Source of the DNA: Eukaryota sp. GEM-RC1
Lineage: Eukaryota
Direction: 5' to 3'
DNA length: 64,000 bases
Assembly: GCA_040285855.1 (NCBI GenBank)
Contig: JAUFOQ010000013.1
Coordinates: 558,001 to 622,000 of the forward strand
The notes under the pieces were generated by a model. The model saw nothing but the letters and a program-made list of their open reading frames with translations. It was not told the DNA's origin and searched no databases. Positions 1 through 64,000 of the stretch are shown here, piece by piece. How positions within the stretch are numbered: the stretch's first letter is position 1; every line of letters starts with the position of its first letter. The position numbers and the translations under genes are program-made.

Positions 1-830
1 CTCCTTCAACACCAATTGAGTTGTAATCTAGATTGATCTTAGAAACTGAAGAATTCACCTTCAACGCTTCAGCAATTGAAATAGCTCCTTCAACACCAAT
101 TGAGTTGAAACCTAGATTGATCTTAGAAACTGAAGAATTTACCTTCAAAGCTTCAGCAATTGCAATAGCTCCTTCAGTACCAATTGAGTTGTTAAATAGA
201 TAAATCGTAGAAACTGAAGAATTCACCTTCAAAGCTTCAGCAATTGCAATAGCTCCTTCAGTACCAATTGAGTTCGCAATAGCTCCTTCAGGACCAATTG
301 AGTTGTTATCTAGAAAAATCGTAGAAACTGAAGAATTCACCTTCAAAGCTTCAGCAATCGCAATAGCTCCTTCAGGACCAATTGAGTTCGCAATAGCTCC
401 TTCAGGACCAATTGAGTTCGCAATAGCTCCTTCAGGACCAATTGAGTTGATATCTAGAAAAATCGTAGAAACTGAAGAATTCACCTTCAAAGCTTCAGCA
501 ATCGCAATAGCTCCTTCAGGACCAATTGAGTTGTTATCAAGAAAAATCGTAGAAACTGAAGAATTCACCTTCAAAGCTTCAGCAATCGCAATAGCTTCTT
601 CAACACCAATTGAGTTGAAACCTAGATAAATCTCAGAAACTGAAGAATTCACCTTCAAAGATTCAGCAATTGCAATAGCTCCTTCATTACCAATTGAGTT
701 GTTCCTTAGATCGATCGTAGAAACTGAAGAATTCACCTTCAAAGATTCAGCAATTGCAATAGCTCCTTCAGGACCAATTGAGTTGTTATCTAGATAAATC
801 GTAGAAACCTCATTTCTCACCCTTTCATCT
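1..830 (-). pseudogene. LRR cassette 0, partial (runs off window), no ATG (ATG>AGG), contains 30-bp truncated modules
   Basis: 84-bp LRR modules. 5' end reads GAT GAA AGG GTG AGA AAT GAG rather than GAT GAA ATG GTG. Confidence 0.8.
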
Positions 831-1182
831 CAACAATGTCAATAATGAAACTGTACATTGGTAATTCGATGGTAAATGTATAGTAGAAATTAACAATACT
901 TCAGATACTAATAAATTTCTGTTGCTGTTGAGAACAATAGCAAAAGTACCAGTAAATAACGTGTGTTATTCACCAGGGTAGTATTTAAAATCTGTACTTG
1001 AACATCTGCTAAACTACTATGATATTTCACTCTGTAACGGAGTTTTGTTTGGGATAATGATTGTTCCGAGCTAAAGGATTTTTCAAGTGTGTATTATATT
1101 CACCGATTAATTATGGTACTTTTGATGAGAAATTAATTATGATTAATGACAAATGTGATTTTTATATACAATGAAAACTTGT

Positions 1183-1880
1183 TTAAAAATACATTCTATT
1201 TTTGTGTAGTGATTTTAACGACTGTTGTGTTTGACTGTTGATTGAGTTGTTATCTAGATAAATCGTAGTAACTGAAGAATTCACCTTCAAAGCTTCAGCA
1301 ATTGCAATAGCTCCTTCATTACCAATTAAGTTGTTATATAGATTGATCGTAGAAACTGAAGAATTCACCTTCAAAGATTCAGCAATTGCAATAGCTCCTT
1401 CAGGACCAATTGAGTTGTTATCTAGATAAATCGTAGTAACTGAAGAATTCACCTTCAAAGCTTCAGCAATTGCAATAGCTCCTTCATTACCAATTGAGTT
1501 GTTATCTAGATAAATCGTAGAAACCTCATTTCTCACCATTTCATCATAACAATTCTTCAACTTCGAACTAAGCTTGCTCCAATCAATAACAAGCTCCTTC
1601 TCTTCAACTTGTTGTACAAGGCACACACTTTCAATAGACTTGATTGGCGAAGGAGTGTCATCTAGAAGCCTAGCAGAAGCAACATTGGACTCCGAAACAA
1701 CGGAAAGAGAGGCCAAACGACGAGAAGCTTCGGAGTGAATAGAGCAAAGTTCTTCATTTAAAGAGGAGATGATAGCGGATTGGTTGTTAAGTAGGGTGGA
1801 AGTTGTGGTAATGAAGTTTCCTCTTTCAATCTCACCTGTTTCTGTACCTTATCAATAACGTGTTTTGTTTTTAAGATATT
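1183..1880 (-). CDS. LRR cassette 1, long type (linker + 4 LRR)
   Basis: ORF 1183-1716 starts at TTG. Linker SLSVVSESNVASARLLDD precedes the LRRs. Leader is homologous to the RBCC-adjacent copy up to ~1919. Confidence 0.7.
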
Positions 1881-2545
1881 CTAGAGAAAAAATATCCAAT
1901 ACTGGGTCGATTAGTTAATCTTACATAATTTACTAAATTTAAGATGTACAAAAGCGGTTTTGTGTGTTGACACAGAGACAAAAACTTTTTTTGACAACAC
2001 CACTACAGTGTACATACATCTAATAATCAATATCCTCAAAGTCCAGATTGCCTATCCGGAAATTCTCCCCTACTTTGGATAGCCGAAATTGTAATTAACA
2101 TGTCTATAAACTCTTTCTTCAGATATTAATTGTGCAATTCCTAAAACAATTCTGAACATTAGATTTAAAAAAGCACAATCGTAATTTCAATAACATGTAC
2201 TTGCCTATGTAGAAACCGCAGAAACTAATTTAACATAACTAGGTCTTCGTAAATTTAACATCGTCATATGTGTTTCTTCTATTGACTCCAATATTCAACA
2301 CAACAAAAGTACCAGTAAATAACGTGTGTTATTCACCAGGGTAGGACTTAAAATCTGCACCTGAACACCTGCTAAACTACTATGATATTTGACCCTGTCA
2401 CGGAGTTTTGTTTGGGATAATGGTTGTTCCGAGCTAAAGGATTTTTCAAGTGTGTATTATATTCACCGATTAATTATTGTACTTTTGATGGGAAATTAAT
2501 TATGATCAATGACAAATGTGATTTTTTTATACAACGAAAACTTGT

Positions 2546-3698
2546 TTAAAAATACATTCTATTTTTGTGTAGTGATTTTAACGACTGTTGTGTTTGACTG
2601 TTGATTGAGTTGTTATATAGATAAATCGTAGAAACTGCAGAATTCACCTTCAAAGCTTCAGCAATTGCAATAGCTCCTTCAGGACCAATTGAGTTGTTAT
2701 CTAGATCGATCCTAGAAACTGAAGAATTCACCTTCAAAGCTTCAGCAATTGCAATAGCTCCTTCAGGACCAATTGAGTTGTTATCTAGATCGATCCTAGA
2801 AACTGAAGAATTCACCTTCAAAGCTTCAGCAATTGCAATAGCTCCTTCATTACCAATTGAGTTTTCAGCTAGATAAATCTCAGAAACTGAAGAATTCACC
2901 TTCAAAGCTTCAGCAATTGCAATAGCACCTTCAGGACCAATTGAGTTGTTCCTTAGATCGATGGCAAAAACTGAAGAATTCACCTTCAAAGCTTCAGCAA
3001 TTGCAATAGCTCCTTCATTACCAATTGAGTTTTCAGCTAGATAAATCTCAGAAACTGAAGAATTCACCTTCAAAGCTTCAGCAATTGCAATAGCTCCTTC
3101 ATTACCAATTGAGTTGACACCTAGACCAATCGTAGAGACTGAAGAATTCACCTTCAAAGCTTCAGCAATTGCAATAGCTCCTTCATTACCAATTGAGTTG
3201 ACACCTAGACCAATCGTAGAAACTGAAGAATTCACCTTCAAAGCTTCAGCAATTGCAATAGCTCCTTCAGGACCAATTGAGTTGTTACCTAGATCGATCG
3301 CAGAAACCTCATTTCTCACCATTTCATCATAACAATTCTTCAACTTCGAACTAAGCTCGTTCCAATCAATAACAAGCTCCTTCTCTTCAACTTGTTGTAC
3401 AAGGCACACACTTTCAATAGACTTGATTGGCGAAGGAGTGTCATCTAGAAGCCTAGCAGAAGCAACATTGGACTCCGGAAACAACGGAAAGAGAGGCCAA
3501 ACGACGAGAAGCTTCGGAGTGAATAGAGCAAAGTTCTTCATTTAAAGAGGAGATGATAGCAGATTGGTTCTTAAGTAGGGTGGAGGTTGTGGTAATGAAG
3601 TTTTCGCCGATCTTTGGTTTAAAGATTACACCTTTCTTTCTTTTCAATCTCACCTGTTTCTGTACCTTATCAATAACGTGTTTTGTTTTTAAGATATT
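2546..3698 (-). CDS. LRR cassette 2, long type (linker + 9 LRR), 1-nt frameshift near 3477
   Basis: ORFs 3453-3653 and 2546-3541 join if the extra G in gactccggaa is removed. Confidence 0.75.
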
Positions 3699-4364
3699 CT
3701 AGAGAAAAAATATCCAATACTGGGTCGATTAGTTAATTTTACATAATTTACTAAATTTCAGATGTACAAAAAGCGGTTTTGTGTGTTGACACAGAGACAA
3801 AAACTTTTTTTGACAACACCACTACAGTGTACATACATCTAATAATCAATATCCTCAAAGTCCAGATTGCCTATCCGGAAATTCTCCCCTACTTTGGATA
3901 GCCGAAATTGTAATTAACATGTCTATAAACTCTTTCTTCAGATATTAATTGTGCAATTCCTAAAACAATTCTGAACATTAGATTTAAAAAAGCACAATCG
4001 CAATTTCAATAACATGTACTTGCCTATGTAGAAACCGCAGAAATTAATTTAACATAACTAGGTCTCCGTAAATTTAACATCGTCATATGTGTTTCTGCTT
4101 TTGACTCCAATATTCAACACAACAAAAGTACCAGTAAATAACGTGTGTTATTCACCAGGGTAGGACTTAAAATCTACACCTGAACACCTGCTAAACTACT
4201 ATGATATTTGACCCTGTCACGGAGTTTTGTTTGGGATAATGGTTGTTCTGAGCTAAATGATTTTTCAAGTGTGTATTATATTCACCGATTAATTATTGTA
4301 CTTTTGATGGGAAATTAATTATGATCAATGACAAATGTGATTTTTTTATACAACGAAAACTTGT

Positions 4365-5583
4365 TTAAAAATACATTCTATTTTTGTGTAGTGATTTTAA
4401 CGACTGTTGTGTTTGACTGTTGATTGAGTTGTTATTAAGATAAATCGTAGAAACTGAAGAATTTACCTTCAAAGCTTCAGCAATTGCAATAGCTCCTTCA
4501 AGACCAATTGAGTTGGTCCATAGATAAATCTCAGAAACTGAAGAATTCACCTTCAAAGCTTCAGCAATTGTAATAGCTCCTTCAAGACCAATTGAGTTGT
4601 TATCTAGATCGATCCTAGAAACTGAAGAATTCACCTTCAAAGCTTCAGCAATTATAATAGCTCCTTCAGGACCAATTGAGTTGAAACCTAGACCAATCGT
4701 AGAAACTGCAGAATTCACCTTCAAAGCTTCAGCAATTGCAATAACTCCTTCAGAACCAATTGAGTTGTAACCTAGATAAATCTCAGAAACTGAAGAATTC
4801 ACCTTCAAAGCTTCAGCAATTGCAATAGCTCCTTCATTACCAATTGAGTTGTTATCTAGATGGATCGTAGAAACTGAAGAATTCACCTTCAAAGCTTCAG
4901 CAATTGCAATAGCTCCTTCATTACCAATTGAGTTTTCAGCTAGATAAATCTCAGAAACTGAAGAATTCACCTTCAAAGCTTCAGCAATTGCAATAGCTCC
5001 TTCATTACCAATTGAGTTGTTCCATAGATAAATCTCAGAAACTGAAGAATTCACCTTCAAAGCTTCAGCAATTGCAATAGCTCCTTCATTACCAATTGAG
5101 TTGTTATCTAGATAAATCGCAGAAACTGAAGAATTCACCTTCAAAGCTTCAGCAATTGCAATAGCTCCTTCAAGACCAATTGAGTTGTTATCTAGATCGA
5201 TCCTAGAAACCTCATTTCTCACCATTTCATCATAACAATTCTTCAACTTCGAACTAAGCTCGTTCCAATCAATAACAAGCTCCTTCTCTTCAACTTGTTG
5301 TACAAGGCACACACTTTCAATAGACTTGATTGGCGAAGGAGTGTCATCTAGAAGCCTAGCAGAAGCAACATTGGACTCCGAAACAACAGAAAGAGAGGCC
5401 AAACGACGAGAAGCTTCGCAGTGGATAGAGCAAAGTTCTTCATTTAAAGAGGAGATGATAGCAGATTGGTTCTTAAGTAGGGTGGAGGTTGTGGTCGCCG
5501 ATCTTTGGTTTAAAGATTACACCTCTTTTCAATCTCACCTGTTTCTGTACCTTATCAATAACGTGTTTTGTTTTTAAGATATT
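4365..5583 (-). CDS. LRR cassette 3, long type (linker + 10 LRR)
   Basis: ORF 4365-5402. Leader has 6-nt and 11-nt deletions relative to cassettes 2 and 31. Confidence 0.7.
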
Positions 5584-6249
5584 CTAGAGAAAAAATATCC
5601 AATACTGGGTCGATTAGTTAATTTTACATAATTTACTAAATTTCAGATGTACAAAAAGCGGTTTTGTGTGTTGGCACAAACACAAAAACTTTTATTGACA
5701 ACACCACTACAGTGTACATACATCTAATAATCAATATCCGCAAAGTCCAGATTGCCTATCCGGAAATTCTCCCCTACTTTGGATAGCCGAAATTGTAATT
5801 AACATGTCTATAAACTCTTTCTTCAGATATTAATTGTGCAATTCCTAAAACAATTCTGAACATTAGATTTAAAAAAGCACAATCGCAATTTCAATAACAT
5901 GTACTTGCCTATGTAGAAACCGCAGAAATTAATTTAACATAACTAGGTCTTCGTAAATTTAACATCGTCATATGTGTTTCTGCTGTTGACTCCAATATTC
6001 AACACAACAAAAGTACCAGTAAATAACGTGTTTTATTCACCAGGGTAGGACTTAAAATCTGCACCTGAACACCTGCTAAACTACTATGATATTTGACCCT
6101 GTCACGGAGTTTTGTTTGGGATAATGGTTGTTCTGAGCTAAATGATTTTTCAAGTGTGTATTATATTCACCGATTAATTATTGTACTTTTGGTTGGAAAT
6201 TAATTATGATCAATGACAAATGTGATTTTTTTATACAACGAAAACTTGT

Positions 6250-6942
6250 TTAAAAATACATTCTATTTTTGTGTAGTGATTTTAACGACTGTTGTGTTTG
6301 ACTGTTGATTGAGTTGTTATTAAGATAAATCGTAGAAACTGAAGAATTTACCTTCAAAACTTCAGCAATTGCAATAGCTCCTTCAAGACCAATTGAGTTG
6401 TTATCTAGATCGATCCTAGAAACTGAAGAATTCACCTTCAAAGCTTCAGCAATTATAATAGCTCCTTCAGGACCAATTGAGTTGAAACCTAGACCAATCG
6501 TAGAAACTGCAGAATTCACCTTCAAAGCTTCAGCAATTGCAATAGCTCCTTCAGGACCAATTGAGTTGTGCCTTAGATCGATGTAAGAAACTGAAGAATT
6601 CACCTTCAAAGCTTCAGCAATTGCAATAGCCCCTTCATTACCAATTGAGTTGTAACCTAGATAAATCTCAGAAACTGAAGAATTCACCTTCAAAGCTTCA
6701 GCAATTGCAATAGCCCCTTCATTACCAATTGAGTTGTAACCTAGATAAATCTCAGAAACTGAAGAATTCACCTTCAAAGCTTCAGCAATTGCAATAGCTC
6801 CTTCAGTACCAATTGAGTTGTTACCTAGATCGACTGTAGAAACTGAAGAATTCACCTTCAAAGATTCAGCAATTGCAATTGCTCCTTCAGGACCAATTGA
6901 GTTGTTATATAGATTGATCGTAGAAACCTCATTTCTCACCAT
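6250..6942 (-). CDS. LRR cassette 4, short type, 8 LRR
   Basis: ORF MVRNEV...KNRMYF. Confidence 0.7.
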   Translation of the reverse strand: MVRNEVSTINLYNNSIGPEGAIAIAESLKVNSSVSTVDLGNNSIGTEGAIAIAEALKVNSSVSEIYLGYNSIGNEGAIAIAEALKVNSSVSEIYLGYNSIGNEGAIAIAEALKVNSSVSYIDLRHNSIGPEGAIAIAEALKVNSAVSTIGLGFNSIGPEGAIIIAEALKVNSSVSRIDLDNNSIGLEGAIAIAEVLKVNSSVSTIYLNNNSINSQTQQSLKSLHKNRMYF

Positions 6943-7298
6943 TTCATCTCAACAATTGTAATAATGAAACTGTATGTTGGTAATTCGATGGTAAATGTAT
7001 ACTATAAATTAACAATATTTCAGATAATAATAAATCTCTGTTGTTGTTGAGAACAATAGCAAGAGCACCAGTAAATAACGTGTGTTATTCACGAGGGTAC
7101 TTAAAATGTGTACCTGAACATCTGCTAAACTACTATGATATTTGACTCTGTAGCGGATTTTTGTTTGGGATAATGTTTGTTCTGAGCAAAATGATTTTTC
7201 AAGTGTGCATTACATTCATCGTTTAATTATGGTGCTTTTGATGAGAAATTAATTATGATTAATGACAAATGTGATGTTTATAAACAATGAAAACTTGT

Positions 7299-8175
7299 TT
7301 AAAAAAGACATTCTATTTTTGTGTAGTGATTTTAACGACTGTTGTGTTTGACTGTTGATTGAGTTGTTGTCTAGATAAATCGTAGTAACTGAAGAATTCA
7401 CCTTCAAAGCTTCAGCAATTGCAATAGCTCCTTCATTAGCAATTGAGTTGTTTCCTAGATAAATCTCAGAAACTGAAGAATTCACCTTCAAAGCTTCAGC
7501 AATTGCAATAGCTCCTTCATTACCAATTGAGTTGCCACCTAGATAAATCTCAGAAACTGAACCATTCACCTTCAAAGCTTCAGCAATTGCAATAGCTCCT
7601 TCACTACCAATTGAATTGTGCCTTAGATAAATCGTAGAAACTGCAGAATTCACCTTCAAAGCTTCAGCAATTGCAATAGCTCCTTCACTACCAATTGAAT
7701 TGTGCCTTAGATAAATCGTAGAAACTGCAGAATTCACCTTCAAAGCTTCAGCAATTGCAATAGCTCCTTCAGGACCAATTGAGTTGTTATATAGATAAAT
7801 CGTAGAAACTGAAGAATTCACCTTCAAAGCTTCAGCAATTGCAATAGCTCCTTCATTACCAATTGAGTTGTGCCTTAGATCGATCGTAGAAACTAAAGAA
7901 TTCACCTTCAAAGCTTCAGCAATTGCAATAGCTCCTTCAGGACCAATTGAGTTGCCAGCTAGATGGATCGCTCCTGAGTTGTTCCATAGATAAATCTCAG
8001 AAACTGAACAATTCACCTTCAAAGCTTCAGCAATTGCAATAGCTCCTTCACTACCAATTGAATTGTGCCTTAGATAAATCGCAGAAACTGAAGAATTCAC
8101 CTTCAAAGCTTCAGCAATTGCAATAGCTCCTTCAGGACCAATTGAGTTGTAATCTAGATTGATCGTAGAAACCTC
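7299..8175 (-). pseudogene. LRR cassette 5, ATG-less, ~11 LRR including one internally deleted module
   Basis: 2-nt AT insertion after MVRN puts the ATG out of frame. In-frame deletion gives WNNSGAIHL. Extra A at the stop. Confidence 0.75.
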
Positions 8176-8549
8176 ATATTTCTCACCATTTCATCTCAAC
8201 AATTTTAATAATGAAACTGTACATTGGGAATTCGATGGTAAATGTATAGTAGAAATTAACAATTCTTCAGATACTAATAAAGTTCTGTTGTTGTTGTTGT
8301 GAACAATAACAAAAGTACCAGTAAATAACGTGTGTTATTCATTAGGGCAGTATTTAAAATCTGTACTTGAACATCTGCTAAACTACTATGATATTTGACT
8401 GTCACGGAGTTTTGTTTGGGATAATGTTTGTTCTGAGCAAAATGATTTTTCAAATGTGTATTATATTCACCGATTAATTATGGTACTTTTGATGAGAAAT
8501 TAAATATGATTAATAACAAATATGATTTTAATGTACAATGAAAACTTGT

Positions 8550-9230
8550 TTAAAAAGACATTTTATTTTTGTGTAGTGATTTTAATGACTGTTGTGTTTG
8601 ACTGTTGATTGAGTTGTTATCTAGATAAATCGTAGTAACTGAAGAATTCACCTTCAAAGCTTCAGCAATTGCAATAGCTCCTTCATTACCAATTAAGTTG
8701 TTATATAGATTGATCGTAGAAACTGAAGAATTCACCTTCAAAGATTCAGCAATTGCAATAGCTCCTTCAGGACCAATTGAGTTGTTATCTAGATAAATCG
8801 TAGTAACTGAAGAATTCACCTTCAGAGCTTCAGCAATTGCAATAGCTCCTTCATTACCAATTGAGTTGCCACCTAGATAAATCTCAGAAACTGAACAATT
8901 CACCTTCAAAGCTTCAGCAATTGCAATAGCTCCTTCATTACCAATTGAGTTGTGCCTTAGATCGATCGTAGAAACTAAAGAATTCACCTTCAAAGCTTCA
9001 GCAATTGCAATAGCTCCTTCAGGACCAATTGAGTTGTTTCCTAGATGGATCGTAGAAACTGAAGAATTCACCTTCAAAGCTTCAGCAATTGCAATAGCTC
9101 CTTCACTACCAATTGAATTGTGCCTTAGATAAATCGTAGAAACTGCAGAATTCACCTTCAAAGCTTCAGCAATTGCAATAGCTCCTTCAGGACCAATTGA
9201 GTTGTAATCTAGATTGATCGTAGAAACCTC
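8550..9230 (-). pseudogene. LRR cassette 6, ATG-less, 8 LRR
   Basis: Open LRR frame (track ORF 8550-9161 starts at TTG). AT insertion at 5' end. Confidence 0.75.
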
Positions 9231-9604
9231 ATATTTCTCACCATTTCATCTCAACAATTTTAATAATGAAACTGTACATTGGGAATTCGATGGTAAATGT
9301 ATAGTAGAAATTAACAATTCTTCAGATACTAATAAAGTTCTGTTGTTGTTGTTGTGAACAATAACAAAAGTACCAGTAAATAACGTGTGTTATTCATTAG
9401 GGCAGTATTTAAAATCTGTACTTGAACATCTGCTAAACTACTATGATATTTGACTGTCACGGAGTTTTGTTTGGGATAATGTTTGTTCTGAGCAAAATGA
9501 TTTTTCAAGTGTGTATTATATTCACCGATTAATTATGGTACTTTTGATGAGAAATTAAATATGATTAATAACAAATATGATTTTAATGTACAATGAAAAC
9601 TTGT

Positions 9605-10201
9605 TTAAAAAGACATTTTATTTTTGTGTAGTGATTTTAATGACTGTTGTGTTTGACTGTTGATTGAGTTGTTATCTAGATAAATCTCAGAAACTGAAGA
9701 ATTCACCTTCAAAGCTTCAGCAATTGCAATAGCTCCTTCATTACCAATTGAGTTGCCACCTAGATAAATCTCAGAAACTGAACAATTCACCTTCAAAGCT
9801 TCAGCAATTGCAATAGCTCCTTCATTACCAATTGAGTTGCCACCTAGATAAATCTCAGAAACTGAACAATTCACCTTCAAAGCTTCAGCAATTGCAATAG
9901 CTCCTTCACTACCAATTGAATTGTGCCTTAGATAAATCGTAGAAACTGCAGAATTCACCTTCAAAGCTTCAGCAATTGCAATAGCTCCTTCATTACCAAT
10001 TGAGTTGCCACCTAGATAAATCTCAGAAACTGAACAATTCACCTTCAAAGCTTCAGCAATTGCAATAGCTCCTTCACTACCAATTGAATTGTGCCTTAGA
10101 TAAATCGTAGAAACTGCAGAATTCACCTTCAAAGCTTCAGCAATTGCAATAGCTCCTTCAGGACCAATTGAGTTGTAATCTAGATTGATCGTAGAAACCT
10201 C
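9605..10201 (-). pseudogene. LRR cassette 7, ATG-less, 7 LRR
   Basis: Open LRR frame. AT insertion at 5' end. Confidence 0.75.
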
Positions 10202-10574
10202 ATATTTCTCACCATTTCATCTCAACAATTTTAATAATGAAACTGTACATTGGGAATTCGATGGTAAATGTATAGTAGAAATTAACAATTCTTCAGATAC
10301 TAATAAAGTTCTGTTGTTGTTGTGAACAATGACAAAAGTACCAGTAAATAACGTGTGTTATTCATTAGGGCAGTATTTAAAATCTGTACTTGAACATTTG
10401 CTAAACTACTATGATATTTGACTCTGTCACGGAGTTTTGTTTGGGATAATGTTTGTTCTGAGCAAAATGATTTTTCAAGTGTGTATTATATTCACCGATT
10501 AATTATGGGACTTTTGATGAGAAATTAAATATGATTAATAACAAATATGATTTTAATGTACAATGAAAACTTGT

Positions 10575-11348
10575 TTAAAAAGACATTCTATTTTTGTTTA
10601 GTAATTTTAATGACTGTTGTGTTTGACTGTTGATTGAGTTGTTATCTAGAAAAATCGTAGAAACTGAAGAATTCACCTTCAAAGCTTCAGCAATCGCAAT
10701 AGCTCCTTCATTACCAATTGAGTTTTCAGCTAGATAAATTTCAGAAACTGAAGAATTCACCTTCAAAGCTTCAGCAATCGCAATAGCTCCTTCATTACCA
10801 ATTGAGTTGTTATCTAGAAAAATCGTAGAAACTGAAGAATTCACCTTCAAAGCTTCAGCAATCGCAATAGCTCCTTCATTACCAATTGAGTTTTCAGCTA
10901 GATAAATCTCAGAAACTGAAGAATTCACCTTCAAAGCTTCAGCAATTGCAATAGCACCTTCAGGACCAATTGAGTTGTTATATAGATAAATCGTAGAAAC
11001 TGAAGAATTCACCTTCAAAGCTTCAGCAATTGCAATAGCTCCTTCATTACCAATTGAGTTGTGCCTTAGATCGATCGTAGAAACTAAAGAATTCACCTTC
11101 AAAGCTTCAGCAATTGCAATAGCTCCTTCAGGACCAATTGAGTTGCCAGCTAGATCGACTGTAGAAACTGAAGAATTCACCTTCAACGCTTCAGCAATTG
11201 CAATAGCTCCTTCATTACCAATTAAGTTGTTATATAGATTGATCTTAGAAACTGAAGAATTCACCTTCAAAGCTTCAGCAATTGCAATAGCTCCTTCATT
11301 ACCAATTGAGTTGTTATCTAGATAAATCGTAGAAACTGAAGAATTCAC
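10575..11348 (-). pseudogene. LRR cassette 8, ATG-less (5' variant GAA AGG GTG AAT), 9 LRR
   Basis: Open LRR frame starting at GTG. Same 5' end as cassette 38. Confidence 0.75.
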
Positions 11349-11710
11349 CCTTTCATCTCAACAATTTTAATAATGAAACTGTACATTGGTAATTCGATGG
11401 TAAGTGTACAGTATAAATTAACAATATTTCAGATACTAATAAATTTCTGTTGTTGTTGAGAACAATAGGAAAAGTAGCAGTAAATAATGTGTGTTAGTCA
11501 CCAGGGTATTACTTAAAATCTGTACTTGAACATCTGCTAAACTACTATGATATTTGACTCTGTCACGGAGTTTTGTTTGGGATAATGGTTGTTCTGAGCT
11601 AAATGATTTTTCAAGTGTGCATTACATTCACAGTTTAATTATGGTGCTTTTGATGAGAAATTAATTATGATTAATGGAAAATGTGATTTTTATATGTAAT
11701 GAAAACTTGT

Positions 11711-12981
11711 TTAAAAAGAGATTCTATTTTTGTGTAGTGATTTTAACGACTGCTGTGTTTGACTGTTGATTGAGTTTTCAGCTAGATAAATCTCAGAAAC
11801 TGAAGAATTCACCTTCAAAGCTTCAGCAATCGCAATAGCTCCTTCATTACCAATTGAGTTGTTATCTAGAAAAATCGTAGAAACTGAAGAATTTACCTTC
11901 AAAGCTTCAGCAATCGCAATAGCTCCTTCATTACCAATTGAGTTTTCAGCTAGATAAATCTCAGAAACTGAAGAATTCACCTTCAAAGCTTCAGCAATTG
12001 CAATAGCACCTTCAGGACCAATTGAGTTGTTATATAGATAAATCGTAGAAACTGAAGAATTCACCTTCAAAGCTTCAGCAATTGCAATAGCTCCTTCATT
12101 ACCAATTGAGTTGTGCCTTAGATCGATCGTAGAAACTAAAGAATTCACCTTCAAAGCTTCAGCAATTGCAATAGCTCCTTCAGGACCAATTGAGTTGCCA
12201 GCTAGATGGATCGTGGAAACTGAAGAATTCACCTTCAAAGCTTCAGCAATTGCAATAGCTCCTTCATTACCAATTGAGTTTTCAGCTAGATAAATCTCAG
12301 AAACTGAAGAATTCACCTTCAAAGCTTCAGCAATTGCAATAGCAGCTTCATTACCAATTGAGTTGTTCCATAGATAAATCTCAGAAACTGAAGAATTCAC
12401 CTTCAAAGCTTCAGCAATTGCAATAGCTCCTTCATTACCAATTGAGTTGTTTCCTAGATGGATCGTAGAAACTGAAGAATTCACCTTCAAAGCTTCAGCA
12501 ATTGCAATAGCTCCTTCAGGACCAATTGAGTTGTTATCTAGATAAATCGTAGTAACTGAAGAATTCACCTTCAGAGCTTCAGCAATTGCAATAGCTCCTT
12601 CATTACCAATTGAGTTGCCACCTAGATAAATCTCAGAAACTGAACAATTCACCTTCAAAAAGCTTCAGCAATTGCAATAGCTCCTTCATTACCAATTGAG
12701 TTGTGCCTTAGATCGATCGTAGAAACTAAAGAATTCACCTTCAAAGCTTCAGCAATTGCAATAGCTCCTTCAGGACCAATTGAGTTGTTTCCTAGATGGA
12801 TCGTAGAAACTGAAGAATTCACCTTCAAAGCTTCAGCAATTGCAATAGCTCCTTCACTACCAATTGAATTGTGCCTTAGATAAATCGTAGAAACTGCAGA
12901 ATTCACCTTCAAAGCTTCAGCAATTGCAATAGCTCCTTCAGGACCAATTGAGTTGTAATCTAGATTGATCGTAGAAACCTC
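11711..12981 (-). pseudogene. LRR cassette 9, ATG-less, 15 LRR, frameshift in A-run at ~12660
   Basis: ORFs 11711-12658 and 12655-12912. Reads ttcaaaaagc instead of ttcaaagc. Confidence 0.75.
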
Positions 12982-13355
12982 ATATTTCTCACCATTTCAT
13001 CTCAACAATTTTAATAATGAAACTGTACATTGGGAATTCGATGGTAAATGTATAGTAGAAATTAACAATTCTTCAGATACTAATAAAGTTCTGTTGTTGT
13101 TGTTGTGAACAATAACAAAAGTACCAGAAAATAACGTGTGTTATTCATTAGGGCAGTATTTAAAATCTGTACTTGAACATCTGCTAAACTACTATGGTAT
13201 TTGACTGTCACGGAGTTTTGTTTGGGATAATGTTTGTTCTGAGCAAAATGATTTTTCAAGTGTGTATTATATTCACCGATTAATTATGGTACTTTTGATG
13301 AGAAATTAAATATGATTAATAACAAATATGATTTTAATGTACAATGAAAACTTGT

Positions 13356-14204
13356 TTAAAAAGACATTTTATTTTTGTGTAGTGATTTTAATGACTGTTG
13401 TGTTTGACTGTTGATTGAGTTGTTATCTAGATAAATCTTAGAAACTGAAGAATTCACCTTCAAAGCTTCAGCAATTGCAATAGCTCCTTCAAGACCAATT
13501 GAGTTGGTCCATAGATTGATCGTAGAAACTGAAGAATTCACCTTCAAAGCTTCAGCAATCGCAATAGCTCCTTCATTACCAATTGAGTTGTTATCTAGAT
13601 GGATCGTAGAAACTGAAGAATTCACCTTCAAAGCTTCAGCAATCGCAATAGCTCCTTCAGGACCAATTGAGTTGAAACCTAGACCAATCGTAGAAACTGC
13701 AGAATTCACCTTCAAAGCTTCAGCAATTGCAATAGCTCCTTCAGGACCAATTGAGTTGTAATCTAGATTGATCGTAGAAACTGAAGAATTCACCTTCAAA
13801 GCTTCAGCAATTGCAATAGCTCTTTCACTACCAATTGAATTGTGCCTTAGATAAATCGTAGAAACTGCAGAATTCACCTTCAAAGATTCAGCAATTGCAA
13901 TAGCTCCTTCAGGACCAATTGAGTTGTGCCTTAGATCGATGTAAGAAACTGAAGAATTCACCTTCAAAGCTTCAGCAATCGCAATAGCTCCTTCATTACC
14001 AATTGAGTTGTTATCTAGATGGATCGTAGAAACTGAAGAATTCACCTTCAAAGCTTCAGCAATCGCAATAGCTCCTTCAGGACCAATTGAGTTGAAACCT
14101 AGACCAATCGTAGAAACTGCAGAATTCACCTTCAAAGCTTCAGCAATTGCAATAGCTCCTTCAGGACCAATTGAGTTGTAATCTAGATTGATCGTAGAAA
14201 CCTC
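13356..14204 (-). pseudogene. LRR cassette 10, ATG-less, 10 LRR
   Basis: Open LRR frame. AT insertion at 5' end. Confidence 0.75.
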
Positions 14205-14576
14205 ATATTTCTCACCATTTCATCTCAACAATTTTAATAATGAAACTGTACATTGGGAATTCGATGGTAAATGTATAGTAGAAATTAACAATTCTTCAGA
14301 TACTAATAAAGTTCTGTTGTTGTTGTGAACAATAACAAAAGTACCAGTAAATAACGTGTGTTATTCATTAGGGCAGTATTTAAAATCTGTACTTGAACAT
14401 CTGCTAAACTACTATGATATTTGACTGTCACGGAGTTTTGTTTGGGATAATGTTTGTTCTGAGCAAAATGATTTTTCAAGTGTGTATTATATTCACCGAT
14501 TAATTATGGTACTTTTGATGAGAAATTAAATATGATTAATAACAAATATGATTTTTAATGTACAATGAAAACTTGT

Positions 14577-14838
14577 TTAAAAAAGACATTTTATTTTTGT
14601 GTAGTGATTTTAATGACTGTTGTGTTTGACTGTTGATTGAGTTGTTTCCTAGATAAATCTCAGAAACTGAAGAATTCACCTTCAAAGCTTCAGCAATTGC
14701 AATAGCTCCTTCATTACCAATTGAATTGTGCCTTAGATAAATCGTAGAAACTGCAGAATTCACCTTCAAAGCTTCAGCAATTGCAATAGCTCCTTCAGGA
14801 CCAATTGAGTTGTAATCTAGATTGATCGTAGAAACCTC
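14577..14838 (-). pseudogene. LRR cassette 11, ATG-less, 3 LRR
   Basis: Open LRR frame. AT insertion. Extra A at the stop. Confidence 0.75.
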
Positions 14839-15180
14839 ATATTTCTCACCATTTCATCTCAACAATTTTAATAATGAAACTGTACATTGGGAATTCGATG
14901 GTAAATGTATAGTAGAAATTAACAATTCTTCAGATACTAATAAAGTTCTGTTGTTGTTGTGAACAATAACAAAAGTACCAGTAAATAACGTGTGTTATTC
15001 ATTAGGGCAGTATTTAAAATCTGTACTTGAACATCTGCTAAACTACTATGATATTTGACTGTCACGGAGTTTTGTTTGGGATAATGTTTGTTCTGAGCAA
15101 AATGATTTTTCAAGTGTGTATTATATTCACCGATTAATTATGGTACTTTTGATGAGAGATTAATTATGATTAATGACAAA

Positions 15181-15765
15181 ACTATATGTTTAAGGCTAAT
15201 GGTTTTCATGGAAAAATTGAACCTTTACTTGCTAATCTTTCTGATCAGCCAAAAGTTGATAGAAGTCGTGGTGATTTGATTGGTCCTTGGTTATCTTGTT
15301 AGGAAATTATCGTGGATTTCACGACTGTTGATCCTTGTAATTCAAGATCAATTTCCAAAATTTTTGATGATGATTTTTCTGCTCTTGAAGTGGCTGAAAA
15401 AGGAAAAAATACAAAGTACTGTCACTTAATTAACCAATTGAATGTTGACAGGTACAATTCTTTTGTGTTTCAACCTTTTGCGATGTCGATATATGGTAAT
15501 ATTGGACCAGCTGCACAAGGTTTTTTAACCTCCTTTGGTAAATTGTGTTCTGAGTATGGTAAAGTTTTTAATGAAAATTTTTGGTTGAGTAGGTTAACGT
15601 TTGCGTTGTTTCGTTCAATGCACAGACATTTTAATTCAATTTTAGGTAAGTTGTTCGGTGATGGACAGAAGGATCATAGTTTAGATACTTTAGTTAGTGT
15701 CTGTTAGTTATTAACTTCTGCAAATGCATTTATTTCACTGATTGATCATAAACTCCGTTTTTTTT
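15181..15765 (+). mobile_element. 5'-truncated non-LTR retrotransposon fragment encoding a C-terminal restriction-like endonuclease (RLE)
   Basis: 585-bp insertion in a spacer, flanked by ATGACAAA (15173-15180 and 15766-15773). Frame 15186-15707 reads IEP...RGD...(TAG at 15300)...VDFT...AEKGKNTKY...FQPFAMSIYGNIG, matching the E/RxD/D/K-x-x-KY pattern of CRE/R2/NeSL-type RLE domains. Ends in a T8 run. Confidence 0.8.
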
Positions 15766-15802
15766 ATGACAAATGTGATTTTTATATACAATGAAAACTT
15801 GT

Positions 15803-16987
15803 TTAAAAAGATATTCTATTTTTGTGTAGTGATTTTAACGACTGTTGTGTTTGACTGTTGATTGAGTTGTTATCTAGAAAAATCGTAGAAACTGAAGAAT
15901 TCACCTTCAAAGCTTCAGCAATCGCAATAGCTCCTTCATTACCAATTGAGTTTTCAGCTAGATAAATCTCAGAAACTGCAGAATTCACCTTCAAAGCTTC
16001 AGCAATTGCAATAGCTCCTTCATTACCAATTGAATTGTGCCTTAGATAAATCGTAGAAACTGCAGAATTCACCTTCAAAGCTTCAGCAATTGCAATAGCT
16101 CCTTCGACACCAATTGAGTTGTTATATAGATTGATCGTAGAAACTGAAGAATTCACCTTCAAAGCTTCAGCAATTGCAATAGCGCCTTCAGGACCAATTG
16201 AGTTGTTAAATAGATAAATCGTAGAAACTGAAGAATTCACCTTCAAAGCTTCAGCAATTGCAATAGCTCCTTCAGTACCAATTGAGTTGTTACCTAGATC
16301 GACTGTAGAAACTGAAGAATTCACCTTCAAAGATTCAGCAATTGCAATTGCTCCTTCAGGACCAATTGAGTTGTTATATAGTTTGATCGTAGAAACTGAA
16401 GAATTCACCTTCAAAGCTTCAGCAATTGCAATAGCTCCTTCAGGACCAATTGAGTTGTTTTGTAGATAAATCGCAGAAACTGAAGAATTCAACTTCAAAG
16501 CTTCAGCAATTGCAATAGCTCCTTCATTACCAATTGAGTTGTTTCCTAGATAAATCTCAGAAACTGAAGAATTCACCTTCAAAGCTTCAGCAATTGCAAT
16601 AGCTCCTTCATTACCAATTGAGTTGTTCCATAGATAAATCTCAGAAACTGAAGAATTCACCTTCAAAGCTTCAGCAATTGCAATAGCCCCTTCATTACCA
16701 ATTGAGTTGTTATCTAGATAAATCGCAGAAACTGAAGAATTCACCTTCAAAGCTTCAGCAATTGCAATAGCTCCTTCATTACCAATTGAGTTGCCACCTA
16801 GATAAATCTCAGAAACTGAACAATTCACCTTCAAAGCTTCAGCAATTGCAATAGCTCCTTCACTACCAATTGAATTGTGCCTTAGATAAATCGTAGAAAC
16901 TGCAGAATTCACCTTCAAAGCTTCAGCAATTGCAATAGCTCCTTCAGGACCAATTGAGTTGTAATCTAGATTGATCGTAGAAACCTC
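15803..16987 (-). pseudogene. LRR cassette 12, ATG-less, 14 LRR
   Basis: Open 371-codon LRR frame from TTG. AT insertion at 5' end. Confidence 0.75.
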
Positions 16988-17360
16988 ATATTTCTGACCA
17001 TTTCATCTCAACAATTTTAATAATGAAACTGTACATTGGGAATTCGATGGTAAATGTATAGTAGAAATTAACAATTCTTCAGATACTAATAAAGTTCTGT
17101 TGTTGTTGTGAACAATAACAAAAGTACCAGTAAATAACGTGTGTTATTCATTAGGGCAGTATTTAAAATCTGTACTTGAACATCTGCTAAACTACTATGA
17201 TATTTGACTCTGTCACGGAGTTTTGTTTGGGATAATGTTTGTTCTGAGCAAAATGATTTTTCAAGTGTGTATTATATTCACCGATTAATTATGGGACTTT
17301 TGATGAGAAATTAAATATGATTAATAACAAATATGATTTTAATGTACAATGAAAACTTGT

Positions 17361-18042
17361 TTAAAAAAGACATTCTATTTTTGTTTAGTAATTTTAATGA
17401 CTGTTGTGTTTGACTGTTGATTGAGTTGTTATCTAGAAAAATCGTAGAAGCTGAAGAATTCACCTTCAAAGCTTCAGCAATCGCAATAGCTCCTTCATTA
17501 CCAATTGAGTTTTCAGCTAGATAAATCTCAGAAACTGAAGAATTCACCTTCAAAGCTTCAGCAATTGCAATAGCTCCTTCACTACCAATTGAATTGTGCC
17601 TTAGATAAATCGTAGAAACTGCAGAATTCACCTTCAAAGCTTCAGCAATTGCAATAGCTCCTTCAGGACCAATTGAGTTGTTTTGTAGATAAATCGCAGA
17701 AACTGAAGAATTCACCTTCAAAGATTCAGCAATTGCAATTGCTCCTTCAGGACCAATTGAGTTGTTATATAGATTGATCGTAGAAACTGAAGAATTCACC
17801 TTCAAAGCTTCAGCAATTGCAATAGCTCCTTCAGGACCAATTGAGTTGTTTTGTAGATAAATCGCAGAAACTGAAGAATTCACCTTCAAAGCTTCAGCAA
17901 TTGCAATAGCTCCTTCACTACCAATTGAATTGTACCTTAGATAAATCGTAGAAACTGCAGAATTCACCTTCAAAGCTTCAGCAATTGCAATAGCTCCTTC
18001 AGGACCAATTGAGTTGTAATCTAGATTGATCGTAGAAACCTC
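17361..18042 (-). pseudogene. LRR cassette 13, ATG-less, 8 LRR
   Basis: Open LRR frame. AT insertion. Extra A at the stop. Confidence 0.75.
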
Positions 18043-18415
18043 ATATTTCTCACCATTTCATCTCAACAATTTTAATAATGAAACTATACATTGGGAATTC
18101 GATGGTAAATGTATAGTAGAAATTAACAATTCTTCAGATACTAATAAAGTTCTGTTGTTGTTGTGAACAATAACAAAAGTACCAGTAAATAACGTGTGTT
18201 ATTCATTAGGGCAGTATTTAAAATCTGTACTTGAACATCTGCTAAACTACTATGATATTTGACTCTGTCACGGAGTTTTGTTTGGGATAATGTTTGTTCT
18301 GAGCAAAATGATTTTTCAAGTGTGTATTATATTCACCGATTAATTATGGGACTTTTGATGAGAAATTAAATATGATTAATAACAAATATGATTTTAATGT
18401 ACAATGAAAACTTGT

Positions 18416-19108
18416 TTAAAAAGACATTCTATTTTTGTTTAGTAATTTTAATGACTGTTGTGTTTGACTGTTGATTGAGTTGTTATCTAGAAAAATCGTA
18501 GAAACTGAAGAATTCACCTTCAAAGCTTCAGCAATCGCAATAGCTCCTTCATTACCAATTGAGTTTTCAGCTAGATAAATCTCAGAAACTGAAGAATTCA
18601 CCTTCAAAGCTTCAGCAATCGCAATAGCTCCTTCATTACCAATTGAGTTGTTTCCTAGATAAATCTCAGAAACTGAAGAATTCACCTTCAAAGCTTCAGC
18701 AATTGCAATAGCTCCTTCAGGACCAATTGAGTTGTTATATAGATTGATCGTAGAAACTGAAGAATTCACCTTCAAAGCTTCAGCAATTGCAATAGCTCCT
18801 TCAGGACCAATTGAGTTGTTTTGTAGATAAATCGCAGAAACTGAAGAATTCAACTTCAAAGCTTCAGCAATTGCAATAGCTCCTTCAGGACCAATTGAGT
18901 TGTAATCTAGATTGATCGTAGAAACTGAAGAATTCACCTTCAGAGCTTCAGCAATTGCAATAGCTCCTTCAGGACCAATTGAGTTGTAACCTAGATAAAT
19001 CGTAGAAACTGAAGAATTCACCTTCAAAGCTTCAGCAATTGCAATAGCTCCTTCAGGACCAATTGAGTTGTTATTTAGATTGATCGTAGAAACCTCATTT
19101 CTCACCAT
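18416..19108 (-). CDS. LRR cassette 14, short type, 8 LRR
   Basis: ORF MVRNEV...KNRMSF. Confidence 0.7.
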   Translation of the reverse strand: MVRNEVSTINLNNNSIGPEGAIAIAEALKVNSSVSTIYLGYNSIGPEGAIAIAEALKVNSSVSTINLDYNSIGPEGAIAIAEALKLNSSVSAIYLQNNSIGPEGAIAIAEALKVNSSVSTINLYNNSIGPEGAIAIAEALKVNSSVSEIYLGNNSIGNEGAIAIAEALKVNSSVSEIYLAENSIGNEGAIAIAEALKVNSSVSTIFLDNNSINSQTQQSLKLLNKNRMSF

Positions 19109-19467
19109 TTCATCTCAACAATTTTAATAATGAAACTGTACATTGGGAATTCGATGGTAAATGTATAGTAGAAATTAACAATTCTTCAGATACTAATAAA
19201 GTTCTGTTGTTGTTGTGAACAATAACAAAAGTACCAGTAAATAACGTGTGTTATTCATTAGGGCAGTATTTAAAATCTGTACTTGAACATCTGCTAAACT
19301 ACTATGATATTTGACTCTGTCACGGAGTTTTGTTTGGGATAATGTTTGTTCTGAGCAAAATGATTTTTCAAGTGTGTATTATATTCACCGATTAATTATG
19401 GGACTTTTGATGAGAAATTAAATATGATTAATAACAAATATGATTTTAATGTACAATGAAAACTTGT

Positions 19468-19980
19468 TTAAAAAGACATTCTATTTTTGTTTAGTAATTT
19501 TAATGACTGTTGTGTTTGACTGTTGATTGAGTTGTTATCTAGAAAAATCGTAGAAACTGAAGAATTCACCTTCAAAGCTTCAGCAATCGCAATAGCTCCT
19601 TCATTACCAATTGAGTTTTCAGCTAGATAAATCTCAGAAACTGAAGAATTCACCTTCAAAGCTTCAGCAATCGCAATAGCTCCTTCATTACCAATTGAGT
19701 TGTTTCCTAGATAAATCTCAGAAACTGAAGAATTCACCTTCAAAGCTTCAGCAATTGCAATAGCTCCTTCATTACCAATTGAGTTGTTCCATAGATAAAT
19801 CTCAGAAACTGAAGAATTCACCTTCAAAGCTTCAGCAATTGCAATAGCTCCTTCACTACCAATTGAATTGTGCCTTAGATAAATCGTAGAAACTGCAGAA
19901 TTCACCTTCAAAGCTTCAGCAATTGCAATAGCTCCTTCAGGACCAATTGAGTTGTAATCCAGATTGATCGTAGAAACCTC
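19468..19980 (-). pseudogene. LRR cassette 15, ATG-less, 6 LRR
   Basis: Open LRR frame. AT insertion. Confidence 0.75.
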
Positions 19981-20353
19981 ATATTTCTCACCATTTCATC
20001 TCAACAATTTTAATAATGAAACTGTACATTGGGAATTCGATGGTAAATGTATAGTAGAAATTAACAATTCTTCAGATACTAATAAAGTTCTGTTGTTGTT
20101 GTGAACAATAACAAAAGTACCAGTAAATAACGTGTGTTATTCATTAGGGCAGTATTTAAAATCTGTACTTGAACATCTGCTAAACTACTATGATATTTGA
20201 CTCTGTCACGGAGTTTTGTTTGGGATAATGTTTGTTCTGAGCAAAATGATTTTTCAAGTGTGTATTATATTCACCGATTAATTATGGGACTTTTGATGAG
20301 AAATTAAATATGATTAATAACAAATATGATTTTAATGTACAATGGAAACTTGT

Positions 20354-21034
20354 TTAAAAAGACATTCTATTTTTGTTTAGTAATTTTAATGACTGTTGTG
20401 TTTGACTGTTGATTGAGTTGTTTCCTAGATAAATCTCAGAAACTGAAGAATTCACCTTCAAAGCTTCAGCAATTGCAATAGCTCCTTCATTACCAATTGA
20501 GTTGTTTCCTAGATAAATCTCAGAAACTGAAGAATTCACCTTCAAAGCTTCAGCAATCGCAATAGCTCCTTCATTACCAATTGAGTTGTTTCCTAGATAA
20601 ATCTCAGAAACTGAAGAATTCACCTTCAAAGCTTCAGCAATTGCAATAGCTCCTTCATTACCAATTGAGTTGTTCCATAGATAAATCTCAGAAACTGAAG
20701 AATTCACCTTCAAAGATTCAGCAATTGCAATTGCTCCTTCAGGACCAATTGAGTTGTTATATAGATTGATCGTAGAAACTGAAGAATTCACCTTCAAAGC
20801 TTCAGCAATTGCAATAGCTCCTTCAGAACCAATTGAGTTGTTTTGTAGATAAATCGCAGAAACTGAAGAATTCACCTTCAAAGCTTCAGCAATTGCAATA
20901 GCTCCTTCACTACCAATTGAATTGTGCCTTAGATAAATCGTAGAAACTGCAGAATTCACCTTCAAAGCTTCAGCAATTGCAATAGCTCCTTCAGGACCAA
21001 TTGAGTTGTAATCTAGATTGATCGTAGAAACCTC
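20354..21034 (-). pseudogene. LRR cassette 16, ATG-less, 8 LRR
   Basis: Open LRR frame. AT insertion. Confidence 0.75.
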
Positions 21035-21407
21035 ATATTTCTCACCATTTCATCTCAACAATTTTAATAATGAAACTGTACATTGGGAATTCGATGGTAA
21101 ATGTATAGTAGAAATTAACAATTCTTCAGATACTAATAAAGTTCTGTTGTTGTTGTGAACAATAACAAAAGTACCAGTAAATAACGTGTGTTATTCATTA
21201 GGGCAGTATTTAAAATCTGTACTTGAACATCTGCTAAACTACTATGATATTTGACTCTGTCACGGAGTTTTGTTTGGGATAATGTTTGTTCTGAGCAAAA
21301 TGATTTTTCAAGTGTGTATTATATTCACCGATTAATTATGGGACTTTTGATGAGAAATTAAATATGATTAATAACAAATATGATTTTAATGTACAATGAA
21401 AACTTGT

Positions 21408-22172
21408 TTAAAAAGACATTCTGTTTTTGTTTAGTAATTTTAATGACTGTTGTGTTTGACTGTTGATTGAGTTGTTATCTAGAAAAATCGTAGAAACTGA
21501 AGAATTCACCTTCAAAGCTTCAGCAATCGCAATAGCTCCTTCATTACCAATTGAGTTTTCAGCTAGATAAATCTCAGAAACTGAAGAATTCACCTTCAAA
21601 GCTTCAGCAATCGCAATAGCTCCTTCATTACCAATTGAGTTGTTTCCTAGATAAATCTCAGAAACTGAAGAATTCACCTTCAAAGCTTCAGCAATTGCAA
21701 TAGCTCCTTCATTACCAATTGAGTTGTTCCATAGATAAATCTCAGAAACTGAAGAATTCACCTTCAAAGCTTCAGCAATTGCAATTGCTCCTTCAGGACC
21801 AATTGAGTTGTTATATAGATTGATCGTAGAAACTGAAGAATTCACCTTCAAAGCTTCAGCAATTGCAATAGCTCCTTCAGGACCAATTGAGTTGTTATAT
21901 AGATTGATCGTAGAAACTGAAGAATTCACCTTCAAAGCTTCAGCAATTGCAATAGCTCCTTCAGGACCAATTGAGTTGTTTTGTAGATAAATCGCAGAAA
22001 CTGAAGAATTCACCTTCAAAGCTTCAGCAATTGCAATAGCTCCTTCACTACCAATTGAATTGTGCCTTAGATAAATCGTAGAAACTGCAGAATTCACCTT
22101 CAAAGCTTCAGCAATTGCAATAGCTCCTTCAGGACCAATTGAGTTGTAATCTAGATTGATCGTAGAAACCTC
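21408..22172 (-). pseudogene. LRR cassette 17, ATG-less, 9 LRR
   Basis: Open LRR frame. AT insertion. Confidence 0.75.
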
Positions 22173-22545
22173 ATATTTCTCACCATTTCATCTCAACAAT
22201 TTTAATAATGAAACTGTACATTGGGAATTCGATGGTAAATGTATAGCAGAAATTAACAAGTCTTCAGATACTAATAAAGTTCTGTTGTTGTTGTGAACAA
22301 TAACAAAAGTACCAGTAAATAACGTGTGTTATTCATTAGGGCAGTATTTAAAATCTGTACTTGAACATCTGCTAAACTACTATGATATTTGACTCTGTCA
22401 CGGAGTTTTGTTTGGGATAATGTTTGTTCTGAGCAAAATGATTTTTCAAGTGTGTATTATATTCACCGATTAACTATGGGACTTTTGATGAGAAATTAAA
22501 TATGATTAATAACAAATATGATTTTAATGTACAATGAAAACTTGT

Positions 22546-23394
22546 TTAAAAAGACATTCTATTTTTGTTTAGTAATTTTAATGACTGTTGTGTTTGACTG
22601 TTGATTGAGTTGTTTCCTAGATAAATCTCAGAAACTGAAGAATTCACCTTCAAAGCTTCAGCAATTGCAATAGCTCCTTCATTACCAATTGAGTTTTCAG
22701 CTAGATAAATCTCAGAAACTGAAGAATTCACCTTCAAAGCTTCAGCAATCGCAATAGCTCCTTCATTACCAATTGAGTTGTTCCATAGATAAATCTCAGA
22801 AACTGAAGAATTCACCTTCAAAGATTCAGCAATTGCAATTGCTCCTTCAGGACCAATTGAGTTGTTATATAGATTGATCGTAGAAACTGAAGAATTCACC
22901 TTCAAAGCTTCAGCAATTGCAATAGCTCCTTCAGGACCAATTGAGTTGTTTTGTAGATTGATCGTAGAAACTGAAGAATTCACCTTCAAAGCTTCAGCAA
23001 TTGCAATAGCTCCTTCATTACCAATTGAGTTGTTCCATAGATAAATCTCAGAAACTGAAGAATTCACCTTCAAAGCTTCAGCAATTGCAATAGCTCCTTC
23101 AGGACCAATTGAGTTGTTATATAGATTGATCGTAGAAACTGAAGAATTCACCTTCAAAGCTTCAGCAATTGCAATAGCTCCTTCATTACCAATTGAGTTG
23201 TTCCATAGATAAATCTCAGAAACTGAAGAATTCACCTTCAAAGCTTCAGCAATTGCAATAGCTCCTTCAGGACCAATTGAGTTGTTATATAGATTGATCG
23301 TAGAAACTGCAGAATTCACCTTCAAAGCTTCAGCAATTGCAATAGCTCCTTCAGGACCAATTGAGTTGTAATCTAGATTGATCGTAGAAACCTC
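22546..23394 (-). pseudogene. LRR cassette 18, ATG-less, 10 LRR
   Basis: Open LRR frame. AT insertion. Confidence 0.75.
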
Positions 23395-23767
23395 ATATTT
23401 CTCACCATTTCATCTCAACAATTTTAATAATGAAACTGTACATTGGGAATTCGATGGTAAATGTATAGTAGAAATTAACAATTCTTCAGATACTAATAAA
23501 GTTCTGTTGTTGTTGTGAACAATAACAAAAGTACCAGTAAATAACGTGTGTTATTCATTAGGGCAGTATTTAAAATCTGTACTTGAACATCTGCTAAACT
23601 ACTATGATATTTGACTCTGTCACGGAGTTTTGTTTGGGATAATGTTTGTTCTGAGCAAAATGATTTTTCAAGTGTGTATTATATTCACCGATTAATTATG
23701 GGACTTTTGATGAGAAATTAAATATGATTAATAACAAATATGATTTTAATGTACAATGAAAACTTGT

Positions 23768-24112
23768 TTAAAAAGACATTCTATTTTTGTTTAGTAATTT
23801 TAATGACTGTTGTGTTTGACTGTTGATTGAGTTGTTTCCTAGATAAATCGTAGAAACTGAAGAATTCACCTTCAAAGCTTCAGCAATTGCAATAGCTCCT
23901 TCATTACCAATTGAGTTGTTTCCTAGATAAATCGTAGAAACTGAAGAATTCACCTTCAAAGCTTCAGCAATTGCAATTGCTCCTTCATTACCAATTGAGT
24001 TGTTCCATAGATAAATCGTAGAAACTGCAGAATTCACCTTCAAAGCTTCAGCAATTGCAATAGCTCCTTCAGGACCAATTGAGTTGTAATCTAGATTGAT
24101 CGTAGAAACCTC
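23768..24112 (-). pseudogene. LRR cassette 19, ATG-less, 4 LRR
   Basis: Open LRR frame. AT insertion. Confidence 0.75.
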
Positions 24113-24485
24113 ATATTTCTCACCATTTCATCTCAACAATTTTAATAATGAAACTGTACATTGGGAATTCGATGGTAAATGTATAGTAGAAATTAACAAT
24201 TCTTCAGATACTAATAAAGTTCTGTTGTTGTTGTGAACAATAACAAAAGTACCAGTAAATAACGTGTGTTATTCATTAGGGCAGTATTTAAAATCTGTAC
24301 TTGAACATCTGCTAAACTACTATGATATTTGACTCTGTCACGGAGTTTTGTTTGGGATAATGTTTGTTCTGAGCAAAATGATTTTTCAAGTGTGTATTAT
24401 ATTCACCCATTAGTTATGGGACTTTTGATGAGAAATTAAATATGATTAATAACAAATATGATTTTAATGTACAATGGAAACTTGT

Positions 24486-25166
24486 TTAAAAAGACATTCT
24501 ATTTTTGTTTAGTAATTTTAATGACTGTTGTGTTTGACTGTTGATTGAGTTGTTTCCTAGATAAATCTCAGAAACTGAAGAATTCACCTTCAAAGCTTCA
24601 GCAATTGCAATAGCTCCTTCATTACCAATTGAGTTGTTTCCTAGATAAATCGTAGAAACTGAAGAATTCACCTTCAAAGCTTCAGCAATTGCAATAGCTC
24701 CTTCATTACCAATTGAGTTGTTTCCTAGATAAATCGTAGAAACTGAAGAATTCACCTTCAAAGCTTCAGCAATTGCAATAGCTCCTTCATTACCAATTGA
24801 GTTGTTATATAGATTGATCGTAGAAACTGAAGAATTCACCTTCAAAGCTTCAGCAATTGCAATAGCTCCTTCAGGACCAATTGAGTTGTTATATAGATTG
24901 ATCGTAGAAACTGAAGAATTCACCTTCAAAGCTTCAGCAATTGCAATAGCTCCTTCAGGACCAATTGAGTTGTTTTGTAGATAAATCGCAGAAACTGAAG
25001 AATTCACCTTCAAAGCTTCAGCAATTGCAATAGCTCCTTCACTACCAATTGAATTGTGCCTTAGATAAATCGTAGAAACTGCAGAATTCACCTTCAAAGC
25101 TTCAGCAATTGCAATAGCTCCTTCAGGACCAATTGAGTTGTAATCTAGATTGATCGTAGAAACCTC
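24486..25166 (-). pseudogene. LRR cassette 20, ATG-less, 8 LRR (same translation as cassette 24)
   Basis: Open LRR frame. AT insertion. Confidence 0.75.
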
Positions 25167-25539
25167 ATATTTCTCACCATTTCATCTCAACAATTTTAAT
25201 AATGAAACTGTACATTGGGAATTCGATGGTAAATGTATAGTAGAAATTAACAATTCTTCAGATACTAATAAAGTTCTGTTGTTGTTGTGAACAATAACAA
25301 AAGTACCAGTAAATAACGTGTGTTATTCATTAGGGCAGTATTTAAAATCTGTACTTGAACATCTGCTAAACTACTATGATATTTGACTCTGTCACGGAGT
25401 TTTGTTTGGGATAATGTTTGTTCTGAGCAAAATGATTTTTCAAGTGTGTATTATATTCACCGATTAATTATGGGACTTTTGATGAGAAATTAAATATGAT
25501 TAATAACAAATATGATTTTAATGTACAATGAAAACTTGT

Positions 25540-26148
25540 TTAAAAAGACATTCTATTTTTGTTTAGTAATTTTAATGACTGTTGTGTTTGACTGTTGATT
25601 GAGTTGTTTCCTAGATAAATCGTAGAAACTGAAGAATTCACCTTCAAAGCTTCAGCAATTGCAATAGCTCCTTCATTACCAATTGAGTTTTCAGCTAGAT
25701 AAATCTCAGAAACTGAAGAATTCACCTTCAAAGCTTCAGCAATCGCAATAGCTCCTTCATTACCAATTGAGTTGTTTCCTAGATAAATCTCAGAAACTGA
25801 AGAATTCACCTTCAAAGCTTCAGCAATTGCAATAGCTCCTTCATTACCAATTGAGTTGTTCCATAGATAAATCTCAGAAACTGAAGAATTCACCTTCAAA
25901 GATTCAGCAATTGCAATTGCTCCTTCAGGACCAATTGAGTTGTTATATAGATTGATCGTAGAAACTGAAGAATTCACCTTCAAAGCTTCAGCAATTGCAA
26001 TAGCTCCTTCAGTACCAATTGAGTTGTTACCTAGATCGACTGTAGAAACTGAAGAATTCACCTTCAAAGATTCAGCAATTGCAATTGCTCCTTCAGGACC
26101 AATTGAGTTGTTATATAGATTGATCGTAGAAACCTCATTTCTCACCAT
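25540..26148 (-). CDS. LRR cassette 21, short type, 7 LRR (chimeric)
   Basis: ORF MVRNEV... 3' part matches cassette 25 and 5' part matches cassette 39. Confidence 0.7.
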   Translation of the reverse strand: MVRNEVSTINLYNNSIGPEGAIAIAESLKVNSSVSTVDLGNNSIGTEGAIAIAEALKVNSSVSTINLYNNSIGPEGAIAIAESLKVNSSVSEIYLWNNSIGNEGAIAIAEALKVNSSVSEIYLGNNSIGNEGAIAIAEALKVNSSVSEIYLAENSIGNEGAIAIAEALKVNSSVSTIYLGNNSINSQTQQSLKLLNKNRMSF

Positions 26149-26505
26149 TTCATCCTCAACAATTGTAATAATGAAACTGTATGTTGGTAATTCGATGGTA
26201 AATGTATACTATAAATTAACAATATTTCAGATACTAATAAATCTCTGTTGTTGTTGAGAACAATAGCAAGAGCACCAGTAAATAACGTGTGTTATTCACG
26301 AGGGTACTTAAAATGTGTACCTGAACATCTGCTAAACTACTATGATATTTGACTCTGTAGCGGAGTTTTGTTTGGGATAATGTTTGTTCTGAGCAAAATG
26401 ATTTTTCAAGTGTGCATTACATTCATCGTTTAATTATGGTGCTTTTGATGAGAAATTAATTATGATTAATGACAAATGTGATTTTTATAAACAATGAAAA
26501 CTTGT

Positions 26506-26946
26506 TTAAAAAGACATTCTATTTTTGTGTAGTGATTTTAACGACTGTTGTGTTTGACTGTTGATTGAGTTGTTATCTAGATAAATCGTAGTAACTGAAG
26601 AATTCACCTTCAACGCTTCAGCAATTGCAATAGCTCCTTCATTACCAATTAAGTTGTTATATAGATTGATCGTAGAAACTGAAGAATTCACCTTCAAAGC
26701 TTCAGCAATTGCAATAGCTCCTTCATTACCAATTAAGTTGTTATATAGATTGATCGTAGAAACTGAAGAATTCACCTTCAAAGATTCAGCAATTGCAATA
26801 GCTCCTTCAGGACCAATTGAGTTGTTACCTAGATCGACTGTAGAAACTGAAGAATTCACCTTCAAAGATTCAGCAATTGCAATTGCTCCTTCAGGACCAA
26901 TTGAGTTGTTATATAGATTGATCGTAGAAACCTCATTTCTCACCAT
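26506..26946 (-). CDS. LRR cassette 22, short type, 5 LRR (same translation as cassette 40)
   Basis: ORF MVRNEV...KNRMSF. Confidence 0.7.
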   Translation of the reverse strand: MVRNEVSTINLYNNSIGPEGAIAIAESLKVNSSVSTVDLGNNSIGPEGAIAIAESLKVNSSVSTINLYNNLIGNEGAIAIAEALKVNSSVSTINLYNNLIGNEGAIAIAEALKVNSSVTTIYLDNNSINSQTQQSLKSLHKNRMSF

Positions 26947-27302
26947 TTCATCTCAACAATTGTAATAATGAAACTGTATGTTGGTAATTCGATGGTAAAT
27001 GTATACTATAAATTAACAATATTTCAGATACTAATAAATCTCTGTTGTTGTTGAGAACAATAGCAAGAGCACCAGTAAATAACGTGTGTTATTCACGAGG
27101 GTACTTAAAATGTGTACCTGAACATCTGCTAAACTACTATGATATTTGACTCTGTAGCGGAGTTTTGTTTGGGATAATGTTTGTTCTGAGCAAAATGATT
27201 TTTCAAGTGTGCATTACATTCATCGTTTAATTATGGTGCTTTTGATGAGAAATTAATTATGATTAATGACAAATGTGATTTTTATAAACAATGAAAACTT
27301 GT

Positions 27303-27659
27303 TTAAAAAGACATTCTATTTTTGTGTAGTGATTTTAACGACTGTTGTGTTTGACTGTTGATTGAGTTGTTATCTAGAGAAATCGTAGAAACTGAAGAAT
27401 TCACCTTCAACGCTTCAGCAATTGCAATAGCTCCTTCATTACCAATTGAGTTGGTCCATAGATTGATCGTAGAAACTGAAGAATTCACCTTCAAAGCTTC
27501 AGCAATTGCAATTGCTCCTTCAGGACCAATTGAGTTGTTATATAGATTGATCGTAGAAACTGAAGAATTCACCTTCAAAGATTCAGCAATTGCAATAGCT
27601 CCTTCAGGACCAATTGAGTTGTTATATAGATTGAACGTAGAAACCTCATTTCTCACCAT
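27303..27659 (-). CDS. LRR cassette 23, short type, 4 LRR
   Basis: ORF MVRNEVSTFNL...KNRMSF. Confidence 0.7.
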   Translation of the reverse strand: MVRNEVSTFNLYNNSIGPEGAIAIAESLKVNSSVSTINLYNNSIGPEGAIAIAEALKVNSSVSTINLWTNSIGNEGAIAIAEALKVNSSVSTISLDNNSINSQTQQSLKSLHKNRMSF

Positions 27660-28015
27660 TTCATCTCAACACTTGTAATAATGAAACTGTATGTTGGTAA
27701 TTCGATGGTAAATGTATACTATAAATTAACAATATTTCAGATACTAATAAATCTCTGTTGTTGTTGAGAACAATAGCAAGAGCACCAGTAAATAACGTGT
27801 GTTATTCACGAGGGTATTTAAAATCTGTACTTGAACATCTGCTAAACTACTATGATATTTGACTCTGTCACGGAGTTTTGTTTGGGATAATGTTTGTTCT
27901 GAGCAAAATGATTTTTCAAGTGTGTATTATATTCACCCATTAGTTATGGGACTTTTGATGAGAAATTAAATATGATTAATAACAAATATGATTTTAATGT
28001 ACAATGGAAACTTGT

Positions 28016-28696
28016 TTAAAAAGACATTCTATTTTTGTTTAGTAATTTTAATGACTGTTGTGTTTGACTGTTGATTGAGTTGTTTCCTAGATAAATCTCA
28101 GAAACTGAAGAATTCACCTTCAAAGCTTCAGCAATTGCAATAGCTCCTTCATTACCAATTGAGTTGTTTCCTAGATAAATCGTAGAAACTGAAGAATTCA
28201 CCTTCAAAGCTTCAGCAATTGCAATAGCTCCTTCATTACCAATTGAGTTGTTTCCTAGATAAATCGTAGAAACTGAAGAATTCACCTTCAAAGCTTCAGC
28301 AATTGCAATAGCTCCTTCATTACCAATTGAGTTGTTATATAGATTGATCGTAGAAACTGAAGAATTCACCTTCAAAGCTTCAGCAATTGCAATAGCTCCT
28401 TCAGGACCAATTGAGTTGTTATATAGATTGATCGTAGAAACTGAAGAATTCACCTTCAAAGCTTCAGCAATTGCAATAGCTCCTTCAGGACCAATTGAGT
28501 TGTTTTGTAGATAAATCGCAGAAACTGAAGAATTCACCTTCAAAGCTTCAGCAATTGCAATAGCTCCTTCACTACCAATTGAATTGTGCCTTAGATAAAT
28601 CGTAGAAACTGCAGAATTCACCTTCAAAGCTTCAGCAATTGCAATAGCTCCTTCAGGACCAATTGAGTTGTAATCTAGATTGATCGTAGAAACCTC
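28016..28696 (-). pseudogene. LRR cassette 24, ATG-less, 8 LRR
   Basis: Open LRR frame. AT insertion. Confidence 0.75.
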
Positions 28697-29069
28697 ATAT
28701 TTCTCACCATTTCATCTCAACAATTTTAATAATGAAACTGTACATTGGGAATTCGATGGTAAATGTATAGTAGAAATTAACAATTCTTCAGATACTAATA
28801 AAGTTCTGTTGTTGTTGTGAACAATAACAAAAGTACCAGTAAATAACGTGTGTTATTCATTAGGGCAGTATTTAAAATCTGTACTTGAACATCTGCTAAA
28901 CTACTATGATATTTGACTCTGTCACGGAGTTTTGTTTGGGATAATGTTTGTTCTGAGCAAAATGATTTTTCAAGTGTGTATTATATTCACCGATTAATTA
29001 TGGGACTTTTGATGAGAAATTAAATATGATTAATAACAAATATGATTTTAATGTACAATGAAAACTTGT

Positions 29070-29750
29070 TTAAAAAGACATTCTATTTTTGTTTAGTAAT
29101 TTTAATGACTGTTGTGTTTGACTGTTGATTGAGTTGTTTCCTAGATAAATCGTAGAAACTGAAGAATTCACCTTCAAAGCTTCAGCAATTGCAATAGCTC
29201 CTTCATTACCAATTGAGTTTTCAGCTAGATAAATCTCAGAAACTGAAGAATTCACCTTCAAAGCTTCAGCAATCGCAATAGCTCCTTCATTACCAATTGA
29301 GTTGTTTCCTAGATAAATCTCAGAAACTGAAGAATTCACCTTCAAAGCTTCAGCAATTGCAATAGCTCCTTCATTACCAATTGAGTTGTTCCATAGATAA
29401 ATCTCAGAAACTGAAGAATTCACCTTCAAAGATTCAGCAATTGCAATTGCTCCTTCAGGACCAATTGAGTTGTTATATAGATTGATCGTAGAAACTGAAG
29501 AATTCACCTTCAAAGCTTCAGCAATTGCAATAGCTCCTTCAGGACCAATTGAGTTGTTTTGTAGATAAATCGCAGAAACTGAAGAATTCACCTTCAAAGC
29601 TTCAGCAATTGCAATAGCTCCTTCACTACCAATTGAATTGTGCCTTAGATAAATCGTAGAAACTGCAGAATTCACCTTCAAAGCTTCAGCAATTGCAATA
29701 GCTCCTTCAGGACCAATTGAGTTGTAATCTAGATTGATCGTAGAAACCTC
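29070..29750 (-). pseudogene. LRR cassette 25, ATG-less, 8 LRR
   Basis: Open LRR frame. AT insertion. Confidence 0.75.
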
Positions 29751-30123
29751 ATATTTCTCACCATTTCATCTCAACAATTTTAATAATGAAACTGTACATT
29801 GGGAATTCGATGGTAAATGTATAGTAGAAATTAACAATTCTTCAGATACTAATAAAGTTCTGTTGTTGTTGTGAACAATAACAAAAGTACCAGTAAATAA
29901 CGTGTGTTATTCATTAGGGCAGTATTTAAAATCTGTACTTGAACATCTGCTAAACTACTATGATATTTGACTCTGTCACGGAGTTTTGTTTGGGATAATG
30001 TTTGTTCTGAGCAAAATGATTTTTCAAGTGTGTATTATATTCACCGATTAATTATGGGACTTTTGATGAGAAATTAAATATGATTAATAACAAATATGAT
30101 TTTAATGTACAATGAAAACTTGT

Positions 30124-30888
30124 TTAAAAAGACATTCTATTTTTGTTTAGTAATTTTAATGACTGTTGTGTTTGACTGTTGATTGAGTTGTTATCTAGAA
30201 AAATCGTAGAAACTGAAGAATTCACCTTCAAAGCTTCAGCAATCGCAATAGCTCCTTCATTACCAATTGAGTTTTCAGCTAGATAAATCTCAGAAACTGA
30301 AGAATTCATCTTCAAAGCTTCAGCAATCGCAATAGCTCCTTCATTACCAATTGAGTTGTTTCCTAGATAAATCTCAGAAACTGAAGAATTCACCTTCAAA
30401 GCTTCAGCAATTGCAATAGCTCCTTCATTACCAATTGAGTTGTTCCATAGATAAATCTCAGAAACTGAAGAATTCACCTTCAAAGATTCAGCAATTGCAA
30501 TTGCTCCTTCAGGACCAATTGAGTTGTTATATAGATTGATCGTAGAAACTGAAGAATTCACCTTCAAAGCTTCAGCAATTGCAATAGCTCCTTCAGGACC
30601 AATTGAGTTGTTATATAGATTGATCGTAGAAACTGAAGAATTCACCTTCAAAGCTTCAGCAATTGCAATAGCTCCTTCAGGACCAATTGAGTTGTTTTGT
30701 AGATAAATCGCAGAAACTGAAGAATTCACCTTCAAAGCTTCAGCAATTGCAATAGCTCCTTCACTACCAATTGAATTGTGCCTTAGATAAATCGTAGAAA
30801 CTGCAGAATTCACCTTCAAAGCTTCAGCAATTGCAATAGCTCCTTCAGGACCAATTGAGTTGTAATCTAGATTGATCGTAGAAACCTC
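30124..30888 (-). pseudogene. LRR cassette 26, no 5' ATG, 9 LRR
   Basis: Open LRR frame. AT insertion. Confidence 0.75.
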
Positions 30889-31262
30889 ATATTTCTCACC
30901 ATTTCATCCTCAACAATTTTAATAATGAAACTGTACATTGGGAATTCGATGGTAAATGTATAGTAGAAATTAACAATTCTTCAGATACTAATAAAGTTCT
31001 GTTGTTGTTGTGAACAATAACAAAAGTACCAGTAAATAACGTGTGTTATTCATTAGGGCAGTATTTAAAATCTGTACTTGAACATCTGCTAAACTACTAT
31101 GATATTTGACTCTGTCACGGAGTTTTGTTTGGGATAATGTTTGTTCTGAGCAAAATGATTTTTCAAGTGTGTATTATATTCACCGATTAATTATGGGACT
31201 TTTGATGAGAAATTAAATATGATTAATAACAAATATGATTTTAATGTACAATGAAAACTTGT

Positions 31263-31859
31263 TTAAAAAGACATTCTATTTTTGTTTAGTAATTTTAATG
31301 ACTGTTGTGTTTGACTGTTGATTGAGTTGTTTCCTAGATAAATCTCAGAAACTGAAGAATTCACCTTCAAAGCTTCAGCAATTGCAATAGCTCCTTCATT
31401 ACCAATTGAGTTGTTTCCTAGATAAATCGTAGAAACTGAAGAATTCACCTTCAAAGCTTCAGCAATTGCAATAGCTCCTTCATTACCAATTGAGTTGTTT
31501 CCTAGATAAATCGTAGAAACTGAAGAATTCACCTTCAAAGCTTCAGCAATTGCAATAGCTCCTTCAGGACCAATTGAGTTGTTATATAGATTGATCGTAG
31601 AAACTGAAGAATTCACCTTCAAAGCTTCAGCAATTGCAATAGCTCCTTCAGGACCAATTGAGTTGTTTTGTAGATAAATCGCAGAAACTGAAGAATTCAC
31701 CTTCAAAGCTTCAGCAATTGCAATAGCTCCTTCACTACCAATTGAATTGTGCCTTAGATAAATCGTAGAAACTGCAGAATTCACCTTCAAAGCTTCAGCA
31801 ATTGCAATAGCTCCTTCAGGACCAATTGAGTTGTAATCTAGATTGATCGTAGAAACCTC
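31263..31859 (-). pseudogene. LRR cassette 27, ATG-less, 7 LRR
   Basis: Open LRR frame. AT insertion. Confidence 0.75.
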
Positions 31860-32232
31860 ATATTTCTCACCATTTCATCTCAACAATTTTAATAATGAAA
31901 CTGTACATTGGGAATTCGATGGTAAATGTATAGTAGAAATTAACAATTCTTCAGATACTAATAAAGTTCTGTTGTTGTTGTGAACAATAACAAAAGTACC
32001 AGTAAATAACGTGTGTTATTCATTAGGGCAGTATTTAAAATCTGTACTTGAACATCTGCTAAACTACTATGATATTTGACTCTGTCACGGAGTTTTGTTT
32101 GGGATAATGTTTGTTCTGAGCAAAATGATTTTTCAAGTGTGTATTATATTCACCGATTAATTATGGGACTTTTGATGAGAAATTAAATATGATTAATAAC
32201 AAATATGATTTTAATGTACAATGAAAACTTGT

Positions 32233-32830
32233 TTAAAAAAGACATTCTATTTTTGTTTAGTAATTTTAATGACTGTTGTGTTTGACTGTTGATTGAGTTG
32301 TTTCCTAGATAAATCTCAGAAACTGAAGAATTCACCTTCAAAGCTTCAGCAATTGCAATAGCTCCTTCATTACCAATTGAGTTGTTTCCTAGATAAATCG
32401 TAGAAACTGAAGAATTCACCTTCAAAGCTTCAGCAATTGCAATAGCTCCTTCATTACCAATTGAGTTGTTTCCTAGATAAATCGTAGAAACTGAAGAATT
32501 CACCTTCAAAGCTTCAGCAATTGCAATAGCTCCTTCAGGACCAATTGAGTTGTTTCCTAGATAAATCGTAGAAACTGAAGAATTCACCTTCAAAGCTTCA
32601 GCAATTGCAATAGCTCCTTCAGGACCAATTGAGTTGTTTTGTAGATAAATCGCAGAAACTGAAGAATTCACCTTCAAAGCTTCAGCAATTGCAATAGCTC
32701 CTTCACTACCAATTGAATTGTGCCTTAGATAAATCGTAGAAACTGCAGAATTCACCTTCAAAGCTTCAGCAATTGCAATAGCTCCTTCAGGACCAATTGA
32801 GTTGTAATCTAGATTGATCGTAGAAACCTC
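32233..32830 (-). pseudogene. LRR cassette 28, ATG-less, 7 LRR
   Basis: Open LRR frame. AT insertion. Extra A at the stop. Confidence 0.75.
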
Positions 32831-33203
32831 ATATTTCTCACCATTTCATCTCAACAATTTTAATAATGAAACTGTACATTGGGAATTCGATGGTAAATGT
32901 ATAGTAGAAATTAACAATTCTTCAGATACTAATAAAGTTCTGTTGTTGTTGTGAACAATAACAAAAGTACCAGTAAATAACGTGTGTTATTCATTAGGGC
33001 AGTATTTAAAATCTGTACTTGAACATCTGCTAAACTACTATGATATTTGACTCTGTCACGGAGTTTTGTTTGGGATAATGTTTGTTCTGAGCAAAATGAT
33101 TTTTCAAGTGTGTATTATATTCACCGATTAATTATGGGACTTTTGATGAGAAATTAAATATGATTAATAACAAATATGATTTTAATGTACAATGAAAACT
33201 TGT

Positions 33204-33884
33204 TTAAAAAGACATTCTATTTTTGTTTAGTAATTTTAATGACTGTTGTGTTTGACTGTTGATTGAGTTGTTATCTAGATAAATCGTAGTAACTGAAGAA
33301 TTCACCTTCAAAGCTTCAGCAATTGCAATAGCTCCTTCATTACCAATTGAGTTGTGCCTTAGATCGATCGTAGAAACTAAAGAATTCACCTTCAAAGCTT
33401 CAGCAATTGCAATAGCTCCTTCAGGACCAATTGAGTTGTTTCCTAGATGGATCGTAGAAACTGAAGAATTCACCTTCAAAGCTTCAGCAATTGCAATAGC
33501 TCTTTCACTACCAATTGAATTGTGCCTTAGATAAATCGTAGAAACTGCAGAATTCACCTTCAAAGCTTCAGCAATTGCAATAGCTCCTTCAGGACCAATT
33601 GAGTTGTGCCTTAGATCGATGTAAGAAACTGAAGAATTCACCTTCAAAGCTTCAGCAATTGCAATAGCTCCTTCAGGACCAATTGAGTTGTTTCCTAGAT
33701 GGATCGTAGAAACTGAAGAATTCACCTTCAAAGCTTCAGCAATTGCAATAGCTCCTTCACTACCAATTGAATTGTGCCTTAGATAAATCGTAGAAACTGC
33801 AGAATTCACCTTCAAAGCTTCAGCAATTGCAATAGCTCCTTCAGGACCAATTGAGTTGTAATCTAGATTGATCGTAGAAACCTC
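33204..33884 (-). pseudogene. LRR cassette 29, ATG-less, 8 LRR
   Basis: Open LRR frame. AT insertion. Confidence 0.75.
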
Positions 33885-34254
33885 ATATTTCTCACCATTT
33901 CATCTCAACAATTTTAATAATGAAACTGTATGTTGGTAATTCGATGGTAAATGTATACTATAAATTAACAATATTTCAGATACTAATAAATCTCTGTTGT
34001 TGTTGAGAACAATAGCAAGAGCACCAGTAAATAACGTGTGTTATTCACGAGGGTACTTAAAATGTGTACCTGAACATCTGCTAAACTACTATGATATTTG
34101 ACTCTGTAGCGGAGTTTTGTTTGGGATAATGTTTGTTCTGAGCAAAATGATTTTTCAAGTATGCATTACATTCATCGTTTAATTATGGTGCTTTTGATGA
34201 GAAATTAATTATGATTAATGACAAATGTGATTTTTATAAACAATGAAAACTTGT

Positions 34255-35103
34255 TTAAAAAGACATTCTATTTTTGTGTAGTGATTTTAACGACTGTTGT
34301 GTTTGACTGTTGATTGAGTTGTTATCTAGATAAATCGTAGAAACTGAAGAATTCACCTTCAAAGCTTCAGCAATTGCAATAGCTCCTTCATTACCAATTG
34401 AGTTTTCAGCTAGATGGATCGTAGAAACTGAAGAATTCACCTTCAAAGCTTCAGCAATTGCAATAGCTCCTTCATTACCAATTGAGTTTTCAGCTAGATA
34501 AATCTCAGAAACTGAAGAATTCACCTTCAAAGCTTCAGCAATTGCAATAGCTCCTTCATTACCAATTGAGTTGTGCCTTAGATCGATCGTAGAAACTAAA
34601 GAATTCACCTTCAAAGCTTCAGCAATTGCAATAGCTCCTTCAGGACCAATTGAGTTGTTTCCTAGATGGATCGTAGAAACTGAAGAATTCACCTTCAAAG
34701 CTTCAGCAATTGCAATAGCTCTTTCACTACCAATTGAATTGTGCCTTAGATAAATCGTAGAAACTGCAGAATTCACCTTCAAAGATTCAGCAATTGCAAT
34801 AGCTCCTTCAGGACCAATTGAGTTGTGCCTTAGATCGATGTAAGAAACTGAAGAATTCACCTTCAAAGCTTCAGCAATTGCAATAGCTCCTTCAGGACCA
34901 ATTGAGTTGTTTCCTAGATGGATCGTAGAAACTGAAGAATTCACCTTCAAAGCTTCAGCAATTGCAATAGCTCCTTCACTACCAATTGAATTGTGCCTTA
35001 GATAAATCGTAGAAACTGCAGAATTCACCTTCAAAGCTTCAGCAATTGCAATAGCTCCTTCAGGACCAATTGAGTTGTAATCTAGATTGATCGTAGAAAC
35101 CTC
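34255..35103 (-). pseudogene. LRR cassette 30, ATG-less, 10 LRR
   Basis: Open LRR frame. AT insertion. Confidence 0.75.
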
Positions 35104-35473
35104 ATATTTCTCACCATTTCATCTCAACAATTTTAATAATGAAACTGTATGTTGGTAATTCGATGCTAAATGTATACTATAAATTAACAATATTTCAGAT
35201 ACTAATAAATCTCTGTTGTTGTTGAGAACAATAGCAAGAGCACCAGTAAATAACGTGTGTTATTCACGAGGGTACTTAAAATGTGTACCTGAACATCTGC
35301 TAAACTACTATGATATTTGACTCTGTAGCGGAGTTTTGTTTGGGATAATGTTTGTTCTGAGCAAAATGATTTTTCAAGTGTGCATTACATTCATCGTTTA
35401 ATTATGGTGCTTTTGATGAGAAATTAATTATGATTAATGACAAATGTGATTTTTATAAACAATGAAAACTTGT

Positions 35474-36961
35474 TTAAAAAGACATTCTATTTTTGTGTAG
35501 TGATTTTAACGACTGTTGTGTTTGACTGTTGATTGAGTTGTTATCTAGATAAATCGTAGAAACTGAAGAATTCACCTTCAAAGCTTCAGCAATTGCAATA
35601 GCTCCTTCATTACCAATTGAGTTTTCAGCTAGATGGATCGTAGAAACTGAAGAATTCACCTTCAAAGCTTCAGCAATTGCAATAGCTCCTTCATTACCAA
35701 TTGAGTTTTCAGCTAGATAAATCTCAGAAACTGAAGAATTCACCTTCAAAGCTTCAGCAATTGCAATAGCTCCTTCATTACCAATTGAGTTGTTTCCTAG
35801 ATAAATCGTAGAAACTGAAGAATTCACCTTCAAAGCTTCAGCAATTGCAATAGCTCCTTCATTACCAATTGAGTTGTTTCCTAGATAAATCGCAGAAACT
35901 GAAGAATTCACCTTCAAAGCTTCAGCAATTGCAATAGCTCCTTCATTACCAATTGAGTTGTTCCATAGATAAATCGCAGAAACTGAAGAATTCACCTTCA
36001 AAGCTTCAGCAATTGCAATAGCTCCTTCATTACCAATTGAGTTGTTTCCTAGATAAATCGTAGAAACTGAAGAATTCACCTTCAAAGCTTCAGCAATTGC
36101 AATAGCTCCTTCATTACCAATTGAGTTGTTTTGTAGATAAATCGCAGAAACTGAAGAATTCACCTTCAAAGCTTCAGCAATTGCAATAGCTCCTTCAGGA
36201 CCAATTGAGTTGTTATATAGATTGATCGTAGAAACTGAAGAATTCACCTTCAAAGCTTCAGCAATTGCAATAGCTCCTTCAGGACCAATTGAGTTGTTTT
36301 GTAGATAAATCGCAGAAACTGAAGAATTCACCTTCAAAGCTTCAGCAATTGCAATAGCTCCTTCACTACCAATTGAGTTGTTCCATAGATAAATCTCAGA
36401 AACTGAAGAATTCACCTTCAAAGCTTCAGCAATTGCAATAGCTCCTTCAGGACCAATTGAGTTGTTATATAGATTGATCGTAGAAACTGAAGAATTCACC
36501 TTCAAAGCTTCAGCAATTGCAATAGCTCCTTCATTACCAATTGAGTTGTTATCTAGATAAATCGTAGAAACCTCATTTCTCACCATTACATCATAACAAT
36601 TCTTCAACTTCGAACTAAGCTCGTTCCAATCAATAACAAGCTCCTTCTCTTCAACTTGTTGTACAGGGCACACACTTTCAATAGACTTGATTGGTGAAGG
36701 AGTGTCATCTAGAAGCCTAGCAGAAGCAACATTGGACTCCGAAACAACAGAAAGAGAGACCAAACGACGAGAAGCTTCGGAGTGAATAGAGCAAAGTTCT
36801 TCATTTAAAGAGGAGATGATAGCAGATTGGTTCTTAAGTAGGGTGGAGGTTGTGGTAATGAAGTTTTCGCCGATCTTTGGTTTAAAGATTACACCTTTCT
36901 TTCTTTTCAATCTCACCTGTTTCTGTACCTTATCAATAACGTGTTTTGTTTTTAAGATATT
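35474..36961 (-). CDS. LRR cassette 31, long type (linker + 13 LRR), frame open from the TTTTTTCTCTAG acceptor-like site
   Basis: The 480-aa track ORF starts at GTG. The frame extends 15 more codons (NILKTKHVIDKVQKQ) to the TAG at 36962-36964. Confidence 0.8.
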   Translation of the reverse strand, partial: NILKTKHVIDKVQKQVRLKRKKGVIFKPKIGENFITTTSTLLKNQSAIISSLNEELCSIHSEASRRLVSLSVVSESNVASARLLDDTPSPIKSIESVCPVQQVEEKELVIDWNELSSKLKNCYDVMVRNEVSTIYLDNNSIGNEGAIAIAEALKVNSSVSTINLYNNSIGPEGAIAIAEALKVNSSVSEIYLWNNSIGSEGAIAIAEALKVNSSVSAIYLQNNSIGPEGAIAIAEALKVNSSVSTINLYNNSIGPEGAIAIAEALKVNSSVSAIYLQNNSIGNEGAIAIAEALKVNSSVSTIYLGNNSIGNEGAIAIAEALKVNSSVSAIYLWNNSIGNEGAIAIAEALKVNSSVSAIYLGNNSIGNEGAIAIAEALKVNSSVSTIYLGNNSIGNEGAIAIAEALKVNSSVSEIYLAENSIGNEGAIAIAEALKVNSSVSTIHLAENSIGNEGAIAIAEALKVNSSVSTIYLDNNSINSQTQQSLKSLHKNRMSF

Positions 36962-37628
36962 CTAGAGAAAAAATATCCAATACTGGGTCGATTAGTTAAT
37001 TTTACATAATTTACTAAATTTCAGATGTACAAAAAGCGGTTTTGTGTGTTGACACAGAGACAAAAACTTTTTTTGACAACACCACTACAGTGTACATACA
37101 TCTAATAATCAATATCCTCAAAGTCCAGATTGCCTATCCGGAAATTCTCCCCTACTTTGGATAGCCGAAATTGTAATTAACATGTCTATAAACTCTTTCT
37201 TCAGATATTAATTGTGCAATTCCTAAAACAATTCTGAACATTAGATTTAAAAAAGCACAATCGCAATTTCAATAACATGTACTTGCCTATGTAGAAACCG
37301 CAGAAATTAATTTAACATAACTAGGTCTCCGTAAATTTAACATCGTCATATGTGTTTCTGCTTTTGACTCCAATATTCAACACAACAAAAGTACCAGTAA
37401 ATAACGTGTGTTATTCACCAGGGTAGGACTTAAAATCTACACCTGAACACCTGCTAAACTACTATGATATTTGACCCTGTCACGGAGTTTTGTTTGGGAT
37501 AATGGTTGTTCTGAGCTAAATGATTTTTCAAGTGTGTATTATATTCACCGATTAATTATTGTACTTTTGATGGGAAATTAATTATGATCAATGACAAATG
37601 TGATTTTTTTTATACAACGAAAACTTGT

Positions 37629-38237
37629 TTAAAAATACATTCTATTTTTGTGTAGTGATTTTAACGACTGTTGTGTTTGACTGTTGATTGAGTTGTTATA
37701 TAGATAAATCGTAGAAACTGAAGAATTCACCTTCAAAGCTTCAGCAATTGCAATAGCTCCTTCATTACCAATTGAGTTGTTATCTAGATGGATCGTAGAA
37801 ACTGAAGAATTCACCTTCAAAGCTTCAGCAATCGCAATAGCTCCTTCAGGACCAATTGAGTTGAAACCTAGACCAATCGTAGAAACTGCAGAATTCACCT
37901 TCAAAGCTTCAGCAATTGCAATAGCTCCTTCAGGACCAATTGAGTTGTGCCTTAGATCGATGTAAGAAACTGAAGAATTCACCTTCAAAGCTTCAGCAAT
38001 TGCAATAGCGCCTTCAGGACCAATTGAGTTGTAACCTAGATAAATCTCAGAAACTGAAGAATTCACCTTCAAAGCTTCAGCAATTGCAATAGCTCCTTCA
38101 GGACCAATTGAGTTGTTAAATAGATAAATCTTAGAAACTGAAGAATTCACCTTCAAAGATTCAGCAATTGCAATAGCTCCTTCAGGACCAATTGAGTTGT
38201 TATATAGATTGATCGTAGAAACCTCATTTCTCACCAT
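37629..38237 (-). CDS. LRR cassette 32, short type, 7 LRR
   Basis: ORF MVRNEV...KNRMYF. Confidence 0.7.
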   Translation of the reverse strand: MVRNEVSTINLYNNSIGPEGAIAIAESLKVNSSVSKIYLFNNSIGPEGAIAIAEALKVNSSVSEIYLGYNSIGPEGAIAIAEALKVNSSVSYIDLRHNSIGPEGAIAIAEALKVNSAVSTIGLGFNSIGPEGAIAIAEALKVNSSVSTIHLDNNSIGNEGAIAIAEALKVNSSVSTIYLYNNSINSQTQQSLKSLHKNRMYF

Positions 38238-38593
38238 TTCATCTCAACACTTGTAATAATGAAACTGTATGTTGGTAATTCGATGGTAAATGTATACTAT
38301 AAATTAACAATATTTCAGATACTAATAAATCTCTGTTGTTGTTGAGAACAATAGCAAGAGCACCAGTAAATAACGTGTGTTATTCACGAGGGTACTTAAA
38401 ATGTGTACCTGAACATCTGCTAAACTACTATGATATTTGACTCTGTAGCGGAGTTTTGTTTGGGATAATGTTTGTTCTGAGCAAAATGATTTTTCAAGTG
38501 TGCATTACATTCATCGTTTAATTATGGTGCTTTTGATGAGAAATTAATTATGATTAATGACAAATGTGATTTTTATAAACAATGAAAACTTGT

Positions 38594-38951
38594 TTAAAAA
38601 AGACATTCTATTTTTGTGTAGTGATTTTAACGACTGTTGTGTTTGACTGTTGATTGAGTTGTTATCTAGAGAAATCGTAGAAACTGAACAATTCACCTTC
38701 AACGCTTCAGCAATTGCAATAGCTCCTTCATTACCAATTGAGTTGGTCCATAGATTGATCGTAGAAACTGAAGAATTCACCTTCAAAGCTTCAGCAATTG
38801 CAATTGCTCCTTCAGGACCAATTGAGTTGTTATATAGATTGATCGTAGAAACTGAAGAATTCACCTTCAAAGATTCAGCAATTGCAATAGCTGCTTCAGG
38901 ACCAATTGAGTTGTTATATAGATTGATCGTAGAAACCTCATTTCTCACCAT
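38594..38951 (-). CDS. LRR cassette 33, short type, 4 LRR
   Basis: ORF MVRNEV. An extra A at the usual stop extends the track ORF to 38544. Confidence 0.7.
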
Positions 38952-39307
38952 TTCATCTCAACACTTGTAATAATGAAACTGTATGTTGGTAATTCGATGG
39001 TAAATGTATACTATAAATTAACAATATTTCAGATACTAATAAATCTCTGTTGTTGTTGAGAACAATAGCAAGAGCACCAGTAAATAACGTGTGTTATTCA
39101 CGAGGGTACTTAAAATGTGTACCTGAACATCTGCTAAACTACTATGATATTTGACTCTGTAGCGGAGTTTTGTTTGGGATAATGTTTGTTCTGAGCAAAA
39201 TGATTTTTCAAGTGTGCATTACATTCATCGTTTAATTATGGTGCTTTTGATGAGAAATTAATTATGATTAATGACAAATGTGATTTTTATAAACAATGAA
39301 AACTTGT

Positions 39308-40090
39308 TTAAAAAAGACATTCTATTTTTGTGTAGTGATTTTAACGACTGTTGTGTTTGACTGTTGATTGAGTTGTTATCTAGAGAAATCGTAGAAACTG
39401 AACAATTCACCTTCAAAGCTTCAGCAATTGCAATAGCTCCTTCAGGACCAATTGAGTTGTAATCTAGAGAAATCGTAGAAACTGAACAATTCACCTTCAA
39501 CGCTTCAGCAATTGCAATAGCTCCTTCAGGACCAATTGAGTTGTAATCTAGATAAATCTTAGAAACTGAAGAATTCACCTTCAAAGCTTCAGCAATTGCA
39601 ATAGCTCCTTCACTACCAATTGAATTGTGCCTTAGATAAATCGTAGAAACTGCAGAATTCACCTTCAACGCTTCAGCAATTGCAATAGCATAGCTCCTTC
39701 AGGACCAATTGAGTTGTTAAATAGATAAATCTTAGAAACTGAAGAATTCATCTTCAAAGCTTCAGCAATTGCAATAGCTCCTTCAGGACCAATTGAATTG
39801 TGCCTTAGATAAATCGTAGAAACTGCAGAATTCACCTTCAAAGCTTCAGCAATTGCAATAGCTCCTTCATTACCAATTGAGTTGGTCCATAGATTGATCG
39901 TAGAAACTGAAGAATTCACCTTCAAAGCTTCAGCAATTGCAATTGCTCCTTCAGGACCAATTGAGTTGTTATATAGATTGATCGTAGAAACTGAAGAATT
40001 CACCTTCAAAGATTCAGCAATTGCAATAGCTCCTTCAGGACCAATTGAGTTGTTATATAGATTGAACGTAGAAACCTCATTTCTCACCAT
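39308..40090 (-). pseudogene. LRR cassette 34, short type, 9 LRR, frameshifted by a 5-nt duplication at ~39690
   Basis: tgcaatagcatagctcc splits ORFs 39665-40090 and 39258-39668. Confidence 0.7.
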
Positions 40091-40446
40091 TTCATCTCAA
40101 CACTTGTAATAATGAAACTGTATGTTGGTAATTCGATGGTAAATGTATACTATAAATTAACAATATTTCAGATACTAATAAATCTCTGTTGTTGTTGAGA
40201 ACAATAGCAAGAGCACCAGTAAATAACGTGTGTTATTCACGAGGGTACTTAAAATGTGTACCTGAACATCTGCTAAACTACTATGATATTTGACTCTGTA
40301 GCGGAGTTTTGTTTGGGATAATGTTTGTTCTGAGCAAAATGATTTTTCAAGTGTGCATTACATTCATCGTTTAATTATGGTGCTTTTGATGAGAAATTAA
40401 TTATGATTAATGACAAATGTGATTTTTATAAACAATGAAAACTTGT

Positions 40447-40804
40447 TTAAAAAAGACATTCTATTTTTGTGTAGTGATTTTAACGACTGTTGTGTTTGAC
40501 TGTTGATTGAGTTGTTATCTAGAGAAATCGTAGAAACTGAAGAATTCACCTTCAACGCTTCAGCAATTGCAATAGCTCCTTCATTACCAATTGAGTTGGT
40601 CCATAGATTGATCGTAGAAACTGAAGAATTCACCTTCAAAGCTTCAGCAATTGCAATTGCTCCTTCAGGACCAATTGAGTTGTTATATAGATTGATCGTA
40701 GAAACTGAAGAATTCACCTTCAAAGATTCAGCAATTGCAATAGCTGCTTCAGGACCAATTGAGTTGTTATATAGATTGATCGTAGAAACCTCATTTCTCA
40801 CCAT
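40447..40804 (-). CDS. LRR cassette 35, short type, 4 LRR
   Basis: ORF MVRNEV. Extra A at the usual stop. Confidence 0.7.
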
Positions 40805-40989
40805 TTCATCTCAACACTTGTAATAATGAAACTGTATGTTGGTAATTCGATGGTAAATGTATACTATAAATTAACAATATTTCAGATACTAATGAATCTC
40901 TGTTGTTGTTGAGAACAATAGCAAGAGCACCAGTAAATAACGTGTGTTATTCACGAGGGTACTTAAAATGTGTACCTGAACATCTGCTA

Positions 40990-41267
40990 ATCGTAGAAAC
41001 TGAAGAATTCACCTTCAAAGCTTCAGCAATTGCAATAGCTCCTTCAGTACCAATTGAGTTGTTACCTAGATCGACTGTAGAAACTGAAGAATTCACCTTC
41101 AAAGATTCAGCAATTGCAATTGCTCCTTCAGGACCAATTGAGTTGTTATATAGATTGATCGTAGAAACTGAAGAATTCACCTTCAAAGATTCAGCAATTG
41201 CAATAGCTCCTTCAGGACCAATTGAGTTGTTATATAGATTGATCGTAGAAACCTCATTTCTCACCAT
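40990..41267 (-). pseudogene. LRR cassette 36, 3'-truncated by a deletion fusing it into the spacer
   Basis: Junction catctgctaa|tcgtagaaac at 40990. C-terminal cap is missing. Confidence 0.8.
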
Positions 41268-41623
41268 TTCATCTCAACAATTGTAATAATGAAACTGTAT
41301 GTTGGTAATTCGATGGTAAATGTATACTATAAATTAACAATATTTCAGATACTAATAAATCTCTGTTGTTGTTGAGAACAATAGCAAGAGCACCAGTAAA
41401 TAACGTGTGTTATTCACGAGGGTACTTAAAATGTGTACCTGAACATCTGCTAAACTACTATGATATTTGACTCTGTAGCGGAGTTTTGTTTGGGATAATG
41501 TTTGTTCTGAGCAAAATGATTTTTCAAGTGTGCATTACATTCATCGTTTAATTATGGTGCTTTTGATGAGAAATTAATTATGATTAATGACAAATGTGAT
41601 TTTTATAAACAATGAAAACTTGT

Positions 41624-42904
41624 TTAAAAAGACATTCTATTTTTGTGTAGTGATTTTAACGACTGTTGTGTTTGATTGCTGATTGAGTTGTTATCTAGAT
41701 AAATCGTAGAAACTGAAGAATTCACCTTCAACGCTTCAGCAATTGCAATAGCTCCTTCATTACCAATTGAGTTGTTATCTAGATAAATCGTAGAAACTGA
41801 AGAATTCACCTTCAAAGCTTCAGCAATTGCAATAGCTCCTTCATTACCAATTAAGTTGTACCATAGATTGATCTTAGAAACTGAAGAATTCACCTTCAAA
41901 GCTTCAGCAATTGCAATAGCTCCTTCATTACCAATTGAGTTGTACCATAGATAAATCTCAGAAACTGAAGAATTCACCTTCAGAGCTTCAGCAATTGCAA
42001 TAGCTCCTTCATTACCAATTGAGTTGTACCATAGATAAATCTCAGAAACTGAAGAATTCACCTTCAGAGCTTCAGCAATTGCAATAGCTCCTTCATTACC
42101 AATTGAGTTGTCACCTAGATAAATCGTAGAAACTGAAGAATTCACCTTCAAAGCTTCAGCAATTGCAATAGCTCCTTCATTACCAATTGAGTTGTCACCT
42201 AGATAAATCGTAGAAACTGAAGAATTCACCTTCAAAGCTTCAGCAATTGCAATAGCTCCTTCGACAGCAATTGAGTTGTTCCATAGATAAATCGTAGAAA
42301 CTGAAGAATTCACCTTGAAAGCTTCAGCAATTGCAATAGCTCCTTCGACACCAATTGAGTTGTTATATAGATTGATCGTAGAAACTGAAGAATTCACCTT
42401 CAAAGCTTCAGCAATTGCAATAGCGCCTTCAGGACCAATTGAGTTGTTAAATAGATAAATCGTAGAAACTGAAAAATTCACCTTCAAAGCTTCAGCAATT
42501 GCAATAGCTCCTTCGACAGCAATTGAGTTGTTCCATAGATAAATCGTAGAAACTGAAGAATTCACCTTCAAAGCTTCAGCAATTGCAATAGCTCCTTCGA
42601 CACCAATTGAGTTGTTATATAGATTGATCGTAGAAACTGAAGAATTCACCTTCAAAGCTTCAGCAATTGCAATAGCGCCTTCAGGACCAATTGAGTTGTT
42701 AAATAGATAAATCGTAGAAACTGAAGAATTCACCTTCAAAGCTTCAGCAATTGCAATAGCTCCTTCAGTACCAATTGAGTTGTTACCTAGATCGACTGTA
42801 GAAACTGAAGAATTCACCTTCAAAGATTCAGCAATTGCAATTGCTCCTTCAGGACCAATTGAGTTGTTATATAGATTGATCGTAGAAACCTCATTTCTCA
42901 CCAT
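41624..42904 (-). CDS. LRR cassette 37, short type, 15 LRR
   Basis: 426-aa ORF MVRNEV...KNRMSF. Confidence 0.75.
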   Translation of the reverse strand: MVRNEVSTINLYNNSIGPEGAIAIAESLKVNSSVSTVDLGNNSIGTEGAIAIAEALKVNSSVSTIYLFNNSIGPEGAIAIAEALKVNSSVSTINLYNNSIGVEGAIAIAEALKVNSSVSTIYLWNNSIAVEGAIAIAEALKVNFSVSTIYLFNNSIGPEGAIAIAEALKVNSSVSTINLYNNSIGVEGAIAIAEAFKVNSSVSTIYLWNNSIAVEGAIAIAEALKVNSSVSTIYLGDNSIGNEGAIAIAEALKVNSSVSTIYLGDNSIGNEGAIAIAEALKVNSSVSEIYLWYNSIGNEGAIAIAEALKVNSSVSEIYLWYNSIGNEGAIAIAEALKVNSSVSKINLWYNLIGNEGAIAIAEALKVNSSVSTIYLDNNSIGNEGAIAIAEALKVNSSVSTIYLDNNSISNQTQQSLKSLHKNRMSF

Positions 42905-43260
42905 TTCATCTCAACAATTGTAATAATGAAACTGTATGTTGGTAATTCGATGGTAAATGTATACTATAAATTAACAATATTTCAGATACTAATAAATCTC
43001 TCTTGTTGTTGAGAACAATAGCAAGAGCACCAGTAAATAACGTGTGTTATTCACGAGGGTACTTAAAATGTGTACCTGAACATCTGCTAAACTACTATGA
43101 TATTTGACTCTGTAGCGGAGTTTTGTTTGGGATAATGTTTGTTCTGAGCAAAATGATTTTTCAAGTGTGCATTACATTCATCGTTTAATTATGGTGCTTT
43201 TGATGAGAAATTAATTATGATTAATGACAAATGTGATTTTTATAAACAATGAAAACTTGT

Positions 43261-43698
43261 TCAAAAAGACATTCTATTTTTGTGTAGTGATTTTAACGAC
43301 TGTTGTGTTTGACTGTTGATTGAGTTGTTATCTAGATAAATCGTAGTAACTGAAGAATTCACCTTCAACGCTTCAGCAATTGCAATAGCTCCTTCATTAC
43401 CAATTGAGTTGTTATCTAGATAAATCGTAGTAACTGAAGAATTCACCTTCAAAGCTTCAGCAATTGCAATAGCTCCTTCACTACCAATTGAGTTGTTACC
43501 TAGAGAAATCGTAGAAACTGAAGGATTCACCTTCAACGCTTCAGCAATTGCAATAGCTCCTTCATTACCAATTAAGTTGTTATATAGATTGATCTTAGAA
43601 ACTGAAGAATTCACCTTCAAAGCTTCAGCAATTGCAATAGCTCCTTCATTACCAATTGAGTTGTTATCTAGATAAATCGTAGAAACTGAAGAATTCAC
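43261..43698 (-). pseudogene. LRR cassette 38, ATG-less (GAA AGG GTG AAT), 5 LRR
   Basis: Open frame from GTG with a TGA stop. Same 5' end as cassette 8. Confidence 0.7.
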
Positions 43699-44060
43699 CC
43701 TTTCATCTCAACAATTTTAATAATGAAACTGTACATTGGTAATTCGATGGTAAGTGTACAGTATAAATTAACAATATTTCAGATACTAATAAATTTCTGT
43801 TGTTGTTGAGAACAATAGGAAAAGTAGCAGTAAATAATGTGTGTTAGTCACCAGGGTATTACTTAAAATCTGTACTTGAACATCTGCTAAACTACTATGA
43901 TATTTGACTCTGTCACGGAGTTTTGTTTGGGATAATGGTTGTTCTGAGCTAAATGATTTTTCAAGTGTGCATTACATTCACAGTTTAATTATGGTGCTTT
44001 TGATGAGAAATTAATTATGATTAATGGAAAATGTGATTTTTATATGTAATGAAAACTTGT

Positions 44061-44501
44061 TTAAAAAGAGATTCTATTTTTGTGTAGTGATTTTAACGAC
44101 TGCTGTGTTTGACTGTTGATTGAGTTGTCACCTAGATAAATCGTAGAAACTGAAGAATTCACCTTCAAAGATTCAGCAATTGCAATAGCTCCTTCAGGAC
44201 TAATTGAGTTGTTATATAGATTGATCGTAGAAACTGAAGAATTCACCTTCAAAGATTCAGCAATTGCAATAGCTCCTTCAGGACCAACTGAGTTGTTATC
44301 TAGATAAATCGTAGTAACTGAAGAATTCACCTTCAAAGCTTCAGCAATTGCAATAGCTCCTTCAGTACCAATTGAGTTGTTACCTAGATCGACTGTAGAA
44401 ACTGAAGAATTCACCTTCAAAGATTCAGCAATTGCAATTGCTCCTTCAGGACCAATTGAGTTGTTATATAGATTGATCGTAGAAACCTCATTTCTCACCA
44501 T
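44061..44501 (-). CDS. LRR cassette 39, short type, 5 LRR
   Basis: ORF MVRNEV...KNRISF. Confidence 0.7.
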   Translation of the reverse strand: MVRNEVSTINLYNNSIGPEGAIAIAESLKVNSSVSTVDLGNNSIGTEGAIAIAEALKVNSSVTTIYLDNNSVGPEGAIAIAESLKVNSSVSTINLYNNSISPEGAIAIAESLKVNSSVSTIYLGDNSINSQTQQSLKSLHKNRISF

Positions 44502-44857
44502 TTCATCTCAACAATTGTAATAATGAAACTGTATGTTGGTAATTCGATGGTAAATGTATACTATAAATTAACAATATTTCAGATACTAATAAATCTCTGT
44601 TGTTGTTGAGAACAATAGCAAGAGCACCAGTAAATAACGTGTGTTATTCACGAGGGTACTTAAAATGTGTACCTGAACATCTGCTAAACTACTATGATAT
44701 TTGACTCTGTAGCGGAGTTTTGTTTGGGATAATGTTTGTTCTGAGCAAAATGATTTTTCAAGTGTGCATTACATTCATCGTTTAATTATGGTGCTTTTGA
44801 TGAGAAATTAATTATGATTAATGACAAATGTGATTTTTATAAACAATGAAAACTTGT

Positions 44858-45298
44858 TTAAAAAGACATTCTATTTTTGTGTAGTGATTTTAACGACTGT
44901 TGTGTTTGACTGTTGATTGAGTTGTTATCTAGATAAATCGTAGTAACTGAAGAATTCACCTTCAACGCTTCAGCAATTGCAATAGCTCCTTCATTACCAA
45001 TTAAGTTGTTATATAGATTGATCGTAGAAACTGAAGAATTCACCTTCAAAGCTTCAGCAATTGCAATAGCTCCTTCATTACCAATTAAGTTGTTATATAG
45101 ATTGATCGTAGAAACTGAAGAATTCACCTTCAAAGATTCAGCAATTGCAATAGCTCCTTCAGGACCAATTGAGTTGTTACCTAGATCGACTGTAGAAACT
45201 GAAGAATTCACCTTCAAAGATTCAGCAATTGCAATTGCTCCTTCAGGACCAATTGAGTTGTTATATAGATTGATCGTAGAAACCTCATTTCTCACCAT
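44858..45298 (-). CDS. LRR cassette 40, short type, 5 LRR
   Basis: ORF MVRNEV...KNRMSF. Confidence 0.7.
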   Translation of the reverse strand: MVRNEVSTINLYNNSIGPEGAIAIAESLKVNSSVSTVDLGNNSIGPEGAIAIAESLKVNSSVSTINLYNNLIGNEGAIAIAEALKVNSSVSTINLYNNLIGNEGAIAIAEALKVNSSVTTIYLDNNSINSQTQQSLKSLHKNRMSF

Positions 45299-45654
45299 TT
45301 CATCTCAACAATTGTAATAATGAAACTGTATGTTGGTAATTCGATGGTAAATGTATACTATAAATTAACAATATTTCAGATACTAATAAATCTCTGTTGT
45401 TGTTGAGAACAATAGCAAGAGCACCAGTAAATAACGTGTGTTATTCACGAGGGTACTTAAAATGTGTACCTGAACATCTGCTAAACTACTATGATATTTG
45501 ACTCTGTAGCGGAGTTTTGTTTGGGATAATGTTTGTTCTGAGCAAAATGATTTTTCAAGTGTGCATTACATTCATCGTTTAATTATGGTGCTTTTGATGA
45601 GAAATTAATTATGATTAATGACAAATGTGATTTTTATAAACAATGAAAACTTGT

Positions 45655-46263
45655 TTAAAAAGACATTCTATTTTTGTGTAGTGATTTTAACGACTGTTGT
45701 GTTTGACTGTTGATTGAGTTGTTATCTAGATAAATCGTAGTAACTGAAGAATTCACCTTCAACGCTTCAGCAATTGCAATAGCTCCTTCATTACCAATTA
45801 AGTTGTTATATAGATTGATCGTAGAAACTGAAGAATTCACCTTCAAAGCTTCAGCAATCGCAATAGCTCCTTCAGGACCAATTGAGTTGAAACCTAGACC
45901 AATCGTAGAAACTGCAGAATTCACCTTCAAAGCTTCAGCAATTTCAATAGCTCCTTCAGGACCAATTGAGTTGTGCCTTAGATCGATGTAAGAAACTGAA
46001 GAATTCACCTTCAAAGCTTCAGCAATTGCAATAGCGCCTTCAGGACCAATTGAGTTGTAACCTAGATAAATCTCAGAAACTGAAGAATTCACCTTCAAAG
46101 CTTCAGCAATTGCAATAGCTCCTTCAGGACCAATTGAGTTGTTAAATAGATAAATCTTAGAAACTGAAGAATTCACCTTCAAAGATTCAGCAATTGCAAT
46201 TGCTCCTTCAGGACCAATTGAGTTGTTATATAGATTGATCGTAGAAACCTCATTTCTCACCAT
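45655..46263 (-). CDS. LRR cassette 41, short type, 7 LRR
   Basis: ORF differs from cassette 43 by one residue. Confidence 0.7.
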   Translation of the reverse strand: MVRNEVSTINLYNNSIGPEGAIAIAESLKVNSSVSKIYLFNNSIGPEGAIAIAEALKVNSSVSEIYLGYNSIGPEGAIAIAEALKVNSSVSYIDLRHNSIGPEGAIEIAEALKVNSAVSTIGLGFNSIGPEGAIAIAEALKVNSSVSTINLYNNLIGNEGAIAIAEALKVNSSVTTIYLDNNSINSQTQQSLKSLHKNRMSF

Positions 46264-46619
46264 TTCATCTCAACAATTGTAATAATGAAACTGTATGTTG
46301 GTAATTCGATGGTAAATGTATACTATAAATTAACAATATTTCAGATACTAATAAATCTCTGTTGTTGTTGAGAACAATAGCAAGAGCACCAGTAAATAAC
46401 GTGTGTTATTCACGAGGGTACTTAAAATGTGTACCTGAACATCTGCTAAACTACTATGATATTTGACTCTGTAGCGGAGTTTTGTTTGGGATAATGTTTG
46501 TTCTGAGCAAAATGATTTTTCAAGTGTGCATTACATTCATCGTTTAATTATGGTGCTTTTGATGAGAAATTAATTATGATTAATGACAAATGTGATTTTT
46601 ATAAACAATGAAAACTTGT

Positions 46620-46976
46620 TTAAAAAGACATTCTATTTTTGTGTAGTGATTTTAACGACTGTTGTGTTTGACTGTTGATTGAGTTGTTATCTAGATAAAT
46701 CGTAGTAACTGAAGAATTCACCTTCAACGCTTCAGCAATTGCAATAGCTCCTTCATTACCAATTAAGTTGTTATCTAGATAAATCGTAGTAACTGAAGAA
46801 TTCACCTTCAACGCTTCAGCAATTGCAATAGCTCCTTCATTACCAATTAAGTTGTTATATAGATTGATCGTAGAAACTGAAGAATTCACCTTCAAAGATT
46901 CAGCAATTGCAATTGCTCCTTCAGGACCAATTGAGTTGTTATATAGATTGATCGTAGAAACCTCATTTCTCACCAT
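46620..46976 (-). CDS. LRR cassette 42, short type, 4 LRR
   Basis: ORF MVRNEV...KNRMSF. Confidence 0.7.
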   Translation of the reverse strand: MVRNEVSTINLYNNSIGPEGAIAIAESLKVNSSVSTINLYNNLIGNEGAIAIAEALKVNSSVTTIYLDNNLIGNEGAIAIAEALKVNSSVTTIYLDNNSINSQTQQSLKSLHKNRMSF

Positions 46977-47332
46977 TTCATCTCAACAATTGTAATAATG
47001 AAACTGTATGTTGGTAATTCGATGGTAAATGTATACTATAAATTAACAATATTTCAGATACTAATAAATCTCTGTTGTTGTTGAGAACAATAGCAAGAGC
47101 ACCAGTAAATAACGTGTGTTATTCACGAGGGTACTTAAAATGTGTACCTGAACATCTGCTAAACTACTATGATATTTGACTCTGTAGCGGAGTTTTGTTT
47201 GGGATAATGTTTGTTCTGAGCAAAATGATTTTTCAAGTGTGCATTACATTCATCGTTTAATTATGGTGCTTTTGATGAGAAATTAATTATGATTAATGAC
47301 AAATGTGATTTTTATAAACAATGAAAACTTGT

Positions 47333-47941
47333 TTAAAAAGACATTCTATTTTTGTGTAGTGATTTTAACGACTGTTGTGTTTGACTGTTGATTGAGTTGT
47401 TATCTAGATAAATCGTAGTAACTGAAGAATTCACCTTCAACGCTTCAGCAATTGCAATAGCTCCTTCATTACCAATTAAGTTGTTATATAGATTGATCGT
47501 AGAAACTGAAGAATTCACCTTCAAAGCTTCAGCAATCGCAATAGCTCCTTCAGGACCAATTGAGTTGAAACCTAGACCAATCGTAGAAACTGCAGAATTC
47601 ACCTTCAAAGCTTCAGCAATTGCAATAGCTCCTTCAGGACCAATTGAGTTGTGCCTTAGATCGATGTAAGAAACTGAAGAATTCACCTTCAAAGCTTCAG
47701 CAATTGCAATAGCGCCTTCAGGACCAATTGAGTTGTAACCTAGATAAATCTCAGAAACTGAAGAATTCACCTTCAAAGCTTCAGCAATTGCAATAGCTCC
47801 TTCAGGACCAATTGAGTTGTTAAATAGATAAATCTTAGAAACTGAAGAATTCACCTTCAAAGATTCAGCAATTGCAATTGCTCCTTCAGGACCAATTGAG
47901 TTGTTATATAGATTGATCGTAGAAACCTCATTTCTCACCAT
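47333..47941 (-). CDS. LRR cassette 43, short type, 7 LRR
   Basis: ORF MVRNEV...KNRMSF. Confidence 0.7.
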   Translation of the reverse strand: MVRNEVSTINLYNNSIGPEGAIAIAESLKVNSSVSKIYLFNNSIGPEGAIAIAEALKVNSSVSEIYLGYNSIGPEGAIAIAEALKVNSSVSYIDLRHNSIGPEGAIAIAEALKVNSAVSTIGLGFNSIGPEGAIAIAEALKVNSSVSTINLYNNLIGNEGAIAIAEALKVNSSVTTIYLDNNSINSQTQQSLKSLHKNRMSF

Positions 47942-48297
47942 TTCATCTCAACAATTGTAATAATGAAACTGTATGTTGGTAATTCGATGGTAAATGTATA
48001 CTATAAATTAACAATATTTCAGATACTAATAAATCTCTGTTGTTGTTGAGAACAATAGCAAGAGCACCAGTAAATAACGTGTGTTATTCACGAGGGTACT
48101 TAAAATGTGTACCTGAACATCTGCTAAACTACTATGATATTTGACTCTGTAGCGGAGTTTTGTTTGGGATAATGTTTGTTCTGAGCAAAATGATTTTTCA
48201 AGTGTGCATTACATTCATCGTTTAATTATGGTGCTTTTGATGAGAAATTAATTATGATTAATGACAAATGTGATTTTTATAAACAATGAAAACTTGT

Positions 48298-49079
48298 TTA
48301 AAAAGACATTCTATTTTTGTGTAGTGATTTTAACGACTGTTGTGTTTGACTGTTGATTGAGTTGTTATCTAGATAAATCGTAGTAACTGAAGAATTCACC
48401 TTCAACGCTTCAGCAATTGCAATAGCTCCTTCATTACCAATTAAGTTGTTATCTAGATAAATCGTAGTAACTGAAGAATTCACCTTCAACGCTTCAGCAA
48501 TTGCAATAGCTCCTTCATTACCAATTAAGTTGTTATATAGATTGATCGTAGAAACTGAAGAATTCACCTTCAAAGATTCAGCAATTGCAATAGCTCCTTC
48601 AGGACCAATTGAGTTGTTATCTAGATAAATCGTAGTAACTGAAGAATTCACCTTCAGAGCTTCAGCAATTGCAATAGCTCCTTCATTACCAATTGAGTTG
48701 TCACCTAGATCGATCTCAGAAACCTCATTTCTCACCATTTCATCATAACAATTCTTCAACTTCGAACTAAGCTTGCTCCAATCAATAACAAGCTCCTTCT
48801 CTTCAACTTGTTGTACAAGGCACACACTTTCAATAGACTTGATTGGCGAAGGAGTGTCATCTAGAAGCCTAGCAGAAGCAACATTGGACTCCGAAACAAC
48901 GGAAAGAGAGGCCAAACGACGAGAAGCTTCGGAGTGAATAGAGCAAAGTTCTTCATTTAAAGAGGAGATGATAGCGGATTGGTTGTTAAGTAGGGTGGAA
49001 GTTGTGGTAATGAAGTTTCCTCTTTCAATCTCACCTGTTTCTGTACCTTATCAATAACGTGTTTTGTTTTTAAGATATT
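48298..49079 (-). CDS. LRR cassette 44, long type (linker + 5 LRR), abutting the RBCC ORF; probable 3' half of an RBCC-LRR gene
   Basis: Track ORF 48298-48915. The frame is open further upstream (GEIERGNFITTTSTLLNNQSAIISSLNEELCSIH) to ~49047. Confidence 0.75.
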
Positions 49080-49109
49080 CTAGAGAAAAAATATCCAATA
49101 CTGGGTCGA

Positions 49110-49820
49110 TTAGTTAATTAAAAATGATTTAAAGTCATTCATGATGGTAACAGAGTCTAACATAGTTTCTTGCAGCATATCAGTTAGAGTTTCTTTCATT
49201 TGAGCAAATCCAGATGCCGCTTGTTGGAGAGCATTTTCAGTACACTTTCTGACGGTTTCTACAGCAATGGCTAGTTCTTGATTGATGGCATTAATGCCAT
49301 GTTCTACAGCAGATCTTCCTTCGTCAAACGGAAGCAAATTCTTCTTGTGCTGGTCGTGGTCCCCAAGGATAGCACAAATTGAGCAAAGCGCAACAGAACA
49401 AGAAGTACAGAAGAGGTCAAAGGATTTGGACGGATGGATCGGACATTTAGGCACAATGGAGGCGTGTTTCTTTTGCAGCGGAATTGCAACGTGGGTACGT
49501 AAGAGTTTCGGCCGATGAATGTCCTTAAAACATTGGTCGCATAAATCAGCGTCACATTCTGCGCAATAACAAGTGGCAACAGCTTCATCACACTCAATAC
49601 AAATAGACTCACCCTGACCAGCAACGAAGGCTTCAACAGCTTCTTTCAACTTGTAGTTAGGACACAGCCTTGACTTGTCCACTTCAGCTCTACAAATTGG
49701 ACATCCGTCATGAGAAACAAGCCACTCCTGTAAATCCGACATACAAAAGGTGTGGCCACACCAAGTAGTTACCGGATTCTTGAGAATTTCATGACATATA
49801 TCACATAGATAGTGAGACAT
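49110..49820 (-). CDS. TRIM-like RING finger / B-box1 / B-box2 / coiled-coil protein (putative E3 ubiquitin ligase N-terminal half)
   Basis: RING-like CDIC..CGHTFC..D..CPICR, B-box1-like CIEC..CYCAECDADLCDQC..IH..H, B-box2-like CPIH..FCTSCSVALCSIC..HDQH, then a helical heptad-like region. Confidence 0.92.
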   Translation of the reverse strand: MSHYLCDICHEILKNPVTTWCGHTFCMSDLQEWLVSHDGCPICRAEVDKSRLCPNYKLKEAVEAFVAGQGESICIECDEAVATCYCAECDADLCDQCFKDIHRPKLLRTHVAIPLQKKHASIVPKCPIHPSKSFDLFCTSCSVALCSICAILGDHDQHKKNLLPFDEGRSAVEHGINAINQELAIAVETVRKCTENALQQAASGFAQMKETLTDMLQETMLDSVTIMNDFKSFLIN

Positions 49821-50429
49821 TTTAAGGAGAAAATGGAACTTGGACTTCAGATTTCATTGTGGAAAACTAAATTCATTTTGTCGCACGACAATTTTTTTCT
49901 CCTTTCAGGTACTTTCTCAACCTCTTCAAACAGTTAAACTACCATTTATAAGCCGACTTCAATACCTGATCTTTGCAAAATTTCCATATACCCGATCTAG
50001 CTTAACCGGGATCATGCGTTTTTTCTTTTTGACATCCAGAAAGAGTAAAGAACAGAGAGTTTTGTTGTTGGAATGTTGCTGTTCTTAGGCAGCAAAAGAA
50101 ACAAAGGCTATACTTAAGACATGAGCTTACTCTTTTCATCACAAAGCATCTGTTCTTTTCGTTATCCTCTTGTGACTACGATTTTAGGTGTGGCTGTAGT
50201 TGTTGAATAAATTACCCTATCTTTTGGTATACCTCTTGTAGTTTCTCTCCTTTAAGAACGACCTTCTCTAAGAGTGTTAATGCTACTATTGTCGTGCCAC
50301 TGGTTTGAAAGGGTTCTTCTCTTCACATATTCTACGTATTACGATCTCAGAACATGTTCTCTGGATTTGTCTCTTTCAACATCTGTTAGATTCTCAATTT
50401 CCCCGGTTTCTGTTTCCAGTTACTGAAAT

Positions 50430-50915
50430 CAGTGTTGCACGAAACGTTTTCCTATCCCACGTTTCCGTTTCCGAAACGTTTAAGAAACGTTAATGACTCC
50501 AAGGAAACGCATCCGAAACCTCACTAAATGGTTCCAAAACTTGATGATTACCGGTAATGTCTTACGTATGTCTTAAGTATGTTCCATTCATTGTACTTTC
50601 TTGGTATTTATATGAATGTTACCAATAAAATTGGATGTACAGTAGCAAACCACTGAAACGAAAACACTTGCCGGCATAGCTGTAGTTTTTGATCCAATTC
50701 TCTCTCTAAATTTCATAACATCGGGTACAATCCATAACAACATGTATGACATCTGCTCATACAAAAGAACTGGTAAAAATCTATTATCCCAGTCAAATGG
50801 AATTTTTTCGAAGATAAATTGTTGGTGGAGAAAAATAGGGACGCAGAACCATAAATGACGTTTCGGAAACGGAAACGCGTTTCCATATGAATTTCACACG
50901 TTTCATGCAACACTA
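50430..50915. mobile_element. MITE / non-autonomous DNA transposon with hAT-like termini
   Basis: 17-bp terminal inverted repeats CAGTGTTGCACGAAACG / CGTTTCATGCAACACTA (2 mismatches). Perfect 20-bp internal inverted pair CGTTTCCGTTTCCGAAACGT (~50460 and ~50858). Many GAAACG subterminal motifs. No clean TSD. Confidence 0.7.
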
Positions 50916-53484
50916 CCAAATTTGTAATCCTGTTTGGCAGACTATCTTCTTCTTCAGTAACTCTCCGTTGCTTCCTATATAGTCTGATGCTTGTAACTAT
51001 ATCATCCTTTCTCCAAACACTTATAATTTACTTCCTCAATGTGACTACGATCATGTATTATCTGAAGCAAAGTTTGAGGTGCCTTAAAATCTCTACTACA
51101 TCCTATCTAAAACCTGTGTTTCTCCTATCGCTTCGTCACCAAGCATGGGTCGGTTAAAATCGTTTTTTTCGATTCTTCTCCATTACCTTGGGTTATATCG
51201 CACAAAGTAAATAGAATGTGTTATTTGTTTTTCAGCCAAGTTTTGGAGTATAACTACATCTACTGGTGAAGCAGTGTCACAACTACAGCCCTTTTCTCAA
51301 TGTTTCACAATCAAGAAACTAATGTTTCTCTGATAAGTTAGTCATTGATTTAAGTGAAATCATCAATGTTCAACAGGCCTTTGACTTTTGTGGCTTTATA
51401 TTGTCTGATGAAGATTTCCTGAATGGTATTAGTCCAATTCAGGTAAACGGTTTGGTAAACTTCATTTTAAGTAATGATTCTATAGAGTTTGAGGATCTTT
51501 TGAATATTATTGGAGTACTATCGGTTCCAAAATCTAAATCATTCTAATTGCTATCCATCAACATTCATTTGGTTATGTTGGGTGTTTGAATTCATTTTGA
51601 AACTGAGTTGGAAAGTATTACCCAAGATTCTCGGAGCGAATATTTTTTAATAGTACATGTAGATTCTTTTAAATTATTATAGGTATATTTATTGTTATGG
51701 TCACGACTCATGGTTCAAATGAGTAGAAAGGATAATCAACAGTTTCTTCAGTTCAATTTCTTCTATTTTTATAGATATTGAGGGCATATATGTGTACTGC
51801 GTGGGATGTCGACGTAAGATGGAAAACGAAAATCCATTAATTTGTTAATGATTGGACATATTGATTAGTCCGGCATTTACTTTGAAAATATGATCTCGAA
51901 CAAACTGGTGGATGTAAATGGGAGATTTTTGTTTCAAGAGAGTTATAGATTTCTAAAAAGCTCAATTATCATCTGAATTTCAGGTTTTTATGAACATGTA
52001 GAAAATTTCACGATGTGATACAAAAACACAAAATCTTGTTGAAATGACGCACAGATATCACAAGTTTCAGCATGTAATTGTATTAACTTGGGTCGTCGGA
52101 GTAGGTGGGTTTTAATATTTACAATATTATTAAAAATAATAAATTTAATATCTATGATATTATGTGACATATGATGAGTGAAGTCTGCAATCCATTAAAG
52201 CTGAATACGATGTAAAATGAAAGCAGCAGGCATTATATCATAGTAGCAGCTCTGGACAACATACTCCCTGTATGTATAGCGAGGATTTACTCGATGATGA
52301 AGCAAAAGTATGCGTCACTCCATTTGACTCCCACAGCCAGTTATCAGACATAACTGGCTGTATGATAGCCAGCAACATACAATCCCTCAAAGTAACAGAG
52401 GTCGTCCACAACGTACTCAACAAAAGGTAAGGTGGTTTTAAAATGTCCCAAGTATAGCCTCCACCTAAGAAATGTCTGTTTTCATGTTGCAACAATTCAT
52501 ATCATCTTCTTATCATCTTCTTTATACTTAAGTAGACGTATACGTTCACTGCGGTCCTTGATAAAAACTGTTACATTTTCACTACCTCATGCATCGCCTA
52601 CGTTGTTGGAGCTGCTTTCTCCTTCCGTTTTGAAAGAAAATGTAAGCATCTTCGTTTCTCCAGTATTGTTGTAGTTATAGCGTTGTGTAATTTCATATTA
52701 GGTTTTTATCTTCCCCCTTACATCTATAGCAGTTCTTCTCCGTATAAAGGTTCTCCTCTTTATAATATGTCCCATTATAGTGCACAAAGACCAATAGTAT
52801 AATATATTTCTTGTCATCCGTGAAGTTTGCTCCTTAATTTTTTCATTTGATTCCCTCTTGATCTCTTCAGAACAATGTATATTTCGCTACGTAGACCTTT
52901 CAATGACACTTGTCAATCTCTCTTAGTTACTTCAACTGTTGTCGAGTTGATTATTCAAATAGCTCCTCTTATTAGCAATTGCTCTTGCAGAAGTATTTTA
53001 TTGCAATACTTCAATGAAAAAAGTTACTCTGTCTGTGACTCCCGGTTTTATCGTTATGCTATTATTCTCTTTTCACCACTTTCAACTAATTCAATGTTAA
53101 ACTCAATTGATTTATCTAATTTTAAATAGTTCAAGTATTGAAAGTTTTTTGTTTCCAGGTTGTTGTGGTTTTTTTTCTACAATATTTGATAGTCTGAAGG
53201 AGCAGTCATATCTTAATGGAATTTTTTTGAAAATTTTAGCTTCAATAGTGCACATCTCACGGAGTTTTAAAATTCAATGATTTTTTGAAAATGATAACTT
53301 CAACGAAATGCTCCTCCGATTTTTAATTCTCTGGAATCTTATGCTTCCTTGTCAAAATTACTTCTTAAGCCGAACAAGTATCTCAACAACCAAGAACTCG
53401 AGTCCTTAGGTCAAACGTTGCAAATACTTGTTCATCTGTTCTAAACTTTCACGACATATTTATTAGTTCATTTCAGACTCAGCA

Positions 53485-54180
53485 TTACCCAATCCCAATA
53501 GTAACTTGCAGATGTTGCAAAGCTTGTTCAATATCTATTTTAGCTCCTAATCCTTCAAAATATTTAGAAGCCTCTTGAAAATGTAACCCCATGATCATTC
53601 TAGAAAGCACATCCCAAAGAATGTATAGCTTCCGCATTCCCCACGTGTGTAGCCACTGGTAGATAATTGAAACCTTTTTCAATAGCCGTTGTAACTCCTA
53701 GTTCTTTAGAACTACAATGATAAAGAATATAAAATACTTCATAATAACCGAATTCTGTGGTTTTTGGAATCACAACAGAGTGTCATTTAGACTTTCACCG
53801 ACTCTGCAAGAAACAATCTCCCAAATTAATACATTTCCCATATCAGCAGCTCTTGCAAAATTCTCTTCGACTCCTAAACTTGAACAATAGCAATTTGCTA
53901 ATTTAAAAATAGAATCAAACGTGATTGTGATTAGCACCTTCATTAAACAAGGTAAAAGCTTTTTCATAATTCGCAGTCACCAATTTTCTATGGAATAACG
54001 GCAGTCCTCCTAGATACAGTTGAATATCAATTTTGAGCTCTTTTTCACGTGATGAGCAGAAGTCAAAAGAAGTCTTTGCAGCAATGTAACTCATATAAGC
54101 CCCAAGATTAGTATATTTACGGATTTCTTATCAAAATTTAAAAACTGCATTAGATTCGAATCAAGTTTCTCCATGATCAA
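53485..54180 (-). pseudogene. Degenerate Sel1-like repeat gene
   Basis: Fragments SIFKLANCYCSSLGVEENF..AADMGN and YFEGLGAKIDIEQALQHL resemble Sel1 repeats. Multiple stops and frameshifts. Boundaries approximate. Confidence 0.5.
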
Positions 54181-54892
54181 TGAAAATTAAAATTTGAAAA
54201 GGTCCATAACAGATTCTTTGGAAAAAGCGTTGCCAAGAAGAAAGTCTAGCTAAGCCAATTTCAATCGGTCATACTTGGAAGTACATATCCAATTGAAAAA
54301 CTCTAAAATGTTTGAAATATCAAATTCAACACAGTTTTGTTAGTGAAAAGACCAAAAAATCGATCCAAAAACATTTTCAAATATACCCAAAAATTGATTA
54401 GAACATTCAAGACAAATTGGATGTCAAATCGACAAATTGACAAATAAATGCAGATGTAAACAAGTACCAAAAATGAATCAACTAATCAAACTTCAATTTT
54501 ATATACGTGTTTTTAAAAGACACCCACCCGTATTTAGGGCAAGATTCTAAAATTTAAAATTAACTGTTTTGGATACATTTCAATTTGTTTCACAAGCCTT
54601 CTGTCATTCTCTCAGTGACAAACTCACTTGCTGGAACTGAAGAAGAGAAGGAATGATGCAAAGCATACTGACATTTTCAGGAGTAAAGAGTTGACAGGAC
54701 TGAAAAGAAGATATCATTTAGAAGATGGGCAGAAATGTACTAAGTTGATGTCAGATAGGTATTTTTGTACCCAAACCCTAAATTGCAACCGTTTTATTTC
54801 TTTTTAGATGCAAGGTTCATGATTCAGTAAGGGATCAATTATATTGTGTGTGTGATCTTTAGTAAACTAACAGATGGACAAATTTTAATTTT

Positions 54893-57800
54893 CTAAGTTT
54901 TGAATGATTGCAAAGGATTCATCTTGATATCCGTGATCCCACTGATTTCTGGCTTTTTAATTTTTGAATTGCGTTTAAAAAACTGTTTAAACTGTTCTTT
55001 GTTCCTCATAAAGATATCCTCCGTCAATTCCAACAGAAAAGCAAACACACCAGACATACCAGCTACAGTACCAAGAACTGTCCCTGCTAAGGTCATAAAG
55101 GTACGTGATGCAGACCTATCAGTCATTAATGCTAAAGAGAATGAATGGAACTGAAACTCCACTTTAAAACCAGTAGCGTGGTGGAATTGAGTGTTAGAGA
55201 CAACAGAACCTGCAGAAGCAGATTCAAATCGAAGGTGATATCCTGTATTAGAATTGGAGGGTTCAACATTGTCAGTGAAGACAGAAGGAATTAACTCGTA
55301 TGAAAACACACTAGGATTATTCCCTTTCAAAACCATATTCTGAGGAGCACTCACTGAAGAAGAGATGTTAGAGAAGGCGTTAGGAAGTGAAGCAAATGTT
55401 GAAATGTTAACAGCGACTGCATTGGCGTACGATGCTTCGTTGTTTGATTGGATAGAAAGTGAACTGATTGAGTTAGTTAACTGACAATCAAAATCAACTG
55501 AAATGAGACACGAATCAACAGAAGTTCCATCACCTATTGATGACGTGATGGTTGCCGGACAATCCACACCATTAGTTTGCAGAACAAACGACTCATTGGA
55601 ACAACCAGTTGAATATCCTTGAAATTCTATAACAAAGAAACCATGAAAAGTAAAGTTTTTGGGTGTTAAAAAAGCTGGTTCTAAAGTTCGAGTATAAGAA
55701 ATATTGTCATATTGATATTCGAAAAACAAACTGCTTGCCATGAATAGAAGTCCTGCTATAAATAACCATGAATAAAATCCTCCTAGTTTAGTTTCTCGTT
55801 GGATAATTGGTTGGTTGTTTTCGGTATAATGACTTTGATTAAAAAAATCAAAATATCTAAAGAATGGTCCTTCACTTATGAAAACGGAAGCAATAATTAA
55901 CAGCGTCACAGCCAGAATCAGCAAATACAGAGCAATTGTTGAATATTCTTCTAGTTTTGCTAGTTGAGACGGTGGAAGTTCGGGTTGTTCTGAAATAAAA
56001 TCTACCGTTGCATCCTCGCTTGAAAGTGGAACAACACTTCCAACAGGGCAATACTTATCCTCTGGGCATGGTTCACAGTGAGAAGAACCATAGTTAGGAT
56101 TATAAGTAGAGAAAGGACATGGGATGCATGACTCAAATCCATTTCCACCAATGAAATCACTGAAAAACCAGGATCACAAGGTCTGCAACTAGTGCCATTG
56201 CTTGAATAAACACCATAAAGCCCATTCTCACAGGCAACGCAACCTCCAAGCTCATCAGCAGCACTACCAATAAAGCAATCAAATTCGCAATCAATAATCA
56301 GAAAATCAGAACAAGTCAGATTCATGATTGCAATTGCTGATAAAGGAGATGCTGGTGATCGCTCCCTGAGGATATGAGAATTACCACCATACCTCACAAC
56401 TGAGTTTTGAAATGCAACTACGGTATAATCAGTATCAGTAAAGAAATCATTATCACTAATGATTCCAAACGTGATACGGGAATCTTCAGTTTCCAATTTG
56501 GGAATACTGAAGAAATTTGTGATCCTAGGGATAAAGTCTCTATCATGACCACCAAAAATTAAAATGTTATTACCAAACTGAATTAAGTTGAAGGTGTGTA
56601 CCTGGTTTCGGAATCTAAAAGGTTGGTAAAACCATCTTTTTGATTAGAACCATCACGTGTTAAGCTATCAGGAGATATTTTCCATAAGTAGGTTTGATTG
56701 GCGTTGCGTGAATCATCCCGACCCCCAATCAGCATGACGTATGAATCATCAGTTTGGGCAACTAGAAGAGAACACCGATCCATTGGAGGAGGCCAGACTT
56801 CCTCTGACGTTTGAGAGATTTGAGTCCACCTGCCGGTCTGAAGATTGAGTGAGTAGAACTCAGAAGAACGTGACGAAGCAGTGGCACCTCCGTAAACTAT
56901 TAAAGAATGTTCATACACCGAACAACAAGCATAAGAACGAGGACTTGGAGGTGATCCTTCAGTGACAAACCAAGTAAATTCACGTGACACGTGGTCAAAA
57001 AAGATGACGTCATTGGTGAGATCAGAAGTTGAAACAGTTTCCCCTCCAAATTGAACAATTCTAGTACCGTATACAACGCTGCAATGACCAACACGGAGTG
57101 GTGGTGCATAAGAGCTTTGAACTTCTAGATAATTCCAAGAATACGTCATCAGGTCAAAATAATAGACATTCATATCACGTATATCACGAGAAAACGGACG
57201 ACTTCCTCCAAGTACAAACATCTTTGTTCCAACTACAACTGCTGAGTGGCCAAATGTCCTTGGCGGAGTCGTCATTGAAGGAGATACAAGGTTAAAGTCA
57301 GCATAGGTAGGTGTCATATCTAACAATTCAGGATCAAACTCCAAAATAGAATTCTCTACTTGATCAAAGTAATCACCACCAAACAGATACAGTTGATCAT
57401 TGATAACAAAAGGAACAGAACTCGAGTCCAACCTAAACATTGAACCATCTCTTCTCATTCTAAGCTGATCCCATGTCCAAGCTGAGATGTTGTTGTTATT
57501 AGTTGAAAGAACTTGTAGGATGGCAAAGTTAGCAACAAAGGGGTAAGTTGTGGCTATATCCCATCCTCCAAAGATGAGAAGCTTTTGATTAATGAAAAGT
57601 AAGAATCTGAAATTCTTGTTGGTGCACCCGTAATTATGTCAGTTATATTTTCATAAAGAGAATAAACTGTAGGTAAACTGTCATTTGACAAGTCAATCTC
57701 TACTGTTGCAATCCAGGTATGAAAATCATGACTAACTACCACAGCTCTCAGAGTAAACACGTGTGGTGACGTTTCAACTATGGACTGAACCACCATGTTT

Positions 57801-58414
57801 GCACCTCTGCGTCCCACTTCTAGTTCAATGTCTGAGAGAGTCTTGACTTCATAAAAAGTAAGAGTTTCAAAGTCAAACAGCCATAAAGCTGAGGTAGGTG
57901 TAGGTAGATAAGGGGAAGTAAGAGCAGGAAGTGTAAGCACAATAGCAAACTCGTGATCATTCAAAGAGAATTGAGAACTGGAAAGTACAGCTCTCAGAGG
58001 AAGTTGTTGGCCTTGTGGAGGGGTAGATCGCCAACAAAGAGACTCGAAACTCCAGATATAGATATCAGTAGAAGGAGCGTTGTTGAGTTCTCCACCGAAT
58101 TGAATTAGTTGAGATTTATGGTACCACAGAAAACCTCCAGAAGGTGGTAAGGTACCAGCAGATGGATACTGAAGCCAGAACTTAGAGCTCTCGGTTCCAG
58201 GGGTCAAAGACCAGTCTGTGTGAAGGAACCATAATTCAAAGAGATCGTCATCATGTTGGTCAATGCCACCCCAGAATGCAACAAGGTTCAAGTCATGCAG
58301 ATCGACAGTAAGAGTCCTTTGACGAAAAGAAGGTGGATTTCCACTAAGGGGGACCTGGTACCAAGTGGAAAAAGCGGTATGAGTGAGGAGCAGGAGCAAC
58401 AATAGGTGTTTCAT
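54893..58414 (-). CDS. Membrane protein with signal peptide, kelch-type beta-propeller repeats, Cys-rich (CxxCxxG) repeats and C-terminal transmembrane segments; one gene of ~1170 aa with 3 frameshifts
   Basis: MKHLLLLLLLTHTAFS signal. Repeated FGG/GH kelch motifs (PPRTFGHSAVVVGTKMFVLGG, PPLRVGHC..FGG). CVACENG/CRPCDPG/CIPCP/CEPCP repeats and hydrophobic segments. The four track ORFs join by restoring one T at ~57596, ~56585 and ~56165. Confidence 0.85.
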
Positions 58415-59181
58415 GAGCGCCTGGTAGGGTATATTTCCTGGGAAACTATGACTGAGAGGAAGACAGTTTGAAGAACAGAACAGGAAATGGCTGATTAACA
58501 GTTTTCTTGTTGAATTATTTCAACATAAAAAACTGCTGGTCTCTGTTTATTGCTGGGTTAACAATGCAATAGTTGTTCCTCAACGTTGGTTTTTTTACCA
58601 CAATTATATGAAGTCTTATTTCATACTCTAATGACAAGCACGTCTTGTCTTGTTTTTAATAGTTGCATGAATTGTATATTTTTGTCAAAAACCGGTATCG
58701 AATTATCTGATCTGGTTTAATTTGGAGAGTGTCAATGAAAGAGAAGTCTAGACGCTGTTATAATTTACAGTTCTTACAGTTTAAATTAATGTGAAGAATA
58801 GTAAACCACCCTGATTTGATACATTTTACTTGAAACAATTTCTCTCCTGTAGGATTGTTCAATATGAAGTTCATATTATGAACCCACTAGTATCATCAGT
58901 AGATACACGTCAGTCATAGCTTATATTTCAAATACCAATAAACATCCATCACCATCTGTTCACTCTGCACGGAACAAACCCTCGGTTTAGTGCCGGTCCA
59001 AACAGTGGCACTAAACCAAGGAAAGACTGTACCGTTACAAATATTTATTTACTTGAAATGAAGAAATCAATGTTATGTAATCCAACATTGGAAATCAATC
59101 ATTGATCTCGACTCTGTCTAGTTCTTGAACAAGTTGGAAGTTGGTTGTATTTGTCTTGTGCAATTTGAAATAGGTGTGAGC

Positions 59182-59285
59182 CAGCGTTGGAAGATACGCG
59201 TGGACACGTACGGACACGGACACGGTGTCTTTTCAAAAACACGCAAAAAGACACCATGTATCTACGTGTTTTTCTGCAAAAAACC
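59182..59285. repeat. Cluster of GGACACG/ACACG motifs, possible transposon end related to the 61970-62284 insert
   Basis: cagcgttggaagatacgcgtggacacgtacggacacggacacggtgtc. No partner end found. Confidence 0.3.
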
Positions 59286-61969
59286 TAGGAAACTTCGAAA
59301 GTACCATTTTATTTCCCTCAACAGTGTTTGGCTTGAATGTTTTTCTATATGTTATACCACAATAGACTACAATGCCAGCAAAAAGTAGTAAACATACTGA
59401 CATAATGAGCTCTCAAACAAATCTAGAGCACCAATTTGTTATTACTGGTACATTACCCTTAAACTAAATTTACTTTACTCCATCCCATGTCTACAGACAA
59501 CAATAATTATTGTGTCCCTTGCGGTTCCGCTCCGTGTGACGCACAACCCCCTCATTCACCAGAGTACCAGGACCCTACAATGAGTAGGTTTGTTATAGAG
59601 GGTTTCAACGCAATCCTATAATTCCCGTACAAGGGTTTTGTACCTGTCAGGTCTTTCAAGACGGGTTCCTCAAAGTTATTTCAGGACCAACCTGGTCCTT
59701 TCCAACAAGGCTTAACAGAGGAGGAACGAAAAATAGCAGACCGTCACATGGTTCCATCAGATCGACAAATGGTCCATGATTTTCTTCATGGGGCTAAAGA
59801 TAGAACCGATTACCTCCGAAATCGCTATCCCAAACCAGCTCAGGCAGCCATTAGATTGATCCGGACACAATTCAACGACGAAATTCTACCCCTCAAAGGT
59901 ACGTATACCATCCACGACGACCGAGGAAGACCCCATACCATTCATACCATTCTTATGGACCCTAGCATACCGGATTCCATGATCCCTGTTAGAATATGCT
60001 GGGAAACTAGTTATGAAGTATCAACGGGTCGAACTTTCGAAAAGTCGAATTCGAACCAAAGAATTCACCCATCAGGTTCCAACCCAAATTTCATCAATCA
60101 CCTTCTGAACAATCAAATCCACTACCTGATGTCCACCAGCTTGGTCTCTCTATGAGTGACCTTAGCACGACATTGACATCCTCCTCAACTGATCTCCTAC
60201 ACCCTGGCTCCGTCAGCATCCACTTCGGTTGTGGAATACCCCTCCCCAATGTCAGATAGTGTCGTCACCTTTGAACAGAAATTCCCCGTCGGCTCTATGA
60301 AGAACTCTAAGCTTCCACCTACCATGCTTACGAGTTTACAGCCCAATGACATCATTGACTTTGCAACAGACTTTCTTCAATCGAGCGTAACGGACCCTAA
60401 CCACAAACCACTGATAGGGGCTCCATTCGGATGGCCAAGGCACTTCTTCGACTTTGTTCGAACTGTTGCAGCAAATGATGACCCTTCTTACATCCAACGC
60501 TTCGTGAAGTTCGACTTACAGTCCCAACTGTTAATGTAAAAGGAGTGGGATGGTAAGAACCAAAAGAGCTCTCCTCAAGCGTACTCAGTTCGCGGACGAG
60601 ACTACAGCATTGAATGATCTCAACCAGTTCAAAATGAAGTGGTCCATCGCAAATCCCGAAGAGCGATGGAGTGAATTCATATCACGTTTACACAGAGTTC
60701 TCCAAAGAACCCAAGCAATCCAGCCGAAAAACAAGCCGATGACTGCCTGGCCAGACAAAGCTATCATCAAATCTATTTTATCGAACCTTGGCATTGTATC
60801 CATCTGGATCGAATTTTATTGGCCTCTCTACTAAGATTCTCAAGACATCCAGGGATTCATCTACGAGGTCAAACAACGTTACGACACTTGGTGCGAAAGA
60901 TGGCAATCTGCTTCAGCCAATGTCCAGAACGAACAACGAATCGATGAAATCGCTAACCTCAGAGATACGGCAACTTGGGAAAACCTCCCCACATCCTGGA
61001 CTTCTCGCCCCTCTATCCCGGTTCAGTCTAGTGAACCCGGTAAATCTAAAAGATCGGCTTCCAGCTCCAAACCACCCTCGAAGAAGCCTCGATCTGAACC
61101 GATGCCTGTCGATTTTGGGGCGAAATGGGCCACTCGTTTACTCAATGTCCCAACCCTGAATGTAGACATAGTGAACTTCCTCTAGACCAACGAAACGCCA
61201 GGAGTACCGCCTTCACATCACCAAATCGTAGTCGTAGCAAGAAGCAGTTTAATAAAAAGTCTAAATACCCCAACGCATAATCAGTACATATAAACACCCT
61301 TGTCGATATAACTGACAACACATCATCATCAATTCAATCAAATTCCATATTGACTGAAACCAATCAATTGTTAAACCCATTGAGCAACATCAGTCCTACC
61401 AATAATAATACGAACTCACAAAGCCTGAATTCCATTTTCACCATAAGTAGTCAGAACCCACTACCATTACTAAGCTGCAAACTGATGACCAATTGCACTC
61501 CGGTTCAAGGATGTTGGGAAAGTGGAGCAACACTGTCCGTAATCACACACGACCTGGCTACGAAGTGTAACGACGCCCGTCAGCAACAATGTTCGCTTCA
61601 CTTCCGCAAACAATGTCGAGTCCCGGTCCTTGGGTAGCGCCCAGGGCATTTTGACCTTCGATACAAGCAGCATCGCGTACCTGACAAATGTTGAAAAGAC
61701 TCTACCAATAATACCCGGATCCAACAAGATATTATTGAGAATAGATCTGATGAAACAGTTAGGACTGCTAACCGAAGACGGACTAGTCATCCGGATTGAC
61801 AAGGCAATCCTGGCCACCGTGACCGAACGATGAGTTTTCTTCAATATTCTCAACAGCTCCTCACAAAGATGGCATCGATTGTCCTACCTCGACGGATCAA
61901 TCCAATGAAACAGCGGATTGCCGCAGAGATTTTCGATGAACTTGTCCGACAGGACTTTGCTGAGTTATC

Positions 61970-62284
61970 CAGTGTTCGAAAACACGCGTGTCATCCAGAA
62001 AACGAACGTGTGAAACACGCTTCCACATCGGACACGTATCCGAACGGTGGGAATTCAACAATTCAATTCTTTCAAAGATTTCTCACTCTCTCCTCATTTC
62101 AAGATGACTAGCTCTCAACAAAGTTGAAGACTCAGAGGACGATGTGATAGATGACCCTTTCTTGTAGGTAGTGACTAGTGACAAAATAAAGTACCTCTAC
62201 TTTTTGAGAACAAAAGGAGCACACGTGTCCAAAAACAAAACGAACGTGTAAAACACGTGTCCGAACGTGTCCGACACGAACTAG
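61970..62284. mobile_element. Short nested insertion (MITE-like) interrupting the gypsy RT
   Basis: RT frame stops at FDELVRQDFAELS and resumes at LVVYPDQRKPRL. The insert begins CAGTGTTCG and both ends are packed with ACACG/CGTGT motifs, including a direct repeat AAAACGAACGTGTRAAACACG. Confidence 0.55.
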
Positions 62285-62985
62285 TAGTCTATCCCGATCA
62301 ACGTAAGCCCCGCCTTACAGGAGACTTCACTGGTTCCGATGGAATTAACGCGTTGACCCGAGTTGTCGAACCGAATATTCCAAAGATCATCGACATCCTG
62401 GAATTTCTGAGTGAAGCTAACTTCATAGTGAGCTTGGATCTTCCGAAAGCCTTCTGGCAATTGAATCTTGTAGAAAGTGACAGAGACAAGACAACTCTAG
62501 TAATCCGTGAGAAATCCATCCGATTCAAGAGAGCATGTTTTGGGCTCAAGAACGTTCCTGCAATATTTCAAAATTTGATTTTTGACCATGTTTGACCATG
62601 TTGTCATATTCATCTAAATCGATGACATCATCATAGTAGAGCCGAATCCGATTCGTTCCAGTTAAAGCATACACACGACCTTGGCCTATCCAAACGCAAC
62701 TGCGTGACTAAGAAACACCCACTAAAGATCTTGGGTAGTAAGTTCGTCAACAATACACGCAGTATTGACCCTTCGCGTATCACAGCTCTCCTAGAGTTGC
62801 CCGTACCAACAACTATCAAAGAGGTTCGTAGCTTCGTGGGTTCGATAAACTACAGTACATGAAAGACTTTATTCCTTCTGGCCCCAATCATCAACCTAGT
62901 CAAGAACAACGCTCGTTCAGTAAAATGGACACCCCTCCTCCATCAATCTAATTTTGAGACAATCAGAAATAAGATCATAAATCAC

Positions 62986-63639
62986 ATGCCTCTCAGTCTA
63001 CCAGACAGGGATAAACGCGTACTGATAAGTGCTGATGCCAGCGATATCGCCGTAGGCGGTGTCATTTGGCAGGAAATACCTCCTAACGCACAAGATGGAA
63101 CTCCATTGAACAACAGGAAAGTTATCTCACTAGCTTTCTACAGCAAACTCCTAACGGAATCTCAACAAAACTGGGCAACAATTCAGAAAGAGTTGTACGC
63201 TATTGTTCTGATCCTAACGGAATCCCCCATGTCATCATTCCTCCTAAGCAGGGATCTAACCATCTTTACAGATCATAGAAACCTAGCTTTCCTCATCTCA
63301 GCACCTGAGAAAAACAGAGTAGTCAAGCGTTGGATACCCATCCTAAGCGAATTCCAATTCTCAGTGATCCACACTGTTGGAGCAGACAACTACTGGGCAG
63401 ACATGTTATCTCGAAACATTGAAACCTCTCAACCCGAAAACATAAACCTAGTCACATCTTGCCCCGAGCCGATGTTCTCTAGAGTCGATGGACTATGTCG
63501 CACTGATGACGATATGGATTATCAATCACTGACCTCCGAGTCAATCAACATGATTAGTGAACCATCAATTAGTGAACCATTAATCAACAAGTCAAAAATT
63601 TTGACGCTTGGCTATCGAAGATACGCTCCACACAAGTAG
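62986..63639 (+). pseudogene. Ty3/gypsy RNase H domain fragment
   Basis: DAS...ELYAI...TDH...ADMLSR motifs. Confidence 0.85.
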
Positions 63640-64000
63640 AAGCCAAGAACAACAACGACGTACTGTTCCAGCATCCCACTGCTGTATACAACGACGAGCT
63701 CCAGCTATTCCTAAATAGCGATGGTAAGATCCTCATATTTATGAGTCTTCGGAATACCACGATGAACCACATCCACGGTTTTCCTCACACAGGCCACCCC
63801 AGCCTAAGCGACAGCATTGATCGACTGAACTCTAGTGACTATTTCTGGCCTAAAATGCCAAAGATATGACGAAACACTGCGCGCAATGCCCAGCTTGTCA
63901 AGAGTCAGCCTTCCTTGCAAAACACAAAATCAAACCATCAGGTAACCTTTGGGCAGACAAATCATTTGCAAAAAGAACACCGATACCATCGGACCTTTAT

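Follow-up and report, generated by a model that had tools for sequence, protein, structure and literature searches.

A tandem array of headless LRR cassettes with a variable putative binding face beside a broken TRIM-like gene in Eukaryota sp. GEM-RC1

The 64,000-nucleotide stretch of DNA analyzed here (the window) carries a tandem array of leucine-rich repeat (LRR) cassettes in which amino-acid change is concentrated at positions 3, 5, 7 and 8 of the LxxLxLxxN motif (x3, x5, x7 and x8) and at position 13 (x13). The explanation which we prefer, at a probability of about 60%, is that the array is a reservoir of headless cassettes that swaps modules with diversifying, intact TRIM-like LRR genes.

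The array and the broken head gene

All LRR modules lie on the minus strand, in cassettes which follow one another from 48723 down to the left edge of the window, past which the array runs on (1..48723). We counted 45 cassettes and 341 modules, that is, 298 internal modules of 84 nt and 43 terminal ones, close to the approximately 340 modules of the first-pass annotation. The extent proposed there, 1183..48915, does hold modules but is too short, for the array reaches cassette 45 (47–808); as the window edge cuts this cassette, the number of cassettes is at least 45. Each contains 3–15 modules, and the spacers are mostly of approximately 370 bp. An in-frame ATG is absent in 24 of the 45 cassettes (21 with a 2-nt insertion and three others) and present in 16, the remaining five being long; in none of the 45 is a head in frame. 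Cassette 1 (48298..49015, minus strand) consists of a linker remnant, five modules and a C-terminal cap, and is out of frame with the head. The long cassettes, likewise on the minus strand, include cassette 14 (35474..37001; linker and 13 modules), cassette 42 (4365..5623; linker start with deletions), cassette 43 (2546..3738; linker with a 1-nt insertion) and cassette 44 (1183..1919; linker 99% identical to that of cassette 1). A neighboring kelch gene has three 1-nt frameshifts at homopolymers, and the window also contains a reverse-transcriptase remnant with RVT_1 and RT_RNaseH matches in the layout of an LTR retrotransposon.

The head ORF (49110..49820, minus strand) specifies 236 amino acids comprising a RING, B-box 1 and B-box 2, in that order (Pfam matches), and the start of a predicted coiled coil. 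Its product is identical to P0004, which stops at the same residue. The ORF ends at a stop where the intact paralogs run on into a linker and LRRs. Two of these, P0001 and P0005, are RING-B-box-coiled-coil-LRR genes annotated under Eukaryota sp. GEM-RC1 and 99% identical to the head, with three differences in residues 1–232 and no relationship after that. Both lie on a contig whose length equals that of the contig carrying the head ORF. The gene is broken by a non-TRIM piece of approximately 100 bp (49016..49119, minus strand; blastn and alignment), which also precedes the four long cassettes. The cassette 14 model has a low-confidence helix of 29 residues in its linker, a candidate for the coiled coil after B-box 2. 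Scans of P0001 and of window ORFs found neither a NACHT nor an NB-ARC domain, and identity as an NLR (STAND) protein was rejected on these grounds. Recoding of TAA/TAG as Gln to join the head to cassette 1 was also rejected, since the frame would still be shifted and the intact paralogs need no recoding.

The cassettes lie downstream of the head on the same strand, and one might suppose that they are themselves expressed and directly selected, either by splicing to the head, whose alternative last exons they would then be, or by translation of small LRR-only proteins from the ATG found in 16 short cassettes. Their reading frames are mostly open, one AG marks the cassette junction, a second immediately precedes module 1, and branch-point-like and polypyrimidine-AG motifs can be read in the sequence of 49016–49119. 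We nevertheless think this improbable. The intact paralogs are a single read-through ORF, the annotated head protein ends with the broken ORF, the junction AG leads in 21 cassettes to a stop or a frameshift, and the acceptors of the short cassettes are purine-rich. Furthermore, none of 10 cassette ORFs was present in the protein collection (exact look-up) and no listed match exceeded 81% identity, which is weak evidence because repeats were masked ahead of gene calling, according to PMC11316075.

Variation and selection within the module

The analysis covers the 295 of 298 internal modules that are in register, three having been left out as frame-shifted or partial. Per-base entropy is uneven over the module and peaks where the first-pass annotation had placed the variation, the residues listed there for x3, x5, x7, x8 and x13 agreeing exactly with our counts. 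It amounts to 0.9–1.7 bits at the first positions of these five codons and at the second positions of x3, x7 and x13, to 0.34 and 0.58 bits at the second positions of x5 and x8, and to 0–0.55 bits at scaffold bases, except for the synonymous third position of I4 (0.99). Non-synonymous diversity (piN) is 0.428 at the face (x3, x5, x7 and x8), 0.49 at x13 and 0.019 in the scaffold. Synonymous diversity (piS) is 0.077 overall, giving a piN(face)/piS(all) of 5.6, and 0.070 in the scaffold (0.044 without I4), like the 0.059 of 39 non-coding spacers. The scaffold is therefore nearly invariant in its amino acids, but the proposal that this extends to synonymous sites goes too far: these are not frozen, merely as young as the spacers. 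Of the 23 third positions in the scaffold, twelve do not vary across 295/295 modules and six carry 13–134 alternative bases; L6, flanked by the hypervariable x5 and x7, keeps the same base at its four-fold third position in 293 of 295 modules. Y, W, F and H make up 39% of the residues at x5, x7 and x8, a composition that may, as the first-pass annotation suggested, be paratope-like.

In an AlphaFold model of cassette 14 the LRRs adopt a horseshoe fold like that of ribonuclease inhibitor (RI). Positions 3–5, up to 7, form a strand in which the variable residues alternate with the near-invariant I4 and L6, while the outward direction of x3–x8 is taken from the LxxLxLxxN rule. The suggestion that the variable sites occupy the concave face is thus supported by the model for x3–x7 but not for x13, which lies at a predicted helix start. 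The four residues x3, x5, x7 and x8 are predicted to line a putative binding face.

Diversifying selection on this surface, the original interpretation, is supported both by the concentration of entropy and by the site dN/dS check which had been recommended. In an omega model that is our own composite-likelihood approximation rather than a published program, omega exceeds 1 at five of the 28 codons only, namely 3, 5, 7, 8 and 13. Approximate values at the face are 9.1–10.4 (LRT 40–47); those of the scaffold, 0.7–0.9, are not distinguishable from 1, as expected of dead copies. Relative to the synonymous rate, allele counts at the face are raised 3.3–4.6-fold (p=2e-5 and 1e-6). Within the strand block synonymous change is raised as well, which counts against selection: measured against the synonymous sites there, the excess is only 1.9-fold (p=0.07) with all alleles, and 3.5-fold (p=0.007) once singletons are left out. 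In neutral coalescent simulations (60 sequences, four settings) a piN/piS of 5.6 was reached in 2, 2, 5 and 8 of 250 runs, and the level of the weakest face codon was attained in 1, 0, 0 and 0 of 250.

Alternatively a targeted mutator (DGR-like adenine mutagenesis or a deaminase) or a local hot spot might diversify the face codons without selection. The raised synonymous change in the strand block would fit, as would the tendency of x5 and x8 alleles to retain their third base (NNT, NNC) and the occurrence of a reverse-transcriptase remnant in the window. The layout of the latter is that of an LTR retrotransposon, however, and the silent adenines show no change at nt 30, 42, 63 and 84 (295/295 modules) and almost none at nt 18 (unchanged in 293/295). 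When codon-level rate variation was simulated, all four codons were reproduced in 0 of 250 runs in each of two settings. Private alleles number 2 per 9.3 face sites against 13 per 50.7 scaffold sites, with no enrichment at the face, and since private mutations are evenly spread over the module, selection rather than targeted mutation is likely to lie behind the pattern. We consider a mutator or hot spot highly improbable, and a diversity-generating retroelement as such was rejected, the silent adenines being invariant where adenine-specific mutagenesis would have altered them. As most cassettes are unfit as a target of selection as they stand, it is likely to have acted in intact genes elsewhere.

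Module exchange and the role of the array

Recombination among modules, which had been invoked to account for the homogeneous scaffold, is evident from the decay of linkage within the module (permutation p=0.0015) and from reshuffled module order. Four gametes occur in 231 of 967 marker pairs, there are 138 distinct neighbor pairs among 296, and 39 of the 45 cassettes are distinct. Repeat identity is high both within and between loci, array-exact modules occurring in four proteins on two contigs. That the whole pattern is an artifact of assembly is extremely improbable: the homopolymer frameshifts of the kelch gene do suggest long-read errors, but errors would be unable to target four codons, the same alleles are found in proteins of other loci, and spacer classes are regional along the array. 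The cassette number and the singletons may include assembly errors.

Five of the eight modules of P0001 and four of the ten of P0005 have exact matches in the array. P0001 has in common with cassette 27 (22546..23391, minus strand), which is start-less, a five-module run with at most one residue difference per module (0/300 shuffles), including a module that occurs once in the array. The shuffle control is lenient, since runs of three to four modules also link P0001 with five other cassettes. Ordered runs beyond chance were not seen between the array and P0005, P0277 or P0282, and none at all with P0002. The run in P0001 and cassette 27 is compatible with transfer in either direction. Forty-one annotated proteins from this organism, an incomplete sample, lack 12 of the 20 x7x8 pairs present in the array in their near-scaffold modules. 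These LRRs recur in only two of the 149 best-ranking further relatives of the head, both from the same organism, and when metagenomes were scanned with P0001, none of the 87 pattern matches was confirmed as a relative.

The array might instead be a dead by-product, with selection on the face real but the 3' gene end simply amplified by unequal crossing-over, so that it records past alleles and returns nothing. We hold this to be unlikely. The head is broken, scaffold omega is near 1, private variants comprise 13 non-synonymous and 5 synonymous changes, and the array contains frameshifts, one truncation and one insertion. The genome of the organism of the named relatives is 48% repetitive according to PMC11316075, and an inverted-repeat search of 47300–50200 returned mainly the near-palindrome within each module, no recombination signal standing out. 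Against it, the run most like an intact gene sits in a start-less cassette, and face variants far exceed the supply from the intact genes in the incomplete sample seen. Stop codons are found in 0 of 295 modules, a weak point as under one is expected.

If the array is a reservoir, it would have formed from copies, truncated at the 5' end, of the LRR portion of a RING-B-box-B-box-coiled-coil-LRR gene, and unequal crossing-over and gene conversion would keep its scaffold young. Mutation would fall evenly and selection retain the face variants, probably in the intact and presumably expressed genes, to which the array would hand back old variants. By analogy with established TRIM and LRR biology, the intact protein may function in ubiquitin ligation and choose its target through the concave face of the LRRs; such a target would most likely be a variable foreign protein, from either a virus or an intracellular bacterium. 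More speculatively, and on balance doubtfully, one might imagine an antibody-like intracellular defense in a free-living unicellular eukaryote: hundreds of LRR modules would be stored silently, and frequent gene conversion would carry copies of them into a small number of TRIM-LRR ubiquitin-ligase genes, with the result that what is tagged for destruction would vary between clones of one population. The host is a free-living anaerobic flagellate, as the named relatives indicate. Should modules flow from array to intact genes, a single cell would possess a cassette-fed recognition repertoire, and diversified immune receptors outside animals would become testable in a culturable organism. On a single fixed scaffold, 51 face combinations occur naturally, and these also amount to a natural library for LRR binding studies.

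Comparison with known systems

Silent-cassette systems include Borrelia vls, trypanosome VSG and the chicken Ig pseudogenes, and the many start-less cassettes, whose flanks are homologous to a complete gene, resemble them. Lamprey VLRs have a variable LRR concave face, as is predicted here. The present system differs in that the picture drawn from the sequence includes no programmed somatic assembly, deaminase or single expression site, and its product is predicted to be cytosolic rather than at the surface; its RI-like LRRs are of 28 amino acids, against 24 in lamprey VLRs. TRIM5 and TRIM21 are TRIM ligases with a C-terminal target-binding domain. The order RING, B-box, B-box, helical region and C-terminal target-binding domain is that of TRIM/RBCC proteins in the available text of PMC2533329, where the term LRR does not occur; here, in contrast, the C-terminal domain is an RI-like LRR array.

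Of 67 other LRR proteins compared, 49 have a variable face with a homogenized scaffold. NLRC3-like 28-residue LRR arrays of corals, Mortierellaceae, Capsaspora and haptophytes, compared as proteins, share the repeat class and variable positions but have NACHT, kinase or other heads, unlike the RING-B-box head here. Searches for TRIM and LRR in protists and for silent cassettes and LRR, judged by title or start of abstract in mostly non-subscription literature, gave no account of this system, and "leucine" does not occur in the main text of PMC11316075. PRDM9 was weighed as a further parallel and set aside.

Close parallels are fungal and algal. As described in PMC1805685 and PMC4986451 for the Podospora het-d/het-e NWD family and for fungal NLR repeats with high internal conservation, repeats are swapped both inside a locus and across loci, diversifying selection acts on four codons of each repeat, at the binding surface, and intact repeats persist in pseudogenes, one of which lacks a start codon. 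Repeat exchange, four selected codons and repeats in start-less copies are likewise seen here. The fungal systems carry WD40, ANK or TPR repeats on NACHT/NB-ARC, with about 10 dispersed NWD genes, whereas here LRRs belong to a RING-B-box head and at least 45 headless cassettes stand in tandem. For Ectocarpus ROCO genes, PMC3341825 and PMC11378527 report positive selection at LRR exon sites 15, 17, 19 and 20, sites that correspond, on the consensus printed there, to LxxLxLxxN positions 3, 5, 7 and 8, and non-coding LRRs are proposed there as a reservoir; diversified immune receptors outside animals have been argued for in brown algae (PMC3341825). In that alga there is one 72-nt LRR per exon, spare exons lie inside introns and the effector is a ROC-COR GTPase, whereas the modules of the GEM-RC1 array, of 84 nt and without introns, are grouped several to a cassette and lie outside the intact gene. 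The features of het-e and ROCO-type systems found here are repeat identity, dN/dS above 1 at few codons (approximate, and weaker against local silent sites), strand location, and shuffling and number variation. The codon pattern alone is of this familiar kind; the setting is unusual in combining a putative TRIM-like ligase that has a variable LRR sensor with a large array of headless cassettes sharing its modules.

Make-up of the array and probable selection at its variable codons

From position 48723 to the left edge of the window the minus strand carries 298 internal LRR modules of 84 nt and 43 terminal ones, grouped in 45 cassettes of 3–15 modules apiece. Leaving out three frame-shifted or partial internal modules and one damaged by a deletion, the 294 used for statistics include 124 distinct DNA and 108 distinct protein sequences, with 51 combinations at codons x3, x5, x7 and x8 (the face). 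The residue lists in the first-pass annotation for these codons and x13 match the module counts exactly, and variation is indeed concentrated there: piN is 0.428 at the face and 0.491 at codon 13 versus 0.019 in the remaining scaffold. The description of the scaffold as nearly invariant even at synonymous sites stands in part. Of the 23 third positions in the scaffold, 12 never vary; six, however, are polymorphic (I4, alternative in 134/295 modules, N9, G15, A16, A18 and A22), and scaffold piS (0.070; all sites, 0.077) is like the divergence among 39 short spacers (0.059), so that the scaffold is young rather than frozen.

Omega was estimated with our own approximate, recombination-tolerant per-codon model, patterned on genomegaMap. 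It was 9.1–10.4 at the face and 7.0–10.4 at x13, whereas scaffold values of 0.69–0.90 could not be distinguished from 1; the interval lay above 1 at codons 3, 5, 7, 8 and 13 only. The observed piN/piS ratio of 5.6 was attained in 2–8, and the four-codon minimum in 0–1, of 250 neutral simulation runs. The diversifying selection proposed for a binding surface is supported. Minimum allele counts at the face showed a 3.3-fold excess over all silent sites (p=2e-5; 4.6-fold without singletons, p=1e-6), and a 1.9-fold excess over strand-block silent sites alone (p=0.07; 3.5-fold without singletons, p=0.007).

Mutation targeted to the face codons would be another source of such diversity. Once-only alleles, some of which may be errors, number two non-synonymous and two synonymous at the face and 13 and five, respectively, in the scaffold; this even distribution indicates that new mutations are not aimed at the face, where variants are instead retained. 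Targeting we consider very improbable. The four-fold site of L6, flanked by hypervariable codons, has the same base in 293/295 modules, and silent adenines are invariant. Selection combined with concerted evolution we regard as highly probable.

The first-pass annotation had placed the variable positions on a binding face. In the LxxLxLxxN geometry positions 3, 5, 7 and 8 point toward the concave side and adjoining loop, and by this rule we would place those of the array likewise. Cassette 14 (35474–37001, minus strand), modelled by AlphaFold from its single sequence (pLDDT >90 across most repeats), matches ribonuclease inhibitor (E 2e-21). Each module of the model forms a strand at positions 3–5 (to 7), followed by a helix that starts at 12 or 13 and ends at 25. 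Position x13 is predicted to cap this helix, so that its high omega lies off the sheet. Along cassettes, P and S at x13 lie early (mean relative position 0.36 and 0.33) and N late (0.69).

Recombination and the intact genes

Within modules r2 drops with distance (Spearman -0.16, permutation p=0.0015), and a common module may follow as many as 11 different modules and precede as many as 12. This shows recombination and agrees with the proposed homogenisation of the scaffold. Four gametes occur in 231/967 marker pairs, to which recurrent mutation can contribute; 39/45 cassettes are distinct. Cassette 45 (47–808) contains three internal in-frame partial duplications of the stretch coding for NSIGPEGAIA. 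The scaffold of each module bears a near-palindrome of 14–16 nt centred on TTGCAA (codons 16–20); the A-I-A-I-A codons may simply give rise to it, or it may mark a site prone to recombination.

Upstream of the array is one ORF (49110–49820, minus strand) with a RING and two B-boxes (Pfam). The closest relatives of this head are the proteins P0001 (99%), P0002 and P0003, all from Eukaryota sp. GEM-RC1 by NCBI names. The RING-B-box-B-box-linker-LRR order is intact in P0001 (595 aa) and in P0005 (668 aa), both encoded on a contig equal in length to the one that bears the window's ORF. In the window's gene a 100-bp piece replaces the linker start, and the ORF (236 aa) therefore ends where the intact genes continue. 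Five cassettes retain linker sequence (about 100 codons), and the other 40 share a breakpoint immediately upstream of module 1. Among the 40, 21 lack an in-frame ATG owing to a 2-nt insertion, three others have no ATG and 16 have one. None of the 45 is in frame with a head, and direct expression of the cassettes seems to us improbable. The strain has been described as Skoliomonas sp. GEMRC, a free-living metamonad; its genome, put together from nanopore plus Illumina data, is 48% repetitive (PMC11316075). That the array is an artefact of assembly is scarcely credible.

Exact array modules make up 5/8 of those in P0001 and 4/10 in P0005. Proteins encoded on two further contigs have scaffolds that are nearly identical, one of these proteins (P0279) with a different N-terminal part. 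P0001 and the start-less cassette 27 (22546–23391, minus strand) have five consecutive modules in common (0/300 shuffles), including the sole T-N-Q-N module of the array; within this run P0001 departs chiefly by a new x8 residue. Runs of 3–4 P0001 modules recur in five related cassettes. No comparable run was shared with the array by four other genes compared. Judged by sequence, the link between P0001 and the array is one of exchange or very recent common origin, in either direction. Near-scaffold modules in an incomplete sample of 41 same-organism proteins lack 12/20 array x7x8 pairs.

The array might be a dead by-product, which we hold to be rather unlikely. We favour, at roughly 60%, selection and concerted evolution with the array as a reservoir for the intact genes. 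Selection would act in the latter, whose product, a predicted cytosolic E3 ligase, would bind variable targets through its LRR face; unequal crossing-over would have built the array, and conversion would move modules between it and the genes. The stronger proposal, that a silent archive drives clonal diversification of a TRIM-LRR ligase, is doubtful.

Other features of the window

Between cassettes 33 and 34 the spacer is interrupted by a unique 586-bp insertion (15180–15765, plus strand), which has the short direct repeat ATGACAAA on either side and a T run at its end. In one frame it bears some likeness to a non-LTR retrotransposon at its endonuclease end; a Pfam scan in another frame gave no match. 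Fragmented frames read from the sequence at 53490–54130 (minus strand) resemble Sel1-type repeats. A gene for a cysteine-rich, predicted membrane protein with Kelch repeats (54893–58519, minus strand) is split by three frameshifts, all at homopolymer runs and likely long-read errors. A decayed LTR-retrotransposon-like remnant (59600–64000, plus strand) gave matches to RVT_1 (below cut-off) and RT_RNaseH.

Comparison with known systems

At the protein level, variability is higher at the face than in the scaffold in 67/67 other proteins with at least seven such modules, and scaffold heterozygosity is <0.25 in 49/67. The strain's large 28-aa LRR family includes P0033, P0046, P0279 and about 35 others with varied face residues and varied heads (reticulon, kinase, unknown). 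The RING-B-box head is joined to these LRRs in two of the best 149 other head relatives, both from the same strain, and three relatives from strain TZLM1-RC are without them; the fusion is rarer than the pattern of face variability. Repeats that evolve in concert while four of their surface codons are under selection are reported from Podospora, where they are WD repeats and some stand intact within pseudogenes (PMC1805685), and among fungal ANK and TPR repeats (PMC4986451). The LRR exons of Ectocarpus, for which a non-coding reservoir has been proposed, resemble the array modules in that their selected codons, as reported, fall at the same four positions, 3, 5, 7 and 8 (PMC3341825).

Follow-up and report, generated by a model that had tools for sequence, protein, structure and literature searches.

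A tandem array of at least 45 headless LRR cassettes beside a broken TRIM-like gene in a skoliomonad protist, proposed to serve as a silent reserve of binding surfaces

The shuffling of repeats that carry a few hypervariable codons is already known from fungal NLRs, PRDM9, and the LRR genes of algae and ciliates. In the HNWD/NWD NLR family of Podospora anserina (het-d, het-e), WD40 repeats of high internal conservation, near-identical to one another as are the repeats described here, carry four codons under diversifying selection, are exchanged within and between loci, and stay intact in pseudogenes (PMC1805685, PMC12222747). The zinc-finger minisatellite of PRDM9 is a coding tandem repeat that changes mostly at three contact codons and turns over in unit number and identity (PMC3890296), and its period of 84 bp is the one found here. 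The Ectocarpus LRR-ROCO genes and the Tetrahymena LRR genes with 90-bp exons provide examples of LRR shuffling in algae and protists, with positive selection on the concave face, many pseudogenes, and spare noncoding LRRs that were proposed to act as a reservoir (PMC3341825, PMC6564038). Two further systems keep donor sequences next to a gene: in the variable lymphocyte receptors (VLRs) of lampreys and hagfish, LRR donor cassettes lie near an incomplete gene and the concave strand varies (PMC12264053), and at Borrelia vlsE, contiguous silent in-frame cassettes lie beside a related expressed sequence.

The locus described here comes from Eukaryota sp. GEM-RC1, a skoliomonad and likely a free-living anaerobic protist; its lineage is deep branching, and it is a culturable microbe. 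The window (the whole 64,000-nucleotide stretch that was analyzed) contains, at 1-48.7 kb, 45 minus-strand LRR cassettes composed of 343 ribonuclease-inhibitor-type 84-bp units, with 58 different strand "words". The features are as follows.

1..48723, minus strand: tandem array of 45 headless LRR cassettes, 3-15 units per cassette (Pfam LRR_6)
1183..1848, minus strand: long cassette 44, linker and 4 units
2546..3630, minus strand: long cassette 43, linker with a frame break and 9 units
4365..5516, minus strand: long cassette 42, linker and 10 units
7249..35118, minus strand: region with 21 frameshifted-start cassettes (2-base insertion at the start, ATG out of frame)
15173..15773, plus strand: 585-bp insertion in one spacer, with 8-bp direct repeats at 15173-15180 and 15766-15773
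22546..23409, minus strand: cassette 27, without an in-frame ATG; five-unit run in common with intact P0001
35474..36961, minus strand: long cassette 14, linker from VIFKPK and 13 units
47927..48297, no strand: example of a short spacer, ~250 bp of gene 3' flank plus ~110 bp joined to the cassette start
48298..49019, minus strand: cassette 1, linker (second helix of the coiled-coil hairpin onward), 5 LRR units, and C-cap
49020..49124, minus strand: 105-bp noncoding piece between head and tail (from alignment; same sequence at the end of all four long spacers)
49110..49820, minus strand: TRIM-like head with RING, two B-boxes, and coiled coil (Pfam zf-C3HC4/U-box, zf-B_box x2)

Each cassette corresponds to the 3' end, without the head, of a RING-B-box-B-box-coiled-coil-LRR (TRIM-like) gene, complete head-plus-LRR paralogues of which (P0001, P0006, P0004, and P0008) are on record. 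The number of cassettes is at least 45, as the leftmost one continues past the left edge of the window; a preliminary description had placed the array at 1183..48915, and its left limit is overturned by a further cassette at 14-808 that crosses the edge. The units lie directly against one another, with 293 of 298 adjacent units exactly 84 bp apart and no DNA between them, and the cassettes normally share one C-cap at their end. The window head is 236 aa long because of a premature stop after residue 232 of the intact form: relative to P0001, it has 3 substitutions in residues 1-232, followed by 4 unrelated residues and the stop. The motif of the 105-bp piece occurs at 1902, 3720, 5605, 36983, and 49101. 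Stop codon reassignment was considered for the gap between head and tail and dropped, since the intact paralogues reveal the gap to be foreign and their C-caps end at the same stop. The C-cap stop itself occurs in 5-T and 6-T variants (7 of 41 are 6-T), and we kept this difference out of the evidence because it could be a run-length error.

The repeat is a ribonuclease inhibitor-like LRR. Pfam LRR_6 matches it with an E value of 4e-41, the model has a 28-residue strand/helix period (pLDDT ~90) with an LxxLxLxxN strand plus helix, and Foldseek matches include NOD2 (rmsd ~2 Å) and ribonuclease inhibitor. The head has the TRIM/RBCC order of RING, B-boxes, and coiled coil by Pfam; the P0001 model places helices at 167-220, 224-231, and 244-282, with the RING/B-box part at low confidence. 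Neither NACHT nor NB-ARC is among 19 Pfam families at E up to 0.1 in P0001, and the protein is not a member of the NLR/HNWD family. This LRR occurred in none of 147 other relatives of the head, a metagenome scan gave 0 exact matches to a framework motif, and a metagenome pattern scan included no head relative among its 49 matches. Our literature searches found no TRIM-LRR fusion described in protists and, for metamonad LRR arrays and Skoliomonas LRR, no description of the locus (which the supplements of PMC11316075 may annotate); the four skoliomonad papers found in this way contain 0 occurrences of "leucine-rich repeat".

The preliminary description had proposed that a finite set of words is shuffled combinatorially. 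All 14 words that it listed recur in different orders, at 5 to 51 copies each, and linked marks travel with them as stated: in all 26 copies of TIYLRHN, Asn is encoded by AAT and the preceding NSAV has GCA, whereas among 272 other non-first units the two marks occur 2 and 12 times, respectively. The named hybrids are likewise all present (EIYL/TIYL/AIYL+WNN, 14/3/1 copies; EIYL/TIHL+AEN, 19/2; AIYL/TINL+QNN, 14/1; TINL/EIYL+WTN, 5/1), three of them (AIYL+WNN, TINL+QNN, and EIYL+WTN) as single copies. Recurrence in different orders stands, but mixing is strongly constrained: the array shows 142 different pairs of words, whereas 1,000 shuffled arrays average 226, with a minimum of 212.

A tree-like history of tandem duplication fails the four-gamete check, which, like the PHI-type and parsing tests, was run with purpose-written scripts. 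The 124 distinct 84-bp units yield 528 informative site pairs, of which 243 are incompatible. EIY and TIH, which differ by 4 bases, and GNN and AEN, which also differ by 4 bases, are found in each of the four possible pairings, in 17, 18, 7, and 2 copies. Because a tree with hypermutable sites can match the plain incompatible share (P=0.23 and 0.44), only the distance pattern demands recombination: incompatibility increases with distance (PHI-type permutation p=0.0002), a pattern reproduced in 0 of 200 and 0 of 80 simulations of a tree with fitted hypermutable sites and no recombination. A mosaic parse of 24,702 bp of cassettes against the other units (omitting the three near-duplicate cassettes 4, 23, and 25) gave 117 switches and left 82 private mismatches. 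Incompatibility, simulations, and mosaic parse thus support the proposed in-register exchange of whole and half units. The suggestion of a special crossover site inside the variable strand was not supported, as 22 of 112 switches fell there when 20% were expected under uniform exchange (19.6% observed, 20.1% in simulated uniform exchange). An apparent crossover hot spot at Leu6 (p=0.006 with a crude expectation) weakened once simulated mosaics were put through the same parser: the excess of switches across Leu6 gave p=0.03, rising to p=0.26 when a stricter setting was used, and the hot spot was rejected. Since the switches fit uniform exchange and the spacers have recombined too, there is no sign of programmed VLR-like assembly, which the preliminary description had invoked and against which the complete paralogues in the genome also speak; its analogy with repeat shuffling of the PRDM9/HNWD kind fits.

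The variation between units is concentrated in a few codons. Positions x3-x7 correspond to β-strand E345-349 in the AlphaFold model, and pN/pS is 2.46 at x3/5/7/8 compared to 0.32 in the framework, values that are descriptive rather than a formal test because the units are recombining paralogues. Nucleotide diversity (π) is 0.032 in the framework and 0.368 at the five variable codons, and nearly one codon per amino acid is used at the variable sites. Framework alleles have synonymous-to-nonsynonymous ratios of 4:18 when rare and 9:8 when common (Fisher p=0.039); with rare alleles so rich in nonsynonymous changes, new changes in the array look unselected. The earlier claim that shuffling creates new binding surfaces holds in that the variable codons map to the LRR β-strand or its immediate neighborhood; it fails for direct production from most cassettes. 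There is no in-frame ATG in 24 of the 45 cassettes, and most array surfaces thus cannot be made directly and would matter only if copied into an intact gene. Twenty-one of these 24 cassettes descend from one frameshifted start that spread, and all 21 begin with TINLDYN.

Across all 343 units there are 0 stops, and there are 2 frameshifts in the 45 cassettes. Zero stops is within the neutral expectation (0 of 42 framework alleles, with 9 of 207 possible changes being stops; synonymous share, p=0.20). The 38 short spacers belong mainly to two lineages ~9% apart, with some mosaics (s21_22, s14_15, and s30_31), and the two main lineages largely coincide with the in-frame and frameshifted cassette classes. 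The framework divergence between in-frame short cassettes and frameshifted cassettes is 2.6%, against the 9% separating the two main spacer lineages, as homogenization of the units predicts.

On balance, we think it probable that at least 45 head-to-tail copies arose from the 3' half of a broken RING-B-box-coiled-coil-LRR gene and that their units were mixed by what was likely ordinary homologous exchange, likely including exchange with an intact paralogue. This would be runaway tandem amplification with concerted evolution, working like the Podospora HNWD repeats: unequal crossing-over, as well as gene conversion, would act at any point in the repeat to mix the 84-bp units. The intact proteins would be cytosolic E3 ligases whose LRR concave face selects the target, the task of PRYSPRY in animal TRIMs, and the word alleles may reflect diversifying selection in expressed copies. 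The near-identical 57-bp framework would let repair slip by multiples of 84 bp, so that frames would stay open even in silent cassettes. The array, best read as a de facto silent reservoir of spare binding surfaces, would record old alleles and could return new combinations with no dedicated machinery.

The evidence that the array and an intact gene likely trade sequence comes from protein identity. P0001 and cassette 27 share 83 aa exactly (reached in 0 of 1,000 shuffles) within five units that have 3 mismatches in 140 aa (0 of 300 shuffles), an identity that recent common descent would explain as well as later conversion. The longest array match of P0006 is 47 aa, no better than shuffled (P=0.67). 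Words also found in the array make up 5 of 9 in P0001 and 8 of 11 in P0006, compared to 0 to 3 in nine other paralogues.

An alternative is that the array is a vls- or VLR-like selected system, a donor archive whose sequence passes chiefly in one direction, at a high and perhaps induced rate, to one or a few expressed TRIM-LRR genes, so that segmental gene conversion in a free-living single-celled eukaryote would rewrite the target face of a cytosolic TRIM-like ligase. We regard this as unlikely, though the strongest of the alternatives; if true, it would be an anticipatory receptor repertoire coupled directly to protein destruction, outside animals, plants, and fungi. The head, noncoding gap, and cassettes do resemble an incomplete locus with flanking donors, 200 of the 343 units lie in ATG-less cassettes without a stop, and the 58 words of the array compare with 11 in P0001 and P0006 combined. 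These two proteins are identical over residues 1-306 and have only one word in common. Moreover, the rare hybrid TINLQNN, single copy in the array, is found in P0001 and cassette 27 in the same context, and its QNN parent AIYLQNN, present in 12 cassettes, is in neither intact protein. However, an ancestor like cassette 14, whose linker haplotype and first units are similar to those of P0001, could have formed TINLQNN within the gene; the donors are themselves heavily recombined, spacers included; no breakpoint hot spot is seen; the window head differs from the intact heads by 3 residues, the kind of drift expected of a dead copy; and the intact genes have private words (4 of 9 in P0001 and 3 of 11 in P0006 are missing from the 45 cassettes).

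Less likely again is that many of the cassettes are under selection of their own as small, expressed, LRR-only genes for decoys, adaptors, or regulators, making the array a gene cluster and not an archive. An in-frame ATG does lie five codons ahead of the first strand in 21 of 45 cassettes, most of which end in an intact C-cap, and headless linker-LRR proteins (P0002, P0003, and P0015) are predicted elsewhere in GEM-RC1. Of the ATG-bearing cassettes, 16 are short, but in the intact gene the ATG of the short cassettes is an internal codon, which the junction has exposed. The lack of starts in the other 24 cassettes, mostly through the one spread frameshift, and the neutral look of new framework changes also argue against such genes. 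None of 15 ATG-bearing cassette ORFs (of the 21) is recorded as a protein, which says little, because gene prediction in the relatives' genome was run on repeat-masked sequence.

It is improbable that much of the mosaicism arose as an artifact when long reads of an 84-bp repeat were assembled into a consensus and polished with short reads. In a neighboring gene, T runs contain three single-base frame breaks, so errors in the assembly are likely; for the relatives' genome, Nanopore R9.4 reads were assembled and then corrected with Illumina data (PMC11316075); and 25 of 58 words are single copy. In Podospora, long reads are reported to reconstruct such repeats accurately (PMC12222747). Here, hybrids recur in separate cassettes (TINLWTN in 5, TIHLGNN in 4, and TIHLDNN in 3), 93 of 276 site pairs are still incompatible among the 43 units seen at least twice, the linked marks of TIYLRHN are perfect, and the single-copy TINLQNN recurs in P0001.

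Finally, the use of cassettes as alternative last exons, with the head transcript spliced or trans-spliced onto any single one, is very improbable: the long units do have a branch-point-like ACTAAT and a pyrimidine-rich AG upstream of the linker, and GTGAGA and GAG bracket a stretch of 12 or 14 bases at the start of the cassette, and taking this stretch out would put both start types in the same frame, but cassette 1 has two LRR-frame stops right after the AG, spliceosomal introns as short as 12 to 14 bases are not known to us, the head is recorded as an unspliced 236-aa protein, and one-piece intact paralogues exist.

The novelty lies in the receptor type, with a TRIM-like head joined to a hypervariable LRR, and in the size and layout of the silent store, with 45 or more headless cassettes arranged as a single tandem array in a deep-branching anaerobic protist. 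Should array sequence flow into intact genes, the brown-algal proposal that non-animal eukaryotes draw on spare LRRs for their receptor repertoires could be tested in a culturable microbe. The array also illustrates how a VLR- or vls-like archive might originate from a gene accident. The likeness to HNWD lies in very high repeat identity with few hypervariable codons and in repeat exchange, the latter seen within the array and, between array and intact gene, at the protein level only. The differences are a 28-aa LRR, a RING-B-box-coiled-coil head without NACHT, and one tandem array of at least 45 headless cassettes with 343 units where HNWD has three dispersed pseudogenes among ~70 repeats. 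PRDM9 is one array in one gene and binds DNA, to our knowledge without a silent cassette archive. The Ectocarpus and Tetrahymena genes have one repeat per exon and exchange via introns, whereas the units here are contiguous coding sequence and exchange also splits them. VLR assembly is somatic, stepwise, and deaminase linked, and it completes an incomplete germline gene for a surface receptor; here the window gene is interrupted but four complete paralogues exist, the protein is likely cytosolic, and the donors recombine with one another. In Borrelia, vls conversion is segmental and runs one way into a single expression site, whereas these cassettes have become mosaics of each other over evolutionary time. 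Like TRIM/RBCC E3 ligases, the intact proteins have a RING, two B-boxes, and a coiled-coil hairpin followed by a C-terminal domain, but here that domain is a hypervariable ribonuclease-inhibitor-type LRR.

The first 48.7 kb of the window (1-48.7 kb) are a single tandem array on the minus strand, in which a tolerant scan of the window found 343 LRR strands grouped in 45 cassettes of 3 to 15 units apiece, numbered from right to left (c1, 48355-48723; c45, 14-808, truncated by the window edge). Each unit encodes a 28-residue LRR of the ribonuclease-inhibitor type (Pfam LRR_6), whose closest folds are NOD2 and ribonuclease inhibitor, and the spacing is exactly 84 bp in 293 of 298 adjacent unit pairs. 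An identical C-cap closes c1 to c44 except c9, where it is gone through deletion, and the head is absent from every cassette. The linker is retained in five cassettes (c1, c14, c42, c43, and c44), the long spacer before each of them terminating in one common foreign piece; 40 cassettes begin immediately ahead of the first LRR. Two cassettes (c11 and c36) are frameshifted, and c40 and c45 carry in-frame indels. In c45 (246-532, minus strand), a 30-bp part of a unit (NSIGPEGAIA) has been duplicated in frame three times, giving units of 114 and 144 bp, and in c40 (7894-8004, minus strand), two strands, EIYLWNN and then AIHLAGN, are joined in frame 27 bp apart, a junction that is an out-of-register exchange. 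The longest exact repeat, of 1729 bp (24284-26012 versus 27814-29542, offset 3.5 kb), and another of 1224 bp (26155-27378 versus 44507-45730, offset 18.4 kb) are recent long-distance copies of whole units.

Variation within the unit is focused at x3, x5, x7, x8, and x13 (pi of 0.368 versus 0.032), with pN/pS of 2.46 at x3/5/7/8 and 4.4 at x13 against 0.32 for the framework, and the variable sites use almost one codon per amino acid. Residues x3 to x9 form 58 distinct words in protein and 62 in DNA. All 14 words that the preliminary description had listed as recurring are in the array, as is every hybrid word that it named, and both nucleotide marks said to travel with TIYLRHN occur in 26 of its 26 copies. 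Word order is mixed, yet not free: there are 40 distinct word strings among the 45 cassettes, placement within cassettes has a strong positional bias, and distinct neighboring word pairs number 142, versus 226 in shuffled order.

The four-gamete test, which had been suggested as a check on shuffling, found 243 of 528 site pairs incompatible (124 distinct units), and 93 of 276 pairs failed among the 43 units that occur two or more times. Because a simulated tree with fitted fast sites also reached this share (P=0.23 and 0.44), the count by itself is not decisive for recombination. Incompatibility also grows with the distance between sites (permutation p=0.0002 to 0.0006), a trend matched by none of 200 and none of 80 tree simulations, so that a single tree-like history fails. 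Across the central Leu (Leu6), each of the four combinations occurs two or more times in three quartets, with at least two base differences on either side, the clearest being EIY/TIH x GNN/AEN (counts of 17, 18, 7, and 2). Of the 62 DNA words, 13 are single-crossover mosaics that differ from every other word by two or more bases. We concluded that the shuffling of words is real and is driven by recombination.

Parsed as mosaics of other units, 42 cassettes (46 runs, 24,702 bp; near-duplicates c4, c23, and c25 excluded) required 117 switches and 82 private mismatches. Individual switches are not independent events, and 22 of 112 scorable ones fell within the strand, versus 20.1% expected from simulated uniform exchange with the same parser (16 of 91 versus 20.9% under a stricter penalty). 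Switches across Leu6 numbered 17 of 112 versus 8.9% expected (p=0.03), or 11 of 91 versus 8.8% under the stricter penalty (p=0.26). The long conserved helix region takes the majority of switches, and the spacers between cassettes have also recombined. Of the proposed in-register exchange of whole and half units, half-unit exchange is thus real and enrichment at the strand is not supported; since switch positions fit uniform exchange and spacers recombine, half-unit exchange is what ordinary homologous exchange would yield. In the framework, in-frame short cassettes differ from frameshifted ones by 2.6%, compared with 9% between the two main spacer lineages, which fits homogenization of units.

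A head lies upstream of the array:

49820-49110, minus strand: RING, two B-boxes, and coiled coil

Searches with the linker and with the head retrieved four intact RING-B-box-B-box-coiled-coil-linker-LRR fusions, P0001 (595 aa), P0006 (668 aa), P0004 (512 aa), and P0008 (500 aa), all assigned by NCBI to Eukaryota sp. GEM-RC1. Skoliomonas sp. GEM-RC is a free-living, bacterivorous soda-lake metamonad whose genome was assembled from Nanopore and Illumina data and is 48% repetitive (PMC11316075); the window likely comes from this or a very closely related species. The window head aligns with P0001 up to residue 232, with 3 substitutions, and then stops, and 105 noncoding bases lie between it and the c1 linker; it is likely on one chromosome with P0001 and P0006. 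The AlphaFold model of P0001 is confident over the LRRs, where predicted strands span x3 to x7; on this model, the break would fall after the coiled-coil hairpin (167-231) and before the returning helix (244-282). The truncated head (49110-49820, minus strand) would, if expressed, still contain RING, B-boxes, and the greater part of the coiled coil. Short TRIM isoforms act as dominant-negative partners, and by analogy the truncated head, if expressed, could be such a partner of the intact proteins.

Array and intact genes share sequence. Residues 1 to 306 do not differ between P0001 and P0006, yet the two proteins have one word in common; 5 of 9 and 8 of 11 of their words, respectively, also occur in the array, versus 0 to 3 for nine other paralogues, and intact genes carry some words missing from the 45 cassettes in the window. 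P0001 and the ATG-less c27 have 83 residues identical in one run (0/1000 shuffles) and five units in common with 3 mismatches (0/300 shuffles), including the single-copy hybrid TINLQNN. For P0006 versus the array, no common run exceeded chance level (P=0.67). In sequence, c14 resembles a P0001 ancestor having both parents of TINLQNN, so that the direction of transfer between array and gene is not readable from the proteins; a selected one-way archive is an unlikely reading. We regard it as rather less likely that the cassettes are expressed LRR-only genes. None of the 343 units contains a stop codon, an absence that alone is not significant, and 21 of 45 cassettes have an in-frame ATG five codons ahead of the first strand. 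In another 21, all with TINLDYN as the first word, a 2-base insertion throws the ATG out of frame, and in 3 it is lost, so that cassettes with no in-frame ATG contain 200 of the 343 units. The rarer framework alleles (one or two occurrences) comprise 4 synonymous and 18 nonsynonymous changes, versus 9 and 8 among commoner ones (p=0.039); the new changes look neutral, or partly assembly errors, and the old ones look filtered. That much of the mosaicism is an artefact is improbable, and it is highly improbable that the cassettes are alternative last exons.

The whole is probably best explained by an amplified broken TRIM-LRR tail with ordinary exchange among its units and with intact paralogues. 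Structure, mosaicism, uniform switch points, missing starts, and one common tract are observed, and we infer the remaining steps. Foreign DNA would have split one TRIM-LRR copy, whose tail and 3' flank were then amplified via unequal crossing-over; the two junction types (long and short) would have spread, followed by the frameshifted start. Slippage in the 84-bp register would shuffle whole and half units, and exchange with intact paralogues would hold frames open and move alleles. TRIM proteins bind targets and ubiquitinate them; by analogy, the intact protein likely uses its concave strand face to bind a variable target, which would be ubiquitinated, the simplest guess being an invading virus or bacterial protein.

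Other features of the window include the following:

15312-15707, plus strand: 131-aa ORF in a 585-bp spacer insertion
62257-62595, plus strand: reverse transcriptase fragment
62986-63639, plus strand: RNase H fragment

The 585-bp insertion (15173-15773) lies between 8-bp direct repeats, and one of its ends carries a T run; its ORF, without a Pfam match at E up to 0.1, presumably resembles the C-terminal endonuclease region of site-specific non-LTR retrotransposons. Both fragments lie within a decayed LTR-retrotransposon-like region (59748-64000, plus strand). One long gene (54893-58414, minus strand) has a signal-like N terminus, Kelch repeats, a cysteine-rich ephrin-receptor-like stretch, and membrane helices. 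Three single-base breaks, all in or close to T runs, divide it among four frames; they are likely assembly errors or mark a pseudogene. Between head and Kelch gene (50000-54800, ~4.8 kb), we found no start-codon ORF of 100 aa and no match to array spacers.

The LRR-less paralogue P0007 has a head almost identical to that of the LRR fusions and a short unrelated tail, and skoliomonads have numerous RING-B-box-coiled-coil proteins with differing tails (P0007, P0026-P0041). When P0007 was searched against 1.84 billion representatives, three of the best 150 hits were already known GEM-RC1 LRR carriers, and a motif and an array-unit profile, which detected the positive controls, found LRRs in none of the other 147. 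The ten top hits examined are all skoliomonad proteins (3 GEM-RC1 and 7 TZLM1-RC); of six top hits scanned, all have B-boxes and five a RING as well, and none has a named C-terminal family. The head family has thus expanded with varied tails, and among the matches listed, fusion of LRRs to this head occurs only in GEM-RC1. The literature searched, which included few subscription papers, yielded no description of the locus or of a TRIM-LRR fusion.

Because NACHT is absent from P0001, the intact fusion is not an NLR. The suggested likeness to VLR assembly is not supported; the array, unlike VLR as summarized in PMC12264053, has complete paralogues and mosaic donors. It differs from LRR shuffling in Ectocarpus and Tetrahymena, as outlined in PMC3341825 and PMC6564038, in that introns are absent between its units, and its likeness to vls is so far one of layout alone. 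The mechanism of the array is ordinary and its setting unusual: it operates as the Podospora HNWD repeats do (PMC1805685 and PMC12222747) and, as had been proposed, as PRDM9 does (PMC3890296).

Follow-up and report, generated by a model that had tools for sequence, protein, structure and literature searches.

Fungal NLRs of the HNWD/NWD families of Podospora carry WD40 repeats of high internal conservation (HIC), which are near-identical, vary at few positions, are gained, lost and shuffled, recur identically across loci and remain intact in dead copies (PMC13449251, citing Paoletti 2007). In Ectocarpus, candidate immune receptors of the LRR-ROCO and NB-ARC-TPR types are diversified by shuffling of units; repeats there coincide with exons, the spare copies are intronic, and non-coding LRR copies have been proposed as a reservoir (PMC3341825, PMC11378527), the former source also mentioning lamprey VLR cassettes. 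The vls cassettes of Borrelia are contiguous, non-expressed partial copies in which dN/dS lies above 1 at exposed and below 1 at scaffold positions (PMC3828179, in part). TRIM/RBCC ligases combine a RING, B-boxes, a long helical region and a variable C-terminal binding domain, and have expanded in a lineage-specific manner; outside animals, the 2012 TRIM survey records only the MATH-bearing subfamily A, and the word 'leucine' is absent from that text (PMC3503706, PMC5758549). The Tetrahymena LRR genes with 90-bp exons underwent species-specific expansion by unequal crossing over, in association with non-LTR elements; they are exon-based and dispersed, and the portions of the source that deal with them describe no headless cassette array (PMC6564038).

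The array considered here lies on the minus strand of a 64-kb window, the whole stretch of DNA that was analysed, and parses into 45 tandem units, five long (linker-bearing) and 40 short. Like the Podospora HIC repeats, its modules are near-identical (mean identity to consensus 0.889, or 89%, over 294 modules by our own measure, not that of T-REKS; repeats at least 70% alike), have few hypervariable positions, are gained, lost and shuffled, recur identically across loci and stay intact in dead copies. Unlike them, the repeat is an RI-class LRR of 28 residues, the family's head is RING-B-box-coiled-coil rather than NACHT/NB-ARC, and the dead copies form a 45-unit tandem run of repeat-only cassettes; the protein would work like an HIC receptor without being an NLR, and no NACHT or NB-ARC ATPase domain was found in P0001. 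Shuffled, diversifying units and non-coding copies as a possible reservoir recall Ectocarpus, whereas the repeats here are intronless, contiguous 84-nt modules rather than one repeat per exon, each spare comprises several modules together with tail and 3' flank, and ROC-COR is absent. Contiguous partial copies that lack a usable start (24 of the 40 short units, their silence being putative) are reminiscent of vls and VLR cassettes; however, no single intact expression site stands beside the array, and new cassette mutations carry no sign of selection, a comparison of low power with 37 variants. The product, too, is a predicted cytosolic E3 ligase rather than a surface antigen or lymphocyte receptor. 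The predicted RING, B-boxes and helical stretch recall TRIM/RBCC ligases, as does the occurrence of further RING-B-box proteins in GEM-RC1 and TZLM1-RC, but the C-terminal domain is a HIC LRR. Likely expansion by unequal crossing over, with a retroelement-like insertion nearby, recalls Tetrahymena. The array is best read as a passive, recombining reservoir comparable to the Podospora HIC repeats and pseudogenes, rather than as a set of programmed donors with anchors.

Followed along the minus strand, unit 0 (48298..49018) holds the linker, an N-cap helix, four LRR modules and the tail, out of frame with the head, and is followed by a typical short spacer of ~350 bp of non-coding sequence (47948..48297). 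Units 1-12 (37629..47947) are short, eleven with an internal ATG and one (43707) with AGG and a deletion, mostly with spacer haplotype A. Unit 13 (35474..36999) is long and headless, with a foreign segment, the linker and 12 modules. Units 14-40 (6250..35123) comprise 21 with a 2-nt AT insertion, five with ATG and one with AGG and a deletion (11357), mostly with spacer haplotype B; a ~580-bp plus-strand insertion within a spacer (15181..15762) gave no Pfam match and presumably resembles the 3' end of a non-LTR retroelement. Three further long headless units, 41-43 (1183..5621), each stand behind a spacer of ~1.06-1.1 kb, and unit 44 (1..829), the third AGG cassette, runs off the window edge; the array extends further, its far end lying outside the window. 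The sequence-only reading had placed 24 start-less units among 40 short ones within 6250-47941. That total is exact for the window, but needs the AGG unit at 829; the range itself contains 39 short units (21 AT, 16 ATG and two AGG) and one long. Its separate counts of 21 AT-insertion and three ATG>AGG units were reproduced by the minus-strand parse, leaving 16 short units with ATG.

As judged from sequence, the units are 3' ends, truncated on their 5' side, of a RING-B-box-B-box-coiled-coil-LRR family whose predicted products are TRIM-like ubiquitin-ligase sensors; the likeness to TRIMs is one of predicted architecture, and the family is called TRIM-like in that sense. This parent gene had gone unrecognised in the sequence-only reading. 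The only head in the window (49110..49820, minus strand) is a 236-aa ORF with RING, two B-boxes (Pfam RING and B-box above cut-off) and coiled coil, ending at the head/linker junction and 99% identical to the N-terminal half of the intact GEMRC1_012661. It is broken: a ~104-bp foreign segment (49016..49119, minus strand) stands in place of the paralogues' junction codons and brings a TAA and a TAG in the head's frame, then a frame change. The long spacers end in the same segment. An altered genetic code that reads through TAA and TAG was rejected as a rescue of the head: both are absent from nearby frames that run for 321-426 codons, and the paralogues terminate at the same tail. An intron at the junction was likewise rejected, the intact paralogues' junction codons being missing and no donor lying where the insert begins. 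A role for the long form as the expressed recipient is not supported: none of the long units has a RING-B-box head, and the sole head is broken.

At least five intact paralogues exist elsewhere than in the window, and were compared as predicted proteins; GEMRC1_012661 and _012972 may lie on the same contig as the array. In GEMRC1_012661, an N-terminal RING (Pfam zf-C3HC4, 28.1 bits against a cut-off of 21) is followed by two B-box stretches (zf-B_box, 46.9 bits) and by AlphaFold helices at 165-220 and 244-281, a low-confidence candidate coiled coil (pLDDT 50-65). An N-cap helix motif, I-x-W-x-x-L-x-x-x-L, is nearly invariant among the paralogues. Family fragments are spread over several contigs, further RING-B-box proteins occur in GEM-RC1 and TZLM1-RC, and there are gene models elsewhere that begin at MVRNE (012632, 008843) as well as RING-B-box-only ORFs (P0005, P0064). 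Metagenome scans gave no exact match to the head motif, and of 49 stretches fitting a pattern for a RING-B-box protein none was confirmed. The best ESM Atlas matches are B-box/RING clusters (0.90-0.91), followed by B-box plus LRR clusters at 0.86, which are leads only and suggest that this pairing is not unique to the family. Open papers yielded no description of such an array or of a protist TRIM-LRR family, and neither locus tags nor intron data appear in the readable supplements of PMC11316075.

As had been reported, similarity between short and long forms sets in 30 nt ahead of module 1, and the short units' ATG is an internal Met of the long protein (CYDEMVRNE). In ATG cassettes a stop lies two codons ahead of this ATG. 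The AT insertion leaves a TGA five codons ahead of the LRR frame, and the displaced ATG opens an 11-codon peptide before a stop in 20 of the 21 units, reading on out of frame in the remaining one. The AGG units at 43707 and 11357 also lack their first codons and join in frame into a module. The insertion follows one spacer haplotype and two recombinants, even though more than 20 nt on either side are identical in both haplotypes, so that one amplified event is likely; AGG is present in haplotypes that differ at 6 of 85 bases. The 24 start-less units thus likely reflect two amplified mutations rather than 24 losses, and they amplified as well as the ATG units.

All units have a common 3' flank of ~310 bp from the tail. 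In short units it gives way to ~85-100 bp of their own sequence, which ends at a breakpoint into the N-cap codons. Spacer haplotypes are 6.5-10% apart (4-8 differences in the 85 bases adjoining the junction), and crossovers between them are visible, some within ~25 bp of the junction. There are 43 distinct LRR strings among 45 units and 19 distinct spacers among 38; eight units with identical spacers carry seven different LRR strings, and ten further identical-spacer units carry ten. The number and order of modules therefore change faster than spacers mutate.

The sequence-only reading saw no stop within the LRR modules, and indeed none occurs in 292 parsed 84-nt modules, or in 294 after two mis-cut modules were re-registered. 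Left out of this count of full modules are two frameshifted ones, which that reading had also noticed and which are private (+5 nt in the module at 39739, +2 nt in that at 12726), three that contain partial duplications in frame (8004, 472, 328), one cut short by a deletion into the spacer (unit 8, truncated at ~41000), one that the window cuts off and 43 half-modules in terminal position. In seven units the T-run of the tail has one more T, which moves the stop and had not been reported before. Structural modelling indicates that the repeats are RI-class LRRs of a beta-alpha horseshoe (unit 13, pLDDT 91; Foldseek TM 0.84 to ribonuclease inhibitor 3tsr). The hypervariable codons are 3, 5, 7, 8 and 13, of which 3, 5 and 7 are on the modelled beta-strand and 8 just past it.

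Across the module pool, piN/piS is 3.8 at exposed strand positions chosen a priori and 0.22 in the framework, and the 172 modules of units without ATG give the same values (piN 0.29 exposed; framework piN 0.015 against piS 0.075), which shows diversifying selection on the exposed residues of the strand and purifying selection on the framework. Since units are not independent, the bootstrap intervals are narrower than they should be. Rare variants within cassettes, on the other hand, look neutral. In the framework, 21 of them are non-synonymous and 6 synonymous (2.45:1 being expected under neutrality), hypervariable codons hold no surplus of them (10 of 37, P = 0.11, with low power at 37 variants), and they predict only 1.2 stops (P0 = 0.30); the contrast between rare and common framework variants reaches only P = 0.085. 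Open frames are consequently no proof of selection on the cassettes. The spacer tree predicts 3.7 stops where none occurs (P0 0.024), a figure that presumes the headless state to be as old as the spacer divergence, although crossovers reach to within ~25 bp of the junction. Neutral expectation thus accounts for the lack of stops in the short term and not in the long term, and very recent amplification, put forward earlier as another way to explain the open frames, is insufficient by itself given the absent stops and the framework ratio. The neighbouring kelch gene, which is single-copy, has three -1 frame changes, an indication that indels in the assembly may be unreliable, and rare stops could have been erased by short-read polishing.

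Modules are also shared with the intact genes. The five-module tract of the untranslatable unit 26 (22720..23139, minus strand) matches modules 2-6 of the intact GEMRC1_012661 at 137 of 140 residues at the protein level. None of 100 order-shuffles reaches three mismatches (shuffle mean 9.0), the next-best array unit among 119 windows has six, and the tract holds a module type that occurs once in the array. Unit 13 is collinear with the same gene over seven modules. Exact counterparts in the array exist for 5 of 8 modules of 012661 and 4 of 10 of 012972, compared with 0/5, 0/7, 2/6 and 1/5 for paralogues on other contigs (P0003, mis-parsed, was left out). No unit shows a collinear run with 012972 (50-95 of 100 shuffles do as well), which is a patchwork of modules that occur in units 6, 35 and 42 and of sub-module recombinants. 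Residues absent from the array's columns number three in 012661 and one in 012972; those exposed in 012661 imply that exchange is not constant. For the unit-26 tract, copying from gene to array would fit as well as the reverse.

We consider it somewhat probable that the array is a passive, recombining reservoir of recognition modules that exchanges with the intact TRIM-like paralogues. The units are headless, and at least 24 of the 40 short ones have no usable start. In-register unequal crossover, together with gene conversion, is the likely means by which their 84-nt modules are reshuffled. The frame would be held mechanically by homologous exchange between such repeats, and selection would act in the intact genes and reach the array via exchange, which may be why headless units of some age have kept open frames. 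A return of modules from cassettes into an expressed gene would be a further, putative step, and the putative ligand is likely of microbial or viral origin. The cassettes had been described as silent donors rather than stand-alone genes; that they are not stand-alone genes holds for at least 24 of the 40 short units, and they do have sequence in common with complete genes, but a programmed donor role is not the preferred reading. Nor is a dedicated 5' homology anchor supported, as homology is already near-perfect in every 84-nt module and the 18-nt head resembles what a breakpoint would leave behind, and has itself mutated. Intact genes could instead shed truncated copies that amplify as a satellite, with no flow back and no function, and the neutral-looking rare variants, the family fragments on several contigs, the frameshifts, the truncation, the retroelement-like insertion and the broken head gene are all in keeping with such a graveyard. 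We nevertheless think it unlikely, since homology this close should pose no evident barrier to reverse transfer and 012972 is itself a patchwork of array modules. An improbable explanation is a dedicated vls- or VLR-like system, in which one expression locus is diversified somatically, in one direction, from cassettes kept for the purpose. A head followed by at least 44 cassettes on the same strand, tolerated loss of starts with frames still open, and piN/piS above 1 at exposed and below 1 at framework positions of non-coding copies, as in vls cassettes (PMC3828179, in part), would suit it. Against this, the adjoining head is broken, at least five intact paralogues leave no sole expression site, new mutations bear no mark of selection, the cassettes rearrange mutually faster than spacers mutate, and neither a recombination signal nor a recombinase was seen in the window.

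The 16 short units that keep ATG, tail and stop might alternatively be small genes for LRRs alone, acting as decoys or as partners of a RING-B-box protein encoded separately, with the AT and AGG units as recently killed copies. MVRNE-start models and RING-B-box-only ORFs do exist elsewhere, and haplotype B radiated recently, so the AT insertion could be young; yet the start falls inside the N-cap helix (model residues 329-339) whose motif the paralogues hardly vary, the preceding stop lies two codons away, AGG is common to haplotypes 6 of 85 bases apart, and start-less units amplified equally well, which makes this very unlikely. Still further from probable is the use of cassettes as alternative last exons, with the GT after the internal ATG spliced in frame to an AG before any cassette's module 1. 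This would make the AT insertion and AGG intronic and harmless, and phase-0 donor- and acceptor-like dinucleotides do lie 12 nt apart with both head mutations upstream of the AG, but these dinucleotides follow from coding MVRNE, two units lack the AG, no branch-like motif is present in the acceptor region, which is rich in purines, the upstream head is already broken ahead of the donor, and every unit comes with a stop and 3' flank of its own. That long-read assembly or polishing created the copy number, the shuffling or the AT insertion is barely credible either: the kelch-gene frame changes and the T-run variation in seven tails do invite suspicion, but the AT insertion tracks the spacer haplotype despite identical flanks, and the variation is limited to structurally meaningful codons and common with separately located genes.

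Pathogen recognition by phagotrophic protists is poorly known. What the locus suggests is a TRIM-like family that has expanded, with strong diversifying selection on the binding face of its LRRs, beside a large pool of non-coding modules. It is doubtful that this anaerobic, free-living flagellate copies selected silent LRR cassettes into TRIM-like ligase genes during clonal growth; if it did, a single-celled eukaryote would possess an anticipatory repertoire for intracellular immunity, based on cassettes and convergent with the assembly of lamprey VLRs. If flow were one-way into the array, the locus would still show clearly how concerted evolution keeps dead copies open, and would caution against taking open frames as function. 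The organism is in culture, which lets one ask whether non-coding repeat arrays feed receptor variation within a clone or only over evolution. If, as is likely, they swap repeat units with intact genes elsewhere, the cassettes would be a passive store of spare recognition parts and not genes in their own right.

On the minus strand, between 48744 and the edge of the window, parsing yields 45 LRR units. Five carry a linker and 40 are short; among the short ones, 16 have an ATG, 21 have an AT insertion of 2 nt and three have AGG in place of ATG. In each, an 18-nt head is followed by 2-14 modules of 84 nt and a half-module, then by a tail of 21 codons with its stop, and finally by a spacer; seven tails contain an extra T, and in 20 of 21 AT units the ATG leads into a frame of 11 codons. 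The sequence-only reading had counted 24 start-less cassettes among 40 short ones, which is exact once the unit at 829, outside the range it gave, is included. It had also reported modules free of in-frame stops, as borne out by 0 stops in 294 full modules (not counted here were two modules with private frameshifts, three with partial duplications that keep the frame, one that is truncated and one cut at the edge); the two frameshifts are those it had placed inside short cassettes. The headless-cassette feature is real and was correctly described, and the array is unusually large. In-frame partial module duplications with 27-60 extra nt, at window 328-472 (unit 44) and 8004 (unit 39), are products of out-of-register, frame-keeping exchange.

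Upstream of the array, the same strand carries an ORF of 236 aa (49110..49820) that encodes a RING and two B-boxes. The NCBI proteins most closely related to it come from Eukaryota sp. GEM-RC1 (GEMRC1_012661, 012972, 008804, 008890 and 008572), each a single predicted protein in the order RING-B-box-B-box-helix-linker-LRR-tail; 012661, of 595 aa, is 99% identical to the window's ORF. For 012661, 012972 and the window's ORF alike, the longest contig listed has 2,144,279 bases, and the three likely share one chromosome. The window's head is broken by about 104 bp of long-spacer sequence in place of the junction codons, which brings two stops and a frame change. Since the other four long units also start with this segment and are headless, no complete gene exists among the window's units. 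Decayed, Sel1/TPR-repeat-like sequence was noticed by eye upstream of the head gene (53500-54200, minus strand).

Further family fragments occur on other contigs, some predicted from MVRNE and some with unrelated N-termini. The gene model P0023 (GEMRC1_008843) holds two tandem MVRNE-start units, which suggests that another contig, too, has a headless array of this kind close to intact paralogues. Four nearly identical gene models from another contig (P0022, P0217-P0219) combine the same unrelated N-terminus with LRR modules, the last of which differ from model to model; they represent a second, independent kind of headless unit. This LRR type was found in 2 of 149 further representatives, both from GEM-RC1. 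Related RING-B-box proteins with other C-termini are present in GEM-RC1 and TZLM1-RC (P0066, P0068, P0069, P0071, P0075, P0214); some of these unrelated C-termini look SPRY-like by eye, with no Pfam hit, and one protein has a weak phage tail collar match. The set appears to be an expanded TRIM-like family of these flagellates.

Long unit 13 is modelled as a horseshoe of the RI class (pLDDT 91) that resembles ribonuclease inhibitor at TM 0.84, and its sequence has hits to the LRRs of RI, NOD2 and NLRPs. Module variation clusters at codons 3, 5, 7, 8 and 13, and the beta-strands of the model span approximately codons 3-7. In the model of 012661, the zinc-finger region is poorly predicted, long helices (165-220, 244-281) are of low-to-medium confidence, and a confident helix (329-339) precedes the first strand. 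The start of the short cassettes falls inside this last helix, and paralogues keep its motif almost unchanged.

Module strings turn over more quickly than spacers mutate: eight units with identical spacers carry 7 LRR strings of different length, and ten others carry 10. Between long and short units, stretches of as much as 254 nt are identical. Modules 2-6 of 012661 differ from a tract in AT-insertion unit 26 by 3 mismatches in 140 aa, a score matched by 0 of 100 module-order shuffles; the runner-up unit has 6 mismatches, and the tract contains a module seen once in the array. These protein data fit either direction of transfer. For 012972, no collinear match to array units was found, but the array contains 4 of the 10 modules of this protein and every one of its residue states except one. 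Paralogues of other contigs have 0/5, 0/7, 2/6 and 1/5 modules in common with it (P0003, mis-parsed, was dropped).

Whether the open frames are surprising depends on the time scale. Spacers (38 of 43 aligned, leaving out four long and one with an insertion) group into few haplotypes, identical or nearly so inside each. The AT insertion is likely a single event because it tracks haplotype B plus two recombinants; AGG is likely a second. Among 37 rare codon variants (those in at most 3 modules), the framework holds 21 non-synonymous and 6 synonymous changes (neutral ratio 2.45:1), 10 of 37 fall at hypervariable codons (no enrichment, P = 0.11), and the expected number of stops is 1.2 (P0 0.30). 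Some also occur in intact paralogues, so that genuinely new mutations are even fewer than 37. On this short scale the lack of nonsense changes, which had been offered as a mark of silent donors, is unremarkable.

On the long scale it is moderately surprising. Spacer haplotypes are 6.5-9.9% apart, 4-8 of 85 bases differ between them in the short-unit-specific segment, module piS is 0.079, and 3.7 distinct stops are expected over the spacer tree with 0 observed (P0 0.024). The age argument is weakened by crossovers near the junction, and the rare-versus-common contrast taken alone gives P = 0.085. Framework piN/piS is 0.22 (bootstrap 0.18-0.26) and that of exposed positions 3.8 (3.5-4.1), both resampled over non-independent units; units with no ATG have the same pattern. 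Both scales are most simply reconciled if selection acts in the coding copies and its effects reach the array through exchange.

All results come from one assembly. GEM-RC1 is presumably the metamonad Skoliomonas sp. GEMRC. The genome of that organism is described as a short-read-polished nanopore R9.4 Canu assembly, 48% repetitive (PMC11316075). The neighbouring kelch/beta-propeller gene of 3.6 kb at 54893-58519 (minus strand), which also has predicted membrane segments and Cys-rich repeats of ephrin-receptor-like type, is interrupted by three frame changes of -1, none of them at an intron-like gap. These are likely assembly indels or, less probably, frameshifting or editing; single indels, including the head's own -1 change, may thus be errors. 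The head's two stops and foreign segment are harder to attribute in this way, and an assembly artefact behind the array as a whole is highly improbable. Polishing could have erased rare module alleles; single-copy variants run at 0.69 per kb in modules versus 1.65 in spacers (about 1.15 by hand count without the divergent unit-43 spacer). Degenerate LTR-retrotransposon-like pol fragments of higher GC (RT and RNase H Pfam matches) occupy 59500-64000 (plus strand). A spacer insertion of ~580 bp at 15181-15762 (plus strand) is flanked by a short direct repeat, ends in a coding-strand T-run and had no match in a Pfam search; its translation resembles a non-LTR element at the endonuclease end.

The array may have originated by duplications whose breakpoints joined the 3' flank to the linker in long units and to the N-cap codons, at a 7-nt microhomology, in short ones, with unequal crossover subsequently amplifying the units. 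The short 5' homology anchor of the sequence-only reading is unnecessary, because exchange between 84-nt repeats preserves frame by itself. Tracts passing between intact genes and array would refresh the latter, and new module combinations could return to the genes. Such a passive two-way module reservoir is somewhat favored. A graveyard fed in one direction, with which the unit-26 tract is equally compatible, is rather unlikely. A dedicated somatic cassette system seems still less so: the selection pattern is in common with vls cassettes (PMC3828179), but in the window the array has no single adjacent expression site of that type. That the 16 short units with an ATG are LRR-only genes is improbable. 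Alternative last exons have very little to recommend them.

The closest likeness is to Podospora HIC receptors (PMC13449251), in which nearly identical repeats vary at four positions, are shuffled and stay intact in pseudogenes; exchange of repeats among genes, known there, is probable here. The GEM-RC1 family is not NLR. The array also resembles Tetrahymena LRR genes (PMC6564038) and Ectocarpus ROCO genes, for which non-coding LRR exons have been proposed as a reservoir (PMC3341825; PMC11378527), but differs from both in having no exon structure. The family's head has the predicted domains that define TRIM proteins (PMC5758549), and a 2012 survey reported only MATH-bearing TRIMs outside animals (PMC3503706). 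B-box-plus-LRR clusters in the ESM Atlas are weak leads, and in the openly available literature no description of this array or family was found. Likeness to TRIM and HIC receptors, together with the selection pattern, suggests that the family may serve in immunity. Taken together, the evidence points to a protist in which receptors built on a TRIM-like scaffold probably diversify in the HIC manner.

Follow-up and report, generated by a model that had tools for sequence, protein, structure and literature searches.

Borrelia with its vlsE/vls locus, trypanosomes with VSG and lampreys with VLR all possess silent-cassette gene-conversion systems. The closest protist parallel to the array considered here is the expansion of leucine-rich repeat (LRR) genes in Tetrahymena, going by the available sections of that study (PMC6564038). 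For the module that stands at the head of the array the reference is the TRIM/RBCC family, whose tripartite motif is called metazoan-only and in which 170-220 aa separate B-box2 from the C-terminal domain, according to the accessible part of one survey (PMC2533329), while a single Dictyostelium TRIM, DdTRIM, is on record in the text at hand of PMC5758549. Given DdTRIM, together with the RING/B-box and B-box/LRR clusters that the Atlas offered as leads (best 0.90), a TRIM in a protist is by itself no novelty. What the locus points to is an architecture that we have not found described, i.e., a TRIM-type module with hypervariable RI-type LRRs in a protist, and for neither the family nor the array did we find a published description, although supplements could mention them.

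An RBCC head and its array of LRR cassettes

The window, by which we mean the whole 64,000-nt stretch of DNA analysed, carries on its minus strand a RING/B-box/coiled-coil (RBCC) reading frame, hereafter the head, and a tandem array of LRR cassettes (Table 1). The head encodes a RING at residues 6-43, B-box1 at 74-110 and B-box2 at 126-158, followed by the putative first coiled-coil helix; Pfam returned the RING (zf-C3HC4, above cut-off) and a B-box, a motif search returned the RING, B-box1 and B-box2, and one Cys ligand position of the RING is occupied by Asp. The exact stop-ending protein of 236 aa is a called gene in the protein collection. We counted 45 cassette starts where the first-pass annotation had 44, namely 40 short and 5 long ones (c44 next to the head and the distal c31, c3, c2 and c1), the units consisting of 84-nt repeats, which encode 28-aa LRRs of RI/RanGAP type, with spacers of about 350 nt.

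Table 1. Coordinates of the head, the junction and the cassettes within the window
Feature	Position	Strand	Remarks
RBCC head, 236 aa (P0005)	49110..49820	-	ORF from ATG 49820 to TAA 49112-49110
Breakpoint zone	49119..49131	-	9/13 nt match the long spacer in register
Foreign stretch, 106 nt	49019..49124	-	replaces 35 native nt coding GKPVIFKPKIG(E) in relatives
Acceptor-like motif (ACTAAT ... CAG ... pyrimidine tract TAG)	49080..49118	-	inside the spacer-derived stretch
Cassette 44 (putative coiled-coil remainder, linker, RI-like LRRs)	48298..49018	-	linker residue comparison
Tandem array, 40 short headless LRR cassettes with long ones interspersed	1..48297	-	runs off the window
Long spacer, 736 nt	36893..37628	-	3' flank of a KNRMYF-ending cassette into ATTAACTAAT...GAAAGGT
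Long cassette 31	35474..37000	-	native VIFKPKIGENF retained; sole long cassette open from the TAG
Long cassette 3	4365..5622	-	2 small deletions past the TAG, out of frame
Long cassette 2	2546..3737	-	1-nt linker insertion, out of frame; possibly assembly error
Long cassette 1	1183..1919	-	401 nt from ATTAACTAAT identical to head

The hypervariable LRR repeats (1-48300, minus strand) are the most interesting feature of the window. We found 298 repeats, 32 of which were irregular and set aside before the position table was made; the 266 regular ones, tabulated without any position being forced, differ chiefly at positions 3, 5, 7, 8 and 13 and contain no stop codons, and positions 3, 5, 7 and 8 fall in and next to the predicted strand. 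Across the 109 distinct repeats pN/pS was 0.43/0.13 at positions 3, 5, 7 and 8 and 0.044/0.067 elsewhere, values in which the pairs are not independent and some scaffold positions are fixed by the search pattern. Scaffold variants amounted to 13 of the 55 possible synonymous and 22 of the 143 possible non-synonymous changes (p=0.21), and the repeat scaffold is nearly invariant even at silent sites.

Many short cassettes are damaged at their start, 21 of the 40 being out of frame with their ATG and a further 3 having none; a 2-nt insertion right after the ATG (NGEKYE type) is common to 21 short cassettes (35118 to 8190) and puts their LRRs out of frame. An extra T before the stop, found at 7 of the 40 cassette ends that could be matched (40397, 39258 and 38544 among them), gives a read-through tail, which is also seen in the fused relative P0006 (see below) and is either a real variant or a homopolymer error. 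One cassette (41273-40947, minus strand) is deletion-fused into a spacer and the last one (412-298, minus strand) has shortened internal repeats, which speaks for ongoing unequal recombination. Headless cassettes recur at other loci of the named relatives, as seen from the gene model P0043, which consists of two headless MVRNEV cassettes and whose locus tag is flanked by those of two fused RBCC-LRR genes, and from a four-member cluster of LRR-only models (P0030, P0127-P0129). An exact look-up of 10 short cassettes and the LRR parts of 2 long ones retrieved none from the protein collection, and the locus was not found in metagenome scans.

Other features accompany the array. A spacer insertion of about 590 nt (~15180-15770, plus strand), with a flanking duplication of roughly 8 bp and a T-run end, holds an ORF (15303-15707, plus strand) that has no Pfam match and which we take to resemble the end of a non-LTR retroelement that carries the restriction-like endonuclease. 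Elsewhere lie decayed sequence, presumably Sel1-repeat gene-like when judged by eye (~53450-54300, minus strand), and a fragmented pol of LTR-retrotransposon type with Pfam matches to RVT_1 and RT_RNaseH (59600-64000, plus strand), which we assume to be Ty3/gypsy. A gene for a Kelch/ephrin-like-repeat membrane protein (54893-58414, minus strand) is divided into 4 ORFs: it carries three one-base breaks, located at runs of A4, A5 and T5, and the first of them occupies the same place in all 4 cluster members (P0131-P0134). One-base breaks at short homopolymer runs are typical of long-read error, and those of the kelch gene may reflect such error occurring systematically, a lesion that was inherited, or recoding; as one-base breaks they are ruled out as introns.

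Spacer DNA in place of coding DNA at the junction

Among 390 candidates, 4 matched as longer relatives of the head, three of them fused RING/B-box/LRR proteins (99, 83 and 75% identity) that their source names Eukaryota sp. GEM-RC1, and the fourth a distant B-box/NHL protein. With P0006, a further fused protein from the same cluster as P0001, the fused set comprises P0001, P0006, P0002 and P0003. We take the label, by name, to be the free-living metamonad Skoliomonas sp. GEMRC, as it appears in the available text of PMC11316075. The first-pass annotation had left it to a comparison with intact RBCC-LRR paralogues whether head and LRRs belong together; fused relatives exist, so the adjacency is not incidental. 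The kelch twin P0132, also from a named relative, is 13 locus tags away from P0006, which places a near-identical neighbourhood with an intact head among the named relatives, and fragments elsewhere in the family (P0135, P0137, P0138 and P0139) are as expected for a birth-and-death family.

Compared with intact P0001/P0006, the head has 3 substitutions in 233 aa and no further lesion in the RBCC. The junction of the fused relatives, which are predicted proteins whose genes may hold introns, reads NDLKSGKPVIFKPKIGENF, without the NILKTK peptide that is found at the break of the head, and in P0001 and P0006 the sequence is DSVTIMNDLKSGKPVIFKPKIGENFITTT. The pattern MND.....KP...FKP is kept in 8 of the 12 family members other than the head and in the diverged form MND...PVFKPK in 2, while one of the remaining 2 extends to GKPV and the other terminates at TGKR. 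The head ORF itself terminates at a TAA inside foreign sequence, downstream of which follow a TAG (49082-49080, minus strand) and, from 49079, NILKTKHVIDKVQKQVRLK (the NILKTK peptide), just as the first-pass annotation had described for the RBCC frame (TAA 49110, TAG 49080, then the peptide). Six-frame blastp of the spacer against 126 stored proteins gave no match to this peptide, nor does it occur in any of the 12 family members, and judged by sequence it is no part of the native protein.

The foreign stretch is made up of a 6-nt lead-in that exactly matches neither parent, 96 nt that match the long spacer's end without a difference, and a 4-nt joint; the matching spacer end precedes c31, c3 and c2, and the long spacer of Table 1 is the type example of the source. 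The replacement adds a net 71 nt and brings a frameshift plus stops. As the GKP codons of the intact junction are absent from both strands of the whole window, the native junction cannot be rebuilt by splicing or local rearrangement. ATTAACTAAT occurs five times (49118, 37000, 5622, 3737 and 1919), and it is there that exact identity with the head starts in all four distal long cassettes, a limit already recognised in the first pass; upstream they have in common non-RBCC sequence that continues the 3' flank of the preceding cassette. BLAST carries the match a further 13 nt upstream of ATTAACTAAT, ungapped but imperfect. The in-register score of the breakpoint zone before ATTAACTAAT is equalled at 5 of 616 spacer positions, and this suggests that the joint may have been guided by microhomology.

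Native VIFKPKIGENF is kept in c31 and c2, and 34 nt are missing there in both the head and c1, which lie 47 kb apart. This gap is included in the 401-nt identity of the two, and the first difference between them is the first hypervariable LRR codon. The linker residues NNQ, CL and WSKL of c44 are those of intact P0006, whose read-through tail is encoded in the 3' flank of c44; probably, c44 belongs to the head as its original 3' half, and the junction between them was overwritten. The same structure would follow from a deletion fusing the head to a c1-like cassette, and the two are indistinguishable here. Homopolymer error as the cause of the junction is ruled out, the lesion being a 106-for-35-nt replacement.

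Coding DNA has been replaced by spacer DNA, the frame has been lost and the head and c1 are identical at the level of an exchange. We consider it likely that the head is a pseudogenised TRIM-like copy whose junction was overwritten via recombination with an array cassette, and of the three explanations first put forward it is the dead gene that gains support, from the 106-nt replacement, the frameshift and the lost native codons. The head is likely either a pseudogene or the maker of a truncated 236-aa protein only. Against this reading stands the low number of RBCC substitutions (only 3), so the break would be recent or the truncated protein still in use. As the relatives read straight through with codons that are missing here, a scar rather than a splice site is most likely, and the cassettes "begin at the interruption" because the breakpoint of the head lies there and not because of a shared splice signal. 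As things stand, the junction amounts to a commonplace lesion within a gene cluster that evolves fast.

A similar picture could also come from a long-read mis-join of an intact head with a long cassette across near-identical duplicated regions, given that near-identical intact heads exist and that the neighbouring kelch gene has its three one-base breaks at A4/A5/T5 runs. However, the 3 amino-acid changes of the head are private, the lead-in is exact to neither parent and the 34-nt gap recurs in c1, 47 kb off, and we hold such an assembly artefact to be very unlikely.

The acceptor-like motif and the rearrangement proposal

The spacer-derived stretch had drawn attention as a possible branch point, pyrimidine tract and TAG acceptor. 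The motif is present in all five long copies, as reported, but its role as an acceptor is not supported, and it is probably incidental. Under a post hoc rule (CTRAY followed by a YAG that stands behind at least 8/10 pyrimidines) shuffling produced such motifs in 0.5% of 2000 trials with the 108-nt stretch and in 5.4% of 1000 trials with the 736-nt spacer, while 28 kb of ordinary DNA (both strands, 50-64 kb) held 7 matches. The motif is uncommon, not rare, and its five copies are one event, duplicated. The nearer CAG is ruled out as an acceptor by stops in all three frames.

Translated from the TAG onward, c31 stays open for 495 aa, as far as the LRR end, c2 meets a stop after 81 aa, c44 and c1 at 40 aa and c3 at 36 aa, so only 1 of the 5 long cassettes is in frame through the LRR end, the other 4 being out of frame via 3 separate frame-breaking indel events. 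The first-pass annotation was right about c31 (open), c2 (broken by the 1-nt insertion) and c44 (out of frame), and had left unstated that c1 and c3 are out of frame as well. Stop read-through is ruled out too, as the frame beyond both stops still terminates, at 40 aa, in c44. Among the 40 short cassettes, 0 had the acceptor-like signal within the 150 nt upstream.

Both donor candidates named earlier, TCT/GTTACC (49151, phase 0) and AT/GTTAGA (49161, phase 2), are present and sit within coding sequence conserved in relatives. When all GT/GC-AG pairs linking 49330-48950 with the long cassettes were enumerated in silico, 245 joins were in frame (45 of them to c44), and the best 6 joins per cassette all begin at or before 49151, deleting the conserved VTIMNDLKSGKP. 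Related metamonads have cis- and trans-spliced introns, those of diplomonads with GTATGT/GTAAGT-type donors and the branch point merged with the 3' site, according to the accessible part of PMC6679479. No donor of this type lies near the break, the consensus being a diplomonad/general one that may not be this lineage's. The motif resembles diplomonad and parabasalid introns, as far as the same source presents them, in an ACTAA-like core followed by YAG; it departs from them in that its branch point-like element stands apart from the TAG and no consistent frame follows.

This evidence bears on the proposal of alternative terminal exons, in which splicing, whether in cis or in trans, would join the RBCC exon to an acceptor carried by every long cassette. 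In its favour, ACTAAT, a pyrimidine tract and TAG occur together, which chance provides in 108 nt at a rate of 0.5%, the join from TCT/GT to the TAG of c31 gives an open frame from the 5' part into the LRRs, and the 245 in silico joins make some spliced product possible. However, the model fits a single long cassette out of 5 and none of the 40 short ones, the best-scoring joins listed all lose VTIMNDLKSGKP, a join at the TAG would insert the foreign peptide, and the donors near the break differ from the diplomonad GTATGT/GTAAGT type (from which this lineage's own may deviate). With the peptide missing in relatives, 4 of the 5 long frames broken and the short cassettes without the signal, alternative terminal exons are not supported, and we regard them as highly improbable.

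Reading the junction as a lesion removes an attractive but unsupported splicing story. The other early suggestion, of an unrearranged, germline-like gene in which programmed DNA rearrangement joins the head to one cassette, would suit a single head followed by 45 headless cassettes, but it finds no support for this head: no local deletion restores the native junction, the GKP codons being absent, the cassette starts have no common signal, and intact heads are present as ordinary gene models. We view it as extremely unlikely.

Proposed formation of the probable scar and comparison with known systems

In our preferred account of an overwritten junction, the ancestral gene would have been a single ORF with a RING, two B-boxes, a coiled coil, a linker and RI-type LRRs. 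Tandem duplication of its 3' part plus 3' flank may have produced the array, with a long unit starting at VIFKPK and a short one at DEMVRNEV; duplicated with its flank, the long unit would leave each long cassette preceded by old 3'-flank DNA. An unprogrammed exchange or break repair between the head and a long cassette, with homology in the linker as one anchor and a short imperfect patch (TAAAT.AT) as the opposite one, would then have brought the spacer end into the head by copying or joining, and cassette 1 would be either the donor or a later copy of the exchange product. The locus documents that the head and a cassette lying 47 kb away have exchanged sequence recently.

The same scar could be the by-product of a diversity system, in which a conversion tract overshot into the donor spacer and broke the head. 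Several observations would fit: variation is concentrated at LRR repeat positions 3, 5, 7, 8 and 13, 24 of the 40 short cassettes are unreadable from their own ATG, the head/c1 identity runs exactly to the first variable codon, the linker of P0001 is a mix of c44-type and c31-type residues, P0001 and the array have exact runs of 54, 55 and 83 aa in common, and a headless MVRNEV tandem is also found in a named relative (P0043). However, unequal crossing-over accounts for the same pattern, P0001 and P0006 carry modules that are not in the visible array (the longest exact runs being 54-83 aa, plus private residues, in P0001 and at most 36 aa in P0006), purifying selection on the scaffold variants is not significant (p=0.21), neither a recombinase nor a dedicated signal was seen, and the head adjoining the array is broken, so that within the window no intact expression site is linked to the cassettes and the intact heads are elsewhere. 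We consider an overshoot unlikely. More broadly, it is plausible but rather improbable that a free-living metamonad keeps silent LRR cassette libraries that are gene-converted into TRIM-like RING/B-box/coiled-coil-LRR ubiquitin ligases, and just as tentatively such a library would be an intracellular vlsE-/VLR-like diversifier of target recognition, with the junction as its overshoot scar. If the array did feed intact heads by gene conversion, this would mean combinatorial intracellular recognition in a unicellular eukaryote.

Returning to the overwritten head and its intact relatives, the likeness to TRIM/RBCC proteins lies in the N-terminal order of RING, B-box1, B-box2 and putative coiled coil and in a B-box gap of 15 aa, which is in the range given in the available text of PMC2533329. 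The distance from B-box2 to the LRRs, 185 aa in P0001/P0006, is within the 170-220 aa of that source (the head in the window is cut at 78), while the gap between RING and B-box1 is 30 aa here versus 35-55, and an RI/RanGAP-type 28-aa LRR is not on the list of C-terminal domains in the part of the paper at hand (PMC2533329). Further differences are the protist host, the Asp at one RING ligand and the broken state of the window copy. Sequence matches were obtained to TRIM3 (8amr, E 2.5e-9, residues 125-232) and TIF1-beta (6h3a, E 3e-10). Single-sequence AlphaFold of P0001 placed helices at 165-222 and 242-281, with pLDDT <50 and residues 1-341 unreliable, and the junction would, at low confidence, form a turn between two long helices. 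We infer that the intact gene product may work as an E3 ligase of the TRIM kind in which the LRRs form the substrate arm.

With birth-and-death LRR gene clusters such as those of plant NLRs, and with the 90-bp-exon LRR genes of Tetrahymena as the available sections of PMC6564038 portray them, the array has in common young tandem LRR expansions with partial and broken copies, module shuffling by unequal crossing-over and a putative non-LTR retroelement fragment within the array. It differs in its 84-nt repeats, which have no introns between them, and in that duplication took in the 3' part of the gene along with its flank, so that headless cassettes lie behind a single head. To vlsE, VSG and VLR the locus is alike in having one head beside many headless cassettes, a fixed scaffold with hypervariable positions and exchange between head and cassette. 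Unlike in those systems, the adjacent head is broken, any conversion that runs in one direction and is still active is hypothetical here, and the product would be an intracellular E3 ligase instead of a surface antigen or receptor.
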